DNA of 64,000 nt from Bacteroidaceae bacterium (lineage in GTDB: Bacteria; Bacteroidota; Bacteroidia; Bacteroidales; Bacteroidaceae): the NCBI GenBank assembly GCA_017480685.1, contig JAFUSD010000002.1, forward strand, positions 14,287 to 78,286, read 5' to 3'. The position numbers and the translations under genes were made by a program. The notes beneath the pieces were generated by a model. It did no database searches. It worked only from the letters and a program-made list of their open reading frames with translations, and was not told where the DNA came from. The number at the start of each line of letters is the position of its first letter. Within the stretch, counting starts at the first letter, position 1. Below, piece after piece: positions 1 through 64,000 of the stretch.

Positions 1-127
1 GTGCATACACTGCCACGAAACCCAGGAACAGCCACAGGAAGAGGCCGCTGCTGAAGATGAGCGGCTCGGATGGGTTGTAGGTGAGTTGCTGTAGTATGTT
101 GTCGAGTATGTGTGGTGTGTCAGTCAT
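1..127 (-). CDS. MBOAT-family membrane O-acyltransferase, N-terminal ~42 codons only (runs off the left edge)
   Basis: Minus-strand ATG at 127 reads MTDTPHILDNILQQLTYNPSEPLIFSSGLFLWLFLGFVAVYA. A short lead followed by a hydrophobic helix is typical of AlgI/DltB-like MBOAT N-termini. It lies directly downstream of an SGNH hydrolase. Confidence 0.45.
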   Translation of the reverse strand, partial: MTDTPHILDNILQQLTYNPSEPLIFSSGLFLWLFLGFVAVYA

Positions 128-181
128 CTCGTTGCTGTTGCTTCAGTGTTTTTTACCTTTATCAGTGTTTTTTTACCTTTA

Positions 182-1567
182 TCAGTGTGTGTTCCCTTCG
201 GTGGGTCTTGAGCCGTTTTGCTCGGTTTCATCGGCATTTTCGGCACGTTTCACTTCGTTGGCGCGCTCTGTCTGGAGGAAGTCGAAGAGCAGTTGGCCGA
301 GCACTTCGCCACCGCGGAAGTTGATGTGTGTGTAGTCATGGTTGGCCTTGCCCTCGGCATGCAGGCGAGCCATGCTGCCTTCGCCTCCCATCGCCTCTTG
401 CAGGTTCCAGAACATGATGCCTTCTTCCTCGGCCATCTGCCGCTGTATCTCCACCAGTTCAAGCACTCCATCCATGGTGTGGAACTGTCCGTCGGCACCA
501 CGCACATCGCGGTCGTTCATGCTTACGAGCAGGATACTGGCCTGTGGGAAGATTTGCTTGTAGAGCTCGATACACTTCTTGAACCGCTCTTTATATGGCT
601 GGTAGGTCCTGACAGTGGGCGATGCCATATTGAGGCCGAAGTGCAGGATGATGAGGTCGTAGGGTCGCAGCCGTGCAAACTGCTGCAGCGTGTGTTCGGG
701 TATGGCACCGATATGGTAGCCTGGACTGCCACGCATGGGGAAGCAGTCGAGCGTGATGCCCCGCCACGACTCGAATGCCATGCCATAGAAGCGGCCATCG
801 CCCTCCACATTCACCCTCACACGCCCCATCTTGCCTTTCAGCGTGAGAGCCACAATGGTGTCGGGCGCGATGGTGTCGTCGTCGCATTGGTAGAGTGGCT
901 GGAAGGCAGTGCCGTTGACTGAGCCGTTGAGTTTCATACCTGGCGACGGGGTGAAAAAGAGAGTAGCACGCAGCATGGTGTCGAGCTGTTCGCCATACAC
1001 ACGTTTCTGTCCGCGAATGTCGATATATGCCCCTGGGGTGGGTGTGTAGTATCGTCCGCTTATACCTTGGAGCTCAGGGTCGAAGCCGCTGCTGTTGCTG
1101 CCTACGGCATTGTGCTCCTGCCATCCGCGACTCATCTCGAGCACCGTAGTGCGGAATCCGGCGGTAGACGACTGGATGTCGACCCATCCCACGCCCTTGC
1201 CTCCATACACCTGCTGGAGCAGGTTGCGCAGGGATGCTGTCATGATGTCGCCCTCGATAAACGAGTCGCCGAAATATGCAATGCGCACAGGACGCAGTCG
1301 GGCCGAGTCGAGTATGGAGAAGAAATGGCCGAGGGTAGGCGGCAGGGTGTCTGCTTCCATGTCTTCACTTATGGTATCGGTGGCGGCAGGTATGGCTTCT
1401 TGTATGTTGTGTGTGGATTCTACAGCTGTTTTGCTCCTGACATCTGATAGTATATCTATATTGCGCAACTCATAATTGCCGATACGCATCGACGGCAGAA
1501 AGTGGAGGCCAATCAAGGCTGCCACTACCATGAGTATCAACAAAAATGTGCGTAGTCCTTTATCCAT
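182..1567 (-). CDS. SGNH/GDSL-family hydrolase or acyl-esterase with an N-terminal membrane anchor
   Basis: 461-aa ORF. N-terminal TM segment LILMVVAALIGLHFL. GDS block in IAYFGDSFIEGDI. Overall AlgX/AlgJ-like SGNH layout. Confidence 0.75.
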   Translation of the reverse strand: MDKGLRTFLLILMVVAALIGLHFLPSMRIGNYELRNIDILSDVRSKTAVESTHNIQEAIPAATDTISEDMEADTLPPTLGHFFSILDSARLRPVRIAYFGDSFIEGDIMTASLRNLLQQVYGGKGVGWVDIQSSTAGFRTTVLEMSRGWQEHNAVGSNSSGFDPELQGISGRYYTPTPGAYIDIRGQKRVYGEQLDTMLRATLFFTPSPGMKLNGSVNGTAFQPLYQCDDDTIAPDTIVALTLKGKMGRVRVNVEGDGRFYGMAFESWRGITLDCFPMRGSPGYHIGAIPEHTLQQFARLRPYDLIILHFGLNMASPTVRTYQPYKERFKKCIELYKQIFPQASILLVSMNDRDVRGADGQFHTMDGVLELVEIQRQMAEEEGIMFWNLQEAMGGEGSMARLHAEGKANHDYTHINFRGGEVLGQLLFDFLQTERANEVKRAENADETEQNGSRPTEGNTH

Positions 1568-1616
1568 TTCTTACTAAAACATCGGCAGGTGGGTATCCTG
1601 CTCGCAAAACGACTGC

Positions 1617-1624
1617 AAAGGTAC
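1617..1624 (-). promoter_or_regulatory. Bacteroidota -7 promoter box TACCTTTG upstream of the SGNH gene
   Basis: The minus strand reads ttcgTACCTTTGcag about 50 nt upstream of the ATG at 1567. This matches the TAnnTTTG consensus. Confidence 0.5.
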
Positions 1625-1780
1625 GAAATATAAATGAATAAAGGGTTACGAATGGAGGATTATTTATAATAATAGGTTCTTATTTTTCTGTTCGGCTTCA
1701 CATCTGGGGCCTTCAAAGCAGAGGGATGCTTATGATGGCATCCCCCTGTGTCTTTATCAAGAAAAAAATCAGTATCGAGG

Positions 1781-3646
1781 TTACAGGCTTTGCAAAAGCT
1801 TCACCAATGCCTGGCGGCGTTCGCTCCATGTCTTGTAGTCGGAGGCTTTCAATTCTTTGGCGCCCTTCACCTTGGCTGTGGTGAGTATGCACGGTTTGGC
1901 CTTACCCTCATGGATGAGTTTGTCGGCAATGAGGTTGGCATGTGCTATCTTGAACCAGCTCTCGGCTGTGTCGGTGGCACCGGGAACGAGGCATATGGTC
2001 ACTGCCTTCGATGCCTTGGCAGCCTGCACCGAGGTGTAGGTGGCTGTCATGGTGCCGCCCTCGTCGATATAGGCCACGGTGCCCATTGGCGTGTCGCCCA
2101 TGTTTTGAAGGTAATATGGATTGGCGGGGTTCTCGAGTATGCTGTGCTTGAATCCGAGGTCGGGTGCGAGGAACATGTTGGTGGGGTCGGCAGTGGGTGT
2201 ACCGTCGACCACGAAACGATACTTATATACGTCGTCGATACCTTCGGTCAGGGTGGTGCTCCACACTCCGTCGGCATCTCTCTGCATGGCCACCGACTCC
2301 TTCAGCATCTCGCCTTGCAGCAACACCTCGTGAGCCGACGGGGCATTGATGCGCAGGGTGACACGGCCGTCGCTGAACTCGGGCGAGGTCACCTGGCGCG
2401 GGAAGAGCTGTGCCATCACTCCGGCAGTGAATTGTGGCTCCTGCCCTGTGGCTGCGGGTGCCGGTTTGCCTGCCTTCATGGCAGCCTCCGATGCTTCGGG
2501 ATTGAACAGCAGGCGCAGGGTACAGTCGAGGAAATAACGGGCGTTCATCCATGTGTGACCAAACTTGTCGGTCGTAAATTCCTTCACGCTGCGTATGCCG
2601 TGGCTGTCGAGGTGAGCCATATAGTCGCGGGCATTGCCGTAGAGGAAGTCGTCAGTGCCTACACCCAACCAAAACAAGTGGATGCGGCTGTTGGTATCGG
2701 TTGCATTGTCGTAGACGCCAGGGATGTTGGTAGCCGTAAACGAGCTGTAGGAACAGAGGTAGGAGAAGTGGTCAAGGTTGCGCAGACCGATGCCAAGTCC
2801 TTGATTTCCACCGCGCGAGAATCCGCCGATGGCTCGATGGTCGCGGTCGGCCAGGGTGCGATAGTGTGAGTCGACATACGGCATGAGGTCGCCCATGAGG
2901 TCGTCGCCCACCACATCGCGCATCATCATACCCATGCCACCCATCATGCCACCTTGTGGCTGGCGCGGAGGCAGCAACTTGGTCGGATTGCCGTAGGGCA
3001 ACACGATGATCATCTCCTGTGCCTTGCCCTCGGCCAACAGGTTGTCGAGTATGTAGTTCATTCGCCCTACCTTATAATATACTTCCTCGGTGTCGGTCGT
3101 GCCGCTCAGCAGGTAGAACACCGGATAACGCTTGTCGATATCTTTGTCGTAACGTGGTGGCAGATAGACGATTGCGTTGTTTACACCACCAAGGCTCTTC
3201 GACTGATAGCTCACATATTCCACGCGTCCGTGAGGCACGTTTCGGGCATCGGATATGAGTGTCCCCGACTTTGGATTCACCCTCAGCAGGCTGTTTTTGA
3301 AACCTTCGTTGGGGAAATAGCCCTCGGCCTTGGGATCCATCACCGAAAGACCATCCACCACGAAGCAATATGGATAGATGTCGGGGGTGGCAGGACCGAG
3401 TGTAACTGTCCACAGGCCGGTTTGCGCATCTTTCTGCATGGCTTTACGCCCTGCAAATTGCACGTCGACCATCACTTCATGAGCTTTGTCGTTCTCGTAT
3501 CTGAAGGTGACAGTGCCGTCGCTGTTTGTGGTGGTAGAACTGAATGTGGTCGTACCCTGTGCCATGAGGCAGGTGGATGCAGTTGGGATTTGCATGACCG
3601 TCATAAGGGCCATTGCCCGCAGTGTGTTTGCCAATGATTTGTTCAT
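1781..3646 (-). CDS. Secreted carbohydrate esterase (esterase-D / CE1-like alpha/beta hydrolase) with two E-set/CBM48-like modules; probable feruloyl or acetyl-xylan esterase
   Basis: 621-aa ORF with a signal peptide. Two Ig-like modules are visible (TVTFRYENDKAHEVMVDVQF..., RVTLRINAPSAHEVLLQGEM...). The esterase core shows RYPVFYLLSG and GGFSRGG nucleophile-elbow-like motifs. Confidence 0.8.
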   Translation of the reverse strand: MNKSLANTLRAMALMTVMQIPTASTCLMAQGTTTFSSTTTNSDGTVTFRYENDKAHEVMVDVQFAGRKAMQKDAQTGLWTVTLGPATPDIYPYCFVVDGLSVMDPKAEGYFPNEGFKNSLLRVNPKSGTLISDARNVPHGRVEYVSYQSKSLGGVNNAIVYLPPRYDKDIDKRYPVFYLLSGTTDTEEVYYKVGRMNYILDNLLAEGKAQEMIIVLPYGNPTKLLPPRQPQGGMMGGMGMMMRDVVGDDLMGDLMPYVDSHYRTLADRDHRAIGGFSRGGNQGLGIGLRNLDHFSYLCSYSSFTATNIPGVYDNATDTNSRIHLFWLGVGTDDFLYGNARDYMAHLDSHGIRSVKEFTTDKFGHTWMNARYFLDCTLRLLFNPEASEAAMKAGKPAPAATGQEPQFTAGVMAQLFPRQVTSPEFSDGRVTLRINAPSAHEVLLQGEMLKESVAMQRDADGVWSTTLTEGIDDVYKYRFVVDGTPTADPTNMFLAPDLGFKHSILENPANPYYLQNMGDTPMGTVAYIDEGGTMTATYTSVQAAKASKAVTICLVPGATDTAESWFKIAHANLIADKLIHEGKAKPCILTTAKVKGAKELKASDYKTWSERRQALVKLLQSL

Positions 3647-3786
3647 AATTGTTGTTGAAAAGATTTGGTTCGATTATGTGATGGTGGTGACAGAGAATTT
3701 ATGTCACGCGATAGCAATGATAGTAAAAAAGGCTCTCACATATATGTATTTAGCCATACTATGTTGAGAGCCTTAATCGGTGTGTG

Positions 3787-5757
3787 CTACTTCGCTACCT
3801 TATACACAGCAAATGTCTTGGCAGGGATGCTGACAGCGTAGGTAGGAGCTGTGACGGTGATTGATTGAGTCTTGGGCTCGTAGCGGTGTGGTTGGTCGAG
3901 GGTGTTCTCGCCTTCGAGCTCGTCGGCATGGAATGTGGTTACACTGCCGCTGTGTTCACCCTTCATGCCTTTGAGGTTGAGGGTAACCGACTGTGCACGG
4001 TCGCCTACGTTCACAATCTTGATGTAGTAGCAGTTGGCTTCCTTGTCGAAGTTGGCCGAAGCAAAGAGTCCGTCCTGGTCGCTGTTGCCTGCAACGGGTT
4101 TGCCTGCCATGGTGAGTGGAACGACATTGGTACCCTTGGTGAGTGAGTACATCTGCTGCACCTGATATGAGCAACTGCGGAACGAGCGGAGGTTGTCGTA
4201 CCAAATCATGTCGGGACGCCACTGCCAGCCTTCCACGTGTGCGAACAGAGGTGCATAGGTTGCCATCTCGACCACATCGGCATTGCGCTCAACGCCGGTG
4301 AGGAATGCAGCCTCGAGCAGTGCTGCGTTGAAGTGGTTCCACTTCTTGCCGCGACCGTGGCATGCATATTCGCCTGCAAACACCTTCGGGCCTTTGCGTG
4401 GATAGTTGTCGTAGCGGTTACCGCTTTGCAGGAACCAAGTCTCGGGGCGGTAGAAGTGTTCGTCGACAAGGTCGGCACCAATCTTGCGCATCTCGGGCCA
4501 CAGGAAGTCGAAGTCGTCGCCTTCGCTGTTGGGGCCTGATGTGCCGATTATCTTGATGTTGGGATACTTCTTGCGCACTTGGTCGACGAATGGCTTCAGG
4601 TGGTCGATGTAGGTCTGACCCCACTGCTCGTTACCGATGGCTACATACTTCAGGTTGAATGGAGCTGGGTGTCCCATGTCGGCACGCAGTTTTGCCCACG
4701 AGTTGGTGGCTGGGTCGCCGTTGGCAAACTCGATGAGGTCGAGCACATCGTCAATGTATGGTTGCAGTTCATCGACTGGCACGTGTGCACTTTCGCTTTG
4801 GTTTTGGAACTGACATGCAAGACCTACGCTGATAACTGGCAGAGGCTCAGAGCCGATTTCTTCGCTCAGGAGGAAATACTCGTAGAATCCGAGTCCGTAG
4901 CTCTGGTAGTAGTCGGGGAAGAAGCGGTAGTCGAATGTGTAGTGCCAGCGGTTTTCGTTGAGCGGACGGTTTTCGACAGGTCCCACCGAGTTCTTCCACT
5001 GATAGCGTGTGGCAAGGTCGGTACCCTCGACGATACATCCGCCTGGGAAGCGGAACACGCCTGGATGGAGGTCGGCCAGTGCTTGTGCCAGGTCTTGACG
5101 CATGCCGTTTTCGTGTCCTTTCCATGTGTCGGTGGGGAAGAGGCTTATGTGCTCGAGGTCAACAAGGCCGTTGCCGCGCAGCATGACGCGCAGTGTGCCC
5201 TTGTCTACAGTCTTTGCCGAGCGCAGCACTGCGGTGTATTTCTTCCATTCGTTGCCTTCGATGTTTACTTGTTGTTCGGTAAACTGCTGGCGCTCGTCCA
5301 TGGTCGAGGGGTCGCAGAGCATGACGCGGATAGTTGCTTTGCCGCCTTCAGGACAGCGTGCCCACACCGAGAAGCGGTAGTCTTTGCCTTGCTCAAGGCC
5401 GATGCCGAAGTATCCGGTGTTTTCCACTCCCGAGAACTTATCGCTGTGGCCGCTGTATCCCACTCGGATGTAGTGTGGGTTTTTGTCGAACGGGCCGTCG
5501 TTCTTCAGTTGTACGTTGCCAAACACGCTCCACCCCATGTAGTGGTCGGGGAATTCGAACGAGCGGTTCTTCACCAGTTCGCCATAGAGACCACCGTCGG
5601 CAGCGTAGTTGATGTCTTCGAAGAATATTCCGTACATGGTCGACGGAATCTGTGCTCCGAGTTTGCCTGTCTGTACCAGGAACTCGTGGCTTTGGGCATT
5701 GACTCCAACAGTAGTGAGTACTGCGGCCAAGGCCAAGGTCAGTCTTTTGTGTTTCAT
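3787..5757 (-). CDS. GH51 alpha-L-arabinofuranosidase
   Basis: 656-aa ORF with a signal peptide. N-terminal MYGIFFEDINYAADGGLYGELVKNRSFEF and catalytic-region AIGNEQWG are characteristic of GH51. Confidence 0.9.
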   Translation of the reverse strand: MKHKRLTLALAAVLTTVGVNAQSHEFLVQTGKLGAQIPSTMYGIFFEDINYAADGGLYGELVKNRSFEFPDHYMGWSVFGNVQLKNDGPFDKNPHYIRVGYSGHSDKFSGVENTGYFGIGLEQGKDYRFSVWARCPEGGKATIRVMLCDPSTMDERQQFTEQQVNIEGNEWKKYTAVLRSAKTVDKGTLRVMLRGNGLVDLEHISLFPTDTWKGHENGMRQDLAQALADLHPGVFRFPGGCIVEGTDLATRYQWKNSVGPVENRPLNENRWHYTFDYRFFPDYYQSYGLGFYEYFLLSEEIGSEPLPVISVGLACQFQNQSESAHVPVDELQPYIDDVLDLIEFANGDPATNSWAKLRADMGHPAPFNLKYVAIGNEQWGQTYIDHLKPFVDQVRKKYPNIKIIGTSGPNSEGDDFDFLWPEMRKIGADLVDEHFYRPETWFLQSGNRYDNYPRKGPKVFAGEYACHGRGKKWNHFNAALLEAAFLTGVERNADVVEMATYAPLFAHVEGWQWRPDMIWYDNLRSFRSCSYQVQQMYSLTKGTNVVPLTMAGKPVAGNSDQDGLFASANFDKEANCYYIKIVNVGDRAQSVTLNLKGMKGEHSGSVTTFHADELEGENTLDQPHRYEPKTQSITVTAPTYAVSIPAKTFAVYKVAK

Positions 5758-5821
5758 ACGTTTGATTAATTAGTTATTGGTTTTGATTATTGTATTATGT
5801 ACTTCGTCTGGCTCCTTCATA

Positions 5822-5935
5822 ACCTCCCTCAAATGGGGGAGTGGTTCTATCCGGATGGCATCATCCTTCCGTCAAATGGGGGTGGTTCTATCTGGATGGC
5901 ATCATCCCCCTTTTGGGGGATAAGAGGGGGCTCTT
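5822..5935. repeat. GC-rich mosaic hairpin element, family copy A: a 43-bp unit x2 plus G5/C5 hairpins
   Basis: tcaaatggggg(a)gtggttctatc(c/t)ggatggcatcatcc occurs at 5829-5866 and 5872-5907. It is followed by the hairpin tccccc-tttt-ggggga. It lies directly after the CE8 stop codon (5936). Confidence 0.8.
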
Positions 5936-7246
5936 CTACTTAAAGGGGTACACCACCTCGGGGCTTCGTGGGCCGAGCCCGCCGTACCAGTTGGCACAGC
6001 GCACACTGAAGCATGCGCCTTCGGGTGCCGAGGTAATGGTGTAGGTGGGTTGGGTGGTGAATGCTATTATCTTGCGGTCGCGACACACGGCGTAGCATCC
6101 GGCTTCGGGGATGTCGTCCCACGTGATTACCTTGCCTTTGGCCTTGAGCAGTGGTGGGCGCACTTGCGCGGCTCGCTGGTCGGGGTGCCATCCGGGAAAC
6201 ACGCGGTCGATGGTGTATGCCTCGGCTTCCGAGTCGGTCAGCACGGGGTTGTATGCCACTTGCTGTTGCTGCCCCATCGGGTTTCTGAAGGTTGTGCGGC
6301 GTGCACTGAGGTCCACCTGTGCGAAGTGGCTGTCGGTGGTGCTGTATTCGGCAAACAGGGCCGGCATGGTGCCGTTCATCTCACACCATCCTTCGGGTGC
6401 GGGTGTTACGTCCATCGAGCAGTTGAGCCACACACACCGCGGCGCGTTTTTCCACGGGCGTCCCAGGTGGAAACGTCCGTCCTGCTCGGGCGAGCCCGAC
6501 ACGTAGCAGTCGGCAAACACATAGCCGTAGGGGCTGGTGGCAGCAGTGGCGGGTGCGGTGATGACATCGCGGTTGCCAGTATCGCCACGGGGCAGCAGGC
6601 GTATGTCGCAGTGGTTGAAGTAGATGGTTCCACCGCCGCAGATGAAGTCGACGGTGCCGCTTATCTTGCAGTCTTCCAGGTAGGTGGTGCCGCCATCGTT
6701 GGTGTAGTATGTGTCTTGTGTCGACAGCAGGCTCACGTTTCTCAGTATGTTGCCGCGGCAGTTCTTCTCGTTGAGCGCCACGGCTCGGTTGGCAAATGCC
6801 CGCGGGTCGTTCTTGTAGTTCGACCACAGCTCCAGGTCTTGTATGTATGTGCTGTCGGCACCCTTCAGAAACAACGTGCTCGTGATGCTGATTCCCTCGT
6901 GCCAAGGACAGTTCTCAATCTGTGTCGAGCCCATGCTCTCGCCTATGATGCTGGTGTTGGGAGCCGTGAGCGTGGTCATGGGGCTTGGAAACTCCACCCT
7001 CTGGCCGTTTTCTACCACAGTTATCATGTTGCCTTCGCCCTTGATGCGATAATACTGCGGATGTATGAAGATTCGGAACCGCTTCGTTTTGTCGGCACGA
7101 TTGTTGGCGGCATGTATGGCATCTACAAACCCGCCATCGCGCGGCACGATGAAGTCGTAGGTCCATTTCCCCTGCGCGCTGCATGTGGTGCCGCTGCTCA
7201 CTACTGCCATGAGCACTATGATTTTTGTGAGTAATGTCGTGGTCAT
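5936..7246 (-). CDS. Pectin methylesterase (CE8)
   Basis: I chose the internal ATG at 7246 (MTTTLLTKIIVLMAVVSSGTTCSAQ signal peptide) over the ORF-track start at 7390. Pectinesterase motifs QDTYY and GTVDFICGGG are present, with a beta-helix-type sequence. Confidence 0.85.
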   Translation of the reverse strand: MTTTLLTKIIVLMAVVSSGTTCSAQGKWTYDFIVPRDGGFVDAIHAANNRADKTKRFRIFIHPQYYRIKGEGNMITVVENGQRVEFPSPMTTLTAPNTSIIGESMGSTQIENCPWHEGISITSTLFLKGADSTYIQDLELWSNYKNDPRAFANRAVALNEKNCRGNILRNVSLLSTQDTYYTNDGGTTYLEDCKISGTVDFICGGGTIYFNHCDIRLLPRGDTGNRDVITAPATAATSPYGYVFADCYVSGSPEQDGRFHLGRPWKNAPRCVWLNCSMDVTPAPEGWCEMNGTMPALFAEYSTTDSHFAQVDLSARRTTFRNPMGQQQQVAYNPVLTDSEAEAYTIDRVFPGWHPDQRAAQVRPPLLKAKGKVITWDDIPEAGCYAVCRDRKIIAFTTQPTYTITSAPEGACFSVRCANWYGGLGPRSPEVVYPFK

Positions 7247-7273
7247 GTGTCCGAGTCTTTTGTAATCGTCATG

Positions 7274-7281
7274 CAAAGTTA
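7274..7281 (-). promoter_or_regulatory. -7 promoter box TAACTTTG upstream of the pectinesterase gene
   Basis: The minus strand reads ctgcTAACTTTGcatg about 28 nt upstream of the ATG at 7246. Confidence 0.5.
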
Positions 7282-7501
7282 GCAGGTTTATGAGAATAAT
7301 GCAAGTTTCAGACAGAAAAACTGGCGATTTCACCGTGCATTTTCTGCATTTCGCACCATTTCCTGGCAATTGGCAACTCCTTAAACCCAAATCAGCAAGA
7401 CATCTGAACTAAAAACAAAAGCTGTTTTCATCATAACGCTAATGACTGGTTTGGGTTAAACAACGGGTTTTGAAGCAATGCCCCTGTGCGGATTGACAAG
7501 C

Positions 7502-7582
7502 GAGGATATCCTTGCGGGTCGTTGAGGATATCCTCGCGGGCTGTTGAGGATATCCTCACAGGGTGTTGAGGATATCCTCGCC
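7502..7582 (+). repeat. 22-bp tandem array, GAGGATATCCTC-core family, ~3.5 units
   Basis: Units: gaggatatccttgcgggtcgtt / gaggatatcctcgcgggctgtt / gaggatatcctcacagggtgtt / gaggatatcctcgcc. Intergenic between the comM stop and the CE8 start. Confidence 0.95.
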
Positions 7583-7656
7583 AACAGGCACCCCGCCATT
7601 ATCCTAAAACCATAACGGTGTGTGGCTTGTTGATGGCCTGTCACCTCACTGCGCCG

Positions 7657-9204
7657 TCAGCGTTCAATCCAGCTTTCGCGGTCGAGGTTGCGATATCCGA
7701 TGGCTTCGGCTATATGCTGTGGCCGGATGTCGGGGGCAGCTTCGAGGTCGGCTATGGTACGTGCAACCTTGAGGATGCGGTCATAGGCTCGCGCCGAGAG
7801 GTTGAGCCGGCGCATGGCATCGCGGAGGCGGGTCGCACTCTGCTCGTCGAGCTGTGCATACTTATGCAGGAGCGAGGTAGTCATCTGGGCATTGCAGTGT
7901 ATGCCTTTCACACCTGCATAGCGCTCTTCCTGAATCTTGCGGGCAGCCACAACCCGCTGGCGTATGGTGGCGCTCGATTCTCCCTTCGGTGCATTGACCA
8001 TATCGTTGAACGGCACGCTCTCCACCTCCACCTGGATGTCGATGCGGTCCATGAGGGGCCCGCTGATGCGGTTCATGTAGCGCTGAATCTGTGTCGGGGT
8101 GCAGACGCAGGTATGGGTGGGATGGTGGAGCCAGCCGCACGGACATGGATTCATCGATGCCACAAGCATGAAAGAGCAAGGCATGGTGATGTTGTATTTG
8201 GCGCGGCTGATGGTGATGATGCGGTCCTCGAGCGGCTGACGCAGGGTTTCGAGTACCGATTTGGAGAACTCAGTGAACTCGTCGAGGAAGAGTACACCGT
8301 TGTGTGCCAGACATATCTCGCCAGGCATGAAGTTGGTGCCGCCACCTACGAGGGCTACATCGGATATTGTGTGATGTGGTGAGCGGAATGGGCGCTGGCT
8401 GATGAGCGATGTGTCGCGACCAATCTTGCCAGCGATGCTGTGTATTTGTGTGGTCTCAAGACTTTCGGACAACGAGAGCGGAGGCAGGATGGATGGCAGA
8501 CGTTTCGACATCATCGACTTGCCACACCCGGGGCTGCCCACAAGCAGAATGTTGTGGCCACCGGCTGCTGCCACCTCGAAGGCGCGTTTCACATTCTCCT
8601 GACCCTTCACCTCGTCGAAGTCGAAATCGAAGTTAGACTGCTGGGCATAAAACTCCTCGCGCGTGTTGACCTCGGTGGGTTCGATAAGGGTGGTGCCGCT
8701 GAGGAAACCTATCACGTCCTGCATGTGGTGTATGCCATACACCTTCAGACGGTTGACCACAGCGGCCTCGCGTGCGTTGTCGTCAGGTACGAACAAGCCT
8801 TCGTAGCCCATCTCGCGTGCTTTAATGGCAATTGGCAGTGCGCCTTTCACGGGTTGCACAGTGCCGTCGAGGCTCAACTCGCCCACAAACATGTAGCGAT
8901 GCAACTGGTCGGTCGGCACCTTGCCCAGCGATGCCATGATGCCGATGGATATAGGCAGGTCGAAGCCCGACCCTTCTTTCTTCACGTCGGCTGGTGCCAG
9001 GTTGACCACCACCTGCTTCATGGCCATCTTGTAGCCATTGGTCTGGAGCGATGAAAGCACTCGCTCCTGGCTTTCGCGCACCGCGCTGTCGGGCAGTCCC
9101 ACGATTGAGAAGCGGAACTGGGGATTGGTGGTGACGCTCACTTCGATGGTGATGGGCAGGGCTTCGAGGCCTTGCATGGTGGCGGATGACAATTTTGCAA
9201 TCAT
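7657..9204 (-). CDS. comM: YifB/ComM-family Mg-chelatase-like AAA+ ATPase
   Basis: 515-aa ORF. N-terminal Lon-protease-like domain (MIAKLSSATMQGLEALPITIEVSV), Walker A LLVGSPGCGKSM, and a C-terminal Mg-chelatase subunit ChlI-like region. Confidence 0.9.
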   Translation of the reverse strand: MIAKLSSATMQGLEALPITIEVSVTTNPQFRFSIVGLPDSAVRESQERVLSSLQTNGYKMAMKQVVVNLAPADVKKEGSGFDLPISIGIMASLGKVPTDQLHRYMFVGELSLDGTVQPVKGALPIAIKAREMGYEGLFVPDDNAREAAVVNRLKVYGIHHMQDVIGFLSGTTLIEPTEVNTREEFYAQQSNFDFDFDEVKGQENVKRAFEVAAAGGHNILLVGSPGCGKSMMSKRLPSILPPLSLSESLETTQIHSIAGKIGRDTSLISQRPFRSPHHTISDVALVGGGTNFMPGEICLAHNGVLFLDEFTEFSKSVLETLRQPLEDRIITISRAKYNITMPCSFMLVASMNPCPCGWLHHPTHTCVCTPTQIQRYMNRISGPLMDRIDIQVEVESVPFNDMVNAPKGESSATIRQRVVAARKIQEERYAGVKGIHCNAQMTTSLLHKYAQLDEQSATRLRDAMRRLNLSARAYDRILKVARTIADLEAAPDIRPQHIAEAIGYRNLDRESWIER

Positions 9205-9238
9205 GAGGCAGTGGGGGCAATTATGAGGGGCGGTGGAG

Positions 9239-10747
9239 CTATTCCTTGCGCCAGAATCCGTGGGTTAGGAGTATGAGTATGGGGAATATCTCGAGACGGC
9301 CGATGAGCATGAGCATGGAGCAGACTATCTTGCCAGGCGCACTGATGATGGCCCATGAATGGGCAGGCCCGTAGTACCCCATGGCAGGACCCACGTTGCT
9401 GAGCGAGGAGAGGGAGACACTGAGTGCCTCGGTGAAATCGTGGCGCAGCAAATTGTGGCCGTCGGTCATCTGTGATATATATGTGTGGTCGACTCCGAAG
9501 AGGATGAGGACGAAGGCCCCGATGAACATCGAACCGACGAACAGGGTGACGAATGCCAGCATGGTTTTCTGTATCGACGTGGGTATCACGTCGTTGCCTA
9601 CTTTCACGCCTGCCACGATGCGCGGATGCAGGATGCGACGGAATTCGCCTTGAAGCACACTCCACAAGATGGCCCAGCGGATGCACTTGAATCCACCCGA
9701 TGTGCTGCCCGAGCAGGCTCCGGCAAACATGAGGAACAGCATGATGGGCATGAGTATTTGTGGCCAGATGGTATAGTCGCACGAAGCAAAACCCGTGGTG
9801 GTCTGTATTGACACTACGGTGAATATCGACTGGCGGAACGAGAGCTCGATATCGCCTTGGTTGTTGTGTATGGTGAGCAGGAGGGTGCAGATGATTGTGG
9901 ACAGGAACACTATGAAGGCATAAATGCGCAGTTCGGGATTGTGGAACAACCGGTGGAGGTGTCCGCGGAAGATGCTGTAGTAAAGCAGTGTGTAGTTCAC
10001 ACCCGAGAGAAACATGAAGAGTGTGGTGACATACTCGATGGCGGCTGAGTTCCATTGATCGTGGAAGAAAGCAGAATGTGGAGAGAAACCGCCTGTGGCT
10101 GTGGTGGTCATCGATATGTTGACGGCATCGAATACACTCATGCCACATACCACCAGCGAGAGGATGCAGAGGAGTGTGAGTGTGAGGTAGACCGACCCAA
10201 TCCACTTCACAGCCACGCTGATACGCGGGTGAATCTTGTCGTGGAGCGGTCCGGTCGATTCGGCAGCGAAGAGTTTCACTTCGCCTACCCCGAATGCCGG
10301 CAGTATGGCAAGGGTGAAGAAGATTATTCCGATACCGCCTATCCATTGTGTCATGCTTCGCCAAAAGATGATGCTGCGAGGCAGGATGTCGATTTTGTCG
10401 ATGATGGTGGCGCCGGTCGATGTGAATCCCGACATGGCTTCGAAGAATGCGCTGGCAAAATCGGGCACGCTGTCGGTCATGATAAATGGTATGGTACCTA
10501 TTGCGGTGAAGATAATCCATACGAGCGATACTATGATATATCCGTCGCGACGACCCAGTCGTTTGCCCTCACCGTGGCCTACGAGTCGGCCTGCGAGCCA
10601 TAGTATGATGCTCAGCACTGTAGTGTAGACGTATGGCATGATGTCTTCATCGTATATGATGGCTACGACCATGGTGATGAGCAGTATGCCTGCCTCGATG
10701 AAGAGGAGCATGCCGAGCACGTTGAATATTTGTCGCCAGTTGATCAT
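9239..10747 (-). CDS. trkH: TrkH-family potassium uptake membrane protein
   Basis: 502-aa polytopic membrane ORF with repeated TrkH pore-loop-type segments (TSTGAT, TTTGFAS, GSTSGG). Located downstream of trkA. Confidence 0.9.
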   Translation of the reverse strand: MINWRQIFNVLGMLLFIEAGILLITMVVAIIYDEDIMPYVYTTVLSIILWLAGRLVGHGEGKRLGRRDGYIIVSLVWIIFTAIGTIPFIMTDSVPDFASAFFEAMSGFTSTGATIIDKIDILPRSIIFWRSMTQWIGGIGIIFFTLAILPAFGVGEVKLFAAESTGPLHDKIHPRISVAVKWIGSVYLTLTLLCILSLVVCGMSVFDAVNISMTTTATGGFSPHSAFFHDQWNSAAIEYVTTLFMFLSGVNYTLLYYSIFRGHLHRLFHNPELRIYAFIVFLSTIICTLLLTIHNNQGDIELSFRQSIFTVVSIQTTTGFASCDYTIWPQILMPIMLFLMFAGACSGSTSGGFKCIRWAILWSVLQGEFRRILHPRIVAGVKVGNDVIPTSIQKTMLAFVTLFVGSMFIGAFVLILFGVDHTYISQMTDGHNLLRHDFTEALSVSLSSLSNVGPAMGYYGPAHSWAIISAPGKIVCSMLMLIGRLEIFPILILLTHGFWRKE

Positions 10748-10792
10748 TACTTCAATTCCTAAGTCTTTCAGTCGTTCAACACTTTAAGATTC

Positions 10793-10905
10793 TAATCCTT
10801 CAATCCTTTAAGGTTTTTAATCCTTCAATCCTTTAAGGTTTTTAATCCTTCAATCCTTTAAGGTTTTTAATCCTTCAATCCTTTAAGGTTTTTAATCCTT
10901 CAATC
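10793..10905. repeat. 25-bp perfect tandem repeat x4.5 filling the trkA-trkH intercistronic spacer
   Basis: taatccttcaatcctttaaggtttt occurs at 10793, 10818, 10843 and 10868, plus a 13-nt partial copy that abuts the trkA stop codon (10906-10908). Degenerate copies continue to about 10750. Confidence 0.95.
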
Positions 10906-12279
10906 TTAATTAAAATATCGTGCCAGTCGTTTCAGTGTCTGGCTGGTGCAGAATACCACGACGCGGTCGCCGCCTTGCAGCCTTGTGCTTCCCGACACCA
11001 GTTCGCCACGGCCATGACGTATCATGCCTCCTATGTTCACTTCGGATGGCAGGCCTATCTCCATGATGGGCTTCTTGGTGGCGCGCGAGCCGTCTTTGAC
11101 TACAAATTCGGCCACGTCGGCATCGGCCACGGTGAGCATCTTCACGTTGTTGACATCGGCCTTGAGCAGCATTTGGTAGATGTGGCTGGCTGCCAGCATC
11201 TTTTTGTTGATGACGGTACCCACGTCGAGCGACTCGGCCATATCGAGGTATGCCAGGTTTTCCACTTGGGCATAGGTGTTGCAGATGCCGTTGCGGCGTG
11301 CTGCCACGCATGCCAGTATGTTTTTCTCGTCGTTGTTGGTGAGGGCTGCAAAGGCTTCTATGTGGTTGTAGCCTTCGTCGCGAAGCAGGTCGAGGTCGTA
11401 GCCGTCGCCGTTGATTATCATGGTGCGCGATTTTACCATGCGACCCAGTTCTTCGCATCGAGCGGCATCGCGCTCAATGATTTTGAGCGACATATTGTCG
11501 GGAATTTCGCTGTCGGTGCGCACGGCCAGTTTGCCTCCGCCTATAATCATCACGTGCTTCACCTGGGGGTAGTTGTCCTTGCCTGCAAGGTGGCGTATGC
11601 TGGTGATTTCGGCCTTGGTGGTCATGAAGAAGACGAGATCGTCGTCCAGTATGCGTTCGTCGCCACTTGGAATGATGGTATCGCCGTCGCGCTTGATGGC
11701 TACCACATGGAATTTGTGTCCGTCCATGCTTATCTCCTTCAGTGTGTGACCAAGCAGCAGGTTTTCGTTTTTCGGTTTGCCGGTGCGGTCGAATGGGTTG
11801 AGCTCATGCATCTTGACGCTAATCAGCACGAGGTCGCCGTCGAAGTCGATGTATTGGCGTACCCAGCTATATTGTGCCGAGGCTGCTATCTCTTTGCCTG
11901 CCAGCATTTCGGGATATATGAGTGAGCTGATGCCCATGTTTTCAAACAGGTAGCGGTGGGATGATTGCATGTATTCGTAGTTGTCGATGCGTGCTACGGT
12001 GCGTTTGGCTCCCAGTTGCTTGGCCAGCATACAGCATGTGAGGTTTTCGCTCTCGTGTGGTGTGACCGCAATAAACAGGTTGGCGCTTTCGATGCCAGCG
12101 CGTTTCAAGGCATCGATCGATGTAGGCGATGCCACCAATGCCATGATGTCGAGGTCGCTGTTGAGCTTGGTGAGCTTGTCCTCGTCGGGGTCGATGAGGA
12201 CAATGTCGAGGTTTTCGTTTGAGAGCATCCTGGCAAGGTGGGTTCCCACTGCGCCGGCTCCGGCTATCACTATTTTCAT
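10906..12279 (-). CDS. trkA: Trk system potassium uptake protein TrkA (two RCK/NAD-binding modules)
   Basis: 457-aa ORF. MKIVIAGAGAVGTHLA and a second IIGGGKLA Rossmann motif give the typical tandem TrkA-N/TrkA-C layout. Confidence 0.9.
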   Translation of the reverse strand: MKIVIAGAGAVGTHLARMLSNENLDIVLIDPDEDKLTKLNSDLDIMALVASPTSIDALKRAGIESANLFIAVTPHESENLTCCMLAKQLGAKRTVARIDNYEYMQSSHRYLFENMGISSLIYPEMLAGKEIAASAQYSWVRQYIDFDGDLVLISVKMHELNPFDRTGKPKNENLLLGHTLKEISMDGHKFHVVAIKRDGDTIIPSGDERILDDDLVFFMTTKAEITSIRHLAGKDNYPQVKHVMIIGGGKLAVRTDSEIPDNMSLKIIERDAARCEELGRMVKSRTMIINGDGYDLDLLRDEGYNHIEAFAALTNNDEKNILACVAARRNGICNTYAQVENLAYLDMAESLDVGTVINKKMLAASHIYQMLLKADVNNVKMLTVADADVAEFVVKDGSRATKKPIMEIGLPSEVNIGGMIRHGRGELVSGSTRLQGGDRVVVFCTSQTLKRLARYFN

Positions 12280-12302
12280 GGGTTGTGAGTGTTTTGGGGG
12301 GG

Positions 12303-14246
12303 TTATTTCATCTCCTGTATCGCTTTGCTTATTGCCGCAGCATCCATGCCGATGAGGTGGCGAAGCTCAGGCACGGTGCCATGTTCGATGAAGCGGTCGG
12401 GGATGCCTATGCGGTGGACGTGTGGGGCGAGGTTGTGGTCGCTCATGTATTCAAGTACGGCACTGCCCAGCCCGCCTTCCACCACTCCGTCTTCCACGGT
12501 AATGATGCGGCTGAACCGGTGGCCCACCTCATGGAGCAGGTCGGTGTCGATGGGTTTCAGGAATCGCATGTCGTAGTGTGCCACGCTCAGCTGACGGCCC
12601 GAGTTGGCTGCTTCCATCTCGGCCATCGTTATGGCTTGTGCCACCTCGGTACCGATGGGCCCTATGCTGAGCACAGCCAGGTCGATGCCCTCTTTCAGAC
12701 AGCGGCCGCGGCCTATGGGCAGTTCCTCGAAGTCGCAGTGCCAGTCGATGAGGGAACCGCAACCGCGGGGGTAGCGTATGACGAAGGTGCCTTTGTCGGG
12801 CAGCTGTGCGGTATACATCAGTTTGCGCAACTCGTGCTCGTCGAGAGGTGATGCTATGGTGAGGTTGGGTATAGGGCGTAGGAATGCCATGTCGAAGGCT
12901 CCGTGGTGAGTAGGGCCGTCTTCGCCCACGATGCCCGCGCGGTCGAGGCAGAGCACCATGTTGAGCCGCATGATGGCTGCATCGTGTATGATGTTGTCGT
13001 AGGCGCGCTGCATGAACGAGGAGTATATGTTGCAGAATGGCAGCAATCCGTCTTTGGCCATTCCGCCCGAGAAGGTGACGGCGTGGCCCTCGGCTATACC
13101 TACATCGAAGGTGCGCCCTGGCATGGCGCGCATCATGATGTTCATGGAGCAGCCGGTGGGCATGGCAGGTGTGACGCCAACTATCTTGTCGTTCTGCTGT
13201 GCCAGTTCGAGCAGGGTCTTGCCGAAAACATCTTGGAACTTAGGCGGATGTGGCGTGCCCGGGTCGCTCTTGATGCGTTCGCCGCTCTCGTAGTCGAACA
13301 GGCCTGGTGCATGCCACACTGTGGCGTTCTGCTCGGCAGGCTGGTAGCCTTTGCCCTTCTTGGTGTGTATGTGCAGGATTTTAGGCCCCTTCATGTCCTT
13401 GATGACACGCAGTATGTGTACCAGTTCGGTCACTCGGTGTCCGTCGGCAGGTCCGAAATAGCGTATGTCGAGGCCTTCGAATATGTTTTGCTGATTGGTG
13501 AGCAACGCTTTCATGCTGTTGTTGAAACGCAGCAGACCCTTCTTGCGACGGTCGTTGAGGATGCCCCACTCATAGAGTTTGAGCGAAGCCTTGTAGCGCA
13601 GGCGGTTGTAGGTGCTGTTGGTGGTGAGTTCGAGTAGCGACTGGCGCATGCCGCCCACACTTTGGTCAATCGACATGTTGTTGTCGTTCAGTATGATGAG
13701 CATGTCGTTGGGGGTGCTCGACACGTTGTTCAAGCCCTCGAAAGCCAGGCCTCCGCTCATGGCCCCGTCGCCAATCACAGCCACCACCTTGCGGTCGATG
13801 CCCTGCTGACGGGCAGCCACGGCCATGCCCAGTGCTGCCGATATGGAATTCGACGCATGTCCGCAGCAGAAAGTGTCGTATTCGCTTTCGGTTGGGAATG
13901 GGAATGGCTTCAGTCCGTGGAACTTGCGGTTGGTGGAGAAGCGCTCCTTGCGTCCGGTCAGAATCTTGTGGGCATATGCCTGATGCCCCACGTCCCACAC
14001 GATACGGTCGTCGGGGGTGTTGAACACATAGTGTAGCGCCACGGTAATCTCTACGGCACCAAGGCTCGAAGCCAGGTGTCCGGGGTTGACCGACAATTCT
14101 TCTATGATGTCCTGCCTGAGTTCGCTGCACAACTGTGGCAATTGACTCACACGCAGCTTTCTCAAGTCGCTTGGATATTCTATCTGTGAAAGGAGGCTGA
14201 GCTCCTTGTTTTCGTCTGTAATCATGAGCAATAAATCAATTGGCAC
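12303..14246 (-). CDS. dxs: 1-deoxy-D-xylulose-5-phosphate synthase
   Basis: 647-aa ORF. Contains [11 protein letters not shown], the [11 protein letters not shown] motif and the TPP-binding GDGAMSGG. The start could instead be the ATG 7 codons downstream (14225). Confidence 0.95.
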
Positions 14247-14297
14247 AGCCCACGGTGCTTAGCGGCTGGCAGGCTGGCACATACTACTGTCAATTTG

Positions 14298-14305
14298 CAA
14301 AAATA
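14298..14305 (-). promoter_or_regulatory. -7 promoter box TATTTTTG upstream of dxs
   Basis: The minus strand reads gctgTATTTTTGcaaattg about 50 nt upstream of the dxs start. Confidence 0.45.
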
Positions 14306-14435
14306 CAGCTTTTTCTCCAAGCAGCAAAGCATAACCATGTTTTTTTAGGTTTTCTGGCGTAAAAACGTATTTATATTGCCTTATATGTGTGGTTTGACAA
14401 TGCAATTTGTCACTTATATATGTGTGTATAAGCAA

Positions 14436-14474
14436 GCAATGCCAGAGCGTCGGCCCTGGCATTGCTTTTTTTTT
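14436..14474 (+). terminator. Strong intrinsic terminator-like hairpin with a T9 tract, not attached to any intact gene
   Basis: gcaatgccag-(10 nt)-ctggcattgc followed by ttttttttt. On the minus strand the same hairpin follows the 14501 gene remnant. Confidence 0.6.
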
Positions 14475-14500
14475 CGTTATAACGGTTTATCGCAACTGTA

Positions 14501-14720
14501 TCACTTCACGATAACCTTCTTGCCGCCAACGATGTTGATGCCCTTCTGCAAGCCTCCCGGGGGCGCTGACCGGCGATGTTGTAGATGCCTGTATGTGCTG
14601 CGGTCGTCGGCGTATGGTATGTGCAGTTTGTTCCATTTGTCGTCGATCATATACTTCAGCACGTCGGCACGCTGTACGTGGAGGTTCACCGTCTGTGCTC
14701 CGTCGTAGATTGAAGCGGCA
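14501..14720 (-). pseudogene. C-terminal remnant of a secreted protein (frameshifted tail ...GIYNIAGQR / ...KGINIVGGKKVIVK)
   Basis: The 62-aa ORF ends in INIVGGKKVIVK. An adjacent frame reads GIYNIAGQR. Together they resemble the conserved C-terminal beta-strand tail seen on many Bacteroidales secreted proteins. No N-terminal part is present. Confidence 0.35.
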
Positions 14721-14721
14721 G

Positions 14722-15057
14722 CCAGCGGAGCTCTGTCGCAACTTGAGGACCGACGAGCTGACGTCTCACATACCAGTGGTAGTCATCACGGCCAAGGCTA
14801 CGGATGCCGACCGCCGTAGTAGGCATCGAGGCAGGAGCAGATGCATATCTCTCCAAGCCATTCAACTCCGACGAACTGTTTGCACGCATCAGTCAGCTGC
14901 TGGAACAACTCGGGCCGCATGAGACGCAAATATGCTCTCCAACCCTATACGCACGGGTGGTGGCAATGCCGTCGGGGGCTGCGGCGTAAGATTAACGCCA
15001 TCACAGGCGTGTCGCCCAAGAAACTCATCATCGACATCCGACAATACTATTACAAAT
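14722..15057 (+). pseudogene. Degenerate remnant of an HTCS C-terminus (receiver domain plus AraC HTH), split over three frames
   Basis: Frame 1 reads LTSHIPVVVITAKATDADR. Frame 2 reads VVGIEAGADAYLSKPFNSDELFARISQLLEQ. Frame 3 reads INAITGVSPKKLIIDIRQYYYK*. These parallel the REC and HTH segments of the intact HTCS at 53647-57582 (KAGADAYLPKPFD..., LKALTGQTPSQFIRSIRL). Confidence 0.55.
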
Positions 15058-15118
15058 AGTAAATAAATAGTAAATCGTCAAATAATTCATAAATAGTAAA
15101 TCTCATAGTTTATACCTG
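15052..15118. repeat. AAAT(A/C)GT heptamer tract (AT-rich family copy)
   Basis: acaaatagtaaataaatagtaaatcgtcaaataattcataaatagtaaatctcatagtttatacc. The end resembles the 34331-34415 tract (gtaaatcccataggttcctatcc). Confidence 0.75.
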
Positions 15119-15170
15119 CAAAAAGAGAGAGGCCGGATAAAAAGGACACACGTCCCATCCGGTCTCTCTA
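15116..15170 (-). terminator. Intrinsic terminator downstream of ddh
   Basis: The minus strand has agagagaccggat...atccggcctctct followed by ctttttgc. Confidence 0.7.
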
Positions 15171-15247
15171 TATATATGTATATGTGTGTATTGATTGTCG
15201 GCCTGGCGTCTTGATGAGGCTTTAGTGGGCCTTGACGCAGGCGGCGT

Positions 15248-16132
15248 CTACACCAGATGTCGTATGATGTCTTCGCGCTCGCCGGGCAACATGTCGATGA
15301 CCGGCAACTCTATCATGGTGTAGGCTCCTGGCTGCTGGCGCATAGAGGCACGTGCCACGTTTACAAGCACCTGAGCAGTAAGGGCCGGGTTGTTGATTTT
15401 CATGTTGAACTCGAAGAGCTGGTTGTGGGTCTTGCCCGACACACCCTTGCGCACGAGATTCACACCATGACCTACGTCGTTGAGCTGGTCTACCGAGTCG
15501 ACCTGCATCACGTGGGTCTCGTCGTTCACGAAATAAGCATCGGCTTTGATGGCTGCCTCCACCGTCTTGAAGTCGGCACCATCCTCAAGCTCCACATACA
15601 CCATGCGGCGATGTATGCCGGTTCCTACAGGTATGGTCATCGACAGTGCGTCGCGTACGCCTGGTATGGCACGCACAGCAACCGAGTGACCCATCGAGCG
15701 ACCCGGGCCGAAGTTGGTGTAGCTGATGCCGCGCGGTGCAAGACTCTCCATCAGAGTGCGCACGATGGAGTCGCTGCCCGGATCCCATCCGGCACTGATG
15801 ATGCTCACGACGCCGTGCTGCTTGGCTATGGGGTCGAGGGTGCGACGGAGGTCGACGATGCTGGTGTGGATGTCGAACGAGTCGACGGTATTGATGCCCA
15901 TAGCAAGGCATTGCTTGGCATACTCCTCAACCTTGCGTGTGGGAGTGGCGAGTATGGCAACATCTACCTTACCCAGTTCACGGATGTCGGTCACTACGGG
16001 GTATCCGCAGATGGTGCTTTCGCTCACCTTGCGGCGCACGATGCCTGCACACTCCATGTCGGGGGCTGCCTCGATGGCTTCGAGGGCATAACGGCCAATG
16101 TTGCCGTAACCTACGATTGCAATTCTTGTCAT
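15248..16132 (-). CDS. ddh: meso-diaminopimelate D-dehydrogenase
   Basis: 294-aa ORF. N-terminal Rossmann MTRIAIVGYGNIGRYALEAI. Length and sequence are typical of Bacteroidales Ddh. Confidence 0.85.
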   Translation of the reverse strand: MTRIAIVGYGNIGRYALEAIEAAPDMECAGIVRRKVSESTICGYPVVTDIRELGKVDVAILATPTRKVEEYAKQCLAMGINTVDSFDIHTSIVDLRRTLDPIAKQHGVVSIISAGWDPGSDSIVRTLMESLAPRGISYTNFGPGRSMGHSVAVRAIPGVRDALSMTIPVGTGIHRRMVYVELEDGADFKTVEAAIKADAYFVNDETHVMQVDSVDQLNDVGHGVNLVRKGVSGKTHNQLFEFNMKINNPALTAQVLVNVARASMRQQPGAYTMIELPVIDMLPGEREDIIRHLV

Positions 16133-16249
16133 AATGTTTTGTTTTGTGTTTGTTGGGTTTGTGAAATGATGTAAAATCGTGTCTCTTACACCTTATTATA
16201 TTTTATATATAAGAATAATACACACTACATGAAATACATACACACTACC

Positions 16250-16300
16250 TCATAAAAACGAAAGTACCCCCTTCCTCCAAGGGATTGAGGCAGGGGGTAC
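16250..16300 (-). terminator. Intrinsic terminator downstream of secDF
   Basis: gtaccccc-(21 nt)-gggggtac, followed on the minus strand by tttcgttttta. Confidence 0.7.
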
Positions 16301-16315
16301 ATGAGGTAATCTGAT

Positions 16316-19300
16316 TTATTCCTCGGCTTCCTCTTTGATCTTGCGTCCCAGCATGAGGTATGCTGTAGGAGCAGCGATGAAGAGTGAAGAGGTGGTACCG
16401 ATGAGCACACCAAGTATCATGGCAAATGCGAAGCTGCGGATGCTGTCACCACCGAAGATGAAGATACAGAGCAGCACGATGAGCGTTGATACCGAGGTGT
16501 TGATGGTACGTGCCAATGTGGAGTTGAGCGACTGGTTGAACACGAGTTGCTTGTCGCGCTTCGGGTAGAGTTTCAACTCTTCACGGATACGGTCGAAGAT
16601 TACCACCTTGTCGTTGATAGAATAACCGATAGCGGTAAGGATGGCACCGATGAATGTCTGGTCGATTTCGAGCGAGAATCCTATCCAGCCCCAGCACAGT
16701 GAGTAAATACCGATGATGAGCAGGGTGTCGAGTGTCAGTGCAACAACTGAGCCGACAGAGAATGCCACGTTGCGGAAGCGAATGAGGATGTAGATGAAGA
16801 TTGCAATAAGTGCAAGAATCACTGACCAGATAGCACCGTAGGTGATGTCTTCAGCTATTGAAGGACCTACCTTCTGCGAGCTGATGATTGAACCACCAGT
16901 GCGGTTGTCGCGGTCGATGAAGTGCTCGAGTGTCACGGTTGAACCGTCGATTTGTCCACCTTCGACGAGGGTCTCATAGATGGTCTTCTCGATTTCAGCG
17001 TCGACGTTCTCGCCGTTTTCGTTGATGCGGTAGTTGGTCGAGATACGTACCATCTTCTTGTCGGTACCCAGGGCGATGACCTGAGTTGTGACCTTGTCGA
17101 CATCTTCCTCGGCATCTGCACGTGCCTGGAACTTGTTTGAGAGGTTGGCGCGGATGTCTTCGGGTTCTACTTCGGTCACGAATTCAACCTTGTAGTTGCG
17201 ACCACCAGTGAAGTCGATTGACTGGCTGAGGCCACGTACTGCAAACGAGATGAGGCAGATGATGAGGAATGCGCCGAATGCGCCGAACGACTTCTTGTAT
17301 GCACCCATGAAGTTGTACTTGGTGCCCTGCATGAGGTTCTTCGAAACAGAAGTGGTGAATGTGAGGTCGAGCCACTTGTCGCGGTTGAGGAAGTGCTCGT
17401 AAACGATACGAGTCAACCAAACGGCGGTGAAGAATGAGCAGACGATACCGATGATGAGTGTCGTTGCGAATCCCTTGATAGGTCCTGTACCGAAGTAGAA
17501 GAGGATGATACCGGTTATGATTGATGTTACGTTAGAGTCGAGGATTGCCGAGAATGCGTTGCTGTAACCTGCAGCCACGGCGTTCTTCAGGTTCTTGCCA
17601 CCCTTGAGTTCTTCCTTCGTACGCTCGTAGATGAGCACGTTGGCATCGACTGCCATACCGAGTGTGAGCACCATACCTGCTATTCCCGACATGGTGAGTG
17701 CGGCTGAGAGCGAGGTGAGGATTCCCAGTGTGAAGAAAAAGTTGAGCAACAGGGCGCTGTTGGCAACCATACCTGGGCGCAGGCCGTACATCATGCACAT
17801 GTAAATCATAAGAACAATGAATGCGATGATGAACGAGATGAAACCGGCGTTGATTGACTCCTGTCCGAGCGATGGACCTACGATGTCTTCCTGTACGATT
17901 TGCATCGGGGCAGGCATCTTACCTGATGAGAGCACGTTGGCAAGGTCTCGGGTCTCGGTTGTGGTGAATGAGCCGGTGATTTGTGTGCTACCGCCTGATA
18001 TCTTGTTTTGCACGTTTGGTGCGCTGTAGACAACATCGTCGAGCACAACGGCTACGCAGTGATCAACGTTTGCTTCGGTCAGTGCGGCCCACTTGCGTGA
18101 ACCTTCTGTGTTCATCTTCATGGTCACGCATGGACGGCTGAACTCGTCGAATGATTCTTTTGATTCGGTCACTACATCACCCTCGATTGGTGCGCGGCCG
18201 TTTTGTCCGGTCATGCGGATTGCGTAGAGTGGATATATGCGTCCGGCTTTGTCTTCCGACTTCACGCCCCACTTGAGCGACATATCGGCTGGCAACACTT
18301 GCTTTGCGATGTCGGAGTGGAGGAGTGCGTTGATTTCAGCCGTGTCTGATGCGAGTGCATATCCTACCATACATCCTGCTGCGCCTTGCATTGGTTGCAG
18401 CATTGCGAAGAGCGGGTTCTGTGCTTTTGCCTTGGCTATGGCAGCAGAGTCGGCTGCTGTGTTGGCACTGATTGCAGGGCCTTGGTCGGTTGCCACTTGT
18501 TCGAGCAGGTTTTCTTCGTTGGCTGTGGTGTCTACGTTTTCTGCTACTTCAGCTTTTTCTGTGGCTGCGTCAGTTTCGGCTGCCTCGGTGTTTTCAGCAA
18601 GTTCTGTGTCTTCTGCGGTTTCTGCCACCTGCTGTGTGTTGCGCAGTGCGGTGTTGAGTTGGTTGAGGAATGGCAGTGCAGCTTGTGTGTCGTATGTTTC
18701 CCAGAATTCGAGGTTGGCGCTTCCTTGCAGGAGTTTGCGTACTCGCTCTGGCTCTCTGATACCAGGAAGTTCAATCATGATTCGTCCCGACTGTCCTTCA
18801 ATTTTCTGTATGTTTGGCTGTACAACACCGAATCGGTCGATACGGTTGCGCAGCACGAGGAACGAGTTGTCGATTGCGCTTTCCAGTTCGTCGCGCAATA
18901 CGCTTTCCACCTCGCTGTCGGTTGAGTTGGTGTTTACTTTGCCCTTGAGTTTCTGCGTGGCGAAGATTTGTGCTAATCGTCCGTCGGGCGCATTCTTTTT
19001 ATAGGCTTTGATAAACAGTGTGATAAAGTCGCTCTGGCTTTCGATTGACTGCTTCTGTGCTTCGCTTACTGCAGCAACGAATGCAGAGTCGGTTTTGTGG
19101 TCGGCTAATGCCTTGACTACTTCGGGCACTGATACTTCCATGATGACGTTCATACCGCCTTTGAGGTCGAGTCCGAGCCCGATGGCAGTTTCGCGGCATT
19201 GCTTCAGGTTGTAGTTGCCCAAGTAGAACGGAGTCGTGCTAAGCGAGTCCAGATAGAGTTCTGCTTGCTTCTCTTCCATCTTTGATGCTTTGTTCTCTAC

Positions 19301-19390
19301 GTAGCTTGTCACTACCGAGAATGACAGATAGAAGATGCAGATAAGTGTTAGCGCAATGGCTAAGAACTTAACAAATCCTTTGTTTTGCAT
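16316..19390 (-). CDS. secDF: Fused protein translocase subunit SecDF
   Basis: 1024-aa ORF. The SecD N-terminus (MQNKGFVKFLAIALTLICIFYLSF, GLDLKGGM) and the SecF half (IDFTGGRNY) are fused, as in Bacteroidota. Confidence 0.95.
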   Translation of the reverse strand: MQNKGFVKFLAIALTLICIFYLSFSVVTSYVENKASKMEEKQAELYLDSLSTTPFYLGNYNLKQCRETAIGLGLDLKGGMNVIMEVSVPEVVKALADHKTDSAFVAAVSEAQKQSIESQSDFITLFIKAYKKNAPDGRLAQIFATQKLKGKVNTNSTDSEVESVLRDELESAIDNSFLVLRNRIDRFGVVQPNIQKIEGQSGRIMIELPGIREPERVRKLLQGSANLEFWETYDTQAALPFLNQLNTALRNTQQVAETAEDTELAENTEAAETDAATEKAEVAENVDTTANEENLLEQVATDQGPAISANTAADSAAIAKAKAQNPLFAMLQPMQGAAGCMVGYALASDTAEINALLHSDIAKQVLPADMSLKWGVKSEDKAGRIYPLYAIRMTGQNGRAPIEGDVVTESKESFDEFSRPCVTMKMNTEGSRKWAALTEANVDHCVAVVLDDVVYSAPNVQNKISGGSTQITGSFTTTETRDLANVLSSGKMPAPMQIVQEDIVGPSLGQESINAGFISFIIAFIVLMIYMCMMYGLRPGMVANSALLLNFFFTLGILTSLSAALTMSGIAGMVLTLGMAVDANVLIYERTKEELKGGKNLKNAVAAGYSNAFSAILDSNVTSIITGIILFYFGTGPIKGFATTLIIGIVCSFFTAVWLTRIVYEHFLNRDKWLDLTFTTSVSKNLMQGTKYNFMGAYKKSFGAFGAFLIICLISFAVRGLSQSIDFTGGRNYKVEFVTEVEPEDIRANLSNKFQARADAEEDVDKVTTQVIALGTDKKMVRISTNYRINENGENVDAEIEKTIYETLVEGGQIDGSTVTLEHFIDRDNRTGGSIISSQKVGPSIAEDITYGAIWSVILALIAIFIYILIRFRNVAFSVGSVVALTLDTLLIIGIYSLCWGWIGFSLEIDQTFIGAILTAIGYSINDKVVIFDRIREELKLYPKRDKQLVFNQSLNSTLARTINTSVSTLIVLLCIFIFGGDSIRSFAFAMILGVLIGTTSSLFIAAPTAYLMLGRKIKEEAEE

Positions 19391-19494
19391 TGTTGATGAT
19401 TAAAGTTGTTTATTTGTTTTATTGTTTTGTTTTATGCACACTTTTTGCGCCGCATTGCCTGGTGGCTGTGCGGTGCATTGTTTCTTTCGAGCTG

Positions 19495-19502
19495 CAAATA
19501 TA
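19495..19502 (-). promoter_or_regulatory. -7 promoter box TATATTTG upstream of secDF
   Basis: The minus strand reads aacacTATATTTGcagctc about 105 nt upstream of the secDF ATG. Confidence 0.45.
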
Positions 19503-19517
19503 GTGTTTTTTTTGGAT

Positions 19518-20627
19518 TCATCGTATCTCTAACGTGCAAAAAATGGGATAATGGTCGCTTTCTTGCACGGTTTTGTCTACTTTTGCTCCGTAGGAGGTGA
19601 AACTTTCGCTTGCGAGAATGTGGTCGATTCGGAAGTACATTGCGTTGCGGTTGTACGACCATCCGGGCCCGTTGCCCGACTGTGTGTAGGCGTCGTTGAG
19701 TTGTTGGGTGAGGCGTTGGTGTACGTAGGATACGGGTGAATCGTTGAAGTCGCCACACACGATGATGTGGCGGTGGGTGTTGAGCAGGCTGTCGATTCTT
19801 GTTGCTATGATGTCGGCCTGGCGTGCGCGCAGGCTGTTGGCTTTTGCCAGTTTGCCTTCGAGCCACCAGAAACTTTGCTTCATGTCGATGACGGCTTCAT
19901 CGGTGGCGGCTGAGGTGTTGTCGCCTATCATGGCCGAGTTTTTTATCATTTGCTTGTACATGTGTTTGTCGTCGTCGTCGAGCTGGTAGGATTCGAGGTG
20001 GAGGTTGATGACCACTATCGTGTCGCCGTCAGCATCGATGGTGTATTCGCATCCTGATGCCGACTTGGTGTTGAGTTGTATGGTGTCGGCCGTGAGGATG
20101 GGGTGGCGCGAGAGTATTGCGTTTTTGGTTTCGCTCTCGTTGTCGACCATGATGTAGGGGTATGCCTGGTCGAGGCGTGCGCGTATGGCATCGCGTTTTA
20201 TCTTGTTGACTTCTTGCAGGCATACTATGTCGGCCTCGGCGGCTGTGATGTATTCAATGACTGAGCTGTCGCCTTCGTCGAGTGCTTTGCCTCCGAATGA
20301 GTATACGTTGTATGACAGTATCTTGAGGGTCTTTCCTGTGGGTGTGCCTTGCATGGGGTTGATGGGGCAGTAGTTGCGTATGCTGTTCCAGCACAGGGCT
20401 ATGCCTGCTATGCTTATGAGTGTGTATTTCCACTTCACTATGAGCCATAGTGGAATGAATGCCAGTGTGAGCACTATGCATGCGGGCAGCACCATGCCCA
20501 GGTATGACCAGTTGGGAAATTGTTCGGGGCTGAGGTATATTGAGTATGAGCATACGCCCATTGCTGCCACACAGATGATGTTGATGATGGCGAGGGTGTA
20601 GCGTATGATGTTGCGCAGTATTTTCAT
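19518..20627 (-). CDS. Endonuclease/exonuclease/phosphatase (EEP) family membrane protein
   Basis: 369-aa ORF. Three N-terminal TM segments, then an EEP core (LKILSYNV, CLQEV, GDFND, SDHYP). Confidence 0.8.
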   Translation of the reverse strand: MKILRNIIRYTLAIINIICVAAMGVCSYSIYLSPEQFPNWSYLGMVLPACIVLTLAFIPLWLIVKWKYTLISIAGIALCWNSIRNYCPINPMQGTPTGKTLKILSYNVYSFGGKALDEGDSSVIEYITAAEADIVCLQEVNKIKRDAIRARLDQAYPYIMVDNESETKNAILSRHPILTADTIQLNTKSASGCEYTIDADGDTIVVINLHLESYQLDDDDKHMYKQMIKNSAMIGDNTSAATDEAVIDMKQSFWWLEGKLAKANSLRARQADIIATRIDSLLNTHRHIIVCGDFNDSPVSYVHQRLTQQLNDAYTQSGNGPGWSYNRNAMYFRIDHILASESFTSYGAKVDKTVQESDHYPIFCTLEIR

Positions 20628-21436
20628 TTCTTGCTTGCGTTGAAGAGCTGTTGTTTTTCACTCTCGGTCAGGCTTCCGTAGCCGTCGCGGCGTATTTTGT
20701 CGAGTATTCGGTCTATTTCTTCGCTCTCGGCTTTGCGCTGTGCGTTGTATTCCCAGTCGGTCTGCCGTTCGCTTTTGTTGTAGTGTGCTTCCATGTTGGG
20801 GTGTGTGGCTGTGGTGTGCCATCCGCCGCCGGTTTTGCTGCCGAAGTGTTGTCGTTGCGTCTGTGCCGTCTTTTTCCAGAACATGATCATGATGAATCCG
20901 GCGAGCATGCCTGCCAGGTGTGCTGTGTGGGCTGTGAGGTCGTTGACGAAGAGTGCCGAGCCGAGTTCTATGAATACGTATCCGATGATTAGCCATTTGG
21001 CCTTGATGGGTATGGGTATCGGAATGATGAATATGCGCTCGTTGGGGTATAGCATTCCGAATGCGAGCAGTATGCCGTAGATGGCTCCGCTGGCTCCCAC
21101 GCAGATGCTGTAGGGGTTGATTAGTCCGAACAGCTGGCCGGCCTCCCATGCTATGGCGCCTGCCAGGCCGCACACGAAGTAGTAGATGAGGAACCGCTTG
21201 GTGCCGAGTGTCGGTTCGACGGTGCGGCCGAACATCCACAGGGCGAACATGTTGAGCACTATGTGCCACATGTCGCGATAGCTGTGCACAAACATGTATG
21301 TTATGGGTTGCCATGGCAGGAAGCCTTTGGCAAGTACATAGTGCAGGCCGAAGAGGTCTGACACGTTTATCACGAATCCTATTACGTAGACTGCTACGTT
21401 GGCTATGAGCAGCCATTTCACGGCTTTCGACATCAT
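20624..21436 (-). CDS. Rhomboid-family intramembrane serine protease
   Basis: 270-aa ORF with the catalytic GASGAIYG motif and the downstream HLAG histidine. Its stop overlaps the EEP start (ATGA). Confidence 0.85.
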   Translation of the reverse strand: MMSKAVKWLLIANVAVYVIGFVINVSDLFGLHYVLAKGFLPWQPITYMFVHSYRDMWHIVLNMFALWMFGRTVEPTLGTKRFLIYYFVCGLAGAIAWEAGQLFGLINPYSICVGASGAIYGILLAFGMLYPNERIFIIPIPIPIKAKWLIIGYVFIELGSALFVNDLTAHTAHLAGMLAGFIMIMFWKKTAQTQRQHFGSKTGGGWHTTATHPNMEAHYNKSERQTDWEYNAQRKAESEEIDRILDKIRRDGYGSLTESEKQQLFNASKK

Positions 21437-21506
21437 TGTTTCGTTTACTTGTTTTTCGCTTTACGCGATGATGGATTATTATCGTTCAATTCTTATTTTG
21501 CGGCTG

Positions 21507-21514
21507 CAAAGTTA
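21507..21514 (-). promoter_or_regulatory. -7 promoter box TAACTTTG upstream of the rhomboid/EEP operon
   Basis: The minus strand reads aacacTAACTTTGcagccg about 70 nt upstream of the ATG at 21436. Confidence 0.45.
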
Positions 21515-21663
21515 GTGTTTTTTTATGAAACAAAGGGTAGGAACTGCCAATTTTTAAGTACTTTTAATGTTTCGAGACACATAATATATATATAATGCGC
21601 GCCTTGGGCGGCATGTTCCCATGTCGGTGCTTGCTTGCAGGTGTCTGTAAGGGTGGCGTGAAA

Positions 21664-21743
21664 TGAGGATATCCTCACAGGCCCGCAAGGATATCCTCAC
21701 AGGCCTGCAAGGATATCGTCAACGCGTGTCGAGGATATCGTCG
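21664..21743 (-). repeat. 22-bp tandem array, GAGGATATCCTC-core family, ~3.5 units, reverse orientation
   Basis: Reverse complement reads gacgatatcctcgacacgcgtt / gacgatatccttgcaggcctgt / gaggatatccttgcgggcctgt / gaggatatcctca. Lies in the divergent rhomboid / rpsO intergenic region. Confidence 0.9.
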
Positions 21744-21890
21744 TTTTCCGTGCGGTGCGTCGGTGTCGTATGGCCGGGGCTTTGTGTTTTTTTGTGTCGT
21801 CAGAGGTCAAAAACATGATAAAACACGTGAAAAAGCTGGTTTTAGGGCAAAAAAACTCATATTTTTCGCTTCCGGTTGTGAAATTATTCG

Positions 21891-21898
21891 TACCTTTG
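21891..21898 (+). promoter_or_regulatory. -7 promoter box TACCTTTG upstream of rpsO
   Basis: attcgTACCTTTGcagcc, 77 nt upstream of the rpsO ATG. Confidence 0.55.
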
Positions 21899-21974
21899 CA
21901 GCCGCTTTCCGCCCAAGAGAGGGTGGCGAGTATGTAAGAATTCACAGATTTATTAACCAAACAACCCAAACTCT

Positions 21975-22244
21975 ATGTACTTAGATTCAGCTAAGAAGCA
22001 AGAAATCTTTGGTAAGTACGGAAAGTCTAACACTGATACCGGTTCATGCGAGAGCCAGATAGCATTGTTTTCCTACCGTATCGACCGTTTGACCGAGCAC
22101 GTAAAGGCCAATCACAAAGATTATAGTACTAACAGAGCACTTGTAAGACTTGTAGGTCAGCGTCGCAGTTTGCTGAGCTATCTTAAGCGCAAGGACATTG
22201 AGCGCTACCGCGCCATTGTTAAGGCTCTGGGTCTGCGTAAGTAA
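21975..22244 (+). CDS. rpsO: 30S ribosomal protein S15
   Basis: 89-aa ORF MYLDSAKKQEIFGKYGKSNTDTGS...HLKANHKDYSTNRALVRLVGQRRSLLSYL, canonical for S15. Confidence 0.97.
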   Translation: MYLDSAKKQEIFGKYGKSNTDTGSCESQIALFSYRIDRLTEHVKANHKDYSTNRALVRLVGQRRSLLSYLKRKDIERYRAIVKALGLRK

Positions 22245-22266
22245 TTACGACGACATTAAACAACTC

Positions 22267-22312
22267 ACGCGCACTGATGCATGGCAACCTTGCATCGTGC
22301 GCGTTGTTTTTT
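22267..22312 (+). terminator. Intrinsic terminator of rpsO
   Basis: acgcgcactgatgca-(9 nt)-tgcatcgtgcgcgt followed by tgtttttt. Confidence 0.8.
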
Positions 22313-22366
22313 GTGGCAGACGGTGTGCTCCGTCAGCTTGCAGTCGCAGCCCTGCGGAGCTGTGGG

Positions 22367-22522
22367 CTACCAGAACCGGCGGTGCTCGCTGCTATATTCA
22401 AAACCAGCCGCCTGGAGGGTGGCAACAAGGCTGTCGCGGTCTATGTCGAGTGCGGCACACAGTTCGTCGAGCGATGTGTACTGGTCTCTCAGCTTCATGT
22501 TGACAAAGCTGAGGAGCATCAT
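22367..22522 (-). CDS. DUF4250-family small protein (51 aa), missing from the ORF track because it is under 60 aa
   Basis: My own minus-strand translation is MMLLSFVNMKLRDQYTSLDELCAALDIDRDSLVATLQAAGFEYSSEHRRFW*. It starts 5 nt after the xerD stop. The sequence pattern matches the small DUF4250 proteins common in Bacteroidota. Confidence 0.7.
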   Translation of the reverse strand: MMLLSFVNMKLRDQYTSLDELCAALDIDRDSLVATLQAAGFEYSSEHRRFW

Positions 22523-22526
22523 GGGG

Positions 22527-23447
22527 TCAGATGGAATGTTGGGCATAACGTGGATGATGTGTCAGTATTTCCTCACGCAGGTGAGTTGTGTCAATGTGCA
22601 TGTATATCTCTGTGGTTGAAATAGACTCGTGTCCGAGCATTGCCTGTATGGCCCTGATGTTGGCTCCCCCTTCAAGCAGGCTGGTGGCAAACGAGTGTCT
22701 GAAGGTGTGTGGGCTCACCGTCTTGTGTATGCCGGCCAGGGCCACGAGTTCTTTCACCATGTGGAACACCATGATTCTCGACAACCCCTGCTTTCGCAGT
22801 TTGCTCACAAACACAAAGTCTTCATTGCCTGGCTTCAGGTCTATGTGGCAACGCTCTGTGAAGTACAGCTGCAACTCATGTACCGCTTTCTGCGAAATGG
22901 GCACCAGCCGCTGTTTCGCCCCCTTGCCTGTGACGCGTATGAAACCCTCGTCGAGATAGAGGTCTGACATCCGCAACTGGCACAACTCGCTCACCCGCAG
23001 ACCGCAGCTGAACAAAGTCTCGATGATCGCCTTGTTGCGCTGACCCTCGGCGGCCGAGAGGTCTATGGCTGCCTCGATGCAGTCCACCTCGTCTACAGTC
23101 AACACGTCGGGCAGGTGTTGCGGCTTACGCGGAAAGTCGAGCAGTTCCATGGGGTCGTCGTCGAGCTCGCCGGTCATCACCAGAAACTTGTAGAAGCTGT
23201 GGACACCCATGAGTATGCGATAGAGCGACGTGGGGTGGATGCCCACACTGGTCATGGCCGACGCAAAGCCCTGGAAATCCTCAAGCCTGGCACTCAGGGG
23301 GTCGGTGTTCGTGTCGCGGATGAAACTGAGGAACTTGTCGAGGTCGCGGCCGTAAGCATCGACCGTGTTTGCCGAGTATGACTTCTCCAGCTTCAAGTAT
23401 TGATAATATCTGCGAAGCAATGCTGCAGAACGATTCGTTTCATTCAT
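22527..23447 (-). CDS. xerD: Tyrosine site-specific recombinase XerD
   Basis: I chose the start at the internal ATG 23447 (MNETNRSAALLRRYYQYLKLEKSYSANTVDAYGRDL). The C-terminal catalytic region reads HTFRHSFATSLLEGGANIRAIQAMLGHESISTTEIY. Confidence 0.85.
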   Translation of the reverse strand: MNETNRSAALLRRYYQYLKLEKSYSANTVDAYGRDLDKFLSFIRDTNTDPLSARLEDFQGFASAMTSVGIHPTSLYRILMGVHSFYKFLVMTGELDDDPMELLDFPRKPQHLPDVLTVDEVDCIEAAIDLSAAEGQRNKAIIETLFSCGLRVSELCQLRMSDLYLDEGFIRVTGKGAKQRLVPISQKAVHELQLYFTERCHIDLKPGNEDFVFVSKLRKQGLSRIMVFHMVKELVALAGIHKTVSPHTFRHSFATSLLEGGANIRAIQAMLGHESISTTEIYMHIDTTHLREEILTHHPRYAQHSI

Positions 23448-23623
23448 ATTTACAGTTATCGTGTGTACTGACGTCGCACAACTACCTGCAAAGTTACGAA
23501 ACTTTAGCAAAAGACGACTCCATTCTTTAACTTTTCAGTCGTCATGGCGTCATTTTTTTTCTCAGCAGGCCCCACTTTTCATCATAATCGGGCAAAAGAC
23601 TTGGCTGTGTCGGGAAAAAGTCG

Positions 23624-23631
23624 TACCTTTG
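23624..23631 (+). promoter_or_regulatory. -7 promoter box TACCTTTG upstream of the SulP permease
   Basis: aagtcgTACCTTTGcagcc, 43 nt upstream of the ATG at 23674. Confidence 0.55.
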
Positions 23632-23645
23632 CAGCCGATTAGTTT

Positions 23646-23679
23646 TTAGGATATAAATGAATTTAGGATATAAATGAAA
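23646..23679 (+). repeat. 17-bp tandem duplication spanning the SulP start codon, creating a 6-codon uORF
   Basis: ttaggatataaatgaat / ttaggatataaatgaaa. The first ATG (23657) reads MNLGYK*, and its TGA overlaps the main ATG (23674) as ATGA. Confidence 0.85.
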
Positions 23680-25383
23680 AAGAAAACGAACATGACAAAG
23701 GTATATCAACCCAAGTTCTTCCACGTCTTTCAGAAAGGCTATTACAATAAACAGAAGTTCACCTCCGACCTCATAGCCGGAATCATCGTAGGCATCATTG
23801 CACTGCCGCTTGCCATTGCGTTTGGAATAGCAAGCGGAGTAAGTCCCCAGCAAGGCCTCATCACAGCCATCATAGCAGGCTTCATAGTGTCGGTCTTCGG
23901 CGGCAGCCGCTTCCTCATAGGCGGACCCACAGGCGCCTTCATAGTAATAGTAGCCGGCATCGTAGCACAATACGGCCTGCAAGGACTCACCATTGCCACC
24001 ATCATGGCAGGCGTGTTTCTCATAATCATGGGCCTGTGCCGCATGGGTGCAATCTTCAAGTTCATACCTTATCCCATCGTCGTGGGCTTCACATCGGGCA
24101 TCGCCGTCACCATATTCTCAACCCAGGTGAAAGACTTCCTGGGCATCACGGCCGCCATCCCGTCGGGATTCCTGCCACAGTGGGGAGCATACTTCGCACA
24201 CATCTCCGACATCAACCCAGCCGAGACACTGATGAGCCTTGGCTGCCTGCTGGTCATCATCGTGTGGGGACGCTTCGTAAAAAAGATTCCCGGCTCGCTC
24301 ATCGCCCTCATCCTGGGTACAGCCGCCTCGGTGTTGCTGGCCAGGTTTGGCAACATACAGCTGGCAACAATCGGCACTAAATTCCCTGAACTGGCACAAG
24401 GACTCCCCATGCCATCGCCCGTGGCACCAACCATGGACTATGACACCATCAAGAGCCTTGTATCGCCGGCATTCACCATAGCAGTGCTCTGCGCAATAGA
24501 GTCGCTGCTGGCAGCCATGGTAGCCGACGGTGTGACCGGAAAACACCACGACTCAAACACCGAACTCATAGGACAGGGCCTGGCCAACGTGGTAACACCG
24601 CTCTTTGGCGGCATACCCGCCACCGGAGCCATTGCACGCACCATGGCTAACATCAACAACGGCGGAAAATCGCCCGTGGCAGGAGTGATACACGCCGTCG
24701 TACTACTGCTCATCTACCTGTTCCTAATGCCCTATGCAGTTTACATCCCACTCTCATGCCTGGCTGCCATACTCATCATGGTGGCATACAACATGAGCGA
24801 ATGGCGCACATTCCGCTACCTGCTGCGCGGCGACAAGAGCGATGTGGCAGTCCTCCTGCTCACCTTCTTCCTCACCGTGGTGGTAGACCTCACCGTCGCA
24901 ATCGAAGTGGGAATGGTGCTGGCCGTAGCACTGTTCGTACGCCGAGTGATGGAAACATCCGACATAACCGTGATTGAAGAAGACACACTGTTGGCCACAG
25001 AAAACGACGAAGTGACCCATCCCGACGACATCGAACACCTCGACATCCCGCGCGGAGTGGAAGTGTACGAGGTGAACGGACCGTTCTTCTTCGGCCTGGC
25101 CAGCAAGTTCGAAGAGTTCAACCGCATGAGCGATGAAAATGTGAAGGTGAGAATCATACGCATGAGAAAAGTGCCGTTCATAGACTCCACCGGAGTGAAC
25201 AACCTCCGCAACCTGTGCGAACGTACACGCCGCCGCGGTGTACAAGTCGTGTTGTCGGGTGTAAACGACAAGGTCAGACACACACTCGAAAAGTATAGAA
25301 TAGACCAACAACTCGGCGCCGATAACATACAACCACACATATCGTTGGCACTGAAGCAGGCACGCAAGCATCTGCACGAATGA
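23674..25383 (+). CDS. SulP-family anion (sulfate/bicarbonate) permease with a C-terminal STAS domain
   Basis: 569-aa ORF. Polytopic SulP core (IAGIIVGIIALPLAIAFGIASG) and a STAS tail (VRIIRMRKVPFIDSTGVNNLRNL). Confidence 0.9.
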   Translation: MKKKTNMTKVYQPKFFHVFQKGYYNKQKFTSDLIAGIIVGIIALPLAIAFGIASGVSPQQGLITAIIAGFIVSVFGGSRFLIGGPTGAFIVIVAGIVAQYGLQGLTIATIMAGVFLIIMGLCRMGAIFKFIPYPIVVGFTSGIAVTIFSTQVKDFLGITAAIPSGFLPQWGAYFAHISDINPAETLMSLGCLLVIIVWGRFVKKIPGSLIALILGTAASVLLARFGNIQLATIGTKFPELAQGLPMPSPVAPTMDYDTIKSLVSPAFTIAVLCAIESLLAAMVADGVTGKHHDSNTELIGQGLANVVTPLFGGIPATGAIARTMANINNGGKSPVAGVIHAVVLLLIYLFLMPYAVYIPLSCLAAILIMVAYNMSEWRTFRYLLRGDKSDVAVLLLTFFLTVVVDLTVAIEVGMVLAVALFVRRVMETSDITVIEEDTLLATENDEVTHPDDIEHLDIPRGVEVYEVNGPFFFGLASKFEEFNRMSDENVKVRIIRMRKVPFIDSTGVNNLRNLCERTRRRGVQVVLSGVNDKVRHTLEKYRIDQQLGADNIQPHISLALKQARKHLHE

Positions 25384-25505
25384 AACATGCACGGTTGTAA
25401 ACTCCAGTTTGCACACCTCGTTGCATTTGCATACCGCCAGGCAGTACAACTGTGAAATAATCCTAAAAAACACAGCCAACGCTTGGTCATGTGAAAAACT
25501 ATTAT

Positions 25506-25513
25506 TAACTTTG
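25506..25513 (+). promoter_or_regulatory. -7 promoter box TAACTTTG upstream of ndk
   Basis: attatTAACTTTGcgcc, about 73 nt upstream of the ATG at 25586. Confidence 0.5.
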
Positions 25514-25585
25514 CGCCGAATAGCGGTATGCCACATGAGAAAATGAGTGCATCCGCACCAGTCAAACCAAACTACCGACGACAAG

Positions 25586-26047
25586 ATGGAAAAAACCTTG
25601 GTAATACTGAAGCCCAGTGCCGTACAGCGCGCCATAGTAGGCGAGGTGACAGCACGATTCGAACGGAAAGGCTTGCGCCTGTGTGGCATGAAAATGATGC
25701 AGCTGACCGACGAACTGCTCAACAAACACTATGCCCACCTCGCATCGAAACCCTTCTTCCAGCGCATCAAAGACTCAATGATGGCAGCACCCGTGATATG
25801 TTGCTGCTACGAAGGAGTCGATGCCGTAGAGACCGTCCGAACCATGACCGGCAGTACCAACGGACGCAAAGCAGCACCCGGAACCATACGTGGCGATTAT
25901 GGCATGAGTTTCCAGGAAAACATCATACACACATCAGACTCGCCGGAGAATGCAGTGGCCGAACTGGCTCGCTTCTTCAAAGCTGACGAGATATTCGACT
26001 ACAAGCAGTCTACATTCCAATATCTATACGCAAACGACGAGTATTAA
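25586..26047 (+). CDS. ndk: Nucleoside diphosphate kinase
   Basis: I chose the start at MEKTLVILKPSAVQR (13 codons inside the ORF-track start). The active-site region reads NIIHTSDS. Confidence 0.95.
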   Translation: MEKTLVILKPSAVQRAIVGEVTARFERKGLRLCGMKMMQLTDELLNKHYAHLASKPFFQRIKDSMMAAPVICCCYEGVDAVETVRTMTGSTNGRKAAPGTIRGDYGMSFQENIIHTSDSPENAVAELARFFKADEIFDYKQSTFQYLYANDEY

Positions 26048-26069
26048 CCGATAGCAATAAACAGAAATT

Positions 26070-27056
26070 ATGCCTACAATCAAACATACCATTGCAATCA
26101 TAGCCCTTTCAGCATTTGCTGCAAGTGCATCGGCCCAAGACCTGCTGGCCAACCATGCACCGTCAGACCGCAAACTGACCGACCTGAAAGCAGTAAAGAT
26201 AAATACAGCCAACTCAACCATCGACCTAAGCAACCCGGCAGGCGACATATATTCCACCTGGGACAACAAGTCGGCACTCATAGCTCCAGGCACACTGCCC
26301 GCAAACTTCAAGGTAGACCTGCGCGGATTCGCGATGCCCACACCAAGCCGCAAAATAACCTCGCAATACGGACCACGATGGGGCAAACAACACAAGGGAA
26401 TCGATGTAAAAGTATACATAGGCGACACTATCTATGCCGCGTTCGACGGCAAAGTGCGCATAGCAAAATACAACGCAGGTGGATGGGGATACTACATAGT
26501 GCTGCGCCATCCCAACGGCCTTGAAACCCTCTATGGACACCTCAGCCGCCAACTGGTGAAGGAAGACCAGATAGTACGTGCCGGACAGCCAATAGGTCTT
26601 GGCGGAGCTACCGGACACGTCACAGGTTCACACCTACACTTCGAGACCCGACTGCTCGGTCAGGCAATCAACCCTGCACTCATGTTCGACTTCGAGGCAC
26701 AAGACGTGACGGGCGACTTCTATGTAGTGAAGAGCGGAACCATACAGAACTCGAAACAGACAGCAGTGGCACAAACAAACAAAACCACAGCTACAACAAC
26801 AACTACTACTACTACACCAGCCCCGGCAGCAACCAAGACCACACAACAGCTGACGGAAAGCAGAGGGGGAGAAACAAGCCAAAACCAACAAGAACCCGAA
26901 GCCACACGACAGGAAACGACATACATAGTGAAAGATGGTGACAACCTCTTCCGCATAGCACAAAACCACGGACTCACCCTCGACCAGCTGTGCCGCCTCA
27001 ACGGCTTGAATCGCAACAGCGTCATTGTGCGCGGACAAGTGCTGAAATGCTCTTGA
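26070..27056 (+). CDS. M23-family peptidoglycan metalloendopeptidase with a C-terminal LysM domain
   Basis: 328-aa ORF with a signal peptide. M23 motifs HKGIDV and GHVTGSHLHFE. A Thr-rich linker precedes the LysM (YIVKDGDNLFRIAQNHGLTLDQLCRLNGL). Confidence 0.85.
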   Translation: MPTIKHTIAIIALSAFAASASAQDLLANHAPSDRKLTDLKAVKINTANSTIDLSNPAGDIYSTWDNKSALIAPGTLPANFKVDLRGFAMPTPSRKITSQYGPRWGKQHKGIDVKVYIGDTIYAAFDGKVRIAKYNAGGWGYYIVLRHPNGLETLYGHLSRQLVKEDQIVRAGQPIGLGGATGHVTGSHLHFETRLLGQAINPALMFDFEAQDVTGDFYVVKSGTIQNSKQTAVAQTNKTTATTTTTTTTPAPAATKTTQQLTESRGGETSQNQQEPEATRQETTYIVKDGDNLFRIAQNHGLTLDQLCRLNGLNRNSVIVRGQVLKCS

Positions 27057-27157
27057 CGATGACAGGCATGGATAGCAAACACACAGAATAACACATAAAA
27101 TAACGTTCAGACCCATCGGTTTGAACGTTATTATTTTGTTCACAAAATAAAAAACAC

Positions 27158-27165
27158 TACCTTTG
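27158..27165 (+). promoter_or_regulatory. -7 promoter box TACCTTTG upstream of the DUF1599 gene
   Basis: aacacTACCTTTGcacac, immediately followed by the 20-bp repeat array. Confidence 0.55.
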
Positions 27166-27245
27166 CACACTGAAAGCAGTACAATCACACTGAAAGCAAT
27201 ACAATCACACTGAAAGCAGTACAATCACACTGAAAGCAATAAATA
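27166..27245 (+). repeat. 20-bp tandem repeat x4 occupying the predicted 5' UTR of the DUF1599 gene
   Basis: cacactgaaagca(g/a)tacaat x4, with alternating g/a variants (units 1 and 3 are identical; 2 and 4 match until the last unit degenerates). Confidence 0.95.
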
Positions 27246-27253
27246 AAGAAACG

Positions 27254-27796
27254 ATGGCAGATACATCCGAACAGTTTAAGCAGGAAATGGCAAAATGCCG
27301 TAAAGTGTTCTCACAGAAACTATACGACTACGGAGCCTCATGGCGGATACTGCGTCCGGCATCGGTGACCGACCAGATACTAATCAAGGCCAAACGCATC
27401 AGAAGCCTTGAAGTGAAAGGCGTGTCACTTGTAGGCGAAGGAATATATCCTGAGTTTCAAGCAATCGTCAACTATGGTATTATAGGACTCATACAACTGA
27501 CACACCACTATGCTGACACCGTAGACATGACAGCCGATGAAGCAATGGCGCTCTATGACCAATATGCACAGAGTGCACTTGACCTCATGATAAAGAAAAA
27601 CCACGACTATGATGAAGCATGGCGCTCAATGCGCATCAGCTCATACACCGACCTGATACTGCAAAAAATTAATCGTACGAAGGAAATTGAAGGACACGAC
27701 GGCAAAACACTCGTATCAGAAGGCATAGATGCCAACTATCTGGACATGATCAACTACTCAGTGTTTGGACTCATCAAACTTGATGAATGCGAATGA
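27254..27796 (+). CDS. DUF1599 domain protein
   Basis: 180-aa ORF. ASWRILRPASVTDQILIKAKRIRSLE and KNHDYDEAWRSMR blocks are typical of DUF1599. Conserved position upstream of the DoxX-like gene and tpiA in Bacteroidota. Confidence 0.8.
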   Translation: MADTSEQFKQEMAKCRKVFSQKLYDYGASWRILRPASVTDQILIKAKRIRSLEVKGVSLVGEGIYPEFQAIVNYGIIGLIQLTHHYADTVDMTADEAMALYDQYAQSALDLMIKKNHDYDEAWRSMRISSYTDLILQKINRTKEIEGHDGKTLVSEGIDANYLDMINYSVFGLIKLDECE

Positions 27797-27812
27797 CGAT
27801 AAAACCACAGAC

Positions 27813-28955
27813 ATGAGCAGCAAAATCAAACATATAGCACTCAGCACCGCGGTCAATGTGAGCCGGATGATAATGGCCGCCACATTGCTCTTTTCTGGCT
27901 TTGTGAAAGCAAACGACCCCATGGGCACCGTCTTCAAACTCCAAGACTATATGTCTGCCTGGGGGATGACAAGCATGCCGGAGGTGGTAATGCTCATTGC
28001 TGCATTGTTCATGGTCCTGATTGAATTCGGGCTGGGAGTCTACTTGTTATTCGGTATGCGCCGACGCATTGTCTCGGTTGTCACACTCTTGTTCATGACG
28101 CTAATGACACTCCTCACTGTATATATAGCGATCTACAACCCTGTGAGCGACTGCGGCTGCTTTGGCGATGCAATAATACTGACTAATACACAGACCCTAC
28201 TAAAAAACATACTGCTGCTGGCATGTGCGTTCATGGTGTTCAGATGGTACAAGCTGCAGATGCCACTAATCAGCCGGCAAATATATTGGATTGTGTCTAC
28301 GCTGGCCATGCTTGCCATCATTTCATTTGCCGTCTATTGCATCTATTCACAACCATTTATCGATTTCAGACCCTACAAGATAGGCTCCGACTTGCGCCAG
28401 AAAGCAACCGTTCCGGCCAGTCAGCGACCGCAGTTTGAAGTAACAATCATATACGAGCGCAACGGAGAAACCCTTGAACTCGGAATCGATGACGACGACC
28501 CCGACGACTCGTGGACATATGTAGAGACACGCCGCAAACAATTGAAGCAAGCCGACATCGACATCATCAACGACTTCTACATGCAAGACGCCGACGGTGA
28601 AGACCTTGCTACCGATATATTGGAAGCCGACGGTTATACTCTGCTGCTCACTGCCCCCGACTTGCTCAGCGCCGACCAAAGCATCATGGGGCTAATCAAC
28701 GATATCTACGACTATGCTTCCGAGGCAGGAGTCAACTTTGTTGCACTCACACCCTCGACCGAAGAAGCACGAAGCCGATGGATAGACTACACAGGCGCTG
28801 AATACTCATTCCTCACTGCCGACGAGCGCACACTCAAGACCATGGTGAGAGGCAACCCGGGCTTGATGCTACTGCACGACGGTGTGGTAAAAGCCAAGTG
28901 GAGTAACTGGAATTTCCCCACGACCGAACAATTAACTGAAATAATAACCAAGTAA
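27813..28955 (+). CDS. DoxX-like membrane protein with a C-terminal thioredoxin-like soluble domain (BT_3928-like)
   Basis: The ORF-track start at 27765 is a TTG inside the previous gene, so I prefer the ATG at 27813 (MSSKIKHIALSTAVNVSRMIMAATLLFSGFVKANDPMG). Four TM helices including the DCGCFG motif, then a soluble domain. Confidence 0.65.
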   Translation: MSSKIKHIALSTAVNVSRMIMAATLLFSGFVKANDPMGTVFKLQDYMSAWGMTSMPEVVMLIAALFMVLIEFGLGVYLLFGMRRRIVSVVTLLFMTLMTLLTVYIAIYNPVSDCGCFGDAIILTNTQTLLKNILLLACAFMVFRWYKLQMPLISRQIYWIVSTLAMLAIISFAVYCIYSQPFIDFRPYKIGSDLRQKATVPASQRPQFEVTIIYERNGETLELGIDDDDPDDSWTYVETRRKQLKQADIDIINDFYMQDADGEDLATDILEADGYTLLLTAPDLLSADQSIMGLINDIYDYASEAGVNFVALTPSTEEARSRWIDYTGAEYSFLTADERTLKTMVRGNPGLMLLHDGVVKAKWSNWNFPTTEQLTEIITK

Positions 28956-28973
28956 CAAACAAAACAAGAAAAC

Positions 28974-29732
28974 ATGAGAAAGAAAATCGTAGCAGGCAAC
29001 TGGAAAATGAACAAGAACCTGCAAGAAGGCGTTGCACTTGCAACCGAACTCAACGAAGTACTGAAAGCAGAGAAAGCAAACTGCGACGTAGTGATTTGCA
29101 CACCATTCATACACCTCGCTACCGTTTCGGGTATCATCGACCACAATGTGCTGGGTCTTGGAGCCGAGAACTGCGCCGACAAGGCATCAGGAGCATTCAC
29201 AGGTGAAGTAAGCGCCGAGATGGTGAAGTCTACCGGAGCAGAATACGTAATACTGGGTCACTCCGAGCGCCGCGAATACTACCACGAGACTCCAGAAATC
29301 CTGAAAGAGAAAGTAGACCTCGCGCTCGCCAACGGTCTCAAGGTCATCTTCTGCATCGGCGAAAGCCTTGCACAGCGCGAAGCTAATGAGCAGAACGCAG
29401 TCGTTAAGGCCGAACTCGAAGGCAGCGTGTTCCACCTCTCGGCCGAAGAGTTTGCCAACATCGTCATCGCCTACGAACCAATCTGGGCAATCGGTACCGG
29501 CAAGACAGCCACAAGCGACCAAGCCGAGGAAATACATGCCTACATCCGCTCAATCATTGCAGGGAAGTATGGACAGACTGTAGCCGACTCTACATCAATC
29601 CTCTACGGAGGGTCATGCAAGGCATCAAATGCCCCCGAACTCTTTGCCAAGCCCGACATCGACGGTGGACTCATCGGAGGTGCATCGCTCAAGGTGGCCG
29701 ACTTCAAGGGCATCATCGATGCTTGGAAATAA
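28974..29732 (+). CDS. tpiA: Triosephosphate isomerase
   Basis: 252-aa ORF with [32 protein letters not shown] and GGASLK. Confidence 0.95.
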
Positions 29733-29753
29733 GTTTCACCTCAACACTGCAAT

Positions 29754-30320
29754 ATGAAACTATTGACAATCATCATCCTTACATTCATGGCAGCCCTCCC
29801 TGCTGCCATGAATGCACAGGTACGCTTCACCGACAAACTACAGCAGCAGGTGGAGGGAGAGGGAACCATAACCCTTGACCAAGACCCTCTGCTCACCGAC
29901 ATCCTAAATGGCGACATAGTGGTTCCGAGTAATATCGCAACCACCACAAAGGTGTCGGCCATCACCACCGAAACCAAGGTAAGACAAGATGCTGAAGAAA
30001 TGCACGGTAAGGTGTCGGGCATGCATCAGAAGGTGCGCGGCTATCGTGTACAAGTCTATTTTGGAGGCAACCAACGTGCCAACCAGACACAAGCACAGAA
30101 GGTTGGGACACGTGTCACAGGCATGTTTCCGGAACTGAGGGCATACACCACCTTCGAGTCGCCCCACTGGCGCTGCCGAGTAGGCGATTTCATCACATAC
30201 GACGATGCGTCGGCCTACATGCACAAAATCAAAGCCAGGGGCATTGCCGAGGCTATGGTGGTGAAAAGCGAGATATATGTCACCGCCGAACAACTGAAGA
30301 AAGAACAACAGAAGAAATAA
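29754..30320 (+). CDS. SPOR-domain protein
   Basis: 188-aa ORF with a signal peptide and a C-terminal SPOR-like [23 protein letters not shown]...[26 protein letters not shown]. Confidence 0.8.
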
Positions 30321-30907
30321 TGTATATCACTACTTTAGAGGGAAAGCAAGCCGAGATTGAAGCCTTGAAATCAAATGTGGAGACGATGCTCGACATTATT
30401 GGCGAAGACCGGCATCGTGAAGGATTGCAGCGCACCCCCGAACGTGTTGCAAAGAGCCTGCTTCAACTTGTGGGAGGATACAGCGCCGACCCCATCTCCG
30501 TTCTCAATTCGGCCAAATTCACCGAACAATATGCAAAGCCCGTCATAGTGAAGAACATTGAATTCTACTCATTGTGCGAGCATCACATCCTCCCATTCTT
30601 CGGGAAAGTACATATTGCCTATATCCCCGACGGATATATTGTTGGATTAAGCAAGATACCGCGTGTGGTCGACATCTTGTCACACCGCCTGCAGGTGCAG
30701 GAGCGCTTCACACGCGAGATATGCCAGTGCATACAAGGCGCCCTTCAGCCACGTGGTGTCATGGTGGCAGTAGAGGCGCAGCACATGTGTATGCAGATGA
30801 GGGGAATAGAGAAGCAAGGTGCTGTGACGGTCACTTACGACTATACCGGCGAATATCAAGACGAGTCCTTGCGCAACGAATTCCTCAAGGCACTAAAAGC
30901 CCTCTGA
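30320..30907 (+). CDS. folE: GTP cyclohydrolase I
   Basis: 195-aa [35 protein letters not shown] and LQVQERFT are canonical FolE motifs. The start overlaps the previous stop (TAATG). Confidence 0.95.
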
Positions 30908-30941
30908 TTAACACCCTCCCCCCCCCACACACACTACTATC

Positions 30942-33026
30942 ATGATATCTCCTGCTACCATAGAACGCATTCGCAGTGCTGCCAACATAGTCGATGTGGT
31001 GTCAGAATATGTCACCCTGCGACGTGCCGGCTCCAGTTTCCGTGGGCTCTGCCCCTTCCACGACGACACTACCCCCTCTTTCTCTGTATCTCCTGCACGT
31101 GGCATCTGTAAGTGCTTTGCTTGCGGCGAGGGGGGCGACGTTGTAGGCTTCATCATGAAGCAGGAACAGCTGGGATACTACGATGCCCTCAAGTTCCTTG
31201 CCAAGAAATATGGCATCGAAGTAGAGGAACGCGACCTCACGCCCGAGGAGCGGCGCTCGCAAAGTGAGCGCGAGAGCATGTATGCCGTCAACGAATGGGC
31301 CAGCCAATACTTCCACAACACACTGCTCAACACCGAGGAAGGGCAGACCATAGGCCTTGCCTATTGTCGGAGTCGTGGTTTTCGCGACGACATCATCAGC
31401 CGCTTCCGCCTCGGCTTTTCTCCTTCAACCTACGATGCAATGTCGGCCGCTGCCTTGAAAGAAGGTTATAAGGAGGAGTATCTTCTCAAGACCGGACTCT
31501 CCTACAAGCGCGAGGGCGGCTCCCTCTACGACAAATACCATGGCCGCGTCATCTTCCCGTGGTTCGGAATCAGCGGCAAGATCGTGGGATTTGGCGGCCG
31601 TGTGCTCGATGCACGCACCAAGGGTGTAAACCAGAAGTATATCAATTCGGCCGAGTCGGAGATATATCACAAAGCCAAAGAACTATACGGACTCTTCCAA
31701 GCCAAGAAAGCCATCGCTCGCGAACACAATGTTTTCATGGTCGAAGGCTACACCGATGTCATATCGATGCATCAGTGTGGCATTGAGAACGTGGTGGCCA
31801 ATTCGGGCACAGCTCTCAGCGAAGACCAAATCAGCATACTCCACCGCTTCACCAACAACATCACCCTGCTCTACGACGGCGATACAGCCGGACAGAAGGC
31901 TGCACTGCGCGGAACCGACATGCTCCTGGCACGAGGCATGCGCATCAAGATTCTCCTGCTGCCCGACGGCGACGACCCCGACTCCTTTGCACGCAAACAC
32001 AGTGCAGCCCAGTTCCGAGAGTATGTAGACACACATCAAGTCGACTTCATAACATTCAAGACCAACCTGCTCAAACACGACGCAGCCGACGACCCCGACC
32101 GCATGTCAGACCTCATACGCAGCATTGTGGAATCTATCGCGGTGGTGCCTGAGGAGATTGAGCGCTCGGTTTATGTGCACCGTTGCAGCGAGATACTTCA
32201 GGTCGACGAAAAGATGTTGCTTCGCGAAGTGGCACGCACCCGCAAACGCAACTGGGAGCAGAAGTTGCGCGAGAAAGAGAATGCCGAGAATCGTCGCCGG
32301 ATGCTCGATGAAAGCCAGGCTCCCACAAATTCCGCCACTGCCGGCGATGAACAGGGTGTCTCCCAAGATGTCTCCTCGTCATCTCCCGACAGTGACAGTG
32401 GTGGCAGTGCTCTGGGTCCTACCCATTCAGGGCAGCCGAAACCTGCTGGTGCAGTGGCATCAGTGGCAACCACAGATGCCGAGACTGTCGAAGAACGTAA
32501 ACTTCATGCCATAGAAGGACTTATACTCCAGCAGATTATACGATATCCACATGTGCAAATCAGCTCAACCGAGGCATCAGAAGCAGCCACCACCACCTTC
32601 ACTAAATATGTAGCCGACCAGTTGACCGCACTTTCAGTCACATTCCAGACACCCCTCTATCGCGACATGTTCGACGCCCTCTGCCAAGGCGGAGAAGCCG
32701 CCAGCAGCAACCCCGCGCAGTTTTTCCTCAACAGCAGCCAGCCCCGTTTCAACAGCGTGGCGGCAAGCATGCTGAGCGACCAGTACATGCTCTCGTCGCG
32801 CGATACCGACGAAGACCCGTCACTTTGTGTCGAACAGATGAAACGCCTGATGCTCGACTACAAAAACCTCATCATCACCATCGAGATAAAACGGGTGATG
32901 GAGCAACTCAACAGTCCCGAAGTGCTCGCCGACAGCCAGAAACTCATGTCGCTAATGCGCCGTCAGATGGAACTTACACAGCAGAAGCAACAACTGACAA
33001 ACCAAGGAAAGACATTGCCACACTGA
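30942..33026 (+). CDS. dnaG: DNA primase
   Basis: 694-aa ORF. Zinc ribbon CPFHDDTTPSFSVSPARGICKCFACGEGGD and TOPRIM region VFMVEGYTDVISMHQCG...LLYDGDTAGQKAA. Confidence 0.93.
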   Translation: MISPATIERIRSAANIVDVVSEYVTLRRAGSSFRGLCPFHDDTTPSFSVSPARGICKCFACGEGGDVVGFIMKQEQLGYYDALKFLAKKYGIEVEERDLTPEERRSQSERESMYAVNEWASQYFHNTLLNTEEGQTIGLAYCRSRGFRDDIISRFRLGFSPSTYDAMSAAALKEGYKEEYLLKTGLSYKREGGSLYDKYHGRVIFPWFGISGKIVGFGGRVLDARTKGVNQKYINSAESEIYHKAKELYGLFQAKKAIAREHNVFMVEGYTDVISMHQCGIENVVANSGTALSEDQISILHRFTNNITLLYDGDTAGQKAALRGTDMLLARGMRIKILLLPDGDDPDSFARKHSAAQFREYVDTHQVDFITFKTNLLKHDAADDPDRMSDLIRSIVESIAVVPEEIERSVYVHRCSEILQVDEKMLLREVARTRKRNWEQKLREKENAENRRRMLDESQAPTNSATAGDEQGVSQDVSSSSPDSDSGGSALGPTHSGQPKPAGAVASVATTDAETVEERKLHAIEGLILQQIIRYPHVQISSTEASEAATTTFTKYVADQLTALSVTFQTPLYRDMFDALCQGGEAASSNPAQFFLNSSQPRFNSVAASMLSDQYMLSSRDTDEDPSLCVEQMKRLMLDYKNLIITIEIKRVMEQLNSPEVLADSQKLMSLMRRQMELTQQKQQLTNQGKTLPH

Positions 33027-33132
33027 GCCCCTCTTCTCCCGCCCACAGCAATGCTTCGCCTCCTGGCAAAAGCTCTATAACGAATGTCGTTCAGGCGCGG
33101 CATACACCTTCTCTTATTTTTTTCGCGCGTGT

Positions 33133-33233
33133 GAGAATATCCTCGCGGGCTGTTGAGGATATCCTCGCGGGCTGTTGAGGATATCCTTGCGGGCTGTTGA
33201 GGATATCCTCGCAGTGTGCCAGAGGATATCGAT
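33133..33233 (+). repeat. 22-bp tandem array, GAGGATATCCTC-core family, ~4.5 units
   Basis: gagaatatcctcgcgggctgtt / gaggatatcctcgcgggctgtt / gaggatatccttgcgggctgtt / gaggatatcctcgcagtgtgcca / gaggatatcgat. Lies between the dnaG stop and the pyrE promoter. Confidence 0.95.
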
Positions 33234-33372
33234 TGTTGCAGTGTTTTCCGTATCATCAAACTGACCCTCCATTTTCTCTTCTTTATACACGACGTAACCA
33301 TCATAATGAGCAAAATCAGAGTGTTGTTGCAGTTTTATAGGACAAAAGGAGGGCGGAATGAAAACAAATTTG

Positions 33373-33380
33373 TATCTTTG
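33373..33380 (+). promoter_or_regulatory. -7 promoter box TATCTTTG upstream of pyrE
   Basis: aatttgTATCTTTGcacatc, 36 nt upstream of the pyrE ATG. Confidence 0.55.
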
Positions 33381-33415
33381 CACATCAAAATAAATCTATA
33401 AATCGTAAATAAAAT

Positions 33416-34057
33416 ATGATGACGACTACTCTCTCAACTATGTTTGCAGCCAAGTTGCTCGACGTGAAAGCCATAAAGCTGCAACCCGACGACCCGTTCA
33501 CATGGGCATCGGGCTGGAAATCTCCGTTCTATTGCGACAACCGCAAGACGCTGTCGTATCCTGCCCTGCGCTCGTTTGTCAAGACCGAACTCACCCGACT
33601 CGTCATGGAAGAGTTTCCCGAGGCAACAGCGGTGGCAGGCGTGGCAACCGGAGCCATAGCTCAAGGAGCACTGGTGGCCGACCAGCTGGGCATGCCTTTC
33701 GCCTACGTGCGCTCTAAACCCAAGGACCACGGAATGGGCAACCTCATCGAGGGCACACTGCCCGAAGGCTCGAAAGTAATCGTCGTTGAAGACCTCATAT
33801 CCACCGGCGGCAGCAGCCTGAAGGCCGTAGAGGCATTGCGTCAGGCAGGATTCGAGGTAGTAGGCATGGTGGCCAGCTACACCTACGGATTTCCCGTGGC
33901 AGAGCAGGCATTCAGCGATGCAAACGTACGCCTGGTGACACTCACCAACTACGAAGCAGTGCTCCAGGTAGCATTGCAGACGGGCTACATCACTGCCGAC
34001 CAGATACCGACTCTCAACGAGTGGCGCAGCAATCCGGCTGAGTGGAAGGGAAAGTAG
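33416..34057 (+). CDS. pyrE: Orotate phosphoribosyltransferase
   Basis: 213-aa ORF with the PRPP-binding loop VIVVEDLISTGGSS and N-terminal FTWASGWKSPFYCDNR. Confidence 0.93.
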   Translation: MMTTTLSTMFAAKLLDVKAIKLQPDDPFTWASGWKSPFYCDNRKTLSYPALRSFVKTELTRLVMEEFPEATAVAGVATGAIAQGALVADQLGMPFAYVRSKPKDHGMGNLIEGTLPEGSKVIVVEDLISTGGSSLKAVEALRQAGFEVVGMVASYTYGFPVAEQAFSDANVRLVTLTNYEAVLQVALQTGYITADQIPTLNEWRSNPAEWKGK

Positions 34058-34320
34058 AAGGGGAACCCCTCTCTTATCTCCCCCAAGGGGAGAGGATACC
34101 ATCCGGATGGATAAAGCTCCTCCCCTTCGGGGAGGCGGGGGAGAGGTTAAAGGGAATAGAAGGGGAGTTAAAGGGAAGTTAAAGGGACGAATGTCACCAT
34201 CCGGGGAGAAGACCCCCTCCCCCTGCGAGTACTCCCCCTTTCAGGTGGGAGAGTCCATCCGGATGGAAATAACCTCCCCTAACCCCTCCCAAGGAGGGGA
34301 ATTCCATCCGGATGGTAATA
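34058..34320. repeat. GC-rich mosaic hairpin element, family copy B (largest): three CCATCCGGATGG palindromes plus several G5/C5 stem-loops
   Basis: Contains ctcccc-caa-ggggag, cctcccc-ttcg-ggggagg and cccctcc-caa-ggagggg hairpins. ccatccggatgg appears at ~34094, ~34253 and ~34300. gttaaaggga occurs x3. It starts right at the pyrE stop. Confidence 0.85.
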
Positions 34321-34330
34321 ACCAAATAAT

Positions 34331-34415
34331 TAAATAGTACATAAATCGTAAATAGTAAATCGTCAAATCGTAAATAACAATAAATCGTAAAATCGTAAAT
34401 CCCATAGGTTCCTAT
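34331..34415. repeat. AAAT(C/A)GT heptamer tract (AT-rich family), about 9 units
   Basis: taaatagtacataaatcgtaaatagtaaatcgtcaaatcgtaaataacaataaatcgtaaaatcgtaaatcccatagg. Confidence 0.85.
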
Positions 34416-34437
34416 CCATTCCTAAAACAATAATACC

Positions 34438-37338
34438 ATGAAACGAACATGCATCTTGTTTGCAGCAATGTGTCTGTACACACTTGCATTTGCTGCACCC
34501 TCGGCGAACTATCAGCTCATCATCTCACTGACCGATGGTGGCAAGTTGACCTACCACCTAAGCGACCAGCCGAAACTGCTCTGGGAGGGCGACTCGCTCT
34601 ATGTGAGCGCAGTCGGAAACAAGATAGAAAGCATGACGCGCAAGGGCCTGCGCAGCCTGCAGTTCATAGCAAACGAGGAACCTGCACCAAGCCCCGACGA
34701 TGTGAACGGTGACGGACAAACCGACACGCAAGACGTGCTGTCGGTCTATGAATACATGCAGAGCGGCAACAGCCCGCAAGCCGAACGACTCGACGTGAAT
34801 GGCGACGGGACGGTCGATACACAGGATGTGCTGCACATCTACGAATCGATGATGACTGCCGAAGCACCGGCAAGGGCCGGCAATGCTCCCGACCAGATGG
34901 TAGTGGTCACCACCCGGGGTAACCTCGTGGCATACACCATCACGAGTGCTACGGCACTGAACTACAGCACAGCCACCGACACCATCACCATAGGCAACGG
35001 TGTGGAACTGGCTACATACGAATGTGGCGAGATAAAGCAGATATACTTCGACAACAAGGCATCGGTGGATGCCGACCCATACATCGTACCCACAACCGAC
35101 GACTACATCAACCCCAACCTCGTCGATCCTGAAAAGACAGCGTATGAAGTCGTACAACTCGACACCACGCTCTGTCGCGCACGCATAAGGTTTGAAGGCG
35201 ATGCGCCGCAGATGTATGTCGGTCAAATCTACATATCACACACCGACAGCATCCACCTGGGCATGTATCTGCTCACCTTCGACCCCGTCGACAGCCATCA
35301 GGTCGATATCCGCTACCGCCCGGCTCAACTGCAAGAGATGGTGTATAACTGCGAAATAACCCTGAGCTCGTTCCCCTGTGGCGACAGCTACTTCGACAGC
35401 AACGAGGCCTACGTGAAGTTGCGCGACACACGCCGGCGTGAGGAAGGTGTCAACTTCGACCAGTTTGAATCGCTCGAACCGGTGAAGGTGATAAAACAAG
35501 TGGCCGACATATTCAAAAACAGCGGTTTCAGCTTCGGCAGCGACTACTCTACAGAACTGGGAGTGGAACTGAAAGTGCTTGTGGGCGAACCCAAGACACA
35601 AGAAAACTGGATACGAGAAATAGCATCAAAACTGGAATACGTAGGACTCGTCTTCAGAGGCAAGCAGACGATAACCAGCAAAAGCAAAGTCAAGATCGAA
35701 GCAGGAATCGAACTGCCCGACATAGACAGGCAGATATCGCCCGACCTGTTCACACACCATCAGTATTTCCAGGTGGGGCCGGCTCCGGTCGTGCTTTCGT
35801 ATGATGCATCGATATGGGCTATGCTGAAATCCGAACTGAAAATACAAATGATGTCGGCAGTGACCGTGACCGAAGGATGCGAAATAGCAATCGGAGCCGA
35901 ATACGATGCAGCAAAAGGTACCCTCTCGCCCATCAACAGCGTGAAATACACATACAAAATCGATGACAATCAAATCGATGTACTCAACGGACACGCACAC
36001 TTCCGCGCATCGCCCTATCTGAGGCTCAACCTGTATCTGTATCTGGTGCTCGGATTCCATATCGACATCATGCCATTCCTCGACGGGACATTCGACGGCA
36101 TGATGTACAACAACAAACCATTCTGGCAAGGCAGCATCGACATGGGACTCAACTTCCGTGCAGGATTCTTTGTAGAAGGACCACGATTCAACTTCGTAAA
36201 GCGCGACGACAACAGCAAGATGCCTATCGACCAGATATCTTACACCTCGCCCGACCTCATACGCAAAAACATAATTCACTATCCCGACACAATGGTCGAT
36301 ATCGACTCGCTGAAACGTGAATATGCCGCCTACGACACCAGCAGCAGTTTCCGTTTCAAGACCTACGGACGAATACACCCCGAGAGCAATATAAGCAAAT
36401 TGTGGGAATCGACCGGCAGCTCATCGGTGAACCAGCAGTGCTTGAGCGACTTCCCATACGAAGAGTGGCAGAGCGTGAACCCCGAAGACCTCGTAATCGA
36501 GACCGGAGGTGATGAGGGTGATGATGGCGACTACAATGTTATATACACCAAGGTACGCAACCGTATGCCTGCCAAGATACGGGCTATGTTGCCACAACTG
36601 CCACATGCACCCATCATCAGGGTGAAACGCAAGATAGAACCATCAAGCCAACTGAGGCCTATAGGTCCGTCGTGGGCTACACAAGCTGGCGATGATGGCA
36701 TAATCAACACCACATTTACCTCGCCAGTACCGCTCGGATACCGCACCGTGCTGCGCACCAGCCTGCTCGACGGAGAAGGCAACCCGCTGCTCGATATGGA
36801 CCGCGAAATGCCGTGGGAAATCCAGAACTACGATGCCGCCATTTCCGGCACAATGGGATTCTCGGGCACCATAGAATATCGCAACGGAGGAAAGCACATA
36901 CACGAAGTGGAGCACATCGATGGAGGTACGCTGGAATACACGTGGAACGGCACCGACACCCACATGAAGATGTCGATACAAGGTATGCAGATGGAATACA
37001 CCTACAAAGGCGAATTCATCTGCCCGATAGCCGCCATAATGGGCTACAACGTAAACCACAACCCTGGAGTCTTCATCAGCGACATACAAGAGTATGACGT
37101 GATGCGATGGATGAACAAAGAACTGGGAGTGGAATTCCCTGGCATCAGTTTCGGCGAGACATTCTATCTGGGACATGATTGCAAGACCCTGCGCGAGGTG
37201 ACCCCCGAAGGAAGCGGCACGACGGTGATGTATCAAAACCTCATCTTAAGGCTGCTCTCGACGGAAGGCGATATGAACGTGACGAGCCTCAAGATATACG
37301 ACGAGATAGAAAACCCGATAACCATTACCCGACATTGA
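34438..37338 (+). CDS. Large secreted protein of unknown function with an N-proximal dockerin-type duplicated Ca-binding repeat
   Basis: 966-aa ORF with signal peptide MKRTCILFAAMCLYTLAFA. DVNGDGQTDTQDVLSVYEYM and DVNGDGTVDTQDVLHIYESM lie 11 residues apart (nt ~34696-34860). I recognise no domain in the rest. Confidence 0.7.
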   Translation: MKRTCILFAAMCLYTLAFAAPSANYQLIISLTDGGKLTYHLSDQPKLLWEGDSLYVSAVGNKIESMTRKGLRSLQFIANEEPAPSPDDVNGDGQTDTQDVLSVYEYMQSGNSPQAERLDVNGDGTVDTQDVLHIYESMMTAEAPARAGNAPDQMVVVTTRGNLVAYTITSATALNYSTATDTITIGNGVELATYECGEIKQIYFDNKASVDADPYIVPTTDDYINPNLVDPEKTAYEVVQLDTTLCRARIRFEGDAPQMYVGQIYISHTDSIHLGMYLLTFDPVDSHQVDIRYRPAQLQEMVYNCEITLSSFPCGDSYFDSNEAYVKLRDTRRREEGVNFDQFESLEPVKVIKQVADIFKNSGFSFGSDYSTELGVELKVLVGEPKTQENWIREIASKLEYVGLVFRGKQTITSKSKVKIEAGIELPDIDRQISPDLFTHHQYFQVGPAPVVLSYDASIWAMLKSELKIQMMSAVTVTEGCEIAIGAEYDAAKGTLSPINSVKYTYKIDDNQIDVLNGHAHFRASPYLRLNLYLYLVLGFHIDIMPFLDGTFDGMMYNNKPFWQGSIDMGLNFRAGFFVEGPRFNFVKRDDNSKMPIDQISYTSPDLIRKNIIHYPDTMVDIDSLKREYAAYDTSSSFRFKTYGRIHPESNISKLWESTGSSSVNQQCLSDFPYEEWQSVNPEDLVIETGGDEGDDGDYNVIYTKVRNRMPAKIRAMLPQLPHAPIIRVKRKIEPSSQLRPIGPSWATQAGDDGIINTTFTSPVPLGYRTVLRTSLLDGEGNPLLDMDREMPWEIQNYDAAISGTMGFSGTIEYRNGGKHIHEVEHIDGGTLEYTWNGTDTHMKMSIQGMQMEYTYKGEFICPIAAIMGYNVNHNPGVFISDIQEYDVMRWMNKELGVEFPGISFGETFYLGHDCKTLREVTPEGSGTTVMYQNLILRLLSTEGDMNVTSLKIYDEIENPITITRH

Positions 37339-37346
37339 TTGACATA

Positions 37347-37386
37347 AAATCAGGGCTGATGCCAAAAGCGGTATCAGCCCTGATTT
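37347..37386. terminator. Bidirectional intrinsic terminator between convergent genes
   Basis: aaatcagggctgat-(11 nt)-atcagccctgattt with A/T runs on both sides. Confidence 0.75.
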
Positions 37387-37433
37387 GTCATGATGAGGAA
37401 TGTATAGCAGTCGGTATTATAGCAATGCAATGA

Positions 37434-38591
<1,158 letters not shown>

Positions 38592-38677
38592 TTAAGTTAA
38601 TACTTTCTTATAATATCACAGTTATTTTATAATATCGAGGATTTGTCGGTATGAACAAACGACGGGTCATCGTGCTG

Positions 38678-38685
38678 CAAAATTA
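38678..38685 (-). promoter_or_regulatory. -7 promoter box TAATTTTG upstream of the 37434-38579 esterase
   Basis: The minus strand reads aaattacTAATTTTGcagcac about 100 nt upstream of the ATG at 38579. Confidence 0.4.
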
Positions 38686-38833
38686 GTAATTTATTTTTAA
38701 TGTCATGCCAATATATCAAAATAAATCTGCAAAAAGAGCACGAGATATGCAAGAAATCAAAGTATGTGGATGAAACAAAAGGCTCATTTTGCAAATAATG
38801 CGTGAAAAACTTCTTCATACGAAAAGAAGGTAG

Positions 38834-38841
38834 TATCTTTG
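38834..38841 (+). promoter_or_regulatory. -7 promoter box TATCTTTG upstream of the 38888 lipoprotein gene
   Basis: aggtagTATCTTTGcatag, 47 nt upstream of the ATG. Confidence 0.5.
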
Positions 38842-38887
38842 CATAGTCAAAAACAATGACAGAAAAACCACGACAGCCATTAAGAAT

Positions 38888-39658
38888 ATGAACAAGACAG
38901 CATATACAGCACTTGCCATTATTTGTGTATCGGCTTTGATGATAGCATGCAATGGTACGGGTAGCAGGGAAGATGGGAATATGAGTGGGTCGGTAATCAT
39001 CGACACACTGCCCGGGGTGCGTATCTATACCCCGCAGTTCAGCAGTATCGACCTACGATGCGGCACCATGCCCGACACGTCGGAGCGGAACGTGGTGTTC
39101 TGTGCCGAAGCAGCGTTTACTCATGCCCTGCTCGACACATTCAGCCACTCAAACATCGACGGCAACCACGTGAGCGGCGGACGATGGTATGAGGGTGCTA
39201 CATGCATCGAGACCTCTGAGCGCGTGGGCAACACCGGAGGCTTTGTGTGGTATGACAACCATTTCGAGTTTCTGCCCGACACGGCAGCAGCCGAGGCAGC
39301 ACTACGACGGGCAGCCGAGGCGGGTGGCATGGGGTTCTGCCAGGAATACATCATTCACGAAGGCCACTACCAACCCAATACCCGCACCGAAAACCCACGG
39401 TTCAACCGCGTGGAGATGTATCGTGTGCTGGCACTCATCGCCGACACACTGCGCATCGTTGAGAACACGGAGCCCATGCACTTCTCCGACTTCGTGCCCC
39501 TGCTGCTGAAAGCCAGGGTGATGGAAGCACTGTATATGGACATGGGTGCCGGATGGAATCACTCGTGGTATCGAACCGCTGACGGCACCGTACACGAGAT
39601 TCACCCCACCGACTTCAAGTCGCAGTATTGCACCAACTGGATTACATTCTACGAATAA
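38888..39658 (+). CDS. Hypothetical lipoprotein; its last 12 codons lie inside the left copy of the 42-bp direct repeat
   Basis: 256-aa ORF with lipobox ALMIAC. I recognise no family. Confidence 0.6.
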   Translation: MNKTAYTALAIICVSALMIACNGTGSREDGNMSGSVIIDTLPGVRIYTPQFSSIDLRCGTMPDTSERNVVFCAEAAFTHALLDTFSHSNIDGNHVSGGRWYEGATCIETSERVGNTGGFVWYDNHFEFLPDTAAAEAALRRAAEAGGMGFCQEYIIHEGHYQPNTRTENPRFNRVEMYRVLALIADTLRIVENTEPMHFSDFVPLLLKARVMEALYMDMGAGWNHSWYRTADGTVHEIHPTDFKSQYCTNWITFYE

Positions 39659-39659
39659 A
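39618..39659 (+). repeat. Left copy of the perfect 42-bp direct repeat bounding the AT-rich insertion
   Basis: agtcgcagtattgcaccaactggattacattctacgaataaa is identical to 43102-43143. Confidence 0.95.
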
Positions 39660-39812
39660 TTTTATTAAATGAGAAGAAAACGTGTTCATCAGATTATCAA
39701 TATTGTAGATTAGAAAATATTTATAATATTATTTGGTAGTATTTTTATTAACTCCTCCAAATATGAAGAATTATCGAACCAGATACGCATACATTGGACT
39801 ATTATCGGACTT

Positions 39813-41279
39813 ATGATATATGCTGGATTTTGGGGCATAAAGAACTTAAACAGTAATAATGTGGTGCATCTTTCGATAAATAGAATTTTAAATTCAATAT
39901 ATTTTATTGGCTGGCTGGAGGTTCTGTATGTTATACTACAGATATTTGAAATACTACCTAAACACAGTCATTTCTTTGTATTTACAGGAAACTTCGATAA
40001 TCCCGCTATCGTTGCAATGCTTCTCTCTTTTTGCATACCCATCGGCTTATATCGTATAATGCATGCCAAAAGTACTATGTATAAATCAATATGGATAAAT
40101 ACCACCATCATTATATTTATTGTAATTATAATATCAGGAAGTCGTACTGGTATTATATCATCAATAATATCTACATTATATTTAAAGAAACAAATAAGAC
40201 CAAATAAGTTGTAACGTAGAAGATTTACATTATGGATAATTACTATATTAGCATTTATCATACTCTTAATTCTCTATACAATTAAAAAAGATTCAGCTAT
40301 TGGGAGATTATATATTTGGCGCATATCTTTGCAAATGATTACAGACAAACCATTATTAGGGTTTGGATTAGATGGATTTGCATCTCACTTTATGTGGTAT
40401 CAATCAAAATTCTTATCGGCACATCCGAATTCTCCATTTTTGCTCTTAGCAGATAATATCACTAATCCATTTAATGAATTCCTTTATATTGGTATAAGTT
40501 ATGGAACGATTGGTTTAATATGCACTATCATTTTTTTTACATTAATGTGGCAACAAATATCACTAATTAAATGTAAACAAAAGAAAATCCTATCAGCATT
40601 GTACCTTATTCTCATGTGTTGGTGTATGTTTTCGTATCCCCTGCATGTTCCTTTTGTGTGGATTATTATTTTACTTATTACGATTACAATTTTGAGCCGA
40701 CTTCATCATAAATCATTGATTGTCATTTCACATACAGTTATAATAACAAGTATAATTGTAATACTTTCATCTATATATTCAGTGAGGTTCAGAGCCGAAT
40801 GGGGTGTCGTGCAAGCCCATTCACTTTTTGGACATGAAGATACTGCCATATTAGATTTTAAGCGATTATATAAACATCTTTCGAAAGACGGTAGATTCCT
40901 ATATAATTACGGAGCAGAACTACACATTGCTGAACGTTATGAAGAAAGCAAAAATATACTAAACGAATGTGCTTCATTATTAAATGACTATAATCTTCAT
41001 ATGATAATGGGAGATGATTATATGCAGATTTGTAAGTCTGACTCTGCAATTCTTCATTACAGCATTGCATCAAATATGGTACCAAACAGGTTGCTTCCTC
41101 TGTACCAAATTATGAATATATATTCAAATCAAGGAGACTCTATTAATGCCAAGAAGATTGCATTGATTATCCTAAATAAACGTGTAAAAATCAGATCAAA
41201 TGTAACAGATTTTATAATCAGGAAAGCAATTGAAGTACAATCCGATGATACAACAATAAGAGAAGAACAGTACATTTAA
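39813..41279 (+). pseudogene. O-antigen-ligase/Wzy_C-like membrane protein with a C-terminal TPR-like region, interrupted by a single in-frame TAA (40212-40214)
   Basis: ORFs 39813-40214 and 40329-41279 are in the same frame, and the 114 nt between them contain no further stop (RRRFTLWIITILAFIILLILYTIKKDSAIGRLYIWRISLQ). The downstream part reads DKPLLGFGLDGFASHF...NPFNEFLYIGISYG. A possible additional frameshifted N-terminus begins at the ATG 39763. Confidence 0.65.
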
Positions 41280-41320
41280 TAAATATTACACAATGTGTTT
41301 GTGGTTTTAAAAAAAAAGTG

Positions 41321-41328
41321 TATCTTTG
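41321..41328 (+). promoter_or_regulatory. -7 promoter box TATCTTTG inside the islet, upstream of the 41353 gene
   Basis: aaagtgTATCTTTGcacatc, 25 nt upstream of the ATG. Confidence 0.5.
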
Positions 41329-41352
41329 CACATCAAATAAACAAATTGTCAC

Positions 41353-42006
41353 ATGAACTCTATTAATAAATTAAAATTATTATCATATACCGTATCAATA
41401 ATAACCTCTGTAATTATCACATATTTTGCATGCTCTTCTGATGAAGAAGATGATGATATGTATTATTATAGTCTCAACATTAATGACATTATACCACGTA
41501 CACGCAGTACAGTAGGAGATGCTTTCATATCAAATGATATTCCTACAAGAGACTATTGCGCAATTTGGTGTATTTGGCAACTATGTGGTGGTTCTGACTA
41601 TTATCAAGGTAAGGTTGAAGCAAAAGCTGGTGAACTACTTGGGTGGACAAGAGAAAAACACAGGCCACTTACCCAACCAGAAATATCCATATTAGCAGCT
41701 GCATTTAATAAACCAAGCAACTGGTATCCGAATACAGAGGTAACTAATAATAATGACACAATACCGAATGGAAATGCAATTAAGGCTGTTTATGACTTAA
41801 TAAATAATAATAATATAAAGGCAGATAAAGATAGTACATATGTTTTACCTTACGAGATATTAGTAGTTTCTAATTTTAATCATTGCCAAATAGGGAAAAA
41901 GATAAACTTCTTCACTGGAACGATTTATATATTTTCAAACGAACATAAAAATGGTAAATCAAAGTACGACATACCTCTATCCACAGTTACAGACGTATAT
42001 CTTTAA
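41353..42006 (+). CDS. Hypothetical lipoprotein with a Cys...His arrangement (possible cysteine peptidase/amidase fold)
   Basis: 217-aa ORF. Lipobox ITYFAC followed by acidic SSDEEDDD. Cys cluster RDYCAIWCIWQLCGG (C69/C73/C78) and NFNHCQIG (H177). Confidence 0.6.
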   Translation: MNSINKLKLLSYTVSIITSVIITYFACSSDEEDDDMYYYSLNINDIIPRTRSTVGDAFISNDIPTRDYCAIWCIWQLCGGSDYYQGKVEAKAGELLGWTREKHRPLTQPEISILAAAFNKPSNWYPNTEVTNNNDTIPNGNAIKAVYDLINNNNIKADKDSTYVLPYEILVVSNFNHCQIGKKINFFTGTIYIFSNEHKNGKSKYDIPLSTVTDVYL

Positions 42007-42008
42007 AT

Positions 42009-43073
42009 ATGACATTAACAATGACCGAAATACACATAAGACACAAATTCACCATGATGCTATACCTCGCAATGACATCTATGGGATGGGCACAGAATGT
42101 TGTTCCTACATATCAGCTTGATAGCATTATAAGGAACGATGACCTCAACCTCAAGAAGATTGCATATCGCTACGACAACATCGGAAACGTGACCATGAAG
42201 AAATACTACATTAAAAGGAATAATGTCTGGTTGCTATGCGACAGTACGGTATATACATACATAGGGAATAACAAAACTAGTGCCACACTCTATGGTATTG
42301 AAGAAAATGAGGTTGTACCATTTAGTCTGACAGAATACTATTATAATAATGGTGTGCTATATAAAGAAACCAAATATAGTTTTGCAGCATCTACATGGCT
42401 TCCTATACAAGAAAAAGACTATGAATACACCGATGATATGATAAGCATAGAAAGGACCTACTCATTGGAGAAAGGACGCAAATCATTAGTCACTACAACC
42501 CAGTATTCATACAACGACGGATTGCTAAGAAGCAAACAAACCGACCATCATTTAGGTGATGGAACCACAAACCCATGCATGCGATGGATCTATACATGGA
42601 GTGATGGAACCACTCCTAAATGTACACAAATAAAGATATGTGAATACAACCTGCATCAATGGCAAATATCAGAGCAAGACACATTTATATACGATGAAGC
42701 AGGTGTACTAATCGGGAAGTATGACGAAGTTGGATGGGGAAATGGTGTAATCGATTTCATACAGAAAACAGAATTCTGCTATGACATATCAGGCAATATC
42801 ATAAGTATACGATATTATAATAAGACGGGCGAAAATGCATGGCAGCCAGTGTACGACACACATTTTATGTATAATAGCAACATTCCACTTGACAATATTG
42901 TAAACACCACACTTGTGCGGGAACTATGGGGAATAGATATCGGTATACCAACGCATTCCTTTGCGATACAACACTGCAACAACATGCCGACAGCTATAGT
43001 GACTCTTGATGCTCCTCATCCCGACAACATAGATGAATACACACAATATTATTACTCGATATTAGAAGAGTAA
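42009..43073 (+). CDS. Small YD/RHS-repeat-like secreted protein
   Basis: 354-aa ORF. The signal peptide probably starts at MMLYLAMTSMGWAQ (ATG ~42054). Recurring YD-type repeats: IAYRYDNIGNV, EYYYNNGVLYKE, YSYNDGLLRS, FIYDEAGVLIGKY, FCYDISGNIISIRYY. Confidence 0.6.
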   Translation: MTLTMTEIHIRHKFTMMLYLAMTSMGWAQNVVPTYQLDSIIRNDDLNLKKIAYRYDNIGNVTMKKYYIKRNNVWLLCDSTVYTYIGNNKTSATLYGIEENEVVPFSLTEYYYNNGVLYKETKYSFAASTWLPIQEKDYEYTDDMISIERTYSLEKGRKSLVTTTQYSYNDGLLRSKQTDHHLGDGTTNPCMRWIYTWSDGTTPKCTQIKICEYNLHQWQISEQDTFIYDEAGVLIGKYDEVGWGNGVIDFIQKTEFCYDISGNIISIRYYNKTGENAWQPVYDTHFMYNSNIPLDNIVNTTLVRELWGIDIGIPTHSFAIQHCNNMPTAIVTLDAPHPDNIDEYTQYYYSILEE

Positions 43074-43101
43074 CATTAGATTAATACTATATATTCATCT
43101 T

Positions 43102-43143
43102 AGTCGCAGTATTGCACCAACTGGATTACATTCTACGAATAAA
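43102..43143 (+). repeat. Right copy of the perfect 42-bp direct repeat
   Basis: Identical to 39618-39659. Non-coding here. Confidence 0.95.
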
Positions 43144-43169
43144 CAAAAGACAAGATAAGACGATAAACA

Positions 43170-43640
43170 ATGAAGACTGAAAGCAACGTAAAGACAGTGA
43201 TGGCACCGCAAGATGTGGTGTACGCACGGCTGTCGGACCTCACGAACGTGAGCAAAGTGCGCGAACGACTCGACGACCCTGACTTCCAGCAGCAGTTGAG
43301 CCAGCAGATGCCCGACGGACACAAGATCGACGAGATACGCGAGCGGCTCGACTCTATGCAGTTTGATGCCGACTCGGTGAGCATGGATGTGCCGCCAATT
43401 GGCAACATAGCAATACGCATCATAGAGCGCGAACCCGAGAAGTGCATCAAGTTCGAATCGGTCAACTCGCCAATACACTTCTACCTGTGGATTCAACTGC
43501 TGCCGCTGACCGACACATCGAGCAAGATGCGCCTCACGGTAGATGCCGACGTGAACCCATTCATGCGTATGATGGTAGAGAAACCGCTGAAGGAAGGAGT
43601 GGAGAAGCTGGCCGACATGCTGGCAAGCCTGCCGTATTAA
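43170..43640 (+). CDS. SRPBCC-like (START/polyketide-cyclase fold) small protein, tentative
   Basis: 156-aa ORF. Its length and the N-terminal pattern (VKTVMAPQDVVYARLSDLTN) resemble SRPBCC ligand-binding proteins. The assignment is weak. Confidence 0.5.
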   Translation: MKTESNVKTVMAPQDVVYARLSDLTNVSKVRERLDDPDFQQQLSQQMPDGHKIDEIRERLDSMQFDADSVSMDVPPIGNIAIRIIEREPEKCIKFESVNSPIHFYLWIQLLPLTDTSSKMRLTVDADVNPFMRMMVEKPLKEGVEKLADMLASLPY

Positions 43641-43657
43641 AGAAAAGAGGAAAAAAG

Positions 43658-43800
43658 ACCCTCTCCCCAACCCTCCCCCGTCATCCCCCTGCGGGGGATT
43701 GAGGGGGGACAAATCGGTTCTTCTCCCCCTCGCACTCCCCCAGGGGAGAGGGGGAGGGAGGCCATCCAAATGAATCTCCTCATAAAATGGGGGAGAGATG
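43658..43800. repeat. GC-rich mosaic hairpin element, family copy C
   Basis: Contains atccccc-tgc-gggggat and ctcccc-cag-gggag hairpins, a degenerate ccatccaaatga half-palindrome, and aaatgggggag shared with copy A. It lies right after the SRPBCC stop. Confidence 0.75.
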
Positions 43801-43847
43801 TATGAAAGAGAGAGAGGGTGCGTAATTAATTATTCATTATATTAGGA

Positions 43848-45182
43848 ATGAACAAACTTTGGACAAAAAACGTTGAAATGACCGATGAAATCGAGCGTTT
43901 CACCGTAGGTCGCGACCGCGAGATGGACCTCTATCTCGCACCTTACGACGTGCTTGGCTCGATGGCTCACATCACGATGCTCGAGTCGATAGGGCTGCTG
44001 AGCAAATCGGAACTCGACCAACTGCTCGTGGAACTGAAAACAATCTACGACACCTGCGTGCGCGGGGAGTTCAAGATAGAGGACGGAGTGGAGGATGTGC
44101 ACTCGCAAGTGGAGCTGATGCTCACACGCCGGCTGGGCGATGTGGGAAAAAAGATCCACTCGGGACGCTCAAGGAACGACCAGGTGCTCGTCGACCTCAA
44201 ACTCTTCATCCGCCAACAACTGCGTGAAATTGTGGAACTGACCGACACGCTGTTCCGCCACCTCATCAAGCGGAGCGAAGAATGTAAAGACATACTCATG
44301 CCAGGATATACCCACCTGCAGGTTGCCATGCCCTCATCGTTTGGATTGTGGTTTGGAGCGTATGCTGAAAGCCTTGTCGACGATATGCAATACCTGCTGG
44401 CTGCATGGCGCATCACCAACCGCAACCCGCTGGGCTCGGCTGCAGGATATGGCAGCTCGTTCCCGCTCAACCGACAGATGACCACCGACCTGCTGGGGTT
44501 CGACTCGATGGACTACAATGTGGTGTATGCACAGATGGGTCGTGGCAAGACTGAGCGCAACGTGGCCTTCTCGCTCGCAAGCGTGGCAGGCACACTGGCC
44601 AAGTTGGCGTTCGATGCATGTATGTTCAGCAGTCAGAACTTCGCATTCGTACACCTGCCCGACAACTGCACCACCGGGTCGAGCATCATGCCCCACAAGA
44701 AAAACCCCGACGTCTTTGAGCTCACACGTGCCAAATGCAACAAACTGCAGGCACTGCCACAGACCGTCATGATGATAATGAACAACCTGCCGTCGGGCTA
44801 CTTCCGCGACCTGCAAATCATAAAGGAGACATTCCTCCCTGCATTCGACGAACTGAAGGACTGCCTGCGCATGGCTTCCTACATCATCGAGCGTATGGAC
44901 GTGAACCCCGACATACTGTCCAACCCGATATACGACAACATGTTCTCCGTGGAGGAGGTGAACCGCCTGGCAGCAGCCGGAATGCCCTTCCGCGATGCAT
45001 ACCGCAAGGTGGGGCTCGACATCGAGGCTCATCAGTTCACGCCCGACAAGAACATACACCATACCCACGAGGGTAGCATAGGCAACCTGTGCAACGACCG
45101 CATAGCGCTACTTATGGACAATATCCTCGGCCAGTTCAACTTCAGTAAAGTAGACAATGCAATACAGACGCTCAGGAAATAG
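43848..45182 (+). CDS. argH: Argininosuccinate lyase
   Basis: 444-aa ORF. Fumarate-lyase signature GSSIMPHKKNPD, plus SGRSRNDQV and YTHLQVAMP. Confidence 0.95.
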   Translation: MNKLWTKNVEMTDEIERFTVGRDREMDLYLAPYDVLGSMAHITMLESIGLLSKSELDQLLVELKTIYDTCVRGEFKIEDGVEDVHSQVELMLTRRLGDVGKKIHSGRSRNDQVLVDLKLFIRQQLREIVELTDTLFRHLIKRSEECKDILMPGYTHLQVAMPSSFGLWFGAYAESLVDDMQYLLAAWRITNRNPLGSAAGYGSSFPLNRQMTTDLLGFDSMDYNVVYAQMGRGKTERNVAFSLASVAGTLAKLAFDACMFSSQNFAFVHLPDNCTTGSSIMPHKKNPDVFELTRAKCNKLQALPQTVMMIMNNLPSGYFRDLQIIKETFLPAFDELKDCLRMASYIIERMDVNPDILSNPIYDNMFSVEEVNRLAAAGMPFRDAYRKVGLDIEAHQFTPDKNIHHTHEGSIGNLCNDRIALLMDNILGQFNFSKVDNAIQTLRK

Positions 45183-46128
45183 TGGCATACAGTTGCCGGT
45201 GTTGTCGCTCGGATTATGGCACAACTTCGGAGCCGACGACCCCTACGACGTGGCCCGCGATATGGTGCTCACGGCTTTCGACCGTGGCATCTGCCATTTC
45301 GATTTGGCCAACAACTACGGCCCGCCACCCGGAAGTGCAGAGCTTACATTCGGGCGCATCATGAAAGAAGAACTACGCAGCCACCGCGACGAGATGTTCA
45401 TTTCGTCGAAGGCAGGTCACGACATGTGGCCTGGGGTATATGGCACTGGTTCGTCGCGCAAGAACATCATTGCATCATGCAACCAGAGCCTGCAGCGAAC
45501 CGGTCTTGACTATTTCGACGTGTTTTATTCTCACCGCTACGATTCCTCGACCCCAATCGAAGAGACCATGCAGGCACTTGTAGATTTGGTGCATCAGGGC
45601 AAGGCATTGTATGTAGGTATTTCGAAATATCCTGCCGAGCAGCAGCTGGAGGCCTACAACTACCTGCTGCGCGAACATGTGCCATGTCTGCTCAGCCAGT
45701 ATCGCTGTTCGCTGTTCGACCTCAAAGCACGCCGCGACAACTTTGCCGGAGCCGTGGGTGCCGGAAGCGGAATCATCTGCTTCTCGCCCTTGGCGCAAGG
45801 CTTGCTCACCGGCAAGTATTCTGACTGCATACCGGCCGACAGCCGTGTGGCAAAACACAGTCCGTTTCTCACCCAGTCGCACATTACACCCCAACGCATC
45901 GAAGCAGCCCGAAAGCTCGGTGAAATCGCAAAAAAACGAAATCAGACGCTTGCTCAGATGGCGCTGGCATGGATACTGGCCGACGAGCGGGTGACATCGG
46001 TCATAATGGGAACATCAAGTGTAAAGCAATTGGAAAGCAATATCGAAGCATTAGATAATACTGTTTTCAGCAATGAAGAGCTTAAAACCATCGATGAAAT
46101 CGTTAATAATCCGCAAATATCGTTCTGA
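45157..46128 (+). CDS. Aldo/keto reductase (YghZ / L-glyceraldehyde-3-phosphate reductase-like)
   Basis: 323-aa ORF. MQYRRSGNSGIQLPVLSLGLWHNFG and FDLANNYG are typical AKR motifs. It overlaps the argH end by 26 nt. Confidence 0.9.
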   Translation: MQYRRSGNSGIQLPVLSLGLWHNFGADDPYDVARDMVLTAFDRGICHFDLANNYGPPPGSAELTFGRIMKEELRSHRDEMFISSKAGHDMWPGVYGTGSSRKNIIASCNQSLQRTGLDYFDVFYSHRYDSSTPIEETMQALVDLVHQGKALYVGISKYPAEQQLEAYNYLLREHVPCLLSQYRCSLFDLKARRDNFAGAVGAGSGIICFSPLAQGLLTGKYSDCIPADSRVAKHSPFLTQSHITPQRIEAARKLGEIAKKRNQTLAQMALAWILADERVTSVIMGTSSVKQLESNIEALDNTVFSNEELKTIDEIVNNPQISF

Positions 46129-46162
46129 GACCCAAGGGCGTCTCAGAGTCCTGCTCTGCTGC

Positions 46163-46690
46163 ATGACGGTGGTTGCCGCCATGCTGCTGGTGGTGTCGTG
46201 CAAAGACGACATCAACAGCACCTATTCCACCAAATACCCCGTGCGCTTCTATTTCGAAGTTGCCACGAGCAGTGAGTTGTATAACGCAATTGGCAATCCA
46301 GGACAGTTTGTCAGCATACGTCCCATCGGTGGCAAGATACGCATCAGCAACTCACTTGGCAGCAATGACTACTCGCTTTCGCAGATAGGCAGCCGCGAGT
46401 TTGAGTATGGGCTTGGCGGACTGATAGTCGGCACGAGTTCCACTCCCAACATGCAGAACGGCTTTGACCTTATGGCCTATGACCTGGCTTGCCCCAAGTG
46501 TGACCGCCAGACCTATCGGCTCAGTCTACACGACAACGGCACAGCCCTGTGTTCTCACTGCGGAACATCATACGACCTCAACAACTATGGTTGGGTGATT
46601 GGCGTGGCAGAAGAAGCACAGCCGGCACGTGCACTGTTGCGATACAGAATTGCGTTCAACGGCGTAGCTATAAATGTGAGCAACAGGTAA
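46163..46690 (+). CDS. Hypothetical lipoprotein with a CxxC...CxxC zinc-ribbon-like motif
   Basis: I prefer the start at the ATG 46163 (MTVVAAMLLVVSCKDD lipobox). It contains CPKCDRQ...(16 aa)...CSHCGTSYD. Confidence 0.6.
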   Translation: MTVVAAMLLVVSCKDDINSTYSTKYPVRFYFEVATSSELYNAIGNPGQFVSIRPIGGKIRISNSLGSNDYSLSQIGSREFEYGLGGLIVGTSSTPNMQNGFDLMAYDLACPKCDRQTYRLSLHDNGTALCSHCGTSYDLNNYGWVIGVAEEAQPARALLRYRIAFNGVAINVSNR

Positions 46691-46702
46691 GGCAATAACG
46701 AG

Positions 46703-48175
46703 ATGACACACACAGGCCATACATTGAAAGACAAAACGGCACGCGGGTTGCTGTGGGGCTTCATCAGTAGCAGCTCCATGCAGGTGTTGAACGTCGTGTT
46801 CGGCATCGTGCTCACATTCTGTCTGTCCAGCGAGGATTATGGCATGATGGCAGTGCTCAGCATCTACTCGGCCATAGCGGCATCGCTGCAAGACAGCGGG
46901 TTCGTGGCTGCACTTACCAACAAGCCCAGACCCACACACCGCGACTACAACTCGGTCTTCTGGTTCAACATTTCGTGTAGCGCCTTTATATACATTGTCT
47001 TGTGGTTCTGTGCTCCACTCATTGCCGACTACAACCACGATCCACGGCTCATACCACTCTCGCGATACACGTTCATCGGTTTCTTTGTGGCAAGCTTCTC
47101 AATCACTCCGAGGGCCATTCTTTTCAAGCAGATGCGGGTGAAAGAACAGACCATCATCAACCTCGTGGCACTCATCGTCTCTGGCATCGTGGGCATAAGC
47201 ATGGCATTGTGCAAGATGGCATTCTGGAGCATTGCCACCCAAAGCATTGTGTTTGTAGGAATAACGGCACTGCTCAGTTGGCATCTCTCGGGTTGGCGCC
47301 CTTCGTTTTCCATCAGTCTCCGACCCATAAGCCAGATGCTGCCTTTCAGCTTCAAACTGCTCATCACCAACATTTTTTTCAACATCAACAAGTTTGCATT
47401 CGAGAGCGTGCTCGGCAATTTCTATCCTAAGACCGACATCGGATTCTACTCGCAAGCCAACAAATGGAATCAGATGGGCAGCCAGACCATAAGCGGCATG
47501 GTGCAAAGTGTGGCACAACCCATGTTTGTGGAAGTAGGAAACGACACTGAACGTCAACGCCGTGTGTTTATCAAGATGCTGCAGTTCACCGCCTTCGTGG
47601 CGTTTCCTGCACTGTTCGGACTCTCGCTCATTGCCCACCAGCTCATAAGCCTGCTGCCACAGCGATGGATGCCTGCAGCCGACTACCTGCAGCTGCTCGC
47701 TATAGCCGGAGCATTCATGCCACTGGCTACTCTCTACTCCAACTTCATCATTGCACAGGGAAAGTCTAACATCTACATGTGGAACATGATAGCACAAAGC
47801 ATCGTAATACTGCTCAACATCTTTGCCGTGCAATACTTCCACATCCACATCCTGAACCTGTCGGGCATTTGGCTCATGATAGCAGTCTACATAACGGCCA
47901 ACATCGTGTGGATACCCATCTGGCACATATTTGTATACCGCCAGATACAGTTGCAACCATGGGGAGCTCTGCGTGCAATACTGCCGTCGATGGCCGCTGC
48001 AGCCATTGCAATGATTGCCACACACTACGCCACAGCGGCCATCACATCAAGCCACCTGCTGCTACTCATCATGCGCATACCTATGGCTGCAGCAATATAT
48101 ATATGCACCATGCGCATCACTCGCTCCGACATTCTCGACGAATGCATCAACTACATACGGCACCGCAATCACTGA
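46703..48175 (+). CDS. Polysaccharide/oligosaccharide flippase (Wzx-like, MOP superfamily)
   Basis: 490-aa ORF with ~12-14 TM helices and the N-terminal pattern KTARGLLWGFISSSSMQVLNVVFGIVL, typical of Wzx/RfbX-like proteins. Confidence 0.8.
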   Translation: MTHTGHTLKDKTARGLLWGFISSSSMQVLNVVFGIVLTFCLSSEDYGMMAVLSIYSAIAASLQDSGFVAALTNKPRPTHRDYNSVFWFNISCSAFIYIVLWFCAPLIADYNHDPRLIPLSRYTFIGFFVASFSITPRAILFKQMRVKEQTIINLVALIVSGIVGISMALCKMAFWSIATQSIVFVGITALLSWHLSGWRPSFSISLRPISQMLPFSFKLLITNIFFNINKFAFESVLGNFYPKTDIGFYSQANKWNQMGSQTISGMVQSVAQPMFVEVGNDTERQRRVFIKMLQFTAFVAFPALFGLSLIAHQLISLLPQRWMPAADYLQLLAIAGAFMPLATLYSNFIIAQGKSNIYMWNMIAQSIVILLNIFAVQYFHIHILNLSGIWLMIAVYITANIVWIPIWHIFVYRQIQLQPWGALRAILPSMAAAAIAMIATHYATAAITSSHLLLLIMRIPMAAAIYICTMRITRSDILDECINYIRHRNH

Positions 48176-48176
48176 T

Positions 48177-48298
48177 AAGGATATCCTCAACGCACCGCAA
48201 GGATATCCTCAACACACCGCAAGGATATCCTCAACGCACCGCAAGGATATCCTCAATGCATTGCAAGGATATCCTCAACGCACCGCAAGGATATCCTC
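48177..48298 (-). repeat. 22-bp tandem array, GAGGATATCCTC-core family, 5.5 units (largest), reverse orientation
   Basis: The forward strand reads aaggatatcctcaacgcaccgc x5.5, with cores at 48177, 48199, 48221, 48243, 48265 and 48287. The reverse complement is gaggatatccttgcggtgcgtt. It starts 1 nt after the flippase stop codon. Confidence 0.95.
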
Positions 48299-48348
48299 AC
48301 GTTTACTCATACCACCTTACAGCCGGTGTCGTTTCATAAGAATCGTGT

Positions 48349-48398
48349 AAAAAAAACAGCAGAAAACCCCGATGAAACCGAGATTTTCTGCTGTTTTT
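48349..48398. terminator. Bidirectional intrinsic terminator between the flippase and argF'
   Basis: aacagcagaaaa-(17 nt)-ttttctgctgtt, flanked by an A8 run upstream and a T run downstream. Confidence 0.8.
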
Positions 48399-48466
48399 GC
48401 ATCTCCACGCCCCTATAGCAGCCTTCCCCTACCTGCAAATGCGCAAATCAATAAGCAGCTCAGCCG

Positions 48467-49429
48467 CTAAAGCGATTGCAACATACGTTTCAGCACCACC
48501 TGGGCCGAAATCTCGCGATTGGCGGCTTCAGGAATGACGATGCTGGTGGGTGCTTCTATGACCGAGTCGGTCACTATCATGTTTCGACGCACGGGCAGGC
48601 AGTGCATGAAATAAGCATTGTCAGTCACAGCCATGTGGCGGTCGTCCACAGTCCACGAGCGGTCGGTGTTGAGAATCTGGCCATATTGCTCCGGACGTGT
48701 CACACCCGGGCAGCTCCAGTTTTTGGCATAGATAAAGTCTGCCCCCTCGAATGCATGCATCTGGTCGTAGTCTACGGGTGTATCGCCAATGAACTGCGGG
48801 TCAAGCTCATAGCCTTCGGGATGGGTGATTACAAACTCTACATCAGCAGCACGCATCCATTCGGCAAACGAGTTTGGCACTGCTTGAGGCAGAGCCTTGG
48901 GGTGTGGCGCCCATGTGAGCACCACCTTCGGGCGTTCCTTGCGTTTGAACTCCTCGATGGTGATGAGGTCGGCAAAAGCCTGCAGGGGATGCACCGTGGC
49001 ACTCTCCATGAAGAAGACCGGGCGTCCGCTGTAGCGTATGAACTGGTTGAGGATGCGTTCCTCGTAGTCGTCGGCACGATTTTGGAAGGTGGCGAAACTG
49101 CGCACACCGATGATGTCGCAATAGCATCCCATGACCGGTATGGCCTCGAGCAGGTGCTCACTCTTGTCGCCATCCATGATGACTCCACGTTCCGTCTCGA
49201 GCTTCCATGCCCCCTGATTGACATCGAGCACGATGACGTTCATGCCGAGGTTCATGGCTGCCTTCTGGGTGCTGAGGCGGGTGCGCAAACTGTTGTTGAA
49301 AAAAATGAGCAGGCACGTCTTGTTCTTGCCCAACGAATCCCAGGCATAGCGATCGTTCTTCACTTCCAAGGCCTCCTGTAATGCAGTGTGGAGGTCGCCT
49401 ATATCGGTTACGTGTTGAAAAAGTTTCAT
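48467..49429 (-). CDS. argF: N-succinyl/N-acetyl-ornithine carbamoyltransferase (Bacteroidota ArgF' type)
   Basis: 320-aa ORF. FFNSLRTRLSTQKAAMNLGMNVIVLDVNQGAWKLETERGVIMDGDKSEHLLEAIPVMGCYCDIIGVRSF closely follows the Bacteroides argF' pattern I recall. HCLPVRRN is also present. Confidence 0.9.
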   Translation of the reverse strand: MKLFQHVTDIGDLHTALQEALEVKNDRYAWDSLGKNKTCLLIFFNNSLRTRLSTQKAAMNLGMNVIVLDVNQGAWKLETERGVIMDGDKSEHLLEAIPVMGCYCDIIGVRSFATFQNRADDYEERILNQFIRYSGRPVFFMESATVHPLQAFADLITIEEFKRKERPKVVLTWAPHPKALPQAVPNSFAEWMRAADVEFVITHPEGYELDPQFIGDTPVDYDQMHAFEGADFIYAKNWSCPGVTRPEQYGQILNTDRSWTVDDRHMAVTDNAYFMHCLPVRRNMIVTDSVIEAPTSIVIPEAANREISAQVVLKRMLQSL

Positions 49430-49447
49430 TGTAGTGAGATTATTTAG

Positions 49448-49511
49448 GTTATGATTCAGTCGAAATATATGTTATGATTCAGACGAAATATGTTATGATT
49501 CAGTCGAACAG
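49448..49511. repeat. ~22-bp tandem triplication that includes the stop codon and last codons of the PfkB kinase gene
   Basis: gttatgattcagtcgaaatatat / gttatgattcagacgaaatat / gttatgattcagtcgaacag. The third copy supplies ...LFD-TGA of the 49500-50450 gene. Confidence 0.9.
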
Positions 49512-50450
49512 AGAGGTCTTCTGAGGCGGGTTGATGTAGTTCTCGGCAAACTCCTTCGATATTGAGTTGTTGAGACTCTGACATACATGAGCCGAGAAAT
49601 CGACGGCAGGGCGCATGATGCTATCCCACTGCTGCTCAGTCATGTTATGGATGTTGGCACGAGTGATGCCCTCGCGCACCAGGCCGAACACAATTCCGGC
49701 ATTGAAGTTGTCACCAGCTCCGATAGTGCTCACCGTAGGCACAGACTTCACACTATAGTCTTTTTTCACCTGCGGCGAGATGAGGCGTATGCTGCCACCC
49801 CCATCGGTGCAAATCATGTTCTTGCAATAAAACTCCACCTCCTTATGGAAGACACGGTCGGGGTCGTTGTCACCAAACATGTTGTCAATATCCTCTGTAG
49901 AGCCACGGACAATATCTGCAAACTCCAGGTTCTCGAGTATGTCGGGATAGAGTTTCATAGCCTCGCCCTTGTGGCTGTTGCGGAAATTGAAGTCGTAGTA
50001 TATGATTGCCTCGCGTTCCTTGGCATAGTTCAGGAACTCAAGCACCTTGCTTCTCAATACCGGATTGAGCACAAAATAAGACCCCATGATTACAATGTCG
50101 TCGCGCTCTATGCGAGGCCAGATAACGTCGAGGCGGGCCTTGGGATAGTCTTTGTAGAACTCATATTCAGCATCATTCTGCTGGTTGAGCCATGCAAGAG
50201 ATATGGGTGTACGTCCGTCGTAGTATACGCATACGTTTTCGTTGTTGACGCCGTTGTCGGCCAGGAAGTCGAGTATGATGCGGCCCACGCGGTCGTTGCC
50301 TGTCTCACTGATGAATGTGACGTTGAGACCGAGGCGTCCGAGGGTAATGACTGAGTTGAATACCGACCCTCCGGGCACTGCGGCTGTGGGTTGTCCGTTC
50401 TTGAAGATGATGTCCATGATGGTCTCACCTATTCCTATTATCTTGCGCAT
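49500..50450 (-). CDS. PfkB-family carbohydrate kinase (fructokinase-like)
   Basis: 316-aa ORF. N-terminal GIGETIMDIIF...PGGSVFN and C-terminal DTIGAGDNFNAG-type motif (VSTIGAGDNFNAGIVFG). Confidence 0.85.
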   Translation of the reverse strand: MRKIIGIGETIMDIIFKNGQPTAAVPGGSVFNSVITLGRLGLNVTFISETGNDRVGRIILDFLADNGVNNENVCVYYDGRTPISLAWLNQQNDAEYEFYKDYPKARLDVIWPRIERDDIVIMGSYFVLNPVLRSKVLEFLNYAKEREAIIYYDFNFRNSHKGEAMKLYPDILENLEFADIVRGSTEDIDNMFGDNDPDRVFHKEVEFYCKNMICTDGGGSIRLISPQVKKDYSVKSVPTVSTIGAGDNFNAGIVFGLVREGITRANIHNMTEQQWDSIMRPAVDFSAHVCQSLNNSISKEFAENYINPPQKTSLFD

Positions 50451-50541
50451 ATAAAAAAGTGTTGAGTTATGTGGTAGTTAATGTATTTATTGCCTCTTTA
50501 TTAAATGTTTCCCCTATATCAGGTTTACTGACAGGCCTGTT

Positions 50542-51081
50542 TTAGTTACCGGCCAAAGCGTTGGTCAGTTGGTCGAATGTATCGACTTTTATCATAAAAC
50601 GGTCGAGGGGCTTGTTGACGGCACCCGCCTGCTGCATAGAGTCGAGCATGGCGAACAAACCGTCCCAGAAGTGGTCGACATTCCAGAATATCACTCGTTT
50701 GGTGCTGTTGCCTATCGATGCTTCGCCTATGACGGTGAATGCCTCGTCGAGTGTGCCGACACTGCCTGGCAATGCTACGAAGACATCGCTTATCTTCATC
50801 ATCCACGTCTTGCGGTCGGTGAGGTTCTCGGTGGGTATCTTGATGCCTATCTGCTGGCTCACCATATCTCGGTCGATAAGTATTTTTGGCACTACACCTA
50901 TCACGTTGATGCTTCCGGCGTGGCGCACCGCTGTGGCCACCGACTCCATCAGCCCGCAGCGTGCTCCGCCATATACCAGTGTGTGCCCGTTTTCGCCTAT
51001 CCAGCGACCCAGTTGCACGGCTGCATCATAGTATTGGGTGGGCAGTTTGTCGGACGACGAACAGAATACTCCAATCTTCAT
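50542..51081 (-). CDS. LOG-family / TIGR00730 Rossmann-fold nucleotide-binding protein
   Basis: 179-aa ORF with GGARCGLM and the PGSVGTLDE motif (PGGxGTxxE). Confidence 0.85.
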   Translation of the reverse strand: MKIGVFCSSSDKLPTQYYDAAVQLGRWIGENGHTLVYGGARCGLMESVATAVRHAGSINVIGVVPKILIDRDMVSQQIGIKIPTENLTDRKTWMMKISDVFVALPGSVGTLDEAFTVIGEASIGNSTKRVIFWNVDHFWDGLFAMLDSMQQAGAVNKPLDRFMIKVDTFDQLTNALAGN

Positions 51082-51105
51082 TATAGACTTGTAATACTTG
51101 TTTTC

Positions 51106-51864
51106 TTATGCTTGTAGTGTGAGTTCCACAGGGCAGTGGTCGGAGCCCATCACCTCTGTGTGTATTTTTGCACCGTCGAGTTGTGGTGCCATGCGCTGGG
51201 AACATACGAAGTAGTCGATGCGCCACCCTGCGTTGTTCTCGCGTGCATGGAATCGGTACGACCACCATGAATAGATGTCGGTTTCATCGGGGTGGAAGTG
51301 TCGGAATGTGTCGATGAAACCACTGTCGAGCAGTTGGGTGAACTGCTGGCGTTCTTCGTCGGTGAAACCGGCATTGCGGCGGTTGGATTGCGGGTTCTTC
51401 AAGTCGATTTCCTTGTGGGCTACGTTCATGTCGCCACAGATGACTACGGGTTTCTGTTGGTCGAGGCGTTGTACGTAAGCACGGAAGTCGTCATCCCACT
51501 GCATGCGGTAGTCGAGCCGGCGCAGGCCGTCTTGCGAGTTTGGGGTGTAGACGGTGACAAGGTAGAAGGTGTCGAACTCGAGTGTGATGACACGTCCTTC
51601 GTGGTCGTGAAGGTCGATACCGAGGCCATAGCTGACGCTCAACGGGTTGAGGCGTGTGTAGATGGCAGTGCCCGAGTATCCTTTCTTGTCGGCATAGTTC
51701 CAGAATGACTGGTAGCCAGGGAAGGCCAGGTCCAACTGCCCTGCCTGCATTTTGGTTTCTTGCAGGCAGAAGCAGTCGGCGTCGAGTGTGTTGAATGTAT
51801 CGGCAAACCCTTTGCCGGCACAGGCTCGAAGGCCGTTAACATTCCATGAGATAAGCCTTATCAT
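51106..51864 (-). CDS. xth: Exodeoxyribonuclease III
   Basis: 252-aa ORF with [26 protein letters not shown] and SDHCPV. Confidence 0.93.
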
Positions 51865-51927
51865 TTACGATTTGACTATTTACTATTTACGATTCAGTTG
51901 TCGCAGCGTATATGGATTTACGATTAG
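51863..51927. repeat. AAAT(C/A)GT heptamer tract running directly into the xth start codon
   Basis: The minus strand reads ...aatcgtaaatcc...gaatcgtaaatagtaaatagtcaaatcgtaaATG. Confidence 0.8.
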
Positions 51928-51940
51928 ACTTCTCAGGAAC

Positions 51941-53440
51941 TTATTGTGCATACTTGCTGAAGTCGACGAGGTGCATGTCGCCTTCGCGCAGGAATGTGTC
52001 GTGGAATGCGTGTGTGGCAGCCATGTTGTGGCATGAGTGTCCCTTGGTCGATATCTTGAGGTAGTCCCAAAGCAGTTGCTTGTAGTCGGGGTGTGCACAG
52101 TTTTCGATGATTGCCTTGGCGCGTTCCATTGGGCCTTTGCCTCGGAGGTCTGCCACTCCTTGCTCGGTCACGATGATGTTGACGTCGTGTTCGGTGTGGT
52201 CGATGTGTGAACAGAAGGGCACGATGCTCGATATCATGCCACCCTTGGCAACCGACGGACATGTGAAGATGCTAAGGAAGGCGTTGCGCTCGAAGTCGCC
52301 CGAACCGCCGATGCCGTTCATCATCTTGGTGCCGCATATCTGTGTTGAGTTGGCGTGGCCGTAGATGTCGACTTCGATTGCGGTGTTGATGGCGATAAGT
52401 CCCAGACGACGTATTACCTCGGCATTGTTTGATATCTCTGACTGTCGCAGCACGAGTTTGTCGCGGAAGAAGTCGATGTTGTCGTAGATGCTGAGGAGTT
52501 TGTCGTTGGTGACGGTGAGTGAACATGTAGATGCGCATTTAACCTTGCCTTCGAACATGAGGTCTACGATGGCGTTCTGCAGCACTTCGGTGTAGATTTC
52601 CATTGCAGGCATTTCGGGGTTGCTACCCAGTGCGAATAGTATGGCGTTGGCTGTGGTGCCTACACCGCTCTGGAATGGGAGGAAGCCTGGAGGGATGATG
52701 CCGCGCTTCTTTTCGCCCATGAGGAAGTGCTCTACGTTTTCACCTATCTTGGTTGTGATTGGGTCGGCACCCTTGAAGTCGCGTGCCTCGTCGGGCAGGT
52801 TGCATTCCACTACGCCCACAATCTTCTTGGGGTCGATTTGCAGGTAGGTGGTACCGATGCGGTCGGTGACGTGTTCGATTGGAATTGGCTTGCGCTGAGG
52901 AGGGTCGAGTGGTTCGTAGACATCGTGTATGCCGATTGACTTAGGAGAGTGGAAGGCGTTGAGCTCGAGTATGACACCCTTGCGTGCCAGGCGTGCTATG
53001 GTTGGCGATATGCCACCGGCTGCTGTGAGGTATACCTTGCCGTCGGGTTCGATGGCACATACTTCGATGATTGCCCAGTCTACAGGGCCGAGGAATCCGT
53101 AGCGCAGGTCTTGAGCCATCATGCCGAGGTGCAGGTCGCTGTATGCCAGTTCGCCTGCATTGACGTGTTTGCGGAAGTCGGGGTTGGTGGTGTAGGGTGC
53201 GCGATAGCGTATGGCATGTTCGTTCGACAATGCTCCGTCGCACGACTGTCCGGTTGATGCACCGGTGAACACTCCCACTTGGAATGGGCGTCCTGCCTCG
53301 TGCTCTGCATGTGCACGTTTTGCTAACTCTGAAGTCACTGCCTTGGCTGTGCCGGCAGGTGTAAATCCACTGAGACCGATGTTGTCTCCGTGTTGAATCA
53401 TGGCCGCAGCTTCGGCGGCTGTAATGCGTGTAAATGACAT
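51941..53440 (-). CDS. Acetyl-CoA hydrolase/transferase family protein (succinyl-CoA:acetate CoA-transferase-like)
   Basis: I prefer the start at the ATG 53440 (MSFTRITAAEAAAMIQHGDNIGLSGFT). It contains GIGGSGDF and the typical two-domain CoA-transferase layout. Confidence 0.9.
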   Translation of the reverse strand: MSFTRITAAEAAAMIQHGDNIGLSGFTPAGTAKAVTSELAKRAHAEHEAGRPFQVGVFTGASTGQSCDGALSNEHAIRYRAPYTTNPDFRKHVNAGELAYSDLHLGMMAQDLRYGFLGPVDWAIIEVCAIEPDGKVYLTAAGGISPTIARLARKGVILELNAFHSPKSIGIHDVYEPLDPPQRKPIPIEHVTDRIGTTYLQIDPKKIVGVVECNLPDEARDFKGADPITTKIGENVEHFLMGEKKRGIIPPGFLPFQSGVGTTANAILFALGSNPEMPAMEIYTEVLQNAIVDLMFEGKVKCASTCSLTVTNDKLLSIYDNIDFFRDKLVLRQSEISNNAEVIRRLGLIAINTAIEVDIYGHANSTQICGTKMMNGIGGSGDFERNAFLSIFTCPSVAKGGMISSIVPFCSHIDHTEHDVNIIVTEQGVADLRGKGPMERAKAIIENCAHPDYKQLLWDYLKISTKGHSCHNMAATHAFHDTFLREGDMHLVDFSKYAQ

Positions 53441-53477
53441 GTTATAATTATATGTTTTGATGTAATGTTTCAATTTG

Positions 53478-53485
53478 CAAAGGTA
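53478..53485 (-). promoter_or_regulatory. -7 promoter box TACCTTTG upstream of the CoA-transferase gene
   Basis: The minus strand reads atttcgTACCTTTGcaaattg, 38 nt upstream of the ATG at 53440. Confidence 0.55.
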
Positions 53486-53491
53486 CGAAAT

Positions 53492-53516
53492 AATTGACAA
53501 TTGATGGTTGTCAATT
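53492..53516. promoter_or_regulatory. Perfect 9-bp inverted repeat (AATTGACAA-N7-TTGTCAATT) just upstream of the -7 box; candidate operator
   Basis: Read directly from the sequence. It spans about 7-31 nt upstream of the TACCTTTG box on the minus strand. Confidence 0.35.
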
Positions 53517-53646
53517 GGTAATAATTTGCATTTGGGCCCATGTTTTTGGATACATAGGGCTTAATCTATCTGTTTCGGGGTCTTTAGTATGTTGCACGTA
53601 AGGCCGTGACCTGCCTTGTGTTGCTGCCCCCTGCTGCTGCATTGTT

Positions 53647-56600
53647 TCAGTGTACGGCTCCTGGGGTAATTCCGAACATATCCTTGAATGCAAGGGTGAA
53701 CGATCGTTGGTCGTTGTAGCCCACCCTGTACATTGCTTCTGCCACTCCTATGGTTTGGTTTTGTAGCAACTGGTATGCATATCTCAGCCTTATGCTTCTT
53801 ATGAATTGTGATGGTGTCTGCCCTGTCAGTGCTTTCAGTTTGCGGGTGAGGGTTGATCGGCTCATCATCATGTCTGAGCACAATGCTTCAACGTCGTATT
53901 CTGACTCGGATATGTGTTGTTCTACTATGTTGATGGCGTGTTGCACAAACTGGCGGTCTATGTCGCCCACTTCCATCTCGTCGGCCGATGTCTGTGCAGC
54001 TGTATGCTGGAAGTGTTGCTGCATCTTTGCCCGTCCTGCCATGAGACTTTCGAGCAGTGAGAGCAGCACTGGTGTGTCGAATGGTTTGGGCAGGTAGGCA
54101 TCGGCTCCGGCTTTATATGATTCCACTTGGGTCTGCACCCCGGTCATGGCAGTGAGCAGTACGATGATGGTGTGGCTGAAGCGTATGTCGTTTTTTATTG
54201 TGTTGCATAGTTGTATTCCGTCCATGCGTGGCATGCTTATGTCGCTCACCACTATGCTGATGTCTTCGTTTTCTATTATGTCGAGTGCTTCTATGCCGTC
54301 GTGTGCACAGAAGACGGTGTAGTGTGTTGACAGCATGTCTTGCATTGCAGCCAGCAGTTCCAGGTTGTCTTCCACCATGAGCAGCGATGTGGTGTGTGAT
54401 GGTATGTTGGGTGTATCTGTGTGTTGTGCTGTCTTTGAGGTGGCTATGTTGGTTGTGTCGATTTGTGGTTCTCCCAGTTCGGTCTCGTCATAGCTTTGTG
54501 CGTCTATCGGCAGTTCCACCTTGAACGTGGAACCTTTGCGTGGCTGGCTTTCGAGGCTGATGGTTCCGTGGTGCAGTGTCACGAGTTCTTTGGTCAGCGA
54601 GAGTCCTATGCCGTTGCTTATGGTGCCGGCGTTTTTGCGTGATGAGTAGAAGCGGTTGAAGATGTATTTCTGTTCTTTCGGTTCTATGCCTATGCCTTCA
54701 TCGCTCACGCTCAGTGTCAGTATGTTTGCCTGCTCGGTGGCGCTGAGTGTCACCTTGCGCCCTGTGGGTGTGTATTTCATGGCGTTCGACACGAGGTTGA
54801 ACATTATCTTTTCTATCTTGTCGCGGTCTACGTATCCTTCTATGTCGTGTACAGGCAGGAGTGTCATGAACTGTATGTTGCTGTCGACCGCGAGTGGTTC
54901 GAAGCTCTCGCGGCATATTGTGCGCAGCATTTCGGTTATGTTGGTATGTTCCACATATAGTTTCATGTTGTTGCTCTCCACCTTTCTGAAGTCGAGCACC
55001 TGTTGCAGCAGTCGTTTCAGTCGCATGACGTTGGCTTGTATCAGTCGTGGTTCGTCGCTGTCTTGCTGTGGTTTCAGGCGTCCGGCCAGCAGGTTGATTA
55101 TGGTGAGTGGGGTGAGCAGTTCGTGGCTTATGCTGGTGAAGTATGTCATCTTGGCCTGCGTTATGTTGTCGGCCAGTTTCTTCTGGTTTTGCTTTTCCAG
55201 ATGGCGTTTGTAGAGCATGATGACCGTAGTTGCTGCCGCGATTGCTATCAGTGTGTAGATGATGTATGCCAGTATGGTTTCATACCATGCCGGCTGGCGA
55301 TATACGTAGAGTCGTGTTTCGGCATCGCTCCATAGTCCGTTGGTGTCGGTAGACTTTATGTGTAGTGTGTGTCGGCCTCGTGGCAGGCGGTTGTATATGG
55401 CTGTGTTGTGTCCGGCGTCCAGTTCTGTCCAGTCGTCGTCCACTCCGTCCATCTTGTATGCGTAGCGTATGTTTTGCAGGTTGGCAAAATCGAGCGACGA
55501 GAAGCTGATGGTGATGTTGTGTGCGTTGTGGCCGAGGGTTATCTCGCCGGGGCGTGCATGGTTCTTAGGGTCGAACCACACGGAGGCACCTGCCACTGAT
55601 ACATCGGTTATGTGTGGTATGACCCGTGTGGGTTTGCTTTCCAGTTTTTTCGATGGGCTCAGGGTCATGAATCCCGGAATACCTCCTATGTATATGAGGC
55701 TGTCGGTGGGGTCTATGAATACTGACGATGGCAGCAGTCTCAGCAGTGGGCACGAGGGGGTTGCGGTGGTTGTGGTGCGGAATGCTCCGTTGGCGGGGTT
55801 GTATTCTTTCACTCCCTGACTGGTCATTATCCACAGGTGGTTGAAGCAGTCGGTGTCGAGGTGTTCTATGCTTTCGCCGTTCATGCCGCAGTCTTCGGTG
55901 AAGTCGCTGTATCGTTTGCCCTCGTCTTGCGATTCGTCGAACCGGTATACGCGTCCTTCGCGTGTACCTATCCAGATGTAGGGTGCGGCGGTGGTCACGG
56001 TTATTATGTCGATTCCTAACGGGTATAGGTGTGACTCGCCGCCTGGGGTCACCTTCAGCAGTCCTTGTCCGCGCACAGCACACCAGATGTTGTGTTGTCT
56101 GTCTTCTGCCATGTCGGCTATCTCGCCGTCGGTGGTGCCTATGTGTCGTGGCAGGCTGCTGTCGTGGGGCATCATGTATAGTCCGTGTCGGGTACCCATC
56201 CACAGGTTGCAGCCTGTGTCTTCGTATGCAGTGGTGATTCCGGCTCTCTCGTCTTGCTCCACACCGGTGCTCACCCGCTTTATCATTGTCAGGTTCATGC
56301 CTTGGCGCTCCAGCAGTATGGCTTCGTAGCTATAGACAGCCCATACGCGCTGTGTGTGCGTGTGTGATGGTATGAGGTGTTGTGTGAGGTATAGCGGCAG
56401 CTTGTTCACCTGTGGCAGTTTCATGTAGTCGGTCCATGAGTCGGTGGCGGCATCATACAGCCACAGGTTGTTGCGTTTCTGCATCACCCAGTACACACCG
56501 CCGCCGTCTCTGCATAGTGCCATCACCGATGGTGCGAAGTGTGTGAGGTGTGCCAGTGTGGGCAGGGTGTCGTATTTTATGCGGTTGCCGTCAAGGTCTA

Positions 56601-57582
56601 TGACGAAGCTCTGCGAGTCGAAGCCGGTGACCCACAGGCGCCCGTCGCCGCGTTTGTCTATGCTGTTGTATATGTAGTTGTTCTGCGGCAGCATTCCGGC
56701 GGTGGAGAGCCGTTGCAGATGGCCCTCGGCAGAGGGTCGGAACACGTACAGGCCGCGGTAGTATGCAATTGCCCAGATGTATCCGTAGCGGTCGTCCTGC
56801 ACCAGGTGGGTGTAGAGCGTGATGCGGTGTCCGTAGTCGTCCATCACGTCGGGTTGCCGTTCTACCACGGGTGGTGTGCCGTCGTGTCCTTCCACGTATT
56901 TCATGAAACCATCGTTGCGGTCGCAGAGCCAGTAGCAGCCGTTGGCACGATCGTGAATCATGGCCGACACCTCAATGCCTTCCACCTTGGTGTCAAACCG
57001 CCCGGTGGCCACATCCAGCACCTGAAGCCCCATTCCGTAGCGCGATACCCAGAGGCGTCCGTAGCCATCTTCATAGAGGCAGAAGATGGGCCCCGTGTCG
57101 TACATCCTCAGTATCCGGCCCTCGGCACTTATGTGATACAGGTGGCGGGTGCCCATGGCCCATATCGAGCCGTCGGCCGATGCCAGCATAAACTCCACAC
57201 GTGTGTTCATCAGCTCATCGTCGCCCACGCGCTCCATCTCAAACGTGCCGGGGTTCATGCGTATGAGCCCTGCCGAGGTGGCTACCCACAAGTGGTCCGA
57301 CCCGTCTTCGGCTATGACCGTCACCTCGTTCACATCGAGAGCATCGGGGCGGAACACATTCTTGCGAAACACGTGTATTGCATAGCCGTCGTCGCGGCAC
57401 AGGCCGTTCGTGGTGCCATACCACACATAGCCATGCGAGTCTTGAAACACCTGGGTCACCTCGTTCAGAGGCTGGCTGCCGCTATGGCTGAGGGGCGATA
57501 TGCTCACATCCTCGAGCTGGGCATGCACACAGCAGGTTTCCCACAGCATGGCTGCAAACAGCACAATCAGACGTATGTTCAT
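53647..57582 (-). CDS. Hybrid two-component system sensor/regulator (HTCS): periplasmic beta-propeller/Y_Y_Y, HisKA-HATPase, receiver, AraC HTH
   Basis: 1311-aa ORF with a signal peptide. Reg_prop-type repeats (GYVWYGTTNGL, LWVATSAGL). One TM helix. H-box SISHELLTPL. The ATPase has an N box (LVSNAMKY) and GIGLSL. Receiver DISMPRMDG...KPFD. The C-terminal AraC HTH ends MFGITPGAVH. Confidence 0.92.
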   Translation of the reverse strand: MNIRLIVLFAAMLWETCCVHAQLEDVSISPLSHSGSQPLNEVTQVFQDSHGYVWYGTTNGLCRDDGYAIHVFRKNVFRPDALDVNEVTVIAEDGSDHLWVATSAGLIRMNPGTFEMERVGDDELMNTRVEFMLASADGSIWAMGTRHLYHISAEGRILRMYDTGPIFCLYEDGYGRLWVSRYGMGLQVLDVATGRFDTKVEGIEVSAMIHDRANGCYWLCDRNDGFMKYVEGHDGTPPVVERQPDVMDDYGHRITLYTHLVQDDRYGYIWAIAYYRGLYVFRPSAEGHLQRLSTAGMLPQNNYIYNSIDKRGDGRLWVTGFDSQSFVIDLDGNRIKYDTLPTLAHLTHFAPSVMALCRDGGGVYWVMQKRNNLWLYDAATDSWTDYMKLPQVNKLPLYLTQHLIPSHTHTQRVWAVYSYEAILLERQGMNLTMIKRVSTGVEQDERAGITTAYEDTGCNLWMGTRHGLYMMPHDSSLPRHIGTTDGEIADMAEDRQHNIWCAVRGQGLLKVTPGGESHLYPLGIDIITVTTAAPYIWIGTREGRVYRFDESQDEGKRYSDFTEDCGMNGESIEHLDTDCFNHLWIMTSQGVKEYNPANGAFRTTTTATPSCPLLRLLPSSVFIDPTDSLIYIGGIPGFMTLSPSKKLESKPTRVIPHITDVSVAGASVWFDPKNHARPGEITLGHNAHNITISFSSLDFANLQNIRYAYKMDGVDDDWTELDAGHNTAIYNRLPRGRHTLHIKSTDTNGLWSDAETRLYVYRQPAWYETILAYIIYTLIAIAAATTVIMLYKRHLEKQNQKKLADNITQAKMTYFTSISHELLTPLTIINLLAGRLKPQQDSDEPRLIQANVMRLKRLLQQVLDFRKVESNNMKLYVEHTNITEMLRTICRESFEPLAVDSNIQFMTLLPVHDIEGYVDRDKIEKIMFNLVSNAMKYTPTGRKVTLSATEQANILTLSVSDEGIGIEPKEQKYIFNRFYSSRKNAGTISNGIGLSLTKELVTLHHGTISLESQPRKGSTFKVELPIDAQSYDETELGEPQIDTTNIATSKTAQHTDTPNIPSHTTSLLMVEDNLELLAAMQDMLSTHYTVFCAHDGIEALDIIENEDISIVVSDISMPRMDGIQLCNTIKNDIRFSHTIIVLLTAMTGVQTQVESYKAGADAYLPKPFDTPVLLSLLESLMAGRAKMQQHFQHTAAQTSADEMEVGDIDRQFVQHAINIVEQHISESEYDVEALCSDMMMSRSTLTRKLKALTGQTPSQFIRSIRLRYAYQLLQNQTIGVAEAMYRVGYNDQRSFTLAFKDMFGITPGAVH

Positions 57583-57818
57583 GATATATGATGAGTGATG
57601 ATTAATTAATATGATTAAGCAATAAGCGGGAGAATTTCCCCCTCATTCTGCAGCTGCGGGGCGACGAAAACGGCACGCACACACGTCAAGCCTGCTGAAA
57701 AGATACGAAATAATACGATATGCAGGTTGACTAAAGCACAACAAAATGCCCCGAAAGCCCGAAAAAAACGGCAAAAGCAAGAGCATGCATCCACCTGCCG
57801 GTATCGATGGCAGGAAAC

Positions 57819-57919
57819 AACGATATCCTCGCGGGCCGTTGACGATATCCTCGCAGGGCGTTGACGATATCCTCGCGGGCCGTTGACGATATCCTCGCAG
57901 GGCGTTGACGATATCCTCA
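57819..57919 (+). repeat. 22-bp tandem array, variant GACGATATCCTC core, 4.5 units with a 44-bp higher-order alternation
   Basis: aacgatatcctcgcgggccgtt / gacgatatcctcgcagggcgtt / gacgatatcctcgcgggccgtt / gacgatatcctcgcagggcgtt / gacgatatcctca. Lies in the divergent HTCS / thioesterase intergenic region. Confidence 0.95.
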
Positions 57920-58109
57920 TTTTTCACCACCCATATCAGTGCACCAAAACACTACCACCTACTGACTGCACCGACACCCACGCCGCCGCCCGCTGCGCCC
58001 CCCGTCGTTTTTACACCCGTTATGAAGAAAACGGACACTGACAGTCATGTTTTTTTGCCTCTGCATAAAAATAATACGCAATAAACATCCAGCATAATGA
58101 ATTATTTCG

Positions 58110-58117
58110 TACCTTTG
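58110..58117 (+). promoter_or_regulatory. -7 promoter box TACCTTTG upstream of the thioesterase gene
   Basis: tatttcgTACCTTTGtctcg, 37 nt upstream of the ATG at 58154. Confidence 0.55.
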
Positions 58118-58153
58118 TCTCGCCTACCTCCATAAGGAGCAGGCACACACGCC

Positions 58154-58576
58154 ATGCTTACACAAGAAGAATGCAACCTACTGAACCACCACACCGCCGG
58201 CACCATGATGCAGGCGCTGGGCATGACATTCGTACCTACCGACGACGATGCCGTGGTGGTAGACATGCCCATATCGCCGGCCTGCAGGCAACACCAAGGC
58301 ATAGTTCATGGCGGAGCCTACCTGGCACTGGCCGAGACGGCAGCAGGAGCCGGCTCGATACACGTGGCAGGCACAGACTGCAGCGTGTGCGGCATAGAAG
58401 TGAGCGGCAACCACCTCGCCATGTCGCCCACAGAGGGAGTGGTGAGGGCCAGGGCAACACTGCTCTCGGCAGGACGGACAATACACGTCTGGAACGTAGA
58501 TATTGCCGATGAAACCGGACAAACACTGTCGACTGCAAGAGTGGTGAACCGCATAAATAAAGTAACAGACAATTGA
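58154..58576 (+). CDS. PaaI-family hotdog-fold acyl-CoA thioesterase
   Basis: 140-aa ORF. NHHTAGTMMQALGMTFV...QGIVHGGAYLALAETAAG is the typical PaaI/YdiI pattern. Confidence 0.85.
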   Translation: MLTQEECNLLNHHTAGTMMQALGMTFVPTDDDAVVVDMPISPACRQHQGIVHGGAYLALAETAAGAGSIHVAGTDCSVCGIEVSGNHLAMSPTEGVVRARATLLSAGRTIHVWNVDIADETGQTLSTARVVNRINKVTDN

Positions 58577-58640
58577 CAACATACGACAGCCATCCAGATG
58601 ATGGACACATAAACAAACAACCAAGTCCAAATATATATAT

Positions 58641-58943
58641 ATGATGAAGAAAACAATCACGACACTCATAGCCGCAGCAATTGCAATGACGGCATGTGTG
58701 AACGACGGCCAAAAGACGCATGACGACAGACCAACCGACACTGGCGGCGAGGTGATAGGCATCGTGGGCGACGGCACGTCGATGCATGCCCTCGAACTCA
58801 TAAGCCTCGACACAGGCGACTCACTCTACTTCACATTCGAAGTGAACCAGACCGACGGCATCGAAATAGGCGACACAGTGCGTGTGACCTACGACTCATG
58901 CTCAGGCGACGAGGCTGCAGTCAGTATCGAGAAAATAAACTGA
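58641..58943 (+). CDS. Small hypothetical lipoprotein
   Basis: 100-aa ORF with lipobox AIAMTAC. No recognisable domain. Confidence 0.55.
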   Translation: MMKKTITTLIAAAIAMTACVNDGQKTHDDRPTDTGGEVIGIVGDGTSMHALELISLDTGDSLYFTFEVNQTDGIEIGDTVRVTYDSCSGDEAAVSIEKIN

Positions 58944-58959
58944 ACACACCCCAGAACAC

Positions 58960-61707
58960 ATGAGACAACCATTGCCGATAACATCGCTGTGCTGCATGCT
59001 CTGCATGATGCTCATAACCACATACGCGCATGCCGGCGACCCCACCACCCCCGTGCTGCCAGTGCAGGAAAAAGTATACATGCACTTCGACAACAACTGC
59101 TACTTCCAGGGCGACACCATCTGGTATAAAGCCTACGTAGTGCTGGCCGACGACAACAGCCCCGAACCACTCAGCCGAGTGCTCTACACCGAACTGCTCA
59201 ACGAACAGGGATACCTCATGGAACGCCAGCAACTGGTGGTAGACGAGCACGGACAAGCCAACGGATGCTTTGCCGTGAGCGACACGGCATTCGCCGGATA
59301 CTACGAAGTGAGAGCATACACCAAGTGGATGCTCAACTTCGGATTCGAAGTGATACCATCGTGGAACTCACGAAACCTCACCGCTGCCAACCGCGAAGCA
59401 ATACTGAACGAAGAAAGAGACAACGAGACACAATATGCCCTGACACGCACCAACCTGGACCGCGGATGGGTGAAGTATGACGAAGAAGGCAACCCCATCT
59501 TCTTCAACGACGAGTACGACTCCGGATTCAACATCGACAGCGACGTGATGACAACCAACTACCGCCTCTACAACAACCTCTACTCAAGAGTGATACCAAT
59601 ATACACACGTCCAGACAGTGCACAAAACTACATGCGGCGCATCATACCAGTGAAAATAACAATGGGCGACTACGAAGTGAGATGGAAAACACCCGACTTC
59701 AACATAAACTTCTACCCCGAAAGCGGAATGCTCATTGACGGAATGCCATGCCGAGTGGCATGGGAAGCCGTAAACCAAAAACTGGAACGACTCAACATAA
59801 CAGCACTGCTCGAAGAAGAAGGCGAAGTGGTAGACACACTACGCCCAATCCATGCAGGACGCGGCATGTTCACATTCACACCACACAGAGGCAGGAAATA
59901 CAGAGTGACATACAGCACCCCCGACAAAAACTTCTCATTCAACCTGCCCGAAATAGAACGCGACGGCGGACGCATCATCGTGGAACAAGACAAGGAAGCA
60001 GTATACTTCGACGTGGCACAACACTTCAGCACACCACACGACCTCCAACTCAGCATCTTCTGCCGAGGCAGGAAAATAGCAACATACAAAGTAGACAAAT
60101 CGCCACGATGGGCAACCGCAACCTACCTCGACGACCTGCCGGAAGGAGTGAACCAAGTAGTGCTACACGACAGCACCGGCACCGTCTTTGCCGACCGACT
60201 CTTCTTCGTCAACAAACTATACGAGTCGAAAGGAAAAATCACAATAGCAGGAATAGCCAACCGCCCATACCAACCACTCGAACACATACGCCTCAACCTG
60301 CTCGCCACCGACCCACGCGGCAAAGCACTGGCAGGACAGACCATGTCGGTGGCAGTGCGCGATGCAACACAACTCTCACCATCATTCGCCACCGGCAACA
60401 TCATGACCAACCTGCTCCTCGAGTCAGAAATCAAAGGATTCGTAGAAATGCCCGACTACTACTTCGAGGCCGACGACGAACACCACCGCCAGGCACTCGA
60501 CCTGCTGCTCATGGTACAAGGATGGCGACGATATGACTGGCACGACATAGTGAACCCCGAAGCATCCAACCTGCGATACCTGCCAGAACAAAAGATGGTA
60601 ATATTCGGCGAAGCAAAGGCACTGCGCAAGCAACTGTTCAAGAAAGGCGAACGCAAACTACAAATTGCATGCTCAATACTCAACATGAACGACGACCTGC
60701 AAGAAGGAGACTACTACAGGTTCAAGGGAGTGGTCGAAGCCGACACCAACGGACGATTCTCATTCGCATACGACCCCTTCTACGGATACGTCACACTGGC
60801 ACTGAGAGCCAAGTTTGTAGACAAGATAGAGAAAAACAAGAAGAAATACGACATGCTCACCCACGACCCGCAGATATTCCTGCGCAAGCAATACTTCTAT
60901 CCCCAGGGACTCAAAGAATACAGCTGGTATGAGACAAACAGCCCCGACAGCGTGAAAGACAAGAAAATAACATGGGAGGACATATCAGAAGACATATACG
61001 CATCCGACTGGATTCCGCAGGTCACAATCAAAGCATCACGACGTGCACACGCACAGCGCAACCGCAACAAGCCCGTATACACCACATCCATCATCGATTT
61101 CGTCAACGACATGTGGGACCAGGGATACTATAACACAAACGACCTGCTCGACTACAGAGAGACTTCGCTGGATGCAATCATCAGTTTCTTCCACAGCTAC
61201 ACCGTCCTGCAATACATGACATCCATGAACAACGAAGAGGTGGGATGGACCGAGGTAGACGGAGTAGGCCAGTATTCATTGGTGCAAGCCAACAACAACT
61301 TCCTCCCCATATTGCGCAACATAAGCGTAGTGACCGACGCGCCACGCAGGCCGACGCCCTACGAGCACTACCACCAAGACAGGAAAGCAGGCAATGGGCA
61401 GACATACGGTGTGGACCGTGTAATCATGGTGACCACCTATCCCAACGACAGCACACACATCATTCGCGGACGCGAATACAACTTCCAAGGATTCACACGC
61501 CCGGTAGAATACTACAATCCCGACTACAGCCACGCCTCCCTGCCCGAGATTCACGACTACCGACGCACCCTGTACTGGAACCCAAACGTCACGACCGACC
61601 GCTACGGGCAAGCCACCATAGAGTTCTACAACAACTCTGTATGCACCCTCATCGATGTCTCGGCCGAAGGCATCAGCAAGTACGGGCAGTTCCTGGTAGG
61701 GGAATAA
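58960..61707 (+). CDS. Large secreted protein with an MG2/alpha-2-macroglobulin-like N-terminal module; function unknown
   Basis: 915-aa ORF with a signal peptide. KVYMHFDNNCYFQGDTIWYKAYVV...GYYEVRAYTKWMLNF resembles the N-terminal bait-less MG2-type modules of large Bacteroidota hypothetical proteins. The family call is tentative. Confidence 0.6.
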   Translation: MRQPLPITSLCCMLCMMLITTYAHAGDPTTPVLPVQEKVYMHFDNNCYFQGDTIWYKAYVVLADDNSPEPLSRVLYTELLNEQGYLMERQQLVVDEHGQANGCFAVSDTAFAGYYEVRAYTKWMLNFGFEVIPSWNSRNLTAANREAILNEERDNETQYALTRTNLDRGWVKYDEEGNPIFFNDEYDSGFNIDSDVMTTNYRLYNNLYSRVIPIYTRPDSAQNYMRRIIPVKITMGDYEVRWKTPDFNINFYPESGMLIDGMPCRVAWEAVNQKLERLNITALLEEEGEVVDTLRPIHAGRGMFTFTPHRGRKYRVTYSTPDKNFSFNLPEIERDGGRIIVEQDKEAVYFDVAQHFSTPHDLQLSIFCRGRKIATYKVDKSPRWATATYLDDLPEGVNQVVLHDSTGTVFADRLFFVNKLYESKGKITIAGIANRPYQPLEHIRLNLLATDPRGKALAGQTMSVAVRDATQLSPSFATGNIMTNLLLESEIKGFVEMPDYYFEADDEHHRQALDLLLMVQGWRRYDWHDIVNPEASNLRYLPEQKMVIFGEAKALRKQLFKKGERKLQIACSILNMNDDLQEGDYYRFKGVVEADTNGRFSFAYDPFYGYVTLALRAKFVDKIEKNKKKYDMLTHDPQIFLRKQYFYPQGLKEYSWYETNSPDSVKDKKITWEDISEDIYASDWIPQVTIKASRRAHAQRNRNKPVYTTSIIDFVNDMWDQGYYNTNDLLDYRETSLDAIISFFHSYTVLQYMTSMNNEEVGWTEVDGVGQYSLVQANNNFLPILRNISVVTDAPRRPTPYEHYHQDRKAGNGQTYGVDRVIMVTTYPNDSTHIIRGREYNFQGFTRPVEYYNPDYSHASLPEIHDYRRTLYWNPNVTTDRYGQATIEFYNNSVCTLIDVSAEGISKYGQFLVGE

Positions 61708-61826
61708 ACCGAAGAAGGGGAGTGAAAAGTGAAGACTGAAGAGTGGAAAATCTGAGCAACTCACTCCGCCTCACACACCACAAAGGAGAAAGGAATCGTA
61801 ACTCCGCACGGAAAAGAATGGAGTAT

Positions 61827-61936
61827 TGGTAGATTTACCAATAACAAACTGTAGATGTACTAATATAAAACCGTGGATGTACTAATATAAAACCGTGGAT
61901 GTACTAATATAAAACCGTGGATGTACAAATAATAAA
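61827..61936. repeat. 22-bp tandem repeat, 2 perfect plus 3 degenerate units, upstream of tdk; followed by an AAATAGT heptamer tract (61937-61968)
   Basis: ccgtggatgtactaatataaaa at 61871 and 61893. Variants at 61849 (ctgtagatg...) and 61915 (...gtacaaataataaa), plus a degenerate copy at 61827. Then tggtaaatagtaaattagtaaatagtaaataag. Confidence 0.9.
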
Positions 61937-61972
61937 TGGTAAATAGTAAATTAGTAAATAGTAAATAAGACC

Positions 61973-62560
61973 GTGTCCAACCCAGTAGATTATCGCAATG
62001 GCGAGATGATGCGTACCGGACGCATCGAAGTAGTGTGTGGCTCCATGTTCTCGGGCAAGACCGAGGAACTCATACGCCGCATGAAGCGTGCACAATTCGC
62101 ACACCAGAATGTCGAGATATTCAAACCCGCTATCGACACCAGGTACTCTGATGCCGATGTAGTGACGCACGAGGGTGTTTCCATCAATTCAACTCCTGTA
62201 GACAACTCGTCGAGCATCCTCCTGCTTGGCTCCGACTGCGACGTGATAGGTATTGACGAGGCTCAGTTCTTCGACGAGGGCATTGTCGATGTGTGCAACC
62301 AGTTGGCCCGACGTGGGGTGAGGGTTATTGTGGCTGGTCTCGACATGGACTTCCGCGGCATACCTTTCGGCCCCATGCCTGCGCTGTGTGCCATTGCCGA
62401 CGATGTTACGAAGGTGCATGCCATCTGCGTGAAGTGTGGTGCACTGGCATACGTGTCGCATCGTAAGGTGACCGACGAGCGCCGTGTGTTGCTGGGCGAG
62501 GTCAACGAATATGAGCCCCTCTGCCGATATTGCTATCAGGAAGTGACTGGTGAGAATTAA
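61973..62560 (+). CDS. tdk: Thymidine kinase
   Basis: [22 protein letters not shown]-loop and C-terminal zinc-binding CVKCG...CRYCY. The ORF-track start at 61973 is a GTG. An alternative ATG start lies at 62006. Confidence 0.93.
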
Positions 62561-62579
62561 TTGTTTTTTGATTTGACAG

Positions 62580-63419
62580 ATGGCTACATACGAAATACGT
62601 CCTTTACAATTGCGTCTGCTCGACATTTTGCTGGCAATTGACGCTATGTGTTCCCTGCATGGTCTGCGCTATTATCTGGTGGATGGCAGTTTGCTTGGTG
62701 CCGTTCGTCATAAGGGTTTTATTCCTTGGGATGATGATATGGACATTGCCATGCCTCGCGAGGATTACGAACAGCTGATTGTTCACTGCCGCGAGTGGCT
62801 GCCTGCTCCCTACGAGTTTGTGTCGTTTGAGACTGATTCTTCTTATCCACTGCATTTTGGCAAGGTGCAGGATGCCAGCACCACGCTGATTGAGCGTCCG
62901 CATTTGTACTATCTGGGTGGTGTATATGTGGATGTGTTTCCTATCGACGGAGCTCCCGAGGGGTGGCTCAGCCAGCGTCTTTACGATTTGCGCTATAAGT
63001 ATCTGAAGAAGGCTCTGTACTTTCTCTTCCGCGACCCCTACCGTCATGGTCGCGGTCCGTCGTCGTGGATTCCGCTGCTGGTCCGCCGCCTGTATACCCT
63101 GGCGGGGCTGCAAGGTGAAATCAAGGCACACATGATGAAGTACGACTTGCGCACAAGCCGGCTGGCTGCCGTGAACCATAACGACGGGCTGGGCAGCATG
63201 GTCGATAAGGTGGCAGTGTTGGGCGAGCCCACGCCTGTGGAGTTTGAGGGCCGTAGGGTGATGGGTATGCGGGATAACGATAGTTATCTCTCTCAGTTGT
63301 TTGGCGACTACATGACGCCTCCGCCTGCCGATAAGATTCATCAGCACAACTTTTTCTATATGGACTTGGAACATCCGTATCGTGAGTTCGACACGTCGTT
63401 GCTGGATGTGAAGGCTTAG
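62580..63419 (+). CDS. LicD-family phosphotransferase (phosphocholine / phospho-alditol transfer to glycans)
   Basis: 279-aa ORF. YYLVDGSLLGAVRHKGFIPWDDDMDIAMPREDY is the LicD signature region. Confidence 0.85.
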   Translation: MATYEIRPLQLRLLDILLAIDAMCSLHGLRYYLVDGSLLGAVRHKGFIPWDDDMDIAMPREDYEQLIVHCREWLPAPYEFVSFETDSSYPLHFGKVQDASTTLIERPHLYYLGGVYVDVFPIDGAPEGWLSQRLYDLRYKYLKKALYFLFRDPYRHGRGPSSWIPLLVRRLYTLAGLQGEIKAHMMKYDLRTSRLAAVNHNDGLGSMVDKVAVLGEPTPVEFEGRRVMGMRDNDSYLSQLFGDYMTPPPADKIHQHNFFYMDLEHPYREFDTSLLDVKA

Positions 63420-63420
63420 T

Positions 63421-63825
63421 TTACATTCCTCGTATCAGTTCTTTCAGCTCGGTCGACGAGATGCCTTCGGTTCGTGGCAGCACCACGATTTCCTTGCCGT
63501 TTGAGCGGCACCACTCTTCTGCGGCCTTGAATCCGTCGTGGCATTGGTCGGGGCCTTTGGCAAAGCAGTCGAAGTCTACCGTCTTCACTATGTCTTTCAC
63601 GTTGCGGTATACCACCACTTGGTCTACATAGCGTATGGCTTTTACCATGTAGCAGCGTTCCTCGGTGGTGTATACAAGGTGTGCATCGGGCTTAAAGGCT
63701 TTCACGACTTCTGAGTCTTGCACAGCCACAACGAGGTGGTCGCCCAATGCGCGTGCCTTGCGGAACAGCTCTACATGGCCTATGTGTAGCAGGTCGTAGA
63801 CTCCGACGGTGAGTATTGTCTTCAT
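63421..63825 (-). CDS. Cytidylyltransferase-family protein (glycerol-3-phosphate cytidylyltransferase TagD-like)
   Basis: 134-aa ORF. MKTILTVGVYDLLHIGHVELFRKARALGDHLVVAV carries the HxGH nucleotidyltransferase motif. Confidence 0.88.
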   Translation of the reverse strand: MKTILTVGVYDLLHIGHVELFRKARALGDHLVVAVQDSEVVKAFKPDAHLVYTTEERCYMVKAIRYVDQVVVYRNVKDIVKTVDFDCFAKGPDQCHDGFKAAEEWCRSNGKEIVVLPRTEGISSTELKELIRGM

Positions 63826-63862
63826 ATTCTATCTTGTACTATTATTTCGTAAGTTTGGTTTT

Positions 63863-64000
63863 TTACAGGCAACTCTCATACACTGCCATCAGCTGGTGTG
63901 CCAGTGTCTGTGGGTGGAATGCCTGCATGGCGTAGTGTCGTGCCTGCATGCCTGTCTGCCGTCGCAGGTTTTCGTCGGTAATGAGCGTCTGCATCATCTG
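63863..64000 (-). CDS. 3' end of an unidentified gene running off the right edge
   Basis: The minus-strand frame stays open to the edge and ends ...AHQLMAVYESCL-TAA at 63863-63865. Too short to identify. Confidence 0.3.
   Translation of the reverse strand, partial: QMMQTLITDENLRRQTGMQARHYAMQAFHPQTLAHQLMAVYESCL

Follow-up and report, generated by a model that had tools for sequence, protein, structure and literature searches.

Tandem repeats with a dominant 22-bp unit at high density in the genome of an uncultured Prevotellaceae bacterium

Passages of PMC8161180, which cite J Bacteriol 2020 202:e00229-20, describe bacterial tandem repeats of constant size (20–23 nt) and variable sequence as an enigmatic class. 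The same passages extend this class of Subirana and Messeguer for Bacillus and propose the protein-docking hypothesis of these authors. In Porphyromonas gingivalis, the minisatellite-MITE BrickBuilt forms one family with a 23-nt unit at 19 loci (Klein et al. 2015, PMC4596501), with a conserved leader and tail and terminal inverted repeats (PMC4596501). A further group of dispersed repeats consists of the REP/BIME/REPIN elements with RAYT transposases (PMC3733652). Our literature search on Prevotella or Bacteroidales repeats of 22 bp found nothing.

The stretch of DNA analysed here (the window) is 64 kb of the genome of an uncultured rumen/gut Prevotellaceae bacterium (G000). It carries the following arrays:

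143–188, no strand: 20-bp x2.3 array where 55 bp separate two minus-strand genes, with a genome-unique unit (TRF, blast).
5825–5907, no strand: hairpin plus CCATCCGGATGG element in two tandem copies (41–43 bp, 90% match), between an arabinofuranosidase start and a pectinesterase stop.
7502–7581, no strand: GAGGATATCCTC-family array, 22 bp x3.7 (TRF).
10775–10905, minus strand: 25-bp x5.3 array (95%) of one decayed, four perfect and one partial unit, filling the trkA–trkH intercistronic spacer.
15053–15102, no strand: 26-bp x1.9 array from a dispersed AAATAGT/AAATCGT heptamer family.
21666–21742, no strand: GAGGATATCCTC-family array, 22 bp x3.5.
23645–23678, plus strand: perfect 17-bp x2 duplication in the SulP permease gene leader, preceded by a TACCTTTG -7 box and followed after 13 nt by the conserved ATG at 23692.
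27166–27245, plus strand: 20-bp x3.7–4 array that follows the -7 box TACCTTTG immediately and stops 8 nt short of the ATG of a DUF1599 gene.
33132–33212, no strand: GAGGATATCCTC-family array, 22 bp x3.7 (TRF).
34146–34187, no strand: GTTAAAGGGAA 11-bp x3.9 array, a dispersed-family member (TRF).
34327–34401, no strand: heptamer (TAAATCG/TAAATAG) array upstream of a 966-aa gene (TRF).
48177–48299, no strand: GAGGATATCCTC-family array, 22 bp x5.6 (TRF).
49448–49511, minus strand: 21–22-bp x2.8 array with the pfkB stop on one side and the start of an OTCase-like gene on the other.
57820–57918, no strand: array of the GACGATATCCTC family whose higher-order period is 44 bp, x2.2 (TRF).
61832–61936, plus strand: 22-bp x4.7 array (GATGTACTAATATAAAACCGTG) ahead of the thymidine kinase gene (tdk).
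61927–61967, plus strand: AAATAGT heptamer array adjoining the 22-bp array, with its end 6 nt from the tdk start (TRF).

Each of the six tandem repeats listed in the original prediction was recovered by TRF, as were the five GAGGATATCCTC arrays in the window; the array at 143–188 and the heptamer arrays at 15053, 34342 and 61927 came in addition (TRF). The trkA–trkH array begins 18 bp before the start given for it earlier (10793), and in the TRF output the 27166 array ends at 27238/45 and the 49448 array at 49508. Searches of the window for known RNA families returned no Rfam match.

With 16 non-overlapping arrays of score at least 50 in 64 kb (TRF), or 250/Mb, the window is typical of its own genome, in which TRF finds 962 arrays, or 339/Mb. 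Across the whole genome, arrays cover 2.5% of the sequence and occupy 47% of the intergenic gaps of at least 100 bp. Nine congeners pooled gave 161/Mb. The density is not comparable with that of other Bacteroidales, where seven families pooled gave 64/Mb (46 arrays in 721 kb by TRF), and a third-order Markov simulation produced 5/Mb, so that the early suspicion of a repeat density beyond chance is borne out. Chance, ordinary slippage without bias, or an artefact of short-read MAG assembly is an already disfavoured explanation, which we find scarcely credible. Copy numbers were read from short-read assemblies, in which arrays can collapse. The source genome is a 288-contig, 90%-complete MAG, contig ends cut into or adjoin 36 of its arrays, and the trkA array at 10775 is interrupted by an N-gap in one public scaffold; such features would suit an artefact. 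However, the same arrays occur with distinct SNP-marked alleles in assemblies made independently, in different studies and with different assemblers, and a spike in unit length at 22 bp is common to the nine congeners and absent from the other families, which were processed identically.

This spike means that one unit length dominates regardless of sequence, genome-unique units included. Ordinary genomes hold few VNTR loci, with a broad size spectrum. The peak of 20–25 bp that had been anticipated is present here, sharper than predicted and at exactly 22 bp, which is about two helical turns. Genome-wide, TRF assigns period 22 to 274 arrays, period 21 to 89 and period 44 to 26. Counting perfect duplications without any threshold yields 131 of 22 bp, 24 of 21 bp, 7 of 23 bp and 8 of 20 bp, and among intergenic arrays whose unit occurs at no other locus there are 40 of 22 bp, 14 of 21 bp and 8 of 23 bp. 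Period 22 is restricted to the genus, accounting for 58 of the 183 arrays in the nine congeners and for 0 of the 46 in the seven other Bacteroidales families, in keeping with the lineage-specific propensity first proposed. The spectrum of indels between G000 and the sister genome G024 has a bump at 21–22 bp, but at 83% mean identity the alignments are too noisy for it to serve as evidence. Perfect duplications that look nascent (2–3 copies, unrelated flanks) are few, with ten of 22 bp, seven of 21 bp, four of 20 bp, one of 23 bp and three of 24 bp. Eight of the ten 22-bp cases run 3–12 bp past two full units, which fits microhomology-mediated slippage rather than a fixed staggered cut; target-site duplication, left when an element with a 22-bp stagger inserts and is excised, is disfavoured on the same grounds.

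Variation within the species was read from conspecific contigs, that is, metagenome contigs from other samples encoding identical neighbouring proteins. The 10775 array has 2, 4 or 5 units among contigs encoding identical TrkA. Among conspecific contigs, the 27166 array has 4, 3+1 or 2+1 units, the 61832 array has 2, 3 or 4 core units, and the 48177 array, of the GAGGATATCCTC (GATATC) family, has 4, 6 or 7, while the 49448 array has 3 units in five contigs and 1 in a sixth. Since copy number differs between contigs with identical neighbouring proteins, these are true VNTRs. All but one of the indels of at least 5 bp between conspecific contigs fall inside arrays, and their sizes equal one unit or a multiple of it (21/22, 25, 44 and 75 bp), except for a scaffold-gap artefact (L204). 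The arrays are not invariant across strains, as whole-unit differences at four non-family arrays of the window and one GATATC array attest.

Sister species differ in array copy number, in array presence and even in unit sequence. Neither the 27166 nor the 49448 array is found in G024, G017 or G014. Upstream of tdk, G024 has a 23-bp x4 array with a unit largely different from that of the 61832 array, and G017 has a single copy of the G024 unit. G024 carries a GACTGCGCACTC 22-bp array at the position corresponding to 7502–7581, has no array in the gap orthologous to that at 21666–21742, and is missing both copies of the element at 5825–5907; upstream of the SulP gene it has a different repeat, with none in G017. 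The trkA–trkH junction holds other short repeats in several related lineages. Compared in this way, the outgroup genomes retain single-copy or array-free ancestral states, and the polarity of one-copy and three-copy states within the species was taken from outgroup gap lengths only. Because the arrays vary between strains by whole units, and between sister species as well, the idea of using them as MLVA markers is sound.

How far the units are related bears on their origin. Blast of the window units shows those of 25, 17, 20 and 22 bp to be unique in the genome, and likewise that of 20 bp at 143. The 43-bp unit, in contrast, belongs to a dispersed CCATCCGGATGG-type element and is not private, and the 49448 unit forms a second array at C152:5531-5587. 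At least five families are present in the genome (GATATC, TTTTGCTGCG, GGACTGACAGTCC, CGTACnnnGTACG and AAATTATTAAATTT), of which GATATC comprises 166 arrays, along with 40 singleton arrays at 22 bp. At about 20 loci outside the listed arrays, a AAATTATTAAATTTACGTCGA core lies in a composite palindromic element flanked by inverted 22-bp arrays. GAGGATATCCTC arrays occur in 0 of 40 other genomes, and congeners carry other units.

Such dispersal could reflect common descent from mobile 22–23-bp minisatellite elements, BrickBuilt-like MITEs, so that seemingly unrelated units would be diverged old copies whose period was preserved by homogenisation within each array. The several dispersed families (GATATC, the AAATTATTAAATTTACGTCGA core, GGACTGACAGTCC and others) speak for such descent, as do three or four singletons recognisable as decayed family members and a 44-bp x2.7 array of G024 that is wholly missing from G000. 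The orthologous tdk-upstream arrays, of 22 bp in G000 and 23 bp in G024, have only about 8 bases in common, and the two loci with the 49448 unit have unrelated flanks, which point the same way. Yet 37 singleton units are no more similar to the main families than shuffled controls, and they show no excess of dyad symmetry. We found no leader, tail or recurring flanks in the genome around the private 17-, 20-, 22- and 25-bp arrays of the window. Moreover, the tdk-upstream unit is present as a single native copy in G017, one conspecific contig has one copy at 49448, and the 27166 array stands where G024 has a non-repetitive 20-bp stretch. On balance, we consider descent of the arrays from mobile elements distinctly unlikely.

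In the palindrome families, GAGGATATCCTC here and GAGTGCGCACTC in relatives, a 12-bp core is conserved at strict 22-bp spacing, and at orthologous arrays the core can be swapped (TGCGCA to GATATC or TACGTA) with the palindrome retained. This conservation implies a sequence-specific reader or conversion between loci for at least that subset, so that a purely mutational account is incomplete. Purging by restriction-modification was rejected as the cause of the TGCGCA to GATATC swap, as TGCGCA is not avoided in the genome (O/E 0.90).

Extended to all arrays, a reader of this kind could be an abundant DNA-binding protein that polymerises at a two-turn (~22 bp) pitch, with selection keeping the arrays as functional chromatin or regulatory elements. 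The period of two helical turns, the perfect and strictly spaced cores that remain palindromic when swapped, and the occupancy of nearly half of the larger gaps are what such docking or nucleoid arrays would show. We nevertheless think this explanation unlikely, because singleton arrays share no common motif or excess dyad symmetry, and a sequence-blind protein cannot see the periodicity of the underlying sequence. Arrays are also freely gained, lost and resized between conspecific strains and are missing from outgroups at the same sites, and their spread over divergent, tandem and convergent gaps follows gap length. This last pattern likewise led us to reject a terminator or 3′-end function.

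Placement had been singled out for comparison, and it is strongly skewed: the non-ORF sequence, about 14% of the DNA, holds 72% of all arrays and 92% of the non-family 22-bp ones. Arrays within ORFs mostly have periods that are multiples of 3, and the commonest singleton period there is 21, the in-frame neighbour of 22. The original prediction placed the arrays beside start or stop codons or promoter boxes. They do adjoin start and stop codons, because they fill short intergenic gaps, but they are no more often close to TAnnTTTG -7 boxes than under random placement within the same gaps, and on this lack of enrichment a promoter association was rejected.

Contingency loci typically have 1–8-bp units within ORFs or in promoter spacers of surface or virulence genes. 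The arrays had been put forward as such loci, at which copy-number change would be selected for modulating the expression of the adjacent gene. The 23645 and 27166 arrays each follow closely on a -7 box, the 10775 array makes up the entire trkA–trkH spacer, where several related lineages have other short repeats, and copy number varies between strains. However, the genes whose leaders, spacers and 3′ regions hold the arrays have housekeeping roles (trk, tdk, sulP, OTCase-like) and are not surface or virulence genes, and we found no array in a promoter spacer or ORF, between promoter boxes or in frame, so positioned as to switch a gene. About half of the larger gaps bear arrays, which argues for a genome-wide process over locus-specific selection. 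We judge a contingency role very improbable.

The account towards which we lean is that these are real, fast-evolving and mostly non-coding minisatellites, made by length-measuring duplication, turned over by strand slippage and largely tolerated. A length-measuring process would duplicate about 22 bp of ordinary unique sequence in tandem, probably through slipped-strand or template-switch events between short microhomologies some 22 nt apart, constrained by a putative replisome or DNA-binding component. Whole units would then be gained and lost by slippage or unequal exchange, which would leave interior units identical while end units decay. Some units, such as those of the palindrome-bearing families, may also spread or homogenise across loci. 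Selection would purge frameshifting arrays from genes, so that arrays accumulate in gaps, 5′ leaders and intercistronic spacers, where they may be largely tolerated and not needed. We identified no 22-bp-measuring enzyme or replisome feature, and we know of no precedent for a 22-bp ruler in slippage.

We read the constant unit size as a signature of how the repeats are made and not of what reads them. A bolder and more tentative possibility is that the genus has a genuine molecular ruler, a putative replisome-linked or dedicated activity that writes ~22-bp duplications into arbitrary sequence, and that this activity, or one coupled to it, makes palindromic cores uniform over hundreds of loci (GAGTGCGCACTC in one species, GAGGATATCCTC in its sister). 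If so, the repeats of constant size and variable sequence reported from bacteria would be marks left by a DNA-processing mechanism not yet described, and not functional elements. The lineage is favourable for this problem in its very sharp 22-bp spike and extreme array density, and its sister species and many conspecific contigs allow births, unit-step changes and core swaps to be read directly. The data tilt from a size needed for function towards a size imposed by how repeats arise. In practice, the loci can serve as strain markers for rumen and gut Prevotellaceae, and the arrays are a likely source of MAG contig breaks in the group, with copy numbers that short-read assemblies may have collapsed.

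Several described systems share features with these arrays. A CRISPR array was rejected, as the units run head-to-tail without spacers and the 10-bp semi-variable segment of the GATATC family, at more than 150 loci, is far too short. The arrays resemble REP/BIME/REPIN elements in being abundant, species-specific intergenic repeats, and the palindrome-bearing families recall clustered REPs, but the units here are strictly head-to-tail at a fixed pitch and singleton units are non-palindromic. Mobilisation by REP/RAYT was rejected, since PF01797 (Y1/RAYT transposase) had no match in the 90%-complete genome while controls matched. Like classical VNTR/MLVA loci, the arrays differ between strains by whole units, a polymorphism that fits slipped-strand mispairing. 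BrickBuilt also has a Bacteroidales host, intergenic head-to-tail arrays without spacers (23-nt there, 22-bp here), strain-variable copy number and a unit with conserved and variable positions, and its flanking modules have a parallel in the composite element at about 20 loci elsewhere in this genome, outside the listed arrays. Unlike BrickBuilt, the non-GATATC arrays of the window have private units and private flanks, and the genome holds hundreds of arrays with dozens of unrelated units.

The arrays match the published and unexplained constant-size, variable-sequence class of Subirana and Messeguer, of which they form an extreme further member. As far as the passages on that class in PMC8161180 describe it, both have many non-coding arrays per genome with a dominant unit near two helical turns that is not a multiple of three, both combine species-specific families with unique arrays of equal length, and both include arrays of doubled length (44 bp here, 40–41 nt there). 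In both, conservation between strains is partial and array length is seldom kept. Going by the same passages, which do not mention Bacteroidota, the present case differs in its host, an uncultured Prevotellaceae genus, in its modal unit (22 here, 20–21 there) and in its very high density. To the class as those passages present it, this genome adds array births polarised by outgroups, natural populations polymorphic in unit steps, and orthologous arrays with swapped cores.

Tandem Repeats Finder (TRF) recovered from the window all six arrays named in the original prediction and also the five GAGGATATCCTC arrays, and the array sequences were additionally inspected by eye. Sixteen (16) arrays of the window reach a TRF score of at least 50 without overlapping, a density of 250/Mb.

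Arrays in the window besides the GAGGATATCCTC arrays (TRF)
143-188: 20 bp x2.3, absent from the prediction
5825-5907: 41-43 bp x2
10775-10905: 25 bp x5.3
23645-23678: 17 bp x2, perfect
27166-27238: 20 bp x3.7
49448-49508: 21-22 bp x2.8
61832-61936: 22 bp x4.7
15053, 34342 and 61927: heptamer arrays, absent from the prediction

In this the window does not stand out from the rest of its genome, that of an uncultured member of the Prevotellaceae from metagenomes of ruminant or gut origin: the 2.83-Mb assembly (288 contigs, 51% G+C, window on contig C210) contains 962 non-overlapping arrays, which correspond to 339/Mb and to 2.5% of the sequence. A third-order Markov simulation with matching composition yields 5/Mb, placing the density well above chance as claimed. 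With ORFs defined as 120 codons or more, 72% of arrays fall outside ORFs, in roughly 14% of the DNA, and one or more arrays are present in 47% of the intergenic gaps that span at least 100 bp.

Identical TRF analyses were run on sampled DNA from nine congeners and seven other Bacteroidales families. The density of the host genome is unlike that of other Bacteroidales (339/Mb vs. 64/Mb), in agreement with a lineage-specific phenomenon. Repeat units differ by congener (e.g., TCACTCGAGTGA in G004, TTCTCTGACCAGG in G011 and G001, and GAGTGCGCACTC in G024, G014 and G017), and none of 40 other genomes yielded GAGGATATCCTC arrays.

Array density and share of period 22 in sampled DNA (genome or group; arrays/Mb; period 22)
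G024, same genus; 335; 15/59
G017, same genus; 258; 12/24
G011, same genus; 210; 7/21
G001, same genus; 190; 5/19
G019, same genus; 180; 5/18
G014, same genus; 120; 7/10
G003, same genus; 87; 1/16
G004, same genus; 70; 3/7
G008, same genus; 45; 3/9
Nine congeners pooled; 161; 58/183
Seven other Bacteroidales families pooled, 721 kb; 64; 0/46

The expected peak in unit length between 20 and 25 bp lies at exactly 22 bp (274 arrays genome-wide, vs. 89 at 21 bp and 26 at 44 bp). It persists among intergenic arrays when the palindrome-bearing GATATC family (166 arrays) is set aside (108 at 22 bp, 48 at 21, 21 at 20 and 9 at 23), and when perfect tandem duplications with two or more exact copies are counted without a threshold (131 at 22 bp, 24 at 21, 12 at 24, 8 at 20 and 7 at 23), where 45 of the 131 at 22 bp lack GATATC. 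The peak is independent of sequence, because it is also seen in singletons, whose unit has no other genomic locus at 75% identity or more (40 intergenic arrays at 22 bp vs. 14 at 21 and 8 at 23), and because the similarity of 37 intergenic 22-bp singleton units to the main families does not exceed that of shuffles, with 3-4 exceptions. The same 37 units show no excess of dyad symmetry (mean best arm 3.57 bp vs. 3.42 bp shuffled). Within ORFs, the commonest singleton period is 21, the in-frame neighbor of 22, followed by 24 and 18.

Within the window, the units of the 25-, 17-, 20- and 22-bp (61832) arrays, like the 20-bp unit at 143, have no second genomic occurrence. The 49448 unit forms a second array at C152:5531-5587 within unrelated flanks. 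The 43-bp unit is a dispersed hairpin plus CCATCCGGATGG element, of which 5825-5907 holds two tandem copies; this dimer is missing from the sister genome G024. The REP-like element itself (CCATCCGGATGG with a GC-rich hairpin, roughly 40-60 bp) also occurs at 34086-34330 and at many loci genome-wide, often adjoining heptamer (AAATAGT/AAATCGT) tracts that precede genes.

G024 is the closest genome, with 93-97% nucleotide identity around trkA and an 83% average over aligned samples. Both genomes carry the 25-bp trkA-trkH array, as four diverged units in G024 and as one diverged plus four perfect units in the host. At 27166, G024 has a non-repetitive stretch of about 20 bp in place of the array, directly behind a conserved -7 box, and the congeners G017 and G014 have no array at this site; the 49448 array is missing from all three. 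Upstream of tdk, G024 has a 23-bp x4 array whose unit has only about 8 bases in common with the host's 22-bp unit, G017 has one copy of that 23-bp unit, and G014 has no array. Upstream of sulP, a different repeat occurs in G024 and none in G017. Conversely, arrays of G024 traced to the host had the same units in other copy numbers, a 22 bp x2.7 array corresponded to a single copy, and a 44 bp x2.7 array to nothing.

Variation within the species was assessed on contigs from independent samples in which the TrkA, Tdk, DUF1599 or OTCase-like protein matches exactly (95-100% nucleotide identity). Rather than being invariant, five window arrays have unit-number alleles, which bears out their suggested use as MLVA markers.

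Unit-number alleles among conspecific contigs
trkA-trkH, 25 bp: 2, 4 or 5 units
Upstream of tdk, 22 bp: 2, 3 or 4 core units
27166, 20 bp: 4, 3+1 or 2+1 units
49448, 22 bp: 3 units in five contigs, 1 unit in a sixth
48177, GATATC family: 4, 6 or 7 units

Across about 93 kb of alignment, all conspecific indels of at least 5 bp lie within arrays, except for one 12-bp event in a gene. Two events, one of 108 bp that is artefactual and a neighboring one of 22 bp, adjoin the N-gap of one scaffold (L204) exactly at the trkA-trkH array; the remaining array indels have the sizes of array units (21/22, 25, 44 and 75 bp). As this gap illustrates, short-read assemblies can mis-size arrays; that the copy-number polymorphism is nonetheless real is supported by SNP-marked alleles, such as the SNP-distinct tdk-upstream alleles found in several samples, which recur independently. 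In the host assembly, contig ends fall within 60 bp of 36 arrays; minisatellites thus likely cause MAGs to fragment, and the true arrays may be longer than assembled.

Density, the 22-bp peak and strain variation all favor the overall interpretation of a lineage-specific propensity for minisatellites. That arrays turn over by slipped-strand mispairing or unequal exchange is observed: alleles differ by whole units, and interior units are perfect whereas those at the ends have decayed. As to the constant size, we favor a generating process that would measure length and so set it, the measuring step being what we infer, over a reader requiring that size. Singleton units have nothing in common for a protein to recognize, nascent-like duplications in unrelated flanks already cluster at 20-22 bp, and the commonest singleton period inside ORFs is the in-frame 21 bp; moreover, outgroups carry single-copy or non-repetitive ancestral states, and arrays are gained and lost freely at housekeeping loci. 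The 22-bp duplications could be born by slippage between microhomologies: 8 of 10 nascent 22-bp arrays reach 3-12 bp past two full units, an overhang that fits such slippage instead of a fixed staggered cut.

Substantial weight is left on rival or mixed explanations, mainly because palindrome cores evolve in concert. Eleven GAGTGCGCACTC arrays of G024 could be mapped to the host, where six counterparts in the same position are GA(G/C)GATATCCTC arrays, one is a GAGTACGTACTC variant whose symmetric changes retain the palindrome, one is a different element, and three sites have nothing.

Orthologous arrays with swapped cores in the host genome
Window 7502-7581
C204:17119-17257
C3:31641-31811
C237:18099-18429
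C65:13652-13828
C196:2955-4102
C186:7498-7615

The 22-bp pitch and spacer type are unchanged in these arrays, and a GCGAGTGC relic is left at the edge of one. Loci of the palindrome families thus change in concert throughout the genome, implying for this subset either conversion between arrays or a partner that is specific to the sequence. Restriction pressure was rejected as the cause of the swap, as TGCGCA is not avoided in the host (O/E 0.90). Separately, CATATG is strongly under-represented (152 vs. 689 expected, O/E 0.22; 0.40 in the G024 sample), suggesting an NdeI-type restriction system in the lineage, and hexamers containing CTAG or GATC are also rare in absolute numbers.

The genes beside window arrays are housekeeping genes (trkA/trkH, SulP permease, DUF1599, pfkB, OTCase-like, tdk and glycoside hydrolases). 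Arrays do adjoin start and stop codons as proposed, because they fill short gaps, and their spread over divergent, tandem and convergent gaps tracks gap length. The proposed promoter-box association did not hold, with no enrichment of arrays within 30 bp downstream of TAnnTTTG -7 boxes (3, 4 and 9 observed vs. 5.3, 4.3 and 9.4 expected). An Rfam search found no known RNA families in the window, and nothing yet supports a role as contingency loci. In the sulP leader, where the conserved start is ATG at 23692, the 17-bp duplication yields an out-of-frame 6-codon mini-ORF (ATG 23657, TGA 23675-23677) overlapping an in-frame alternative ATG at 23674. The trkA-trkH spacers of five other Prevotellaceae/Bacteroidaceae lineages (L087, L091, L092, L093 and L110) carry unrelated short tandem repeats of 7, 11, 18, 18 and 27 bp, mostly purine-rich on the mRNA strand; this junction has gained repeats more than once, that at 10775-10905 among them.

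The window's private arrays lack the spacers of CRISPR, and they show neither palindromy nor, in their genome, a Y1 transposase as in REP/RAYT systems. The nearest described Bacteroidales element is the 23-nt BrickBuilt minisatellite-MITE of Porphyromonas gingivalis (PMC4596501), whose common leader or tail the private arrays lack. Further dispersed 21-22-bp families exist outside the window, and the closest to a BrickBuilt-like MITE in the host is a composite palindromic element, also present in G024, in which four degenerate 21-bp AAATTATTAAATTTACGTCGA units make up a core of about 90 bp and inverted 22-bp TTTTGCTGCGAGTGCG-type arrays stand on either side.

Composite element, examples from about 20 intergenic loci outside the window
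C6:6776-7075
C163:1336-1665
C285:1198-1423
C3:19963-20188

Subirana and Messeguer describe bacterial tandem repeats of constant size and variable sequence, which they term enigmatic (PMC8161180, citing J Bacteriol 2020;202:e00229-20). The likeness extends to many non-coding arrays whose single unit length is close to two helical turns, to species-specific families, several in number, alongside unique arrays of equal length, to double-length related arrays, and to partial conservation between strains. Repeats of this kind are already described but mechanistically unexplained, and the phenomenon is a new, very dense and lineage-wide case of them.

What the first reader, a model, noticed from the sequence alone, without database searches (positions are those of the whole stretch)
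34058..34320. GC-rich mosaic of short G5/C5 hairpins and CCATCCGGATGG palindromes immediately after pyrE (REP/BIME-like element, largest of three copies)
A 260-bp block starts at the pyrE stop codon. It is built from very short, very stable stem-loops: CTCCCC-caa-GGGGAG, CCTCCCC-ttcg-GGGGAGG (a UUCG-type tetraloop) and CCCCTCC-caa-GGAGGGG. These are interleaved with three perfect 12-bp palindromes CCATCCGGATGG, one degenerate half-site, and a small gttaaaggga x3 repeat.

Related blocks sharing the same building bricks occur at 5822-5935 and 43658-43800. All three sit directly downstream of a stop codon. The arrangement resembles enterobacterial REP/BIME mosaics, which provide 3'-end mRNA stabilisation, termination and protein binding sites. 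I am not aware of an equivalent described class for Bacteroidota.

The ORF track translates the block as low-complexity peptide (PLRGGGGEVKG...), which I regard as non-coding.
Basis: partly seen in the sequence, partly recalled or inferred. Interest (0 to 1): 0.62.

Follow-up and report, generated by a model that had tools for sequence, protein, structure and literature searches.

The report
Mosaic of tiny palindromic repeats after pyrE
The GC-rich block after pyrE is non-coding DNA built from several very short, many-copy hairpin repeats; one of them occurs letter for letter in bacteria of several phyla and elsewhere sits in frame inside essential genes.

Summary
Window 34058-34320 begins one base after the pyrE stop codon. 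It holds C-run/G-run hairpins and three perfect CCATCCGGATGG palindromes (0.15 expected by chance).

It is not one element. It is a mosaic of at least four dispersed modules (34064-34148, 34146-34195, 34197-34266, 34271-34315). In metagenomes that hold this genome, these modules are 25-100 times more abundant than the neighbouring single-copy DNA, and assemblies break inside them. No gene caller, Pfam model or Rfam family claims the block.

The basic unit is a C-rich tail, a short linker and a C-first hairpin. Two inverted units form a doublet, as in REPINs and BIMEs.

- **Cross-phylum copy:** the 22-mer at 34273-34294 occurs exactly in at least 115 loci, from Prevotellaceae to Acidobacteriota and Cyanobacteria. 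The reversed control gave 0.
- **Placement:** copies lie just after stop codons in sense orientation, avoid divergent promoter regions, and show no target-site duplication.
- **Inside genes:** about 20-30% of copies elsewhere lie in frame inside genes such as valS, metH, mutS2 and gltB, like the palindromic elements of Rickettsia.

No GTAG tag was present, and no RAYT gene turned up in the 2.1 Mb scanned. The family works like REP/BIME elements, but membership is not shown. The mobilising enzyme and any RNA 3'-end function remain inferred.

The parts
33373..33380 (+). TATCTTTG, a match to the Bacteroidetes -7 promoter box TAnnTTTG, 36 nt upstream of the pyrE ATG. It is probably the pyrE promoter and is given as context only.
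   Evidence: The sequence is. The motif AAAAnAAAnnTGTATCTTTGCACATCAAA recurs at 38822 and 41309 (family D9). The promoter consensus is from my own knowledge.
33416..34057 (+). pyrE (orotate phosphoribosyltransferase, 213 aa). This is the upstream gene, and the block would form its 3' UTR.
   Evidence: The ORF is listed, the Pfam family Pribosyltran, and orthologues.
34064..34148 (+). Module M1, an 85-nt inverted doublet. The left unit (34064-34104) is a tail ACCCCTCTC, a linker TTAT and the hairpin CTCCCC-CAA-GGGGAG. The right unit (34105-34148) is the same kind of unit inverted. The two units meet head to head in the palindrome at 34099-34110.
   Evidence: The inverted repeat is I1. It folds at -47.2 kcal/mol with z -2.95. 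It occurs as a discrete piece with other flanks in RNA and DNA contigs, with ends at 34064 and 34148. It is absent after pyrE in L002 and present in L001.
34146..34195 (+). Module M2, an 11-nt periodic array (G)TTAAAGGGA(A) repeated three times, ending in CGAATGTCA. This module is also dispersed.
   Evidence: Its depth is about 40 times that of the flank. The same array is found in L002, L155 and L275.
34197..34266 (+). Module M3: CCATCCGG-GGAGAAGACCCCCTCCCCCTGCGAGTACTCCCCCTTTCAGGTGGGAGAGT-CCATCCGGATGG.
   Evidence: The same 70 nt sits after unrelated genes in L142, L087, L236, L251 and L315. Contig pieces cover 34197-34260 and 34197-34268. It folds at -33.9 kcal/mol with z -2.8.
34271..34303 (+). 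Module M4 core: tail CCTCCCC, linker TAA, and hairpin CCCCTCC-CAA-GGAGGGG. It contains the cross-phylum 22-mer at 34273-34294.
   Evidence: The exact 22-mer is located. It occurs in at least 115 loci across phyla, while the reversed control gave 0. It is the deepest module in DNA contigs, about 90 times the flank.
34255..34315 (+). A hairpin formed by the two palindromes at 34255-34266 and 34304-34315 closing around M4. The 49-nt repeat unit is [CCATCCGGATGG AAATAA M4 AATT].
   Evidence: The inverted repeat is I2. It folds at -35.7 kcal/mol with z -5.67. Tandem 49-nt units occur in L229.
34099..34110 (.). Perfect palindrome CCATCCGGATGG. Further perfect copies lie at 34255-34266 and 34304-34315, with a half-site at 34197-34204.
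34316..34402 (+). AT-rich tail of the intergenic cassette: AATAACCAAATAATTAAATAGTACATAAATCGTAAATAGTAAATCG and onward. It is a dispersed repeat in its own right.
   Evidence: A near-identical stretch of about 70 nt follows a different gene in L102. Other copies in the window are listed. It has the highest depth in metatranscriptome contigs.
5822..5935 (-). Related block 1, read on the minus strand directly after the stop codon of the gene at 5936-7246: GCCCCCTCTTATCCCCC-AAAA-GGGGG, then two units carrying CCATCCRGATAG.
   Evidence: See (family D17).
43657..43790 (+). Related block 3, starting 17 nt after the stop codon of the gene at 43170-43640: GACCCTCTCCCCAACCCTCCCCC, nested hairpins, and one CCATCC half-site.
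   Evidence: An orthologous copy is conserved in L002.

Best explanation
The block is the non-coding 3' flank of pyrE. It was built by accretion of at least four members of a family of very small palindromic repeats.

**Anatomy (shown).** The unit is about 30 nt long. It has a C-rich tail of 7-10 nt, a linker of 2-4 nt, and a hairpin of 6-8 bp that always runs C-tract first and G-tract second. Two inverted units form a doublet of 60-125 nt, whose tails pair to close the structure. In this lineage the units carry a CCATCC/GGATGG end, which creates the 12-bp palindromes wherever units abut.

**Genomic behaviour (shown).**
- The modules are many-copy and have sharp boundaries.
- They recombine into different mosaics at different loci.
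- They sit just after stop codons in sense orientation and between operon genes.
- They avoid divergent promoter regions and show no target-site duplication.
- In other genomes they lie in frame inside genes.

**Spread (inferred).** They spread as selfish DNA, probably through a single-stranded hairpin intermediate of the kind used by IS200/RAYT-type elements, mobilised by an enzyme not yet identified. They survive only where they do no harm: gene 3' ends, intercistronic gaps and tolerant protein loops.

**Effect on the host (inferred).** Once transcribed with pyrE, the stable stem-loops probably block 3'-to-5' exonucleases or attenuate read-through into the next gene, as REP/BIME elements do. 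They are not U-tract terminators.

**Confidence by part.** That this is a non-coding mosaic of dispersed palindromic repeats: about 0.95. That the repeats are or were mobile selfish DNA: about 0.7. That they stabilise or attenuate the pyrE transcript: about 0.4. The overall figure given is for the statement as a whole.
For: **Many copies**
- Module depth is 200-1860 against 6-20 for the pyrE 3' end in four DNA metagenomes.
- 5 of 8 conspecific contigs end inside the block.
- The modules recur after unrelated genes in the two closest MAGs (metagenome-assembled genomes).
- At least 15 loci with the M4 22-mer come from one MAG.

**Unit and doublet architecture**
- It is seen in the window, in other Prevotellaceae, and in an orthologous doublet after pyrE in 8 Prevotella species. 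In those species the arms are conserved and the spacer is divergent.
- C-first hairpins number 577 against 48 G-first in 2.1 Mb.

**Specificity**
- The M4 22-mer occurs in at least 115 loci across phyla, against 0 for its reverse.

**Placement**
- A same-strand stop codon lies within -35 to +11 nt of the element in 39 cases, against 8 for the opposite strand. Twelve genes use the element's own TAA as their stop codon.
- Intergenic M4 copies: 64 tandem, 6 convergent, 1 divergent. Intergenic length predicts about 46, 10 and 14.
- Genes flanked by elements on both sides are housekeeping or operon genes.

**Insertion behaviour**
- There is no target-site duplication.
- M1 is absent in L002.
- In-frame copies lie in ValRS, with a 32-aa gap against an orthologue, and in MetH, MutS2, GltB, HsdM and a phage protein.

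**Non-coding at this locus:**

**Transcribed sequence:** the modules are present in four metatranscriptome assemblies, while the downstream gene's 5' part has almost no coverage.
Against: - No mobilising gene was found. There is no HUH-Y1 motif or Pfam Y1_Tnp hit in 2.13 Mb around about 250 copies.
- No recent transposition was seen. The block is nearly identical in all conspecific contigs, and orthologous copies persist across species. The pattern could therefore reflect old events followed by recombination.
- Copy-number estimates come from metagenomes, where related species also contribute. They are upper bounds per genome.
- Transcript ends could not be mapped, because only assembled contigs were available.
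- There is no U-tract after the hairpins.
- Covariation in the orthologous doublets is about zero, with some broken pairs. Selection for RNA structure is therefore not demonstrated.
Confidence: 0.7

Rival explanations
1. The hairpins are host-evolved transcription terminators or attenuators specific to pyrE and the other two genes. On this view they are not mobile repeats.
For: - The block lies directly after stop codons.
- The hairpins are very stable.
- The downstream gene's 5' part is almost uncovered in RNA contigs.
- The region lacks canonical terminators.
Against: - The same modules with sharp boundaries sit at dozens of unrelated loci.
- They also lie inside operons and inside ORFs, where termination would be harmful.
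- There is no U-tract.
Confidence: 0.08
2. The block encodes a small low-complexity protein, the 76-aa ORF at 34107-34337.
For: An ATG-initiated ORF exists. Elsewhere the same bricks are read through in frame as parts of real proteins.
Against: - The ORF was not called in any of three assemblies that span it.
- The exact sequence is absent from a collection of 15 billion proteins.
- There is no Pfam match.
- The ORF crosses the boundaries of four independent repeat modules.
Confidence: 0.01
3. It is a structured non-coding RNA gene or a cis-regulatory RNA, such as an sRNA derived from a 3' UTR.
For: It folds strongly, and the sequence is present in metatranscriptome contigs.
Against: - No Rfam family reaches its threshold. 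The best match is Whalefall-1, at 18 bits against a 37-bit threshold.
- The module composition differs from locus to locus.
- There is no covariation signal.
Confidence: 0.05
4. The function is at the DNA level. The CCATCCGGATGG palindromes, together with the 11-nt phased repeats, would form an array of binding sites for a dimeric DNA-binding protein such as a regulator, a nucleoid protein or a methylase.
For: - There are three perfect 12-bp palindromes where 0.15 are expected.
- Palindrome pairs recur in the closest MAGs.
- The window holds other palindrome arrays with 22-nt spacing.
Against: - The palindrome is explained structurally as the junction or tail of hairpin units.
- It degenerates freely in relatives, for example to CCATCCGGAAGG and CCGTCCGGATGG.
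- No candidate binding protein was identified.
- The cross-phylum occurrence of palindrome pairs is not above a plausible background.
Confidence: 0.1
5. The elements are kept because they form non-B DNA or RNA structures that modulate replication or transcription. Candidates are a G-quadruplex on the G-rich strand (GGGAGGGGTTAGGGGAGG), and an i-motif or a mirror-repeat triplex on the C-rich strand.
For: The M4 tail plus 5' hairpin arm is a perfect homopyrimidine mirror repeat, CCCTCCCC-TAA-CCCCTCCC, and its complement has four G-tracts. There is strong sequence conservation beyond what the hairpin needs.
Against: - This is purely sequence-based.
- The competing hairpin is very stable.
- Other bricks of the family lack the four-tract pattern.
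Confidence: 0.05

Closest known systems
REP / BIME / REPIN elements of Proteobacteria with their RAYT (TnpA_REP) transposases
   Same: - Short imperfect palindromes with an unpaired 5' tail.
- Inverted doublets.
- Mosaic combination with other short motifs.
- Tens of copies or more per genome.
- Location after stop codons and between operon genes, with avoidance of divergent regions.
- No target-site duplication.
- Long persistence at orthologous sites.
   Different: - There is no GT[AG]G or CGTC tag.
- The stems are pure C-tract and G-tract.
- No RAYT gene was found nearby.
- The published Bacteroidetes REPs (RAYT subclasses 2.4 and 2.6, PMC6006769) have unrelated sequences.
- One brick is identical across phyla, whereas REPs are lineage-specific.
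- Many copies lie inside genes.
Rickettsia palindromic elements (RPE)
   Same: Palindromic repeats inserted in frame into unrelated housekeeping genes, adding a peptide segment, and also found between genes (review PMC10969869).
   Different: - RPEs are about 100-150 bp long and restricted to Rickettsia, an intracellular bacterium with a reduced genome.
- The units here are about 30 nt and the doublets about 84 nt.
- They occur in free-living and gut bacteria of several phyla.
- There is no sequence similarity.
- The copies in this window are all intergenic.
Bacterial MITEs (Correia, ERIC, Coxiella QMITE, P. gingivalis BrickBuilt/MITE239)
   Same: Non-autonomous, intergenic, hairpin-forming repeats that are co-transcribed with their neighbours. 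Some lie in 3' UTRs or in frame (PMC10969869, PMC5896051, PMC4596501).
   Different: - No target-site duplication was found.
- No parent insertion sequence with matching ends was seen.
- The elements are much smaller.
- BrickBuilt is made of 23-bp direct repeats, not of C/G hairpins.
Small dispersed repeats ('mobile nanoelements', 21-27 nt) of Nostoc and related cyanobacteria (Elhai and colleagues 2008; from memory, paper not in the library)
   Same: Size class below 30 nt, nested and tandem arrangements, association with hairpins, and an unknown mobilising mechanism. The 22-mer also occurs as tandem half-units in a Nostocales genome (L223).
   Different: The sequences differ, as far as I recall. 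The cyanobacterial repeats were described only in cyanobacteria and not as in-frame insertions. I could not compare them directly.
Intrinsic (Rho-independent) terminators
   Same: A GC-rich stem-loop directly downstream of a stop codon.
   Different: There is no U-tract. Several hairpins are stacked. The same sequence occurs inside operons and ORFs.

Membership tests
REP/REPIN-RAYT | Short (20-40 nt) imperfect palindrome present in many copies per genome | tested here: met
   The units are about 30 nt long. Module depth is 25-100 times the single-copy flank. At least 15 loci come from one related MAG.
REP/REPIN-RAYT | Conserved 5' GT[AG]G (or CGTC) tetranucleotide at the foot of the hairpin | tested here: not met
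   The tails are CCTCCCC, CCCCCCTC or ACCCCTCTC. The upstream positions -4 to -1 are only purine-rich. No catalogued REP in PMC6006769 table S1 resembles them.
REP/REPIN-RAYT | Two units in inverted orientation forming a doublet (REPIN) or a mosaic (BIME) | tested here: met
   M1 at 34064-34148 and the hairpin at 34255-34315. Doublets are also seen.
REP/REPIN-RAYT | A cognate single-copy RAYT (Y1 HUH transposase) gene flanked by the repeats | tested here: inconclusive
   An HUH...Y motif scan of all six frames of 2.13 Mb gave no credible hit. The 30 ORFs flanked by elements on both sides are all housekeeping genes, with no PF01797 hit. Whole genomes could not be scanned.
REP/REPIN-RAYT | Extragenic position at gene 3' ends, rare between divergent genes | tested here: inconclusive
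   The placement bias is met: 64 tandem, 6 convergent and 1 divergent, with a stop codon close by in 39 cases against 8. The family is not strictly extragenic, since 23 of 117 and 40 of 125 copies lie inside ORFs. In the window all three blocks are extragenic.
MITE | Target-site duplication flanking the element | tested here: not met
   The longest shared flank word averages 2.73 nt against 2.67 in shuffled pairs, over 119 copies.
MITE | Terminal inverted repeats matching a parent insertion sequence that encodes a transposase | tested here: inconclusive
   The doublets have inverted arms, but no transposase gene bracketed by them was found in 2.13 Mb.
Rickettsia palindromic elements | In-frame insertion of the repeat into unrelated protein-coding genes | tested here: met
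   This holds for the family, not for the window. The hosts include ValRS (32-aa gap against an orthologue), MetH, MutS2, GltB, RarA, HsdM, GH2 and a phage protein.
Rickettsia palindromic elements | Sequence homology to RPE-1 to RPE-10 and occurrence in Rickettsia | not tested
   No RPE sequences were at hand. The size, base composition and host taxa differ.
Intrinsic terminator | GC-rich stem-loop followed within a few bases by a run of U | tested here: not met
   No T-run follows any hairpin in the block. Terminator-like sites on 30000-46000 number 14 against 14.3 expected, and none is a plus-strand site in the block.
Any Rfam RNA family | Score at or above the family's gathering threshold | tested here: not met
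   There were 0 hits in the window and 0 relevant hits in 20 related loci. The best sub-threshold match is Whalefall-1, at 18.4 bits against 37.

The most novel reading that the evidence does not exclude
The block is the local face of an undescribed superfamily of about 30-nt 'nano' palindromic elements. These elements are kept letter-identical across Bacteroidota, Acidobacteriota, Cyanobacteria, Chloroflexota and Ignavibacteriota. They multiply without a nearby transposase and without target-site duplication. They prefer the sense strand right after stop codons. They also colonise essential genes in frame, adding peptides such as ASPNPSQGG or APLLSPQGGK. That would be an RPE-like phenomenon in free-living and gut bacteria. 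Their G-rich arms are perfect Shine-Dalgarno sequences (AAGGAGG). They may therefore be tolerated chiefly in lineages whose ribosomes ignore that signal, as shown for Bacteroidia (PMC7797042, PMC3155529).
Probability: 0.45. Interest if true: 0.85.

Novelty: new variant of a known kind. Interest (0 to 1): 0.72.

Why it matters
- **Annotation and assembly.** If this holds, Bacteroidota, including dominant rumen and gut Prevotellaceae, carry their own abundant class of miniature palindromic repeats. These repeats break metagenome assemblies and shape 3' UTRs and intercistronic regions.
- **Protein alignments.** In-frame copies insert peptide loops into core enzymes. This matters for alignments, for signature-indel phylogeny and for structure prediction.
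- **An open mechanism.** Exact identity of a 22-mer across phyla, with no associated transposase in view, points to one of two things: an unrecognised mobilising activity, or a strong sequence-specific constraint. Either can be tested, because cultured carriers exist (Hoylesella timonensis, Marinilabilia salmonicolor, Arenibacter troitsensis, Maribacter algarum, Leptolyngbya sp. PCC 6406).
- **A comparison system.** The family offers a second, independent system beside Rickettsia for asking how selfish palindromes enter proteins.

Tried and rejected
- **Rfam.** Scans of the window at gathering and E-value thresholds, and of 20 related loci, found nothing relevant.
- **Pfam.** Scans of the four ORFs across the block found nothing.
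- **Plasmids.** A distant-mode BLAST of the block against plasmid records found no match; the low-complexity filter may have masked the query.
- **Literature.** Full-text searches for the DNA strings and peptide strings gave no relevant papers.
- **RAYT hypothesis.** The motif scan produced six spurious antisense ORFs. The Pfam scan of 30 element-flanked ORFs gave no transposase.
- **Transcript ends.** Only assembled contigs were available for the rumen metatranscriptomes and for runs matching the Hoylesella locus, so ends could not be read.
- **Peptide search.** A search of the protein database with element-encoded peptides returned one candidate; the word index handles low-complexity sequence poorly.
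- **Cross-phylum meaning of the 12-mer palindrome.** There are 24 loci with a pair of palindromes, many in unrelated tandem repeats of other phyla. A control palindrome pair scored 1 against 0 for the target in viral contigs. I therefore treat this as background and make no claim.
- **Phages as main carriers.** Rejected. Only 5 of 2.9 million viral contigs hold the 22-mer.
- **Integron attC, DnaA box and Tn5 end.** I considered these resemblances and dropped them, because each rested on only 5-7 shared bases.
Full report
**1. The observation**

pyrE (33416-34057; Pfam Pribosyltran) ends with TAG at 34055-34057, and a GC-rich stretch runs from 34058 to about 34320.

- Perfect C-run/G-run hairpins lie at 34078-34092, 34119-34135 and 34283-34299.
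- CCATCCGGATGG occurs perfectly at 34099, 34255 and 34304. With one mismatch allowed it also occurs at 5847. Chance predicts 0.15 per window, and none of 100 shuffles reached 4.
Each block starts 1-18 nt after a stop codon, on the strand of the upstream gene.
- The block folds far better than shuffles: -47.2 kcal/mol (z -2.95) for 34064-34148 and -35.7 (z -5.67) for 34255-34315.

**2. Anatomy: a mosaic of modules, not one element**

Repeat analysis was combined with the places where contigs from other genomic contexts stop matching. Together they divide the block into four modules.

- M1 (34064-34148) is an 85-nt inverted doublet.
- M2 (34146-34195) is an 11-nt periodic array of GTTAAAGGGA.
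- M3 is 34197-34266.
- M4 has its core at 34271-34303 and is closed by the palindromes at 34255 and 34304.

Each hairpin unit has a C-rich tail, a linker of 2-4 nt, and a hairpin that runs C-tract first. M1 is two such units head to head, and the palindrome at 34099 is their junction (CCATCC|GGATGG).

The same modules occur in other orders and combinations after unrelated genes in the two closest genomes, CAMVDC01 and CAMHPM01, whose pyrE is 95% identical. Even the AT-rich tail at 34316-34376 recurs at another locus (L102). The three blocks in the window share bricks, but they are different mosaics.

**3. Many copies**

- In four DNA metagenomes that hold this genome, the single-copy pyrE 3' end has depth 6-20 and the modules 200-1860. 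That is 25-100 times more, with about 100 distinct contigs per run. Related species contribute, so this is an upper bound per genome.
- Five of eight contigs that encode the identical pyrE protein end inside the block. Assemblies typically break this way at repeats.
- The three contigs that cross the block carry it almost unchanged.
- In L002 the 11-nt array follows pyrE directly, without M1. This is consistent with M1 being an insertion. L002 also has a larger deletion downstream.

**4. Not coding, not a known RNA**

- No gene is called in the block in L197, L198 or L200.
- Both ORFs are absent from a collection of 15 billion proteins.
- There is no Pfam match.
- Rfam gives nothing at threshold in the window or in 20 related loci. 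The best weak match is Whalefall-1, at 18 bits against a 37-bit threshold.
- There is no U-tract, and terminator-like sites in 30000-46000 are at chance level.

**5. The family reaches far beyond this genome**

- A pattern taken from block 1 (CCCTCTTATCYCCCC, a short gap, then GGGG) found at least 116 loci. Most are Prevotellaceae, often in the form GCCCCCCTC-TTAT-CCCCCC-AA-GGGGGG ... CTCCCCC-TTG-GGGGGAG-GTT-GGAGGGGGC.
About 100 are Bacteroidota: Prevotellaceae, Tannerella, Paludibacter, Marinilabilia, Flavobacteriaceae and Chitinophagales. The rest include Pyrinomonadaceae and Blastocatellia, Ignavibacteriota, two cyanobacteria and a Chloroflexota genome. Cultured isolates are among them.
- Chance predicts 0.07 matches. 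The reversed 22-mer, which has the same composition and the same homopolymer runs, gave 0.
- Flanks are unrelated and the boundaries are sharp.
- Viral contigs hold the 22-mer only 5 times.
- After pyrE itself, 10 of 78 orthologous loci carry some member of the family. Eight Prevotella species share a doublet with conserved arms and a divergent spacer.

**6. Where copies sit**

- A same-strand ORF ends within -35 to +11 nt of the element's 5' end in 39 cases, against 8 for the opposite strand. Twelve genes use the element's own TAA as their stop codon.
- I made gene calls with a codon-usage gene caller of my own. By these calls, intergenic M4 copies lie 64 times between co-directional genes, 6 times between convergent genes and once between divergent genes. 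Intergenic length predicts about 46, 10 and 14 (chi-square about 21, my arithmetic).
- Genes bracketed by elements are ordinary operon genes such as hisA, hisF, hisIE, dapA, tsaD, ompH and gcvH.
- C-first hairpins outnumber G-first hairpins by 577 to 48.
- No target-site duplication is detectable. The four bases upstream of the element are purine-rich.

**7. Copies inside genes**

- 23 of 117 M4 copies and 40 of 125 copies of the other brick lie in long ORFs with coding-like sequence on both sides.
- Most are in one frame: ASPNPSQGG(G/E) for M4 and APLLSPQGGK for the other brick. Doublets encode about 28 aa, for example ASPNPSQGGGLGSAMTENPLLGRGQGEA.
- The host proteins are valyl-tRNA synthetase, methionine synthase, MutS2, the glutamate synthase large subunit (about seven insertions in one gene), RarA, a DegT aminotransferase, an M23 peptidase, GH2 and GH92 glycosidases, an HsdM methylase of the isolate Leptolyngbya PCC 6406, and a giant phage protein.
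- The two ValRS orthologues are 62% identical and align with a 32-aa gap exactly at the element.
- In RarA the element peptide occupies a variable linker when aligned to E. coli RarA, PDB 3PVS.
- This behaviour is known for Rickettsia palindromic elements (PMC10969869). None of the window's own genes carries a copy.

**8. Mechanism**

Shown:
- the anatomy of the units and doublets;
- the multiplicity of the modules;
- the placement bias;
- the lack of target-site duplication;
- the in-frame copies;
- the presence of the sequence in RNA assemblies.

Inferred:
- Spread as selfish DNA through a hairpin or single-strand intermediate, followed by selection that leaves copies only at harmless sites.
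- An effect on the pyrE transcript like that of REP/BIME elements, as an exonuclease barrier or a partial block to read-through. The downstream gene's 5' part is almost uncovered in four metatranscriptomes. Expression is low there, so this is weak evidence.

Against a classical REP/RAYT system:
- There is no GTAG tag.
- No HUH-Y1 gene was found in 2.13 Mb around about 250 copies. A rough expectation, if each genome had 50-100 sites of which 1-2 flank a RAYT gene, would be several finds.
- The published Bacteroidetes REPs are unlike these.

The G-rich arms are perfect Shine-Dalgarno motifs. Bacteroidia ribosomes ignore that signal (PMC7797042, PMC3155529), which may explain why such elements are tolerated there. 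This last point is my inference.

**9. Comparison with known systems, and novelty**

The family works like REP/REPIN/BIME elements and like RPEs, but it fails or leaves open their defining membership tests. I found no description of it in the searchable literature. The library lacks most subscription journals, so a prior description cannot be excluded. I file it as a new variant of a known kind.

**10. Limits**

- The window's own complete genome was not available.
- Copy numbers come from metagenomes and from related MAGs.
- No read-level RNA data were available.
- The gene calls behind searches are my own crude caller. They were checked on the window and confirmed by Pfam or BLAST for the cases cited.

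Noticed in passing
window 7480-7603, 21643-21744, 33111-33234, 48177-48300, 57797-57942: A second intergenic repeat family. It consists of tandem arrays (3-6 units) of a 22-nt unit, GAGGATATCCTCGCGGGCTGTT, carrying the 12-bp palindrome GAGGATATCCTC. It occurs at five loci in 64 kb, on either strand. The spacing of two helical turns suggests an array of protein-binding sites.
   Followed up: no
window 15031-15102, 33391-33412, 34316-34402, 51858-51894, 61926-61971: AT-rich TAAATCGTAAATAG-type short repeats lie just upstream of gene starts. The piece 34341-34375 has the highest depth of the whole region in four metatranscriptome assemblies, up to 987, with dozens of different flanks. The same 70 nt recur in L102.
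   Followed up: partly
window 10758-10907, 27166-27241, 49442-49508, 61829-61960: Further short-period tandem arrays (25, 20, 23 and 22 nt) lie in intergenic regions. Intergenic DNA of this genome is unusually rich in minisatellites.
   Followed up: no
window 33361-33389, 38822-38850, 41309-41337: A conserved motif, AAAAnAAAnnTGTATCTTTGCACATCAAA, lies upstream of three genes (family D9). It contains TTTG and TATCTTTG, which match the Bacteroidetes -33 and -7 promoter elements (the consensus is from my own knowledge).
   Followed up: no
window 39618-39659 and 43102-43143; region 38580-43170: An exact 42-nt duplicate lies at the ends of two genes. The surrounding intergenic regions have only 25-31% GC, against 51% for the window. 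This may be a horizontally acquired segment.
   Followed up: no
L002 3630-3720 compared with window 34058-37200: In the related MAG CAMHPM01 the pyrE-downstream array is joined directly to the last ~60 codons of the 966-aa dockerin-domain ORF. This is a deletion of about 3 kb relative to the window.
   Followed up: partly
L090, L094, L099, L113, L117, L133, L136, L141, L143, L149, L195, L196 (Desulfobacterales and relatives): The first search pattern also hit a separate conserved element in sulfate reducers: TATAACACATG-CCCCCCCTCTTATCCCCCCC-AAAA-GGGGGGAGGAGGATAAAAGGCAT..GCGGTTCCTGCT. Its flanks are conserved across genera. It may be a small RNA or a leader. No Rfam hit was found in L133.
   Followed up: no
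L101, L152, L165, L174, L180 (one Pseudomonadota MAG): Five copies share one arrangement: a conserved gene start followed by CCCCCCTCTTATCCCCCCGCAAGCGGGGGGAAGCGCTCCCTCCCTGCTTGCGGGGAGGGTCGGGGAGGGG. This is a many-copy doublet of the same architecture in another phylum.
   Followed up: no
L322-L345: Pairs of CCATCCGGATGG also occur inside unrelated tandem repeats of Frankia, Nocardiopsis, Sphingomonadales, Ravibacter, Pirellulaceae and others. A control palindrome pair shows that such pairs have a non-random background, so the meaning is open.
   Followed up: partly
L023 4760-4800: A run of about 35 G's interrupts a hairpin element in a MAG contig. This is probably a poly-G sequencing or assembly artefact.
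   Followed up: no
L135 (glutamate synthase large subunit of a Prevotellaceae MAG): One gene carries about seven separate element-derived peptide segments, for example TPDPSPRGEGSS, STPLAHGRGVGGEA and APLLSPQGGK, within an otherwise conserved GltB.
   Followed up: partly

Follow-up and report, generated by a model that had tools for sequence, protein, structure and literature searches.

A recombinase-free, AT-rich islet bounded by a 42-bp duplication of a lipoprotein gene end in an uncultured rumen Prevotellaceae species

The 64-kb window, i.e. the whole stretch of DNA analysed here, contains an AT-rich islet of 3,442 bp (39660–43101, forward strand), which is a real, cleanly bounded insertion at the stop codon of a lipoprotein gene, with 42 bp of the gene duplicated. 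The host is one uncultured rumen Prevotellaceae species, in which the islet is fixed and from whose sister species it is missing. With a probability of about one half, we propose that the islet was acquired horizontally through a single reciprocal crossover between circular foreign DNA and the chromosomal 42-mer, and that it is now a remnant resembling cis-mobilizable elements (CIMEs). The locus, for which an empty site and a population sample are available alongside the exact 42-bp duplication, offers a very clean natural example of the gain of a few orphan surface-protein genes by a gut or rumen Bacteroidota genome with the flanking genes left undisturbed.

The borders of the islet are marked by a perfect 42-mer, AGTCGCAGTATTGCACCAACTGGATTACATTCTACGAATAAA, with two copies on the forward strand at 39618–39659 and 43102–43143 (0 mismatches). 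There is no third copy in the window even when up to 3 mismatches are allowed, and the chance expectation for 42-mer matches is 0 (100 shuffles). On direct reading, similarity between the two copies ends abruptly, with none in the adjoining 16–17 nt on either side. The left, attL-like copy is coding and comprises 2 nt of codon 244, codons 245–256 (SQYCTNWITFYE), the stop codon at 39656–39658 and 1 further nt. The gene that it completes (38888–39658, forward strand; GC 0.555, GC3 0.673) encodes a lipoprotein (256 aa; 326 homologues) from a conserved Bacteroidales family, and no Pfam or NCBIfam entry matches it. Its repeat-encoded C-terminus, KS(Q/R)YCTNWITFY, contains residues C248–F254, which are invariant in the family alignment, and the 42 bp encode the most conserved stretch of the family. 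The right, attR-like copy is non-coding; the last islet gene stops upstream of it (43073), and the next host gene begins downstream of it (43170–43640, forward strand) and encodes a 156-aa SRPBCC/Polyketide_cyc2-like protein (Pfam PF10604, 28.7 bits vs a cut-off of 27.4). The preliminary description had reported both copies, the left as the last 12 codons plus the stop and the right as non-coding, and both statements are confirmed.

The composition of the islet is foreign and has not been ameliorated. Its GC content is 0.325 (32.5%) vs 0.526 (52.6%) in the remaining window, a large break that bears out the AT-richness noted in the preliminary description; 1-kb windows have a mean of 0.525 outside the islet (sd 0.029, minimum 0.446) and 0.30–0.38 inside it, and GC3 is 0.23–0.39 for islet genes vs 0.59–0.73 for 11 host genes. 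As had been stated, no integrase, transposase or excisionase is on board: no ORF for a recombinase, transposase or excisionase was found inside the islet in the ORF list or by searches of Pfam, NCBIfam, PADLOC and PHROG, and no islet ORF gave a relaxase or transfer-family match. A XerD-like housekeeping gene (22527–23510), 16 kb from the islet, is the sole recombinase gene of the 64-kb window.

Three genes had been ascribed to the islet; two of these are intact orphans, whereas the first is a pseudogene in the window. This first gene (39669–41279, forward strand) encodes a Wzy_C-type (O-antigen ligase/polymerase-like) membrane protein with a C-terminal extension and is broken, according to the alignment, by an in-frame TAG (39711–39713) and a TAA (40212–40214). 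It is intact only in strain L008, whose 536-aa protein scores 65.6 bits against the Wzy_C profile (cut-off 31.7), while the window fragment stays under the cut-off at 24.8 bits; the closest non-self homologue is 40% identical. Nonsense alleles segregate and are shared across strains, and the gene is decaying, with pseudogenisation ongoing. The second gene (41353–42006, forward strand) encodes a predicted lipoprotein of 217 aa with a lipobox (...YFAC) followed by an acidic run (SSDEEDDD). Among 1.84 billion representatives it matches only itself and, weakly (E >= 6e-6), four others; it has no Pfam, NCBIfam, PADLOC, PHROG or PDB match, and its AF2 model is unusable (pLDDT 31). The third gene (42009–43073, forward strand) encodes a protein of 354 aa whose N-terminal segment is signal-like and which, on reading of its sequence, has repeated YxYD/N-xxG-like beta-hairpin motifs. 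It finds its own cluster alone among 5.8 billion proteins and no family or PDB match (Pfam, NCBIfam, PADLOC, PHROG, PDB), and its AF2 model has a pLDDT of 35. A Bacteroidota-type -7 promoter box, TATCTTTGCA (41321–41330, forward strand), is present 32 bp upstream of the ATG of the 217-aa gene, where it had been pointed out before, and fits the Bacteroidota TAnnTTTG motif, of which the window has 19 matches vs 2.5 expected, mostly upstream of genes; the box may act as a promoter. The two intact orphans are probably envelope or secreted proteins transcribed from a Bacteroidota promoter of their own.

Comparison with related genomes defines the insertion exactly. L012, L023 and L044 represent two sister species, and in all three the 156-aa SRPBCC/Polyketide_cyc2-like gene directly follows the lipoprotein gene. 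L023 and L044, two independent sequences of a sister species at ~92% nucleotide identity, consist at this site of the left flank, a single 42-mer-like sequence and the right flank, with nothing of 39660–43101, and thus provide the empty site that the preliminary description had proposed looking for. Window positions 38865–39657 and 43101–46003 align with L023 9979–10771 and 10731–13624, and L044 1–573 and 532–1092 align with window positions 39087–39659 and 43102–43649. In each case the two window alignments overlap by 41–42 bp on the 42-mer, which implies that the insertion is 3,484 bp long (the islet plus one repeat), as expected of the product of one reciprocal crossover. The right copy, which is continuous with the right flank in these empty sites, is the displaced original gene end, still attached to its original downstream DNA. 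The islet is likewise absent from the more distant L012 and from all more distant relatives examined.

An islet that was ancestral and was lost from the sister species by deletion between the 42-bp repeats is disfavoured, and we regard it as very improbable. Recombination between direct repeats of 42 bp would indeed leave one copy, as in L023 and L044. However, the GC3 values of the islet genes show no amelioration, the two repeats are identical though the same 42 bp differ at 2–7 positions between species, and repeated precise losses would be required to free L012, L023, L044 and the more distant relatives of the islet.

Within the species, the islet is present at the same single locus in 23/23 conspecific contigs read, and neither an empty site nor a second islet location was found among them. 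These contigs span different samples, assemblers and MAG projects (ENA scaffolds, MEGAHIT k141 contigs and three NCBI MAGs). All are metagenome assemblies, but an assembly or binning artefact (a chimeric contig) can be rejected with near certainty, since the same junctions recur in 23 independent contigs with strain-level SNPs. The right repeat copy is invariant among conspecifics and only the left copy varies: position 11 (39628) is C in the left copy of L002, L003 and L011 and T in the right copy, and position 25 is A in the left copy of L010. Among close relatives, the 42 bp vary at positions 10, 11, 26 and 42. L008 differs from the window by 2.8–5.6% in the flanks and by 0.29% in the islet; the flank differences nearest to the islet are at 39580 on the left and 43162 on the right, at distances of 38 bp and 19 bp from the respective repeats. 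Elsewhere in the locus, tracts as similar as the islet occur between these two strains. The preliminary description had reckoned that diverged repeats in a shared arrangement would speak for ancient, non-mobile DNA. All conspecifics do share one arrangement with no sign of present mobility, but the repeats are undiverged, which makes the insertion young rather than ancient.

Searches beyond the species gave no second occurrence. Neither the islet or 42-mer elsewhere nor a related integrase-bearing element was found in viral contigs, JGI metagenome contigs, plasmids, phages or 5.8 billion proteins, and no attP, circle junction or second target was found in the searched databases. A look for the islet at other loci, which the preliminary description had proposed, thus gave none, either there or in the 23 contigs. 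Among 50 loci with homologous lipoprotein genes, none (0/50) has its 3′ end in duplicate or an integrase adjoining the gene end. In L022 and L033, an unrelated GC-rich MITE-like element has hit the same few bases around the stop codon.

The origin that we favour would begin with the entry of a circular foreign DNA, carrying its own copy of the 42-mer, into the ancestor of the species. A single reciprocal crossover inside the 42-mer at the lipoprotein gene end would then have left one hybrid 42-mer on each side, the left copy keeping the gene whole. The likeliest catalyst would be a site-specific recombinase not encoded by the islet, either supplied in trans or since lost; the same product could have come from Campbell-type integration, with RecA using the 42 bp as homology. 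The present islet would accordingly be a non-autonomous, integrase-less, att-flanked remnant of the CIME kind that has become fixed. A perfect and sharply bounded repeat, the exactly one 42-mer held by the empty sites of L023 and L044, and a repeat end 1 nt past the stop, as in elements that target and restore a conserved gene end, all argue for such a crossover. Taken together, the unameliorated composition, the identical repeats and the islet-free sister at ~92% nucleotide identity indicate that the insertion is young. The left C and right T at repeat position 11 in three strains would be expected if a chromosome with C and an element with T had crossed over to the right of that position. 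The low divergence of the islet relative to its flanks between the window and L008 also fits, and one parsimonious reading of this contrast is that the haplotype had already diverged when the islet arrived as a repeat-bounded unit, although imports from relatives lacking the islet, ending at the heterology, could have given the same mosaic.

Other features sit less well with a crossover. The islet has no integrase, and the window offers only the XerD-like housekeeping gene. The first ATG follows the left repeat by just 9 bp, and the right repeat follows the last stop by just 28 bp, which leaves no room for arm-type sites. The 42-mer has no dyad-symmetric core, and no inverted arms (6–11 nt, at most 1 mismatch, spacer of 4–9 nt) were found in the 42-mer ± 15 nt. 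The searches yielded neither a cognate element or attP nor a circle junction or second target, and the gene end is not a recurrent target among the 50 homologous loci. Of the site-specific integration at a gene 3′ end proposed in the preliminary description, the true foreign insertion with its 42-bp duplication stands, while a symmetric core, terminal inverted repeats, room for arms and, in the searches, an integrase-bearing relative were not found. Finally, a 42/42 match between a donor element of ~30% GC and a variable host coding sequence is easier to explain if both copies are host-derived.

Host derivation of both copies is the essence of a second origin, which is possible though rather unlikely. 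The gene end could have taken up 3.4 kb of foreign DNA at a staggered break or through a template switch during replication or repair, and fill-in or re-entry 42 bp upstream could have copied the host sequence, with a result resembling a target-site duplication of great length; neither a recombinase nor a recombination site would be needed. Copies that match at 42/42 positions and lose similarity abruptly at both ends would follow automatically, and the missing recombinase, inverted repeats, core symmetry and arm-site room would be expected. It would have been a one-off event, in keeping with the absence of a similar arrangement from the 50 related loci and of any other islet or 42-mer copy found, and the MITE-like element of L022 and L033 suggests that the spot tolerates or attracts insertions. 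Yet the repeat end 1 nt past the stop would be a coincidence, albeit less of one under selection for an intact gene. Typical target-site duplications are 2–15 bp, and duplications of 42 bp are not known to us from any transposition system that lacks terminal repeats and a transposase.

Doubtful, in our view, is a still-active minimal cassette, in which the 42-mer would be a live site served by an enzyme encoded elsewhere in the genome, and a circle would excise and re-insert in other strains, so that the cassette would have hopped between diverged lineages of the species as a repeat-bounded unit. The 99.7% identity of the islet between the window and L008, with 94–97% in the immediate flanks and switches within 38 bp and 19 bp of the repeats, would be consistent with this, as would the left C and right T at position 11 in three strains. 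Against it, all 23 conspecific contigs have the islet at one place, with no empty site and no second location; the 42-mer core has no match in JGI metagenome or viral contigs; and the first gene is decaying, with nonsense alleles common to several strains. Moreover, the mosaic is ordinarily explained by homologous imports ending at heterology, and equally similar tracts occur elsewhere in the locus. Current mobility is thus unsupported. Were the 42-mer a live site, a trans-acting recombinase would be shuttling recombinase-free cassettes in Prevotellaceae, which to our knowledge is undescribed for this family, and the cassette would be a chromosomal Bacteroidota counterpart of dif modules and integron cassettes with a conserved protein-gene end as its site. 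If it is not, the locus adds one to the decayed islets and is mainly of use as a marker for recent gene gain and for the continuing pseudogenisation of the Wzy-like gene.

Several known classes of element can be set aside. An autonomous integrative element (ICE, IME or prophage) is rejected, there being no tyrosine or serine recombinase gene in 39660–43101. A DDE transposon, IS or MITE is rejected on the 42-bp length of the duplication and the lack of a transposase and of terminal inverted repeats (the best alignment of the two 80-nt ends of the islet scores 16 vs a shuffle mean of 17.3). An integron gene cassette is rejected in the absence of an attC-like palindrome at the islet ends and of an integron integrase in the window, where the XerD-like protein is far below integron-integrase cut-offs. 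dif/pdif sites are 28-bp dyad-symmetric XerC/XerD sites. Small recombinase-free cargo moved between short sites by a host tyrosine recombinase is found in IMEX and in the Xer-dependent dif modules of Acinetobacter plasmids (PMC6449649). The islet is similar in kind and the window has a XerD-like gene, but the 42-mer is asymmetric and part of a coding sequence, and a Xer-dependent module is rejected as no dif-like inverted arms occur in the 42-mer ± 15 nt. Campbell-type integration of a plasmid or circle yields the same structure, an insert between perfect direct duplications of a shared segment; however, with 42 bp RecA-dependent integration would have had very little homology to work with, and it would leave unexplained where a circle with the host 42 bp came from.

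NBU1/NBU2-type integrative mobilizable elements of Bacteroides and other tyrosine-integrase islands insert in the 3′ ends of tRNA or protein genes, with an integrase (and oriT/mob) of their own and with short common cores, ~13–14 bp in the NBUs. The islet resembles them in its regenerated conserved gene 3′ end, its border direct repeats and its foreign composition, and differs from them in its lack of an integrase and its repeat of 42 bp. The closest parallel to the crossover product that we favour is provided by CIMEs, which are decayed ICE/IME remnants flanked by attL and attR and were first described beside ICESt1/ICESt3 at the 3′ end of fda in Streptococcus thermophilus (PMC5704250). The present islet departs from these in belonging to the phylum Bacteroidota, in repeats that abut coding sequences (9 bp and 28 bp) with no space for arm sites, and in having no recognisable remnant of an integration or transfer gene and no known cognate ICE/IME, integrase or second occupant of the site; an ICE or IME with shared att specificity was found neither in the databases searched nor at the 50 homologous gene ends. 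Like a CIME, it is a small islet at the 3′ end of a protein gene, whose direct repeats, putative att sites, include the gene end and keep the gene intact, and it lacks integration and transfer genes, its cargo of a Wzy_C pseudogene and two orphans being unrelated to the neighbourhood. As a fixed leftover without machinery of its own, it looks like a fairly ordinary genomic islet.

At the 3′ end of a lipoprotein gene (38888-39658), the window carries an insert of 3,442 bp (39660-43101; the islet) between two perfect, plus-strand copies of a 42-mer, AGTCGCAGTATTGCACCAACTGGATTACATTCTACGAATAAA, at 39618-39659 and 43102-43143. Outside tandem arrays, no other direct repeat that occurs twice in the window is as long; a third copy is absent from the window at up to three mismatches, with none expected (100 shuffles). 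The left copy starts at the second base of codon 244, runs through codons 245-256 and the stop, and ends a single base beyond the lipoprotein gene; the right copy falls within the 96 bp that separate the stop of the last islet gene (43073) from the ATG (43170) of the next host gene, which encodes an SRPBCC protein (43170-43640). Read base by base, similarity stops abruptly on both sides of both copies: the host sequence ends in ...CCGACTTCA before the 42-mer and continues with CAAAAGACAAG... after it, and the islet starts with TTTTATTAAATGAG... after the left copy and ends in ...ATATTCATCTT before the right one. The C-terminus CTNWITF, encoded by the 42-mer, is invariant across the lipoprotein family, which makes the 42-mer the most conserved part of the gene.

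The preliminary description had proposed looking for the empty site in relatives, and a site with a single 42-mer is indeed present in a sister species, represented by L023 and L044. L023 (an 'uncultured Prevotellaceae bacterium'; 92% amino acid identity) was found by a lipoprotein scan of species-representative genomes. Its positions 9979-10771 correspond to window 38865-39657 (91.3%) and its positions 10731-13624 to 43101-46003 (83.9%); a single 42-mer-like sequence with two mismatches aligns with each of the window copies, and 39660-43101 is missing altogether. Likewise, in L044, a JGI rumen contig from the same sister species, positions 1-573 match 39087-39659 and positions 532-1092 match 43102-43649 (about 92% each), the two alignments overlapping by exactly the 42 bp. 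In L012, a more distant relative (76% amino acid identity), the lipoprotein gene is followed directly by SRPBCC, Lyase_1 and aldo-keto-reductase genes. The locus cleanly gained 3,484 bp, namely the islet and one repeat.

Every conspecific contig read has the islet here, flanked by both repeats and with the same gene order in every place shown; a conspecific empty site was not seen among these contigs. For exact matches to the SRPBCC protein and to the 217-aa islet protein, 23 contigs were read in each case, from several projects and assemblers, and this recurrence of the same gene order rules out an assembly artefact. Metagenomes that contributed conspecific contigs include ERZ28655130, ERZ28654209, ERZ27256832 and those behind the assemblies GCA_017459305.1, GCA_017400845.1 and GCA_017484265.1. 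Ancestral presence of the islet with subsequent loss is very improbable, even when artefact is pooled with it.

The islet has a GC content of 32.5%, compared with 52.6% for the rest of the window. In 1-kb windows, GC is 0.30-0.38 inside the islet and averages 0.525 outside it (sd 0.029, minimum 0.446), and GC3 is 0.23-0.39 in the islet genes vs 0.59-0.73 in eleven host genes. The compositional break proposed in the preliminary description is seen in both GC and GC3. The remainder of its structural account, a perfect 42-bp repeat around an AT-rich insertion with no recombinase on board, also holds, as no recombinase, transposase or excisionase ORF was found in the islet.

The first islet gene (39669-41279) encodes a Wzy_C (O-antigen ligase/polymerase-like) membrane protein and is disrupted in the window by in-frame TAG (39711-39713) and TAA (40212-40214) codons. 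At the same two codons L008, the most divergent conspecific strain, has TGG and TTA, and its intact 536-aa protein matches Pfam Wzy_C with 65.6 bits (threshold 31.7). Both nonsense codons are segregating alleles: TAG is found in ten and TAA in seven of the eleven aligned strains, with TGG retained in L008 only and TTA in L003, L008, L010 and L011. Called products range from 92 to 536 aa across strains. The gene is decaying, and pseudogenisation is in progress.

The other two genes are preceded by a TATCTTTGCA box at 41321, a motif that occurs 19 times in the window vs 2.5 expected. The 217-aa gene (41353-42006) is intact in all strains, and its product, as read from the sequence, has a lipobox and then an acidic run. 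The 354-aa gene (42009-43073) likewise forms an unbroken ORF in all strains, with called start variants of 350 aa and 354 aa; its product combines a signal-like N-terminus with repeats of beta-hairpin motifs. The own cluster of the 354-aa protein was its sole match in 5.8 billion proteins, and in 1.84 billion representatives the 217-aa protein matched itself and, weakly, four others (E 6e-6 to 2e-4; two of about 215 aa). Both proteins are orphans. Sequence searches for a cargo function in Pfam, NCBIfam, PADLOC, PHROGs and PDB gave nothing usable, Rfam gave no match within the islet, and single-sequence AlphaFold models of the 217-aa and 354-aa proteins (pLDDT 31 and 35, respectively) were unusable.

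Eleven aligned conspecific sequences contain 14 segregating sites in the 3,442 bp of the islet vs 43 in 604 bp of the lipoprotein gene to its left. The window and L008 are 94.4% identical over the left flank, 99.71% over the islet and 97.2% over the initial 497 bp of the right flank; differences in the left flank stop at 39580, which is 38 bp short of the left repeat, and those in the right flank begin at 43162, 19 bp beyond the right repeat. The left side of L008 differs further: it lacks the esterase gene and the greater part of the Dockerin gene, and its lipoprotein gene is similar to that of L012 in the N-terminal part. In three conspecific sequences (L002, L003 and L011), repeat position 11 (39628) is C in the left copy and T in the right. 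The contrast between flanks and islet, together with this C/T difference, fits entry of the islet into already diverged haplotypes, with a crossover in or beside the 42-mer. The same facts also fit homologous imports from islet-free relatives, which overwrote the flanks and must end at the heterology. From its low diversity the islet might be taken to be younger than the genome. We do not adopt this reading, since L008 and the window are as similar at about 47400-48200 and 48600-50600 as in the islet; the islet is therefore not claimed to be younger than the rest of the genome.

The region to the left (34065-38865) is also rearranged among relatives: L012 and L023 lack the esterase gene block (about 37339-38865, minus strand) and have a Dockerin gene that overlaps the start of the lipoprotein gene, and the last ~190 bp alone of the Dockerin gene are retained in L008 and L023. 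A GC-rich element with many CCCCTCCGAAGGAGGGG-type palindromes, for which Rfam returned sub-threshold matches only, lies after the SRPBCC gene (43641-43800) and at 34271-34302, and is absent from L008. In L022 (5450-5587) and L033 (2606-2690), related contigs with a homologous lipoprotein gene, the same element sits exactly at the lipoprotein stop codon and the product is extended, so that the insertion spot of the islet has also been hit by an unrelated element. Five intergenic arrays (7480-7603, 21643-21744, 33111-33234, 48177-48300 and 57797-57942) consist of three to six tandem 22-bp units, each with the palindrome GAGGATATCCTC or a close variant, AAGGATATCCTC or GACGATATCCTC (families D1/D2); this dispersed repeat family looks like arrays of putative binding sites. 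Further intergenic tandem arrays are found at 10758-10907, 27166-27241 and 61829-61960 (units of 25, 20 and 22 bp, respectively), and L012 has a 21-bp tandem array (ACATAACAAACGCAACTGCAG; 8810-8930) in the lipoprotein-SRPBCC spacer, which measures 26 bp in the window.

We favour, with a probability of about one half, a single reciprocal crossover between the chromosome and a circle carrying the segment. A circle with the 42-bp segment would recombine once with the chromosome, and the product would contain the insert together with a second, directly oriented copy of the short host sequence, leaving the gene end whole. A site-specific version of this crossover is more likely than a RecA version. 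In favour of the site-specific version, the repeat ends one base past the stop codon, spans the most conserved sequence of the family and has a length, 42 bp, typical of att repeats. This version has to contend with the lack of an integrase, with gaps between repeat and coding sequence (9 bp and 28 bp) that leave no space for arm sites, and with the absence of dyad symmetry, and hence of a symmetric core, in the 42-mer and of terminal inverted repeats on the islet. The 64-kb window encodes just one recombinase, a XerD-like tyrosine enzyme (22527-23510, minus strand; TIGR02225 312 bits, just under the cut-off of 329.6; NF001399 290.7 vs 279), whose neighbours are core genes such as dxs, secDF, trkAH, dnaG, tpiA, folE, argH and tdk; the window contains no tRNA or tmRNA. 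Moreover, close relatives differ at repeat positions 10, 11, 26 and 42 of this coding stretch (position 26 is T in the window's species and A in the sister species), yet the 42-bp match is perfect, the outcome expected of a host-derived duplication. Such a duplication could arise by fill-in at a staggered break, by template switching, or by a circle with acquired host DNA integrating in Campbell fashion. Duplicative illegitimate insertion seems unlikely to us.

A site-specific event is also disfavoured in that no cognate element was found in the databases searched and insertions do not recur at the target. The preliminary description had suggested looking for the same islet at other loci, and none came to light: blastn of 39600-43160 against plasmids and phages returned nothing, the islet was not found in JGI metagenome contigs, and the 217-aa and 354-aa proteins had no confirmed match in viral contigs. 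A 28-nt core of the 42-mer had no match in JGI metagenome contigs, nor did a 24-nt degenerate core in viral contigs. Homologous lipoprotein loci were checked in 80 metagenome and 7 other sequences, with at least 3.5 kb downstream in 43 of the 80; a second copy of the gene's own last 42 nt (up to nine mismatches) was found in none of these 43 and none of the 7 others, and no integrase-sized ORF adjoins the lipoprotein gene in the sequences L025-L027. The end of the lipoprotein gene is not a general or recurrent target.

The Wzy-like protein shares only 40% identity with its closest relatives, whose genes close a different operon behind a Peptidase_C11 gene; homologues of the 217-aa and 354-aa genes are absent beside them, and a search of protein databases and relatives' neighbourhoods found no donor. 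The nearest Wzy-like homologues, in L028 (4845-7566) and L031 (4126-6928), are in every case preceded by a Peptidase_C11 gene within an operon of five genes, and in L018 (8001-13824) a 61%-identical lipoprotein homologue is followed by HEAT, GT2 and TPR/Wzy_C_2 genes. These neighbourhoods may represent functional associations of these uncharacterised families.

Interpretation of the locus as an integration footprint is reasonable but unproven. Nothing supports present mobility, and a cassette that is still mobile is distinctly improbable; a live 42-mer site for a trans-acting recombinase would, if true, raise the interest of the islet. The islet is a young, species-specific, fixed set of orphan genes, one of which is already decaying.

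With regard to known systems, autonomous integrative elements carry an integrase, unlike the islet. IS elements, MITEs and DDE transposons differ from the islet, which has no inverted repeats and a duplication of 42 bp. Xer-dependent dif modules (PMC6449649) differ in their dif-like symmetry, which the 42-mer lacks, and integron cassettes in that neither an attC-like palindrome nor an integron integrase is present here. Cis-mobilizable elements (CIMEs), the decayed remnants of ICEs or IMEs between attL and attR, resemble the islet in their flanking repeats, which include a gene end, and in their lack of integration and transfer genes, but a cognate ICE, IME or integrase that shares the site was not found. 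As two CIME features are present and the cognate-element feature is not, we call the islet CIME-like and stop short of classifying it as a CIME.
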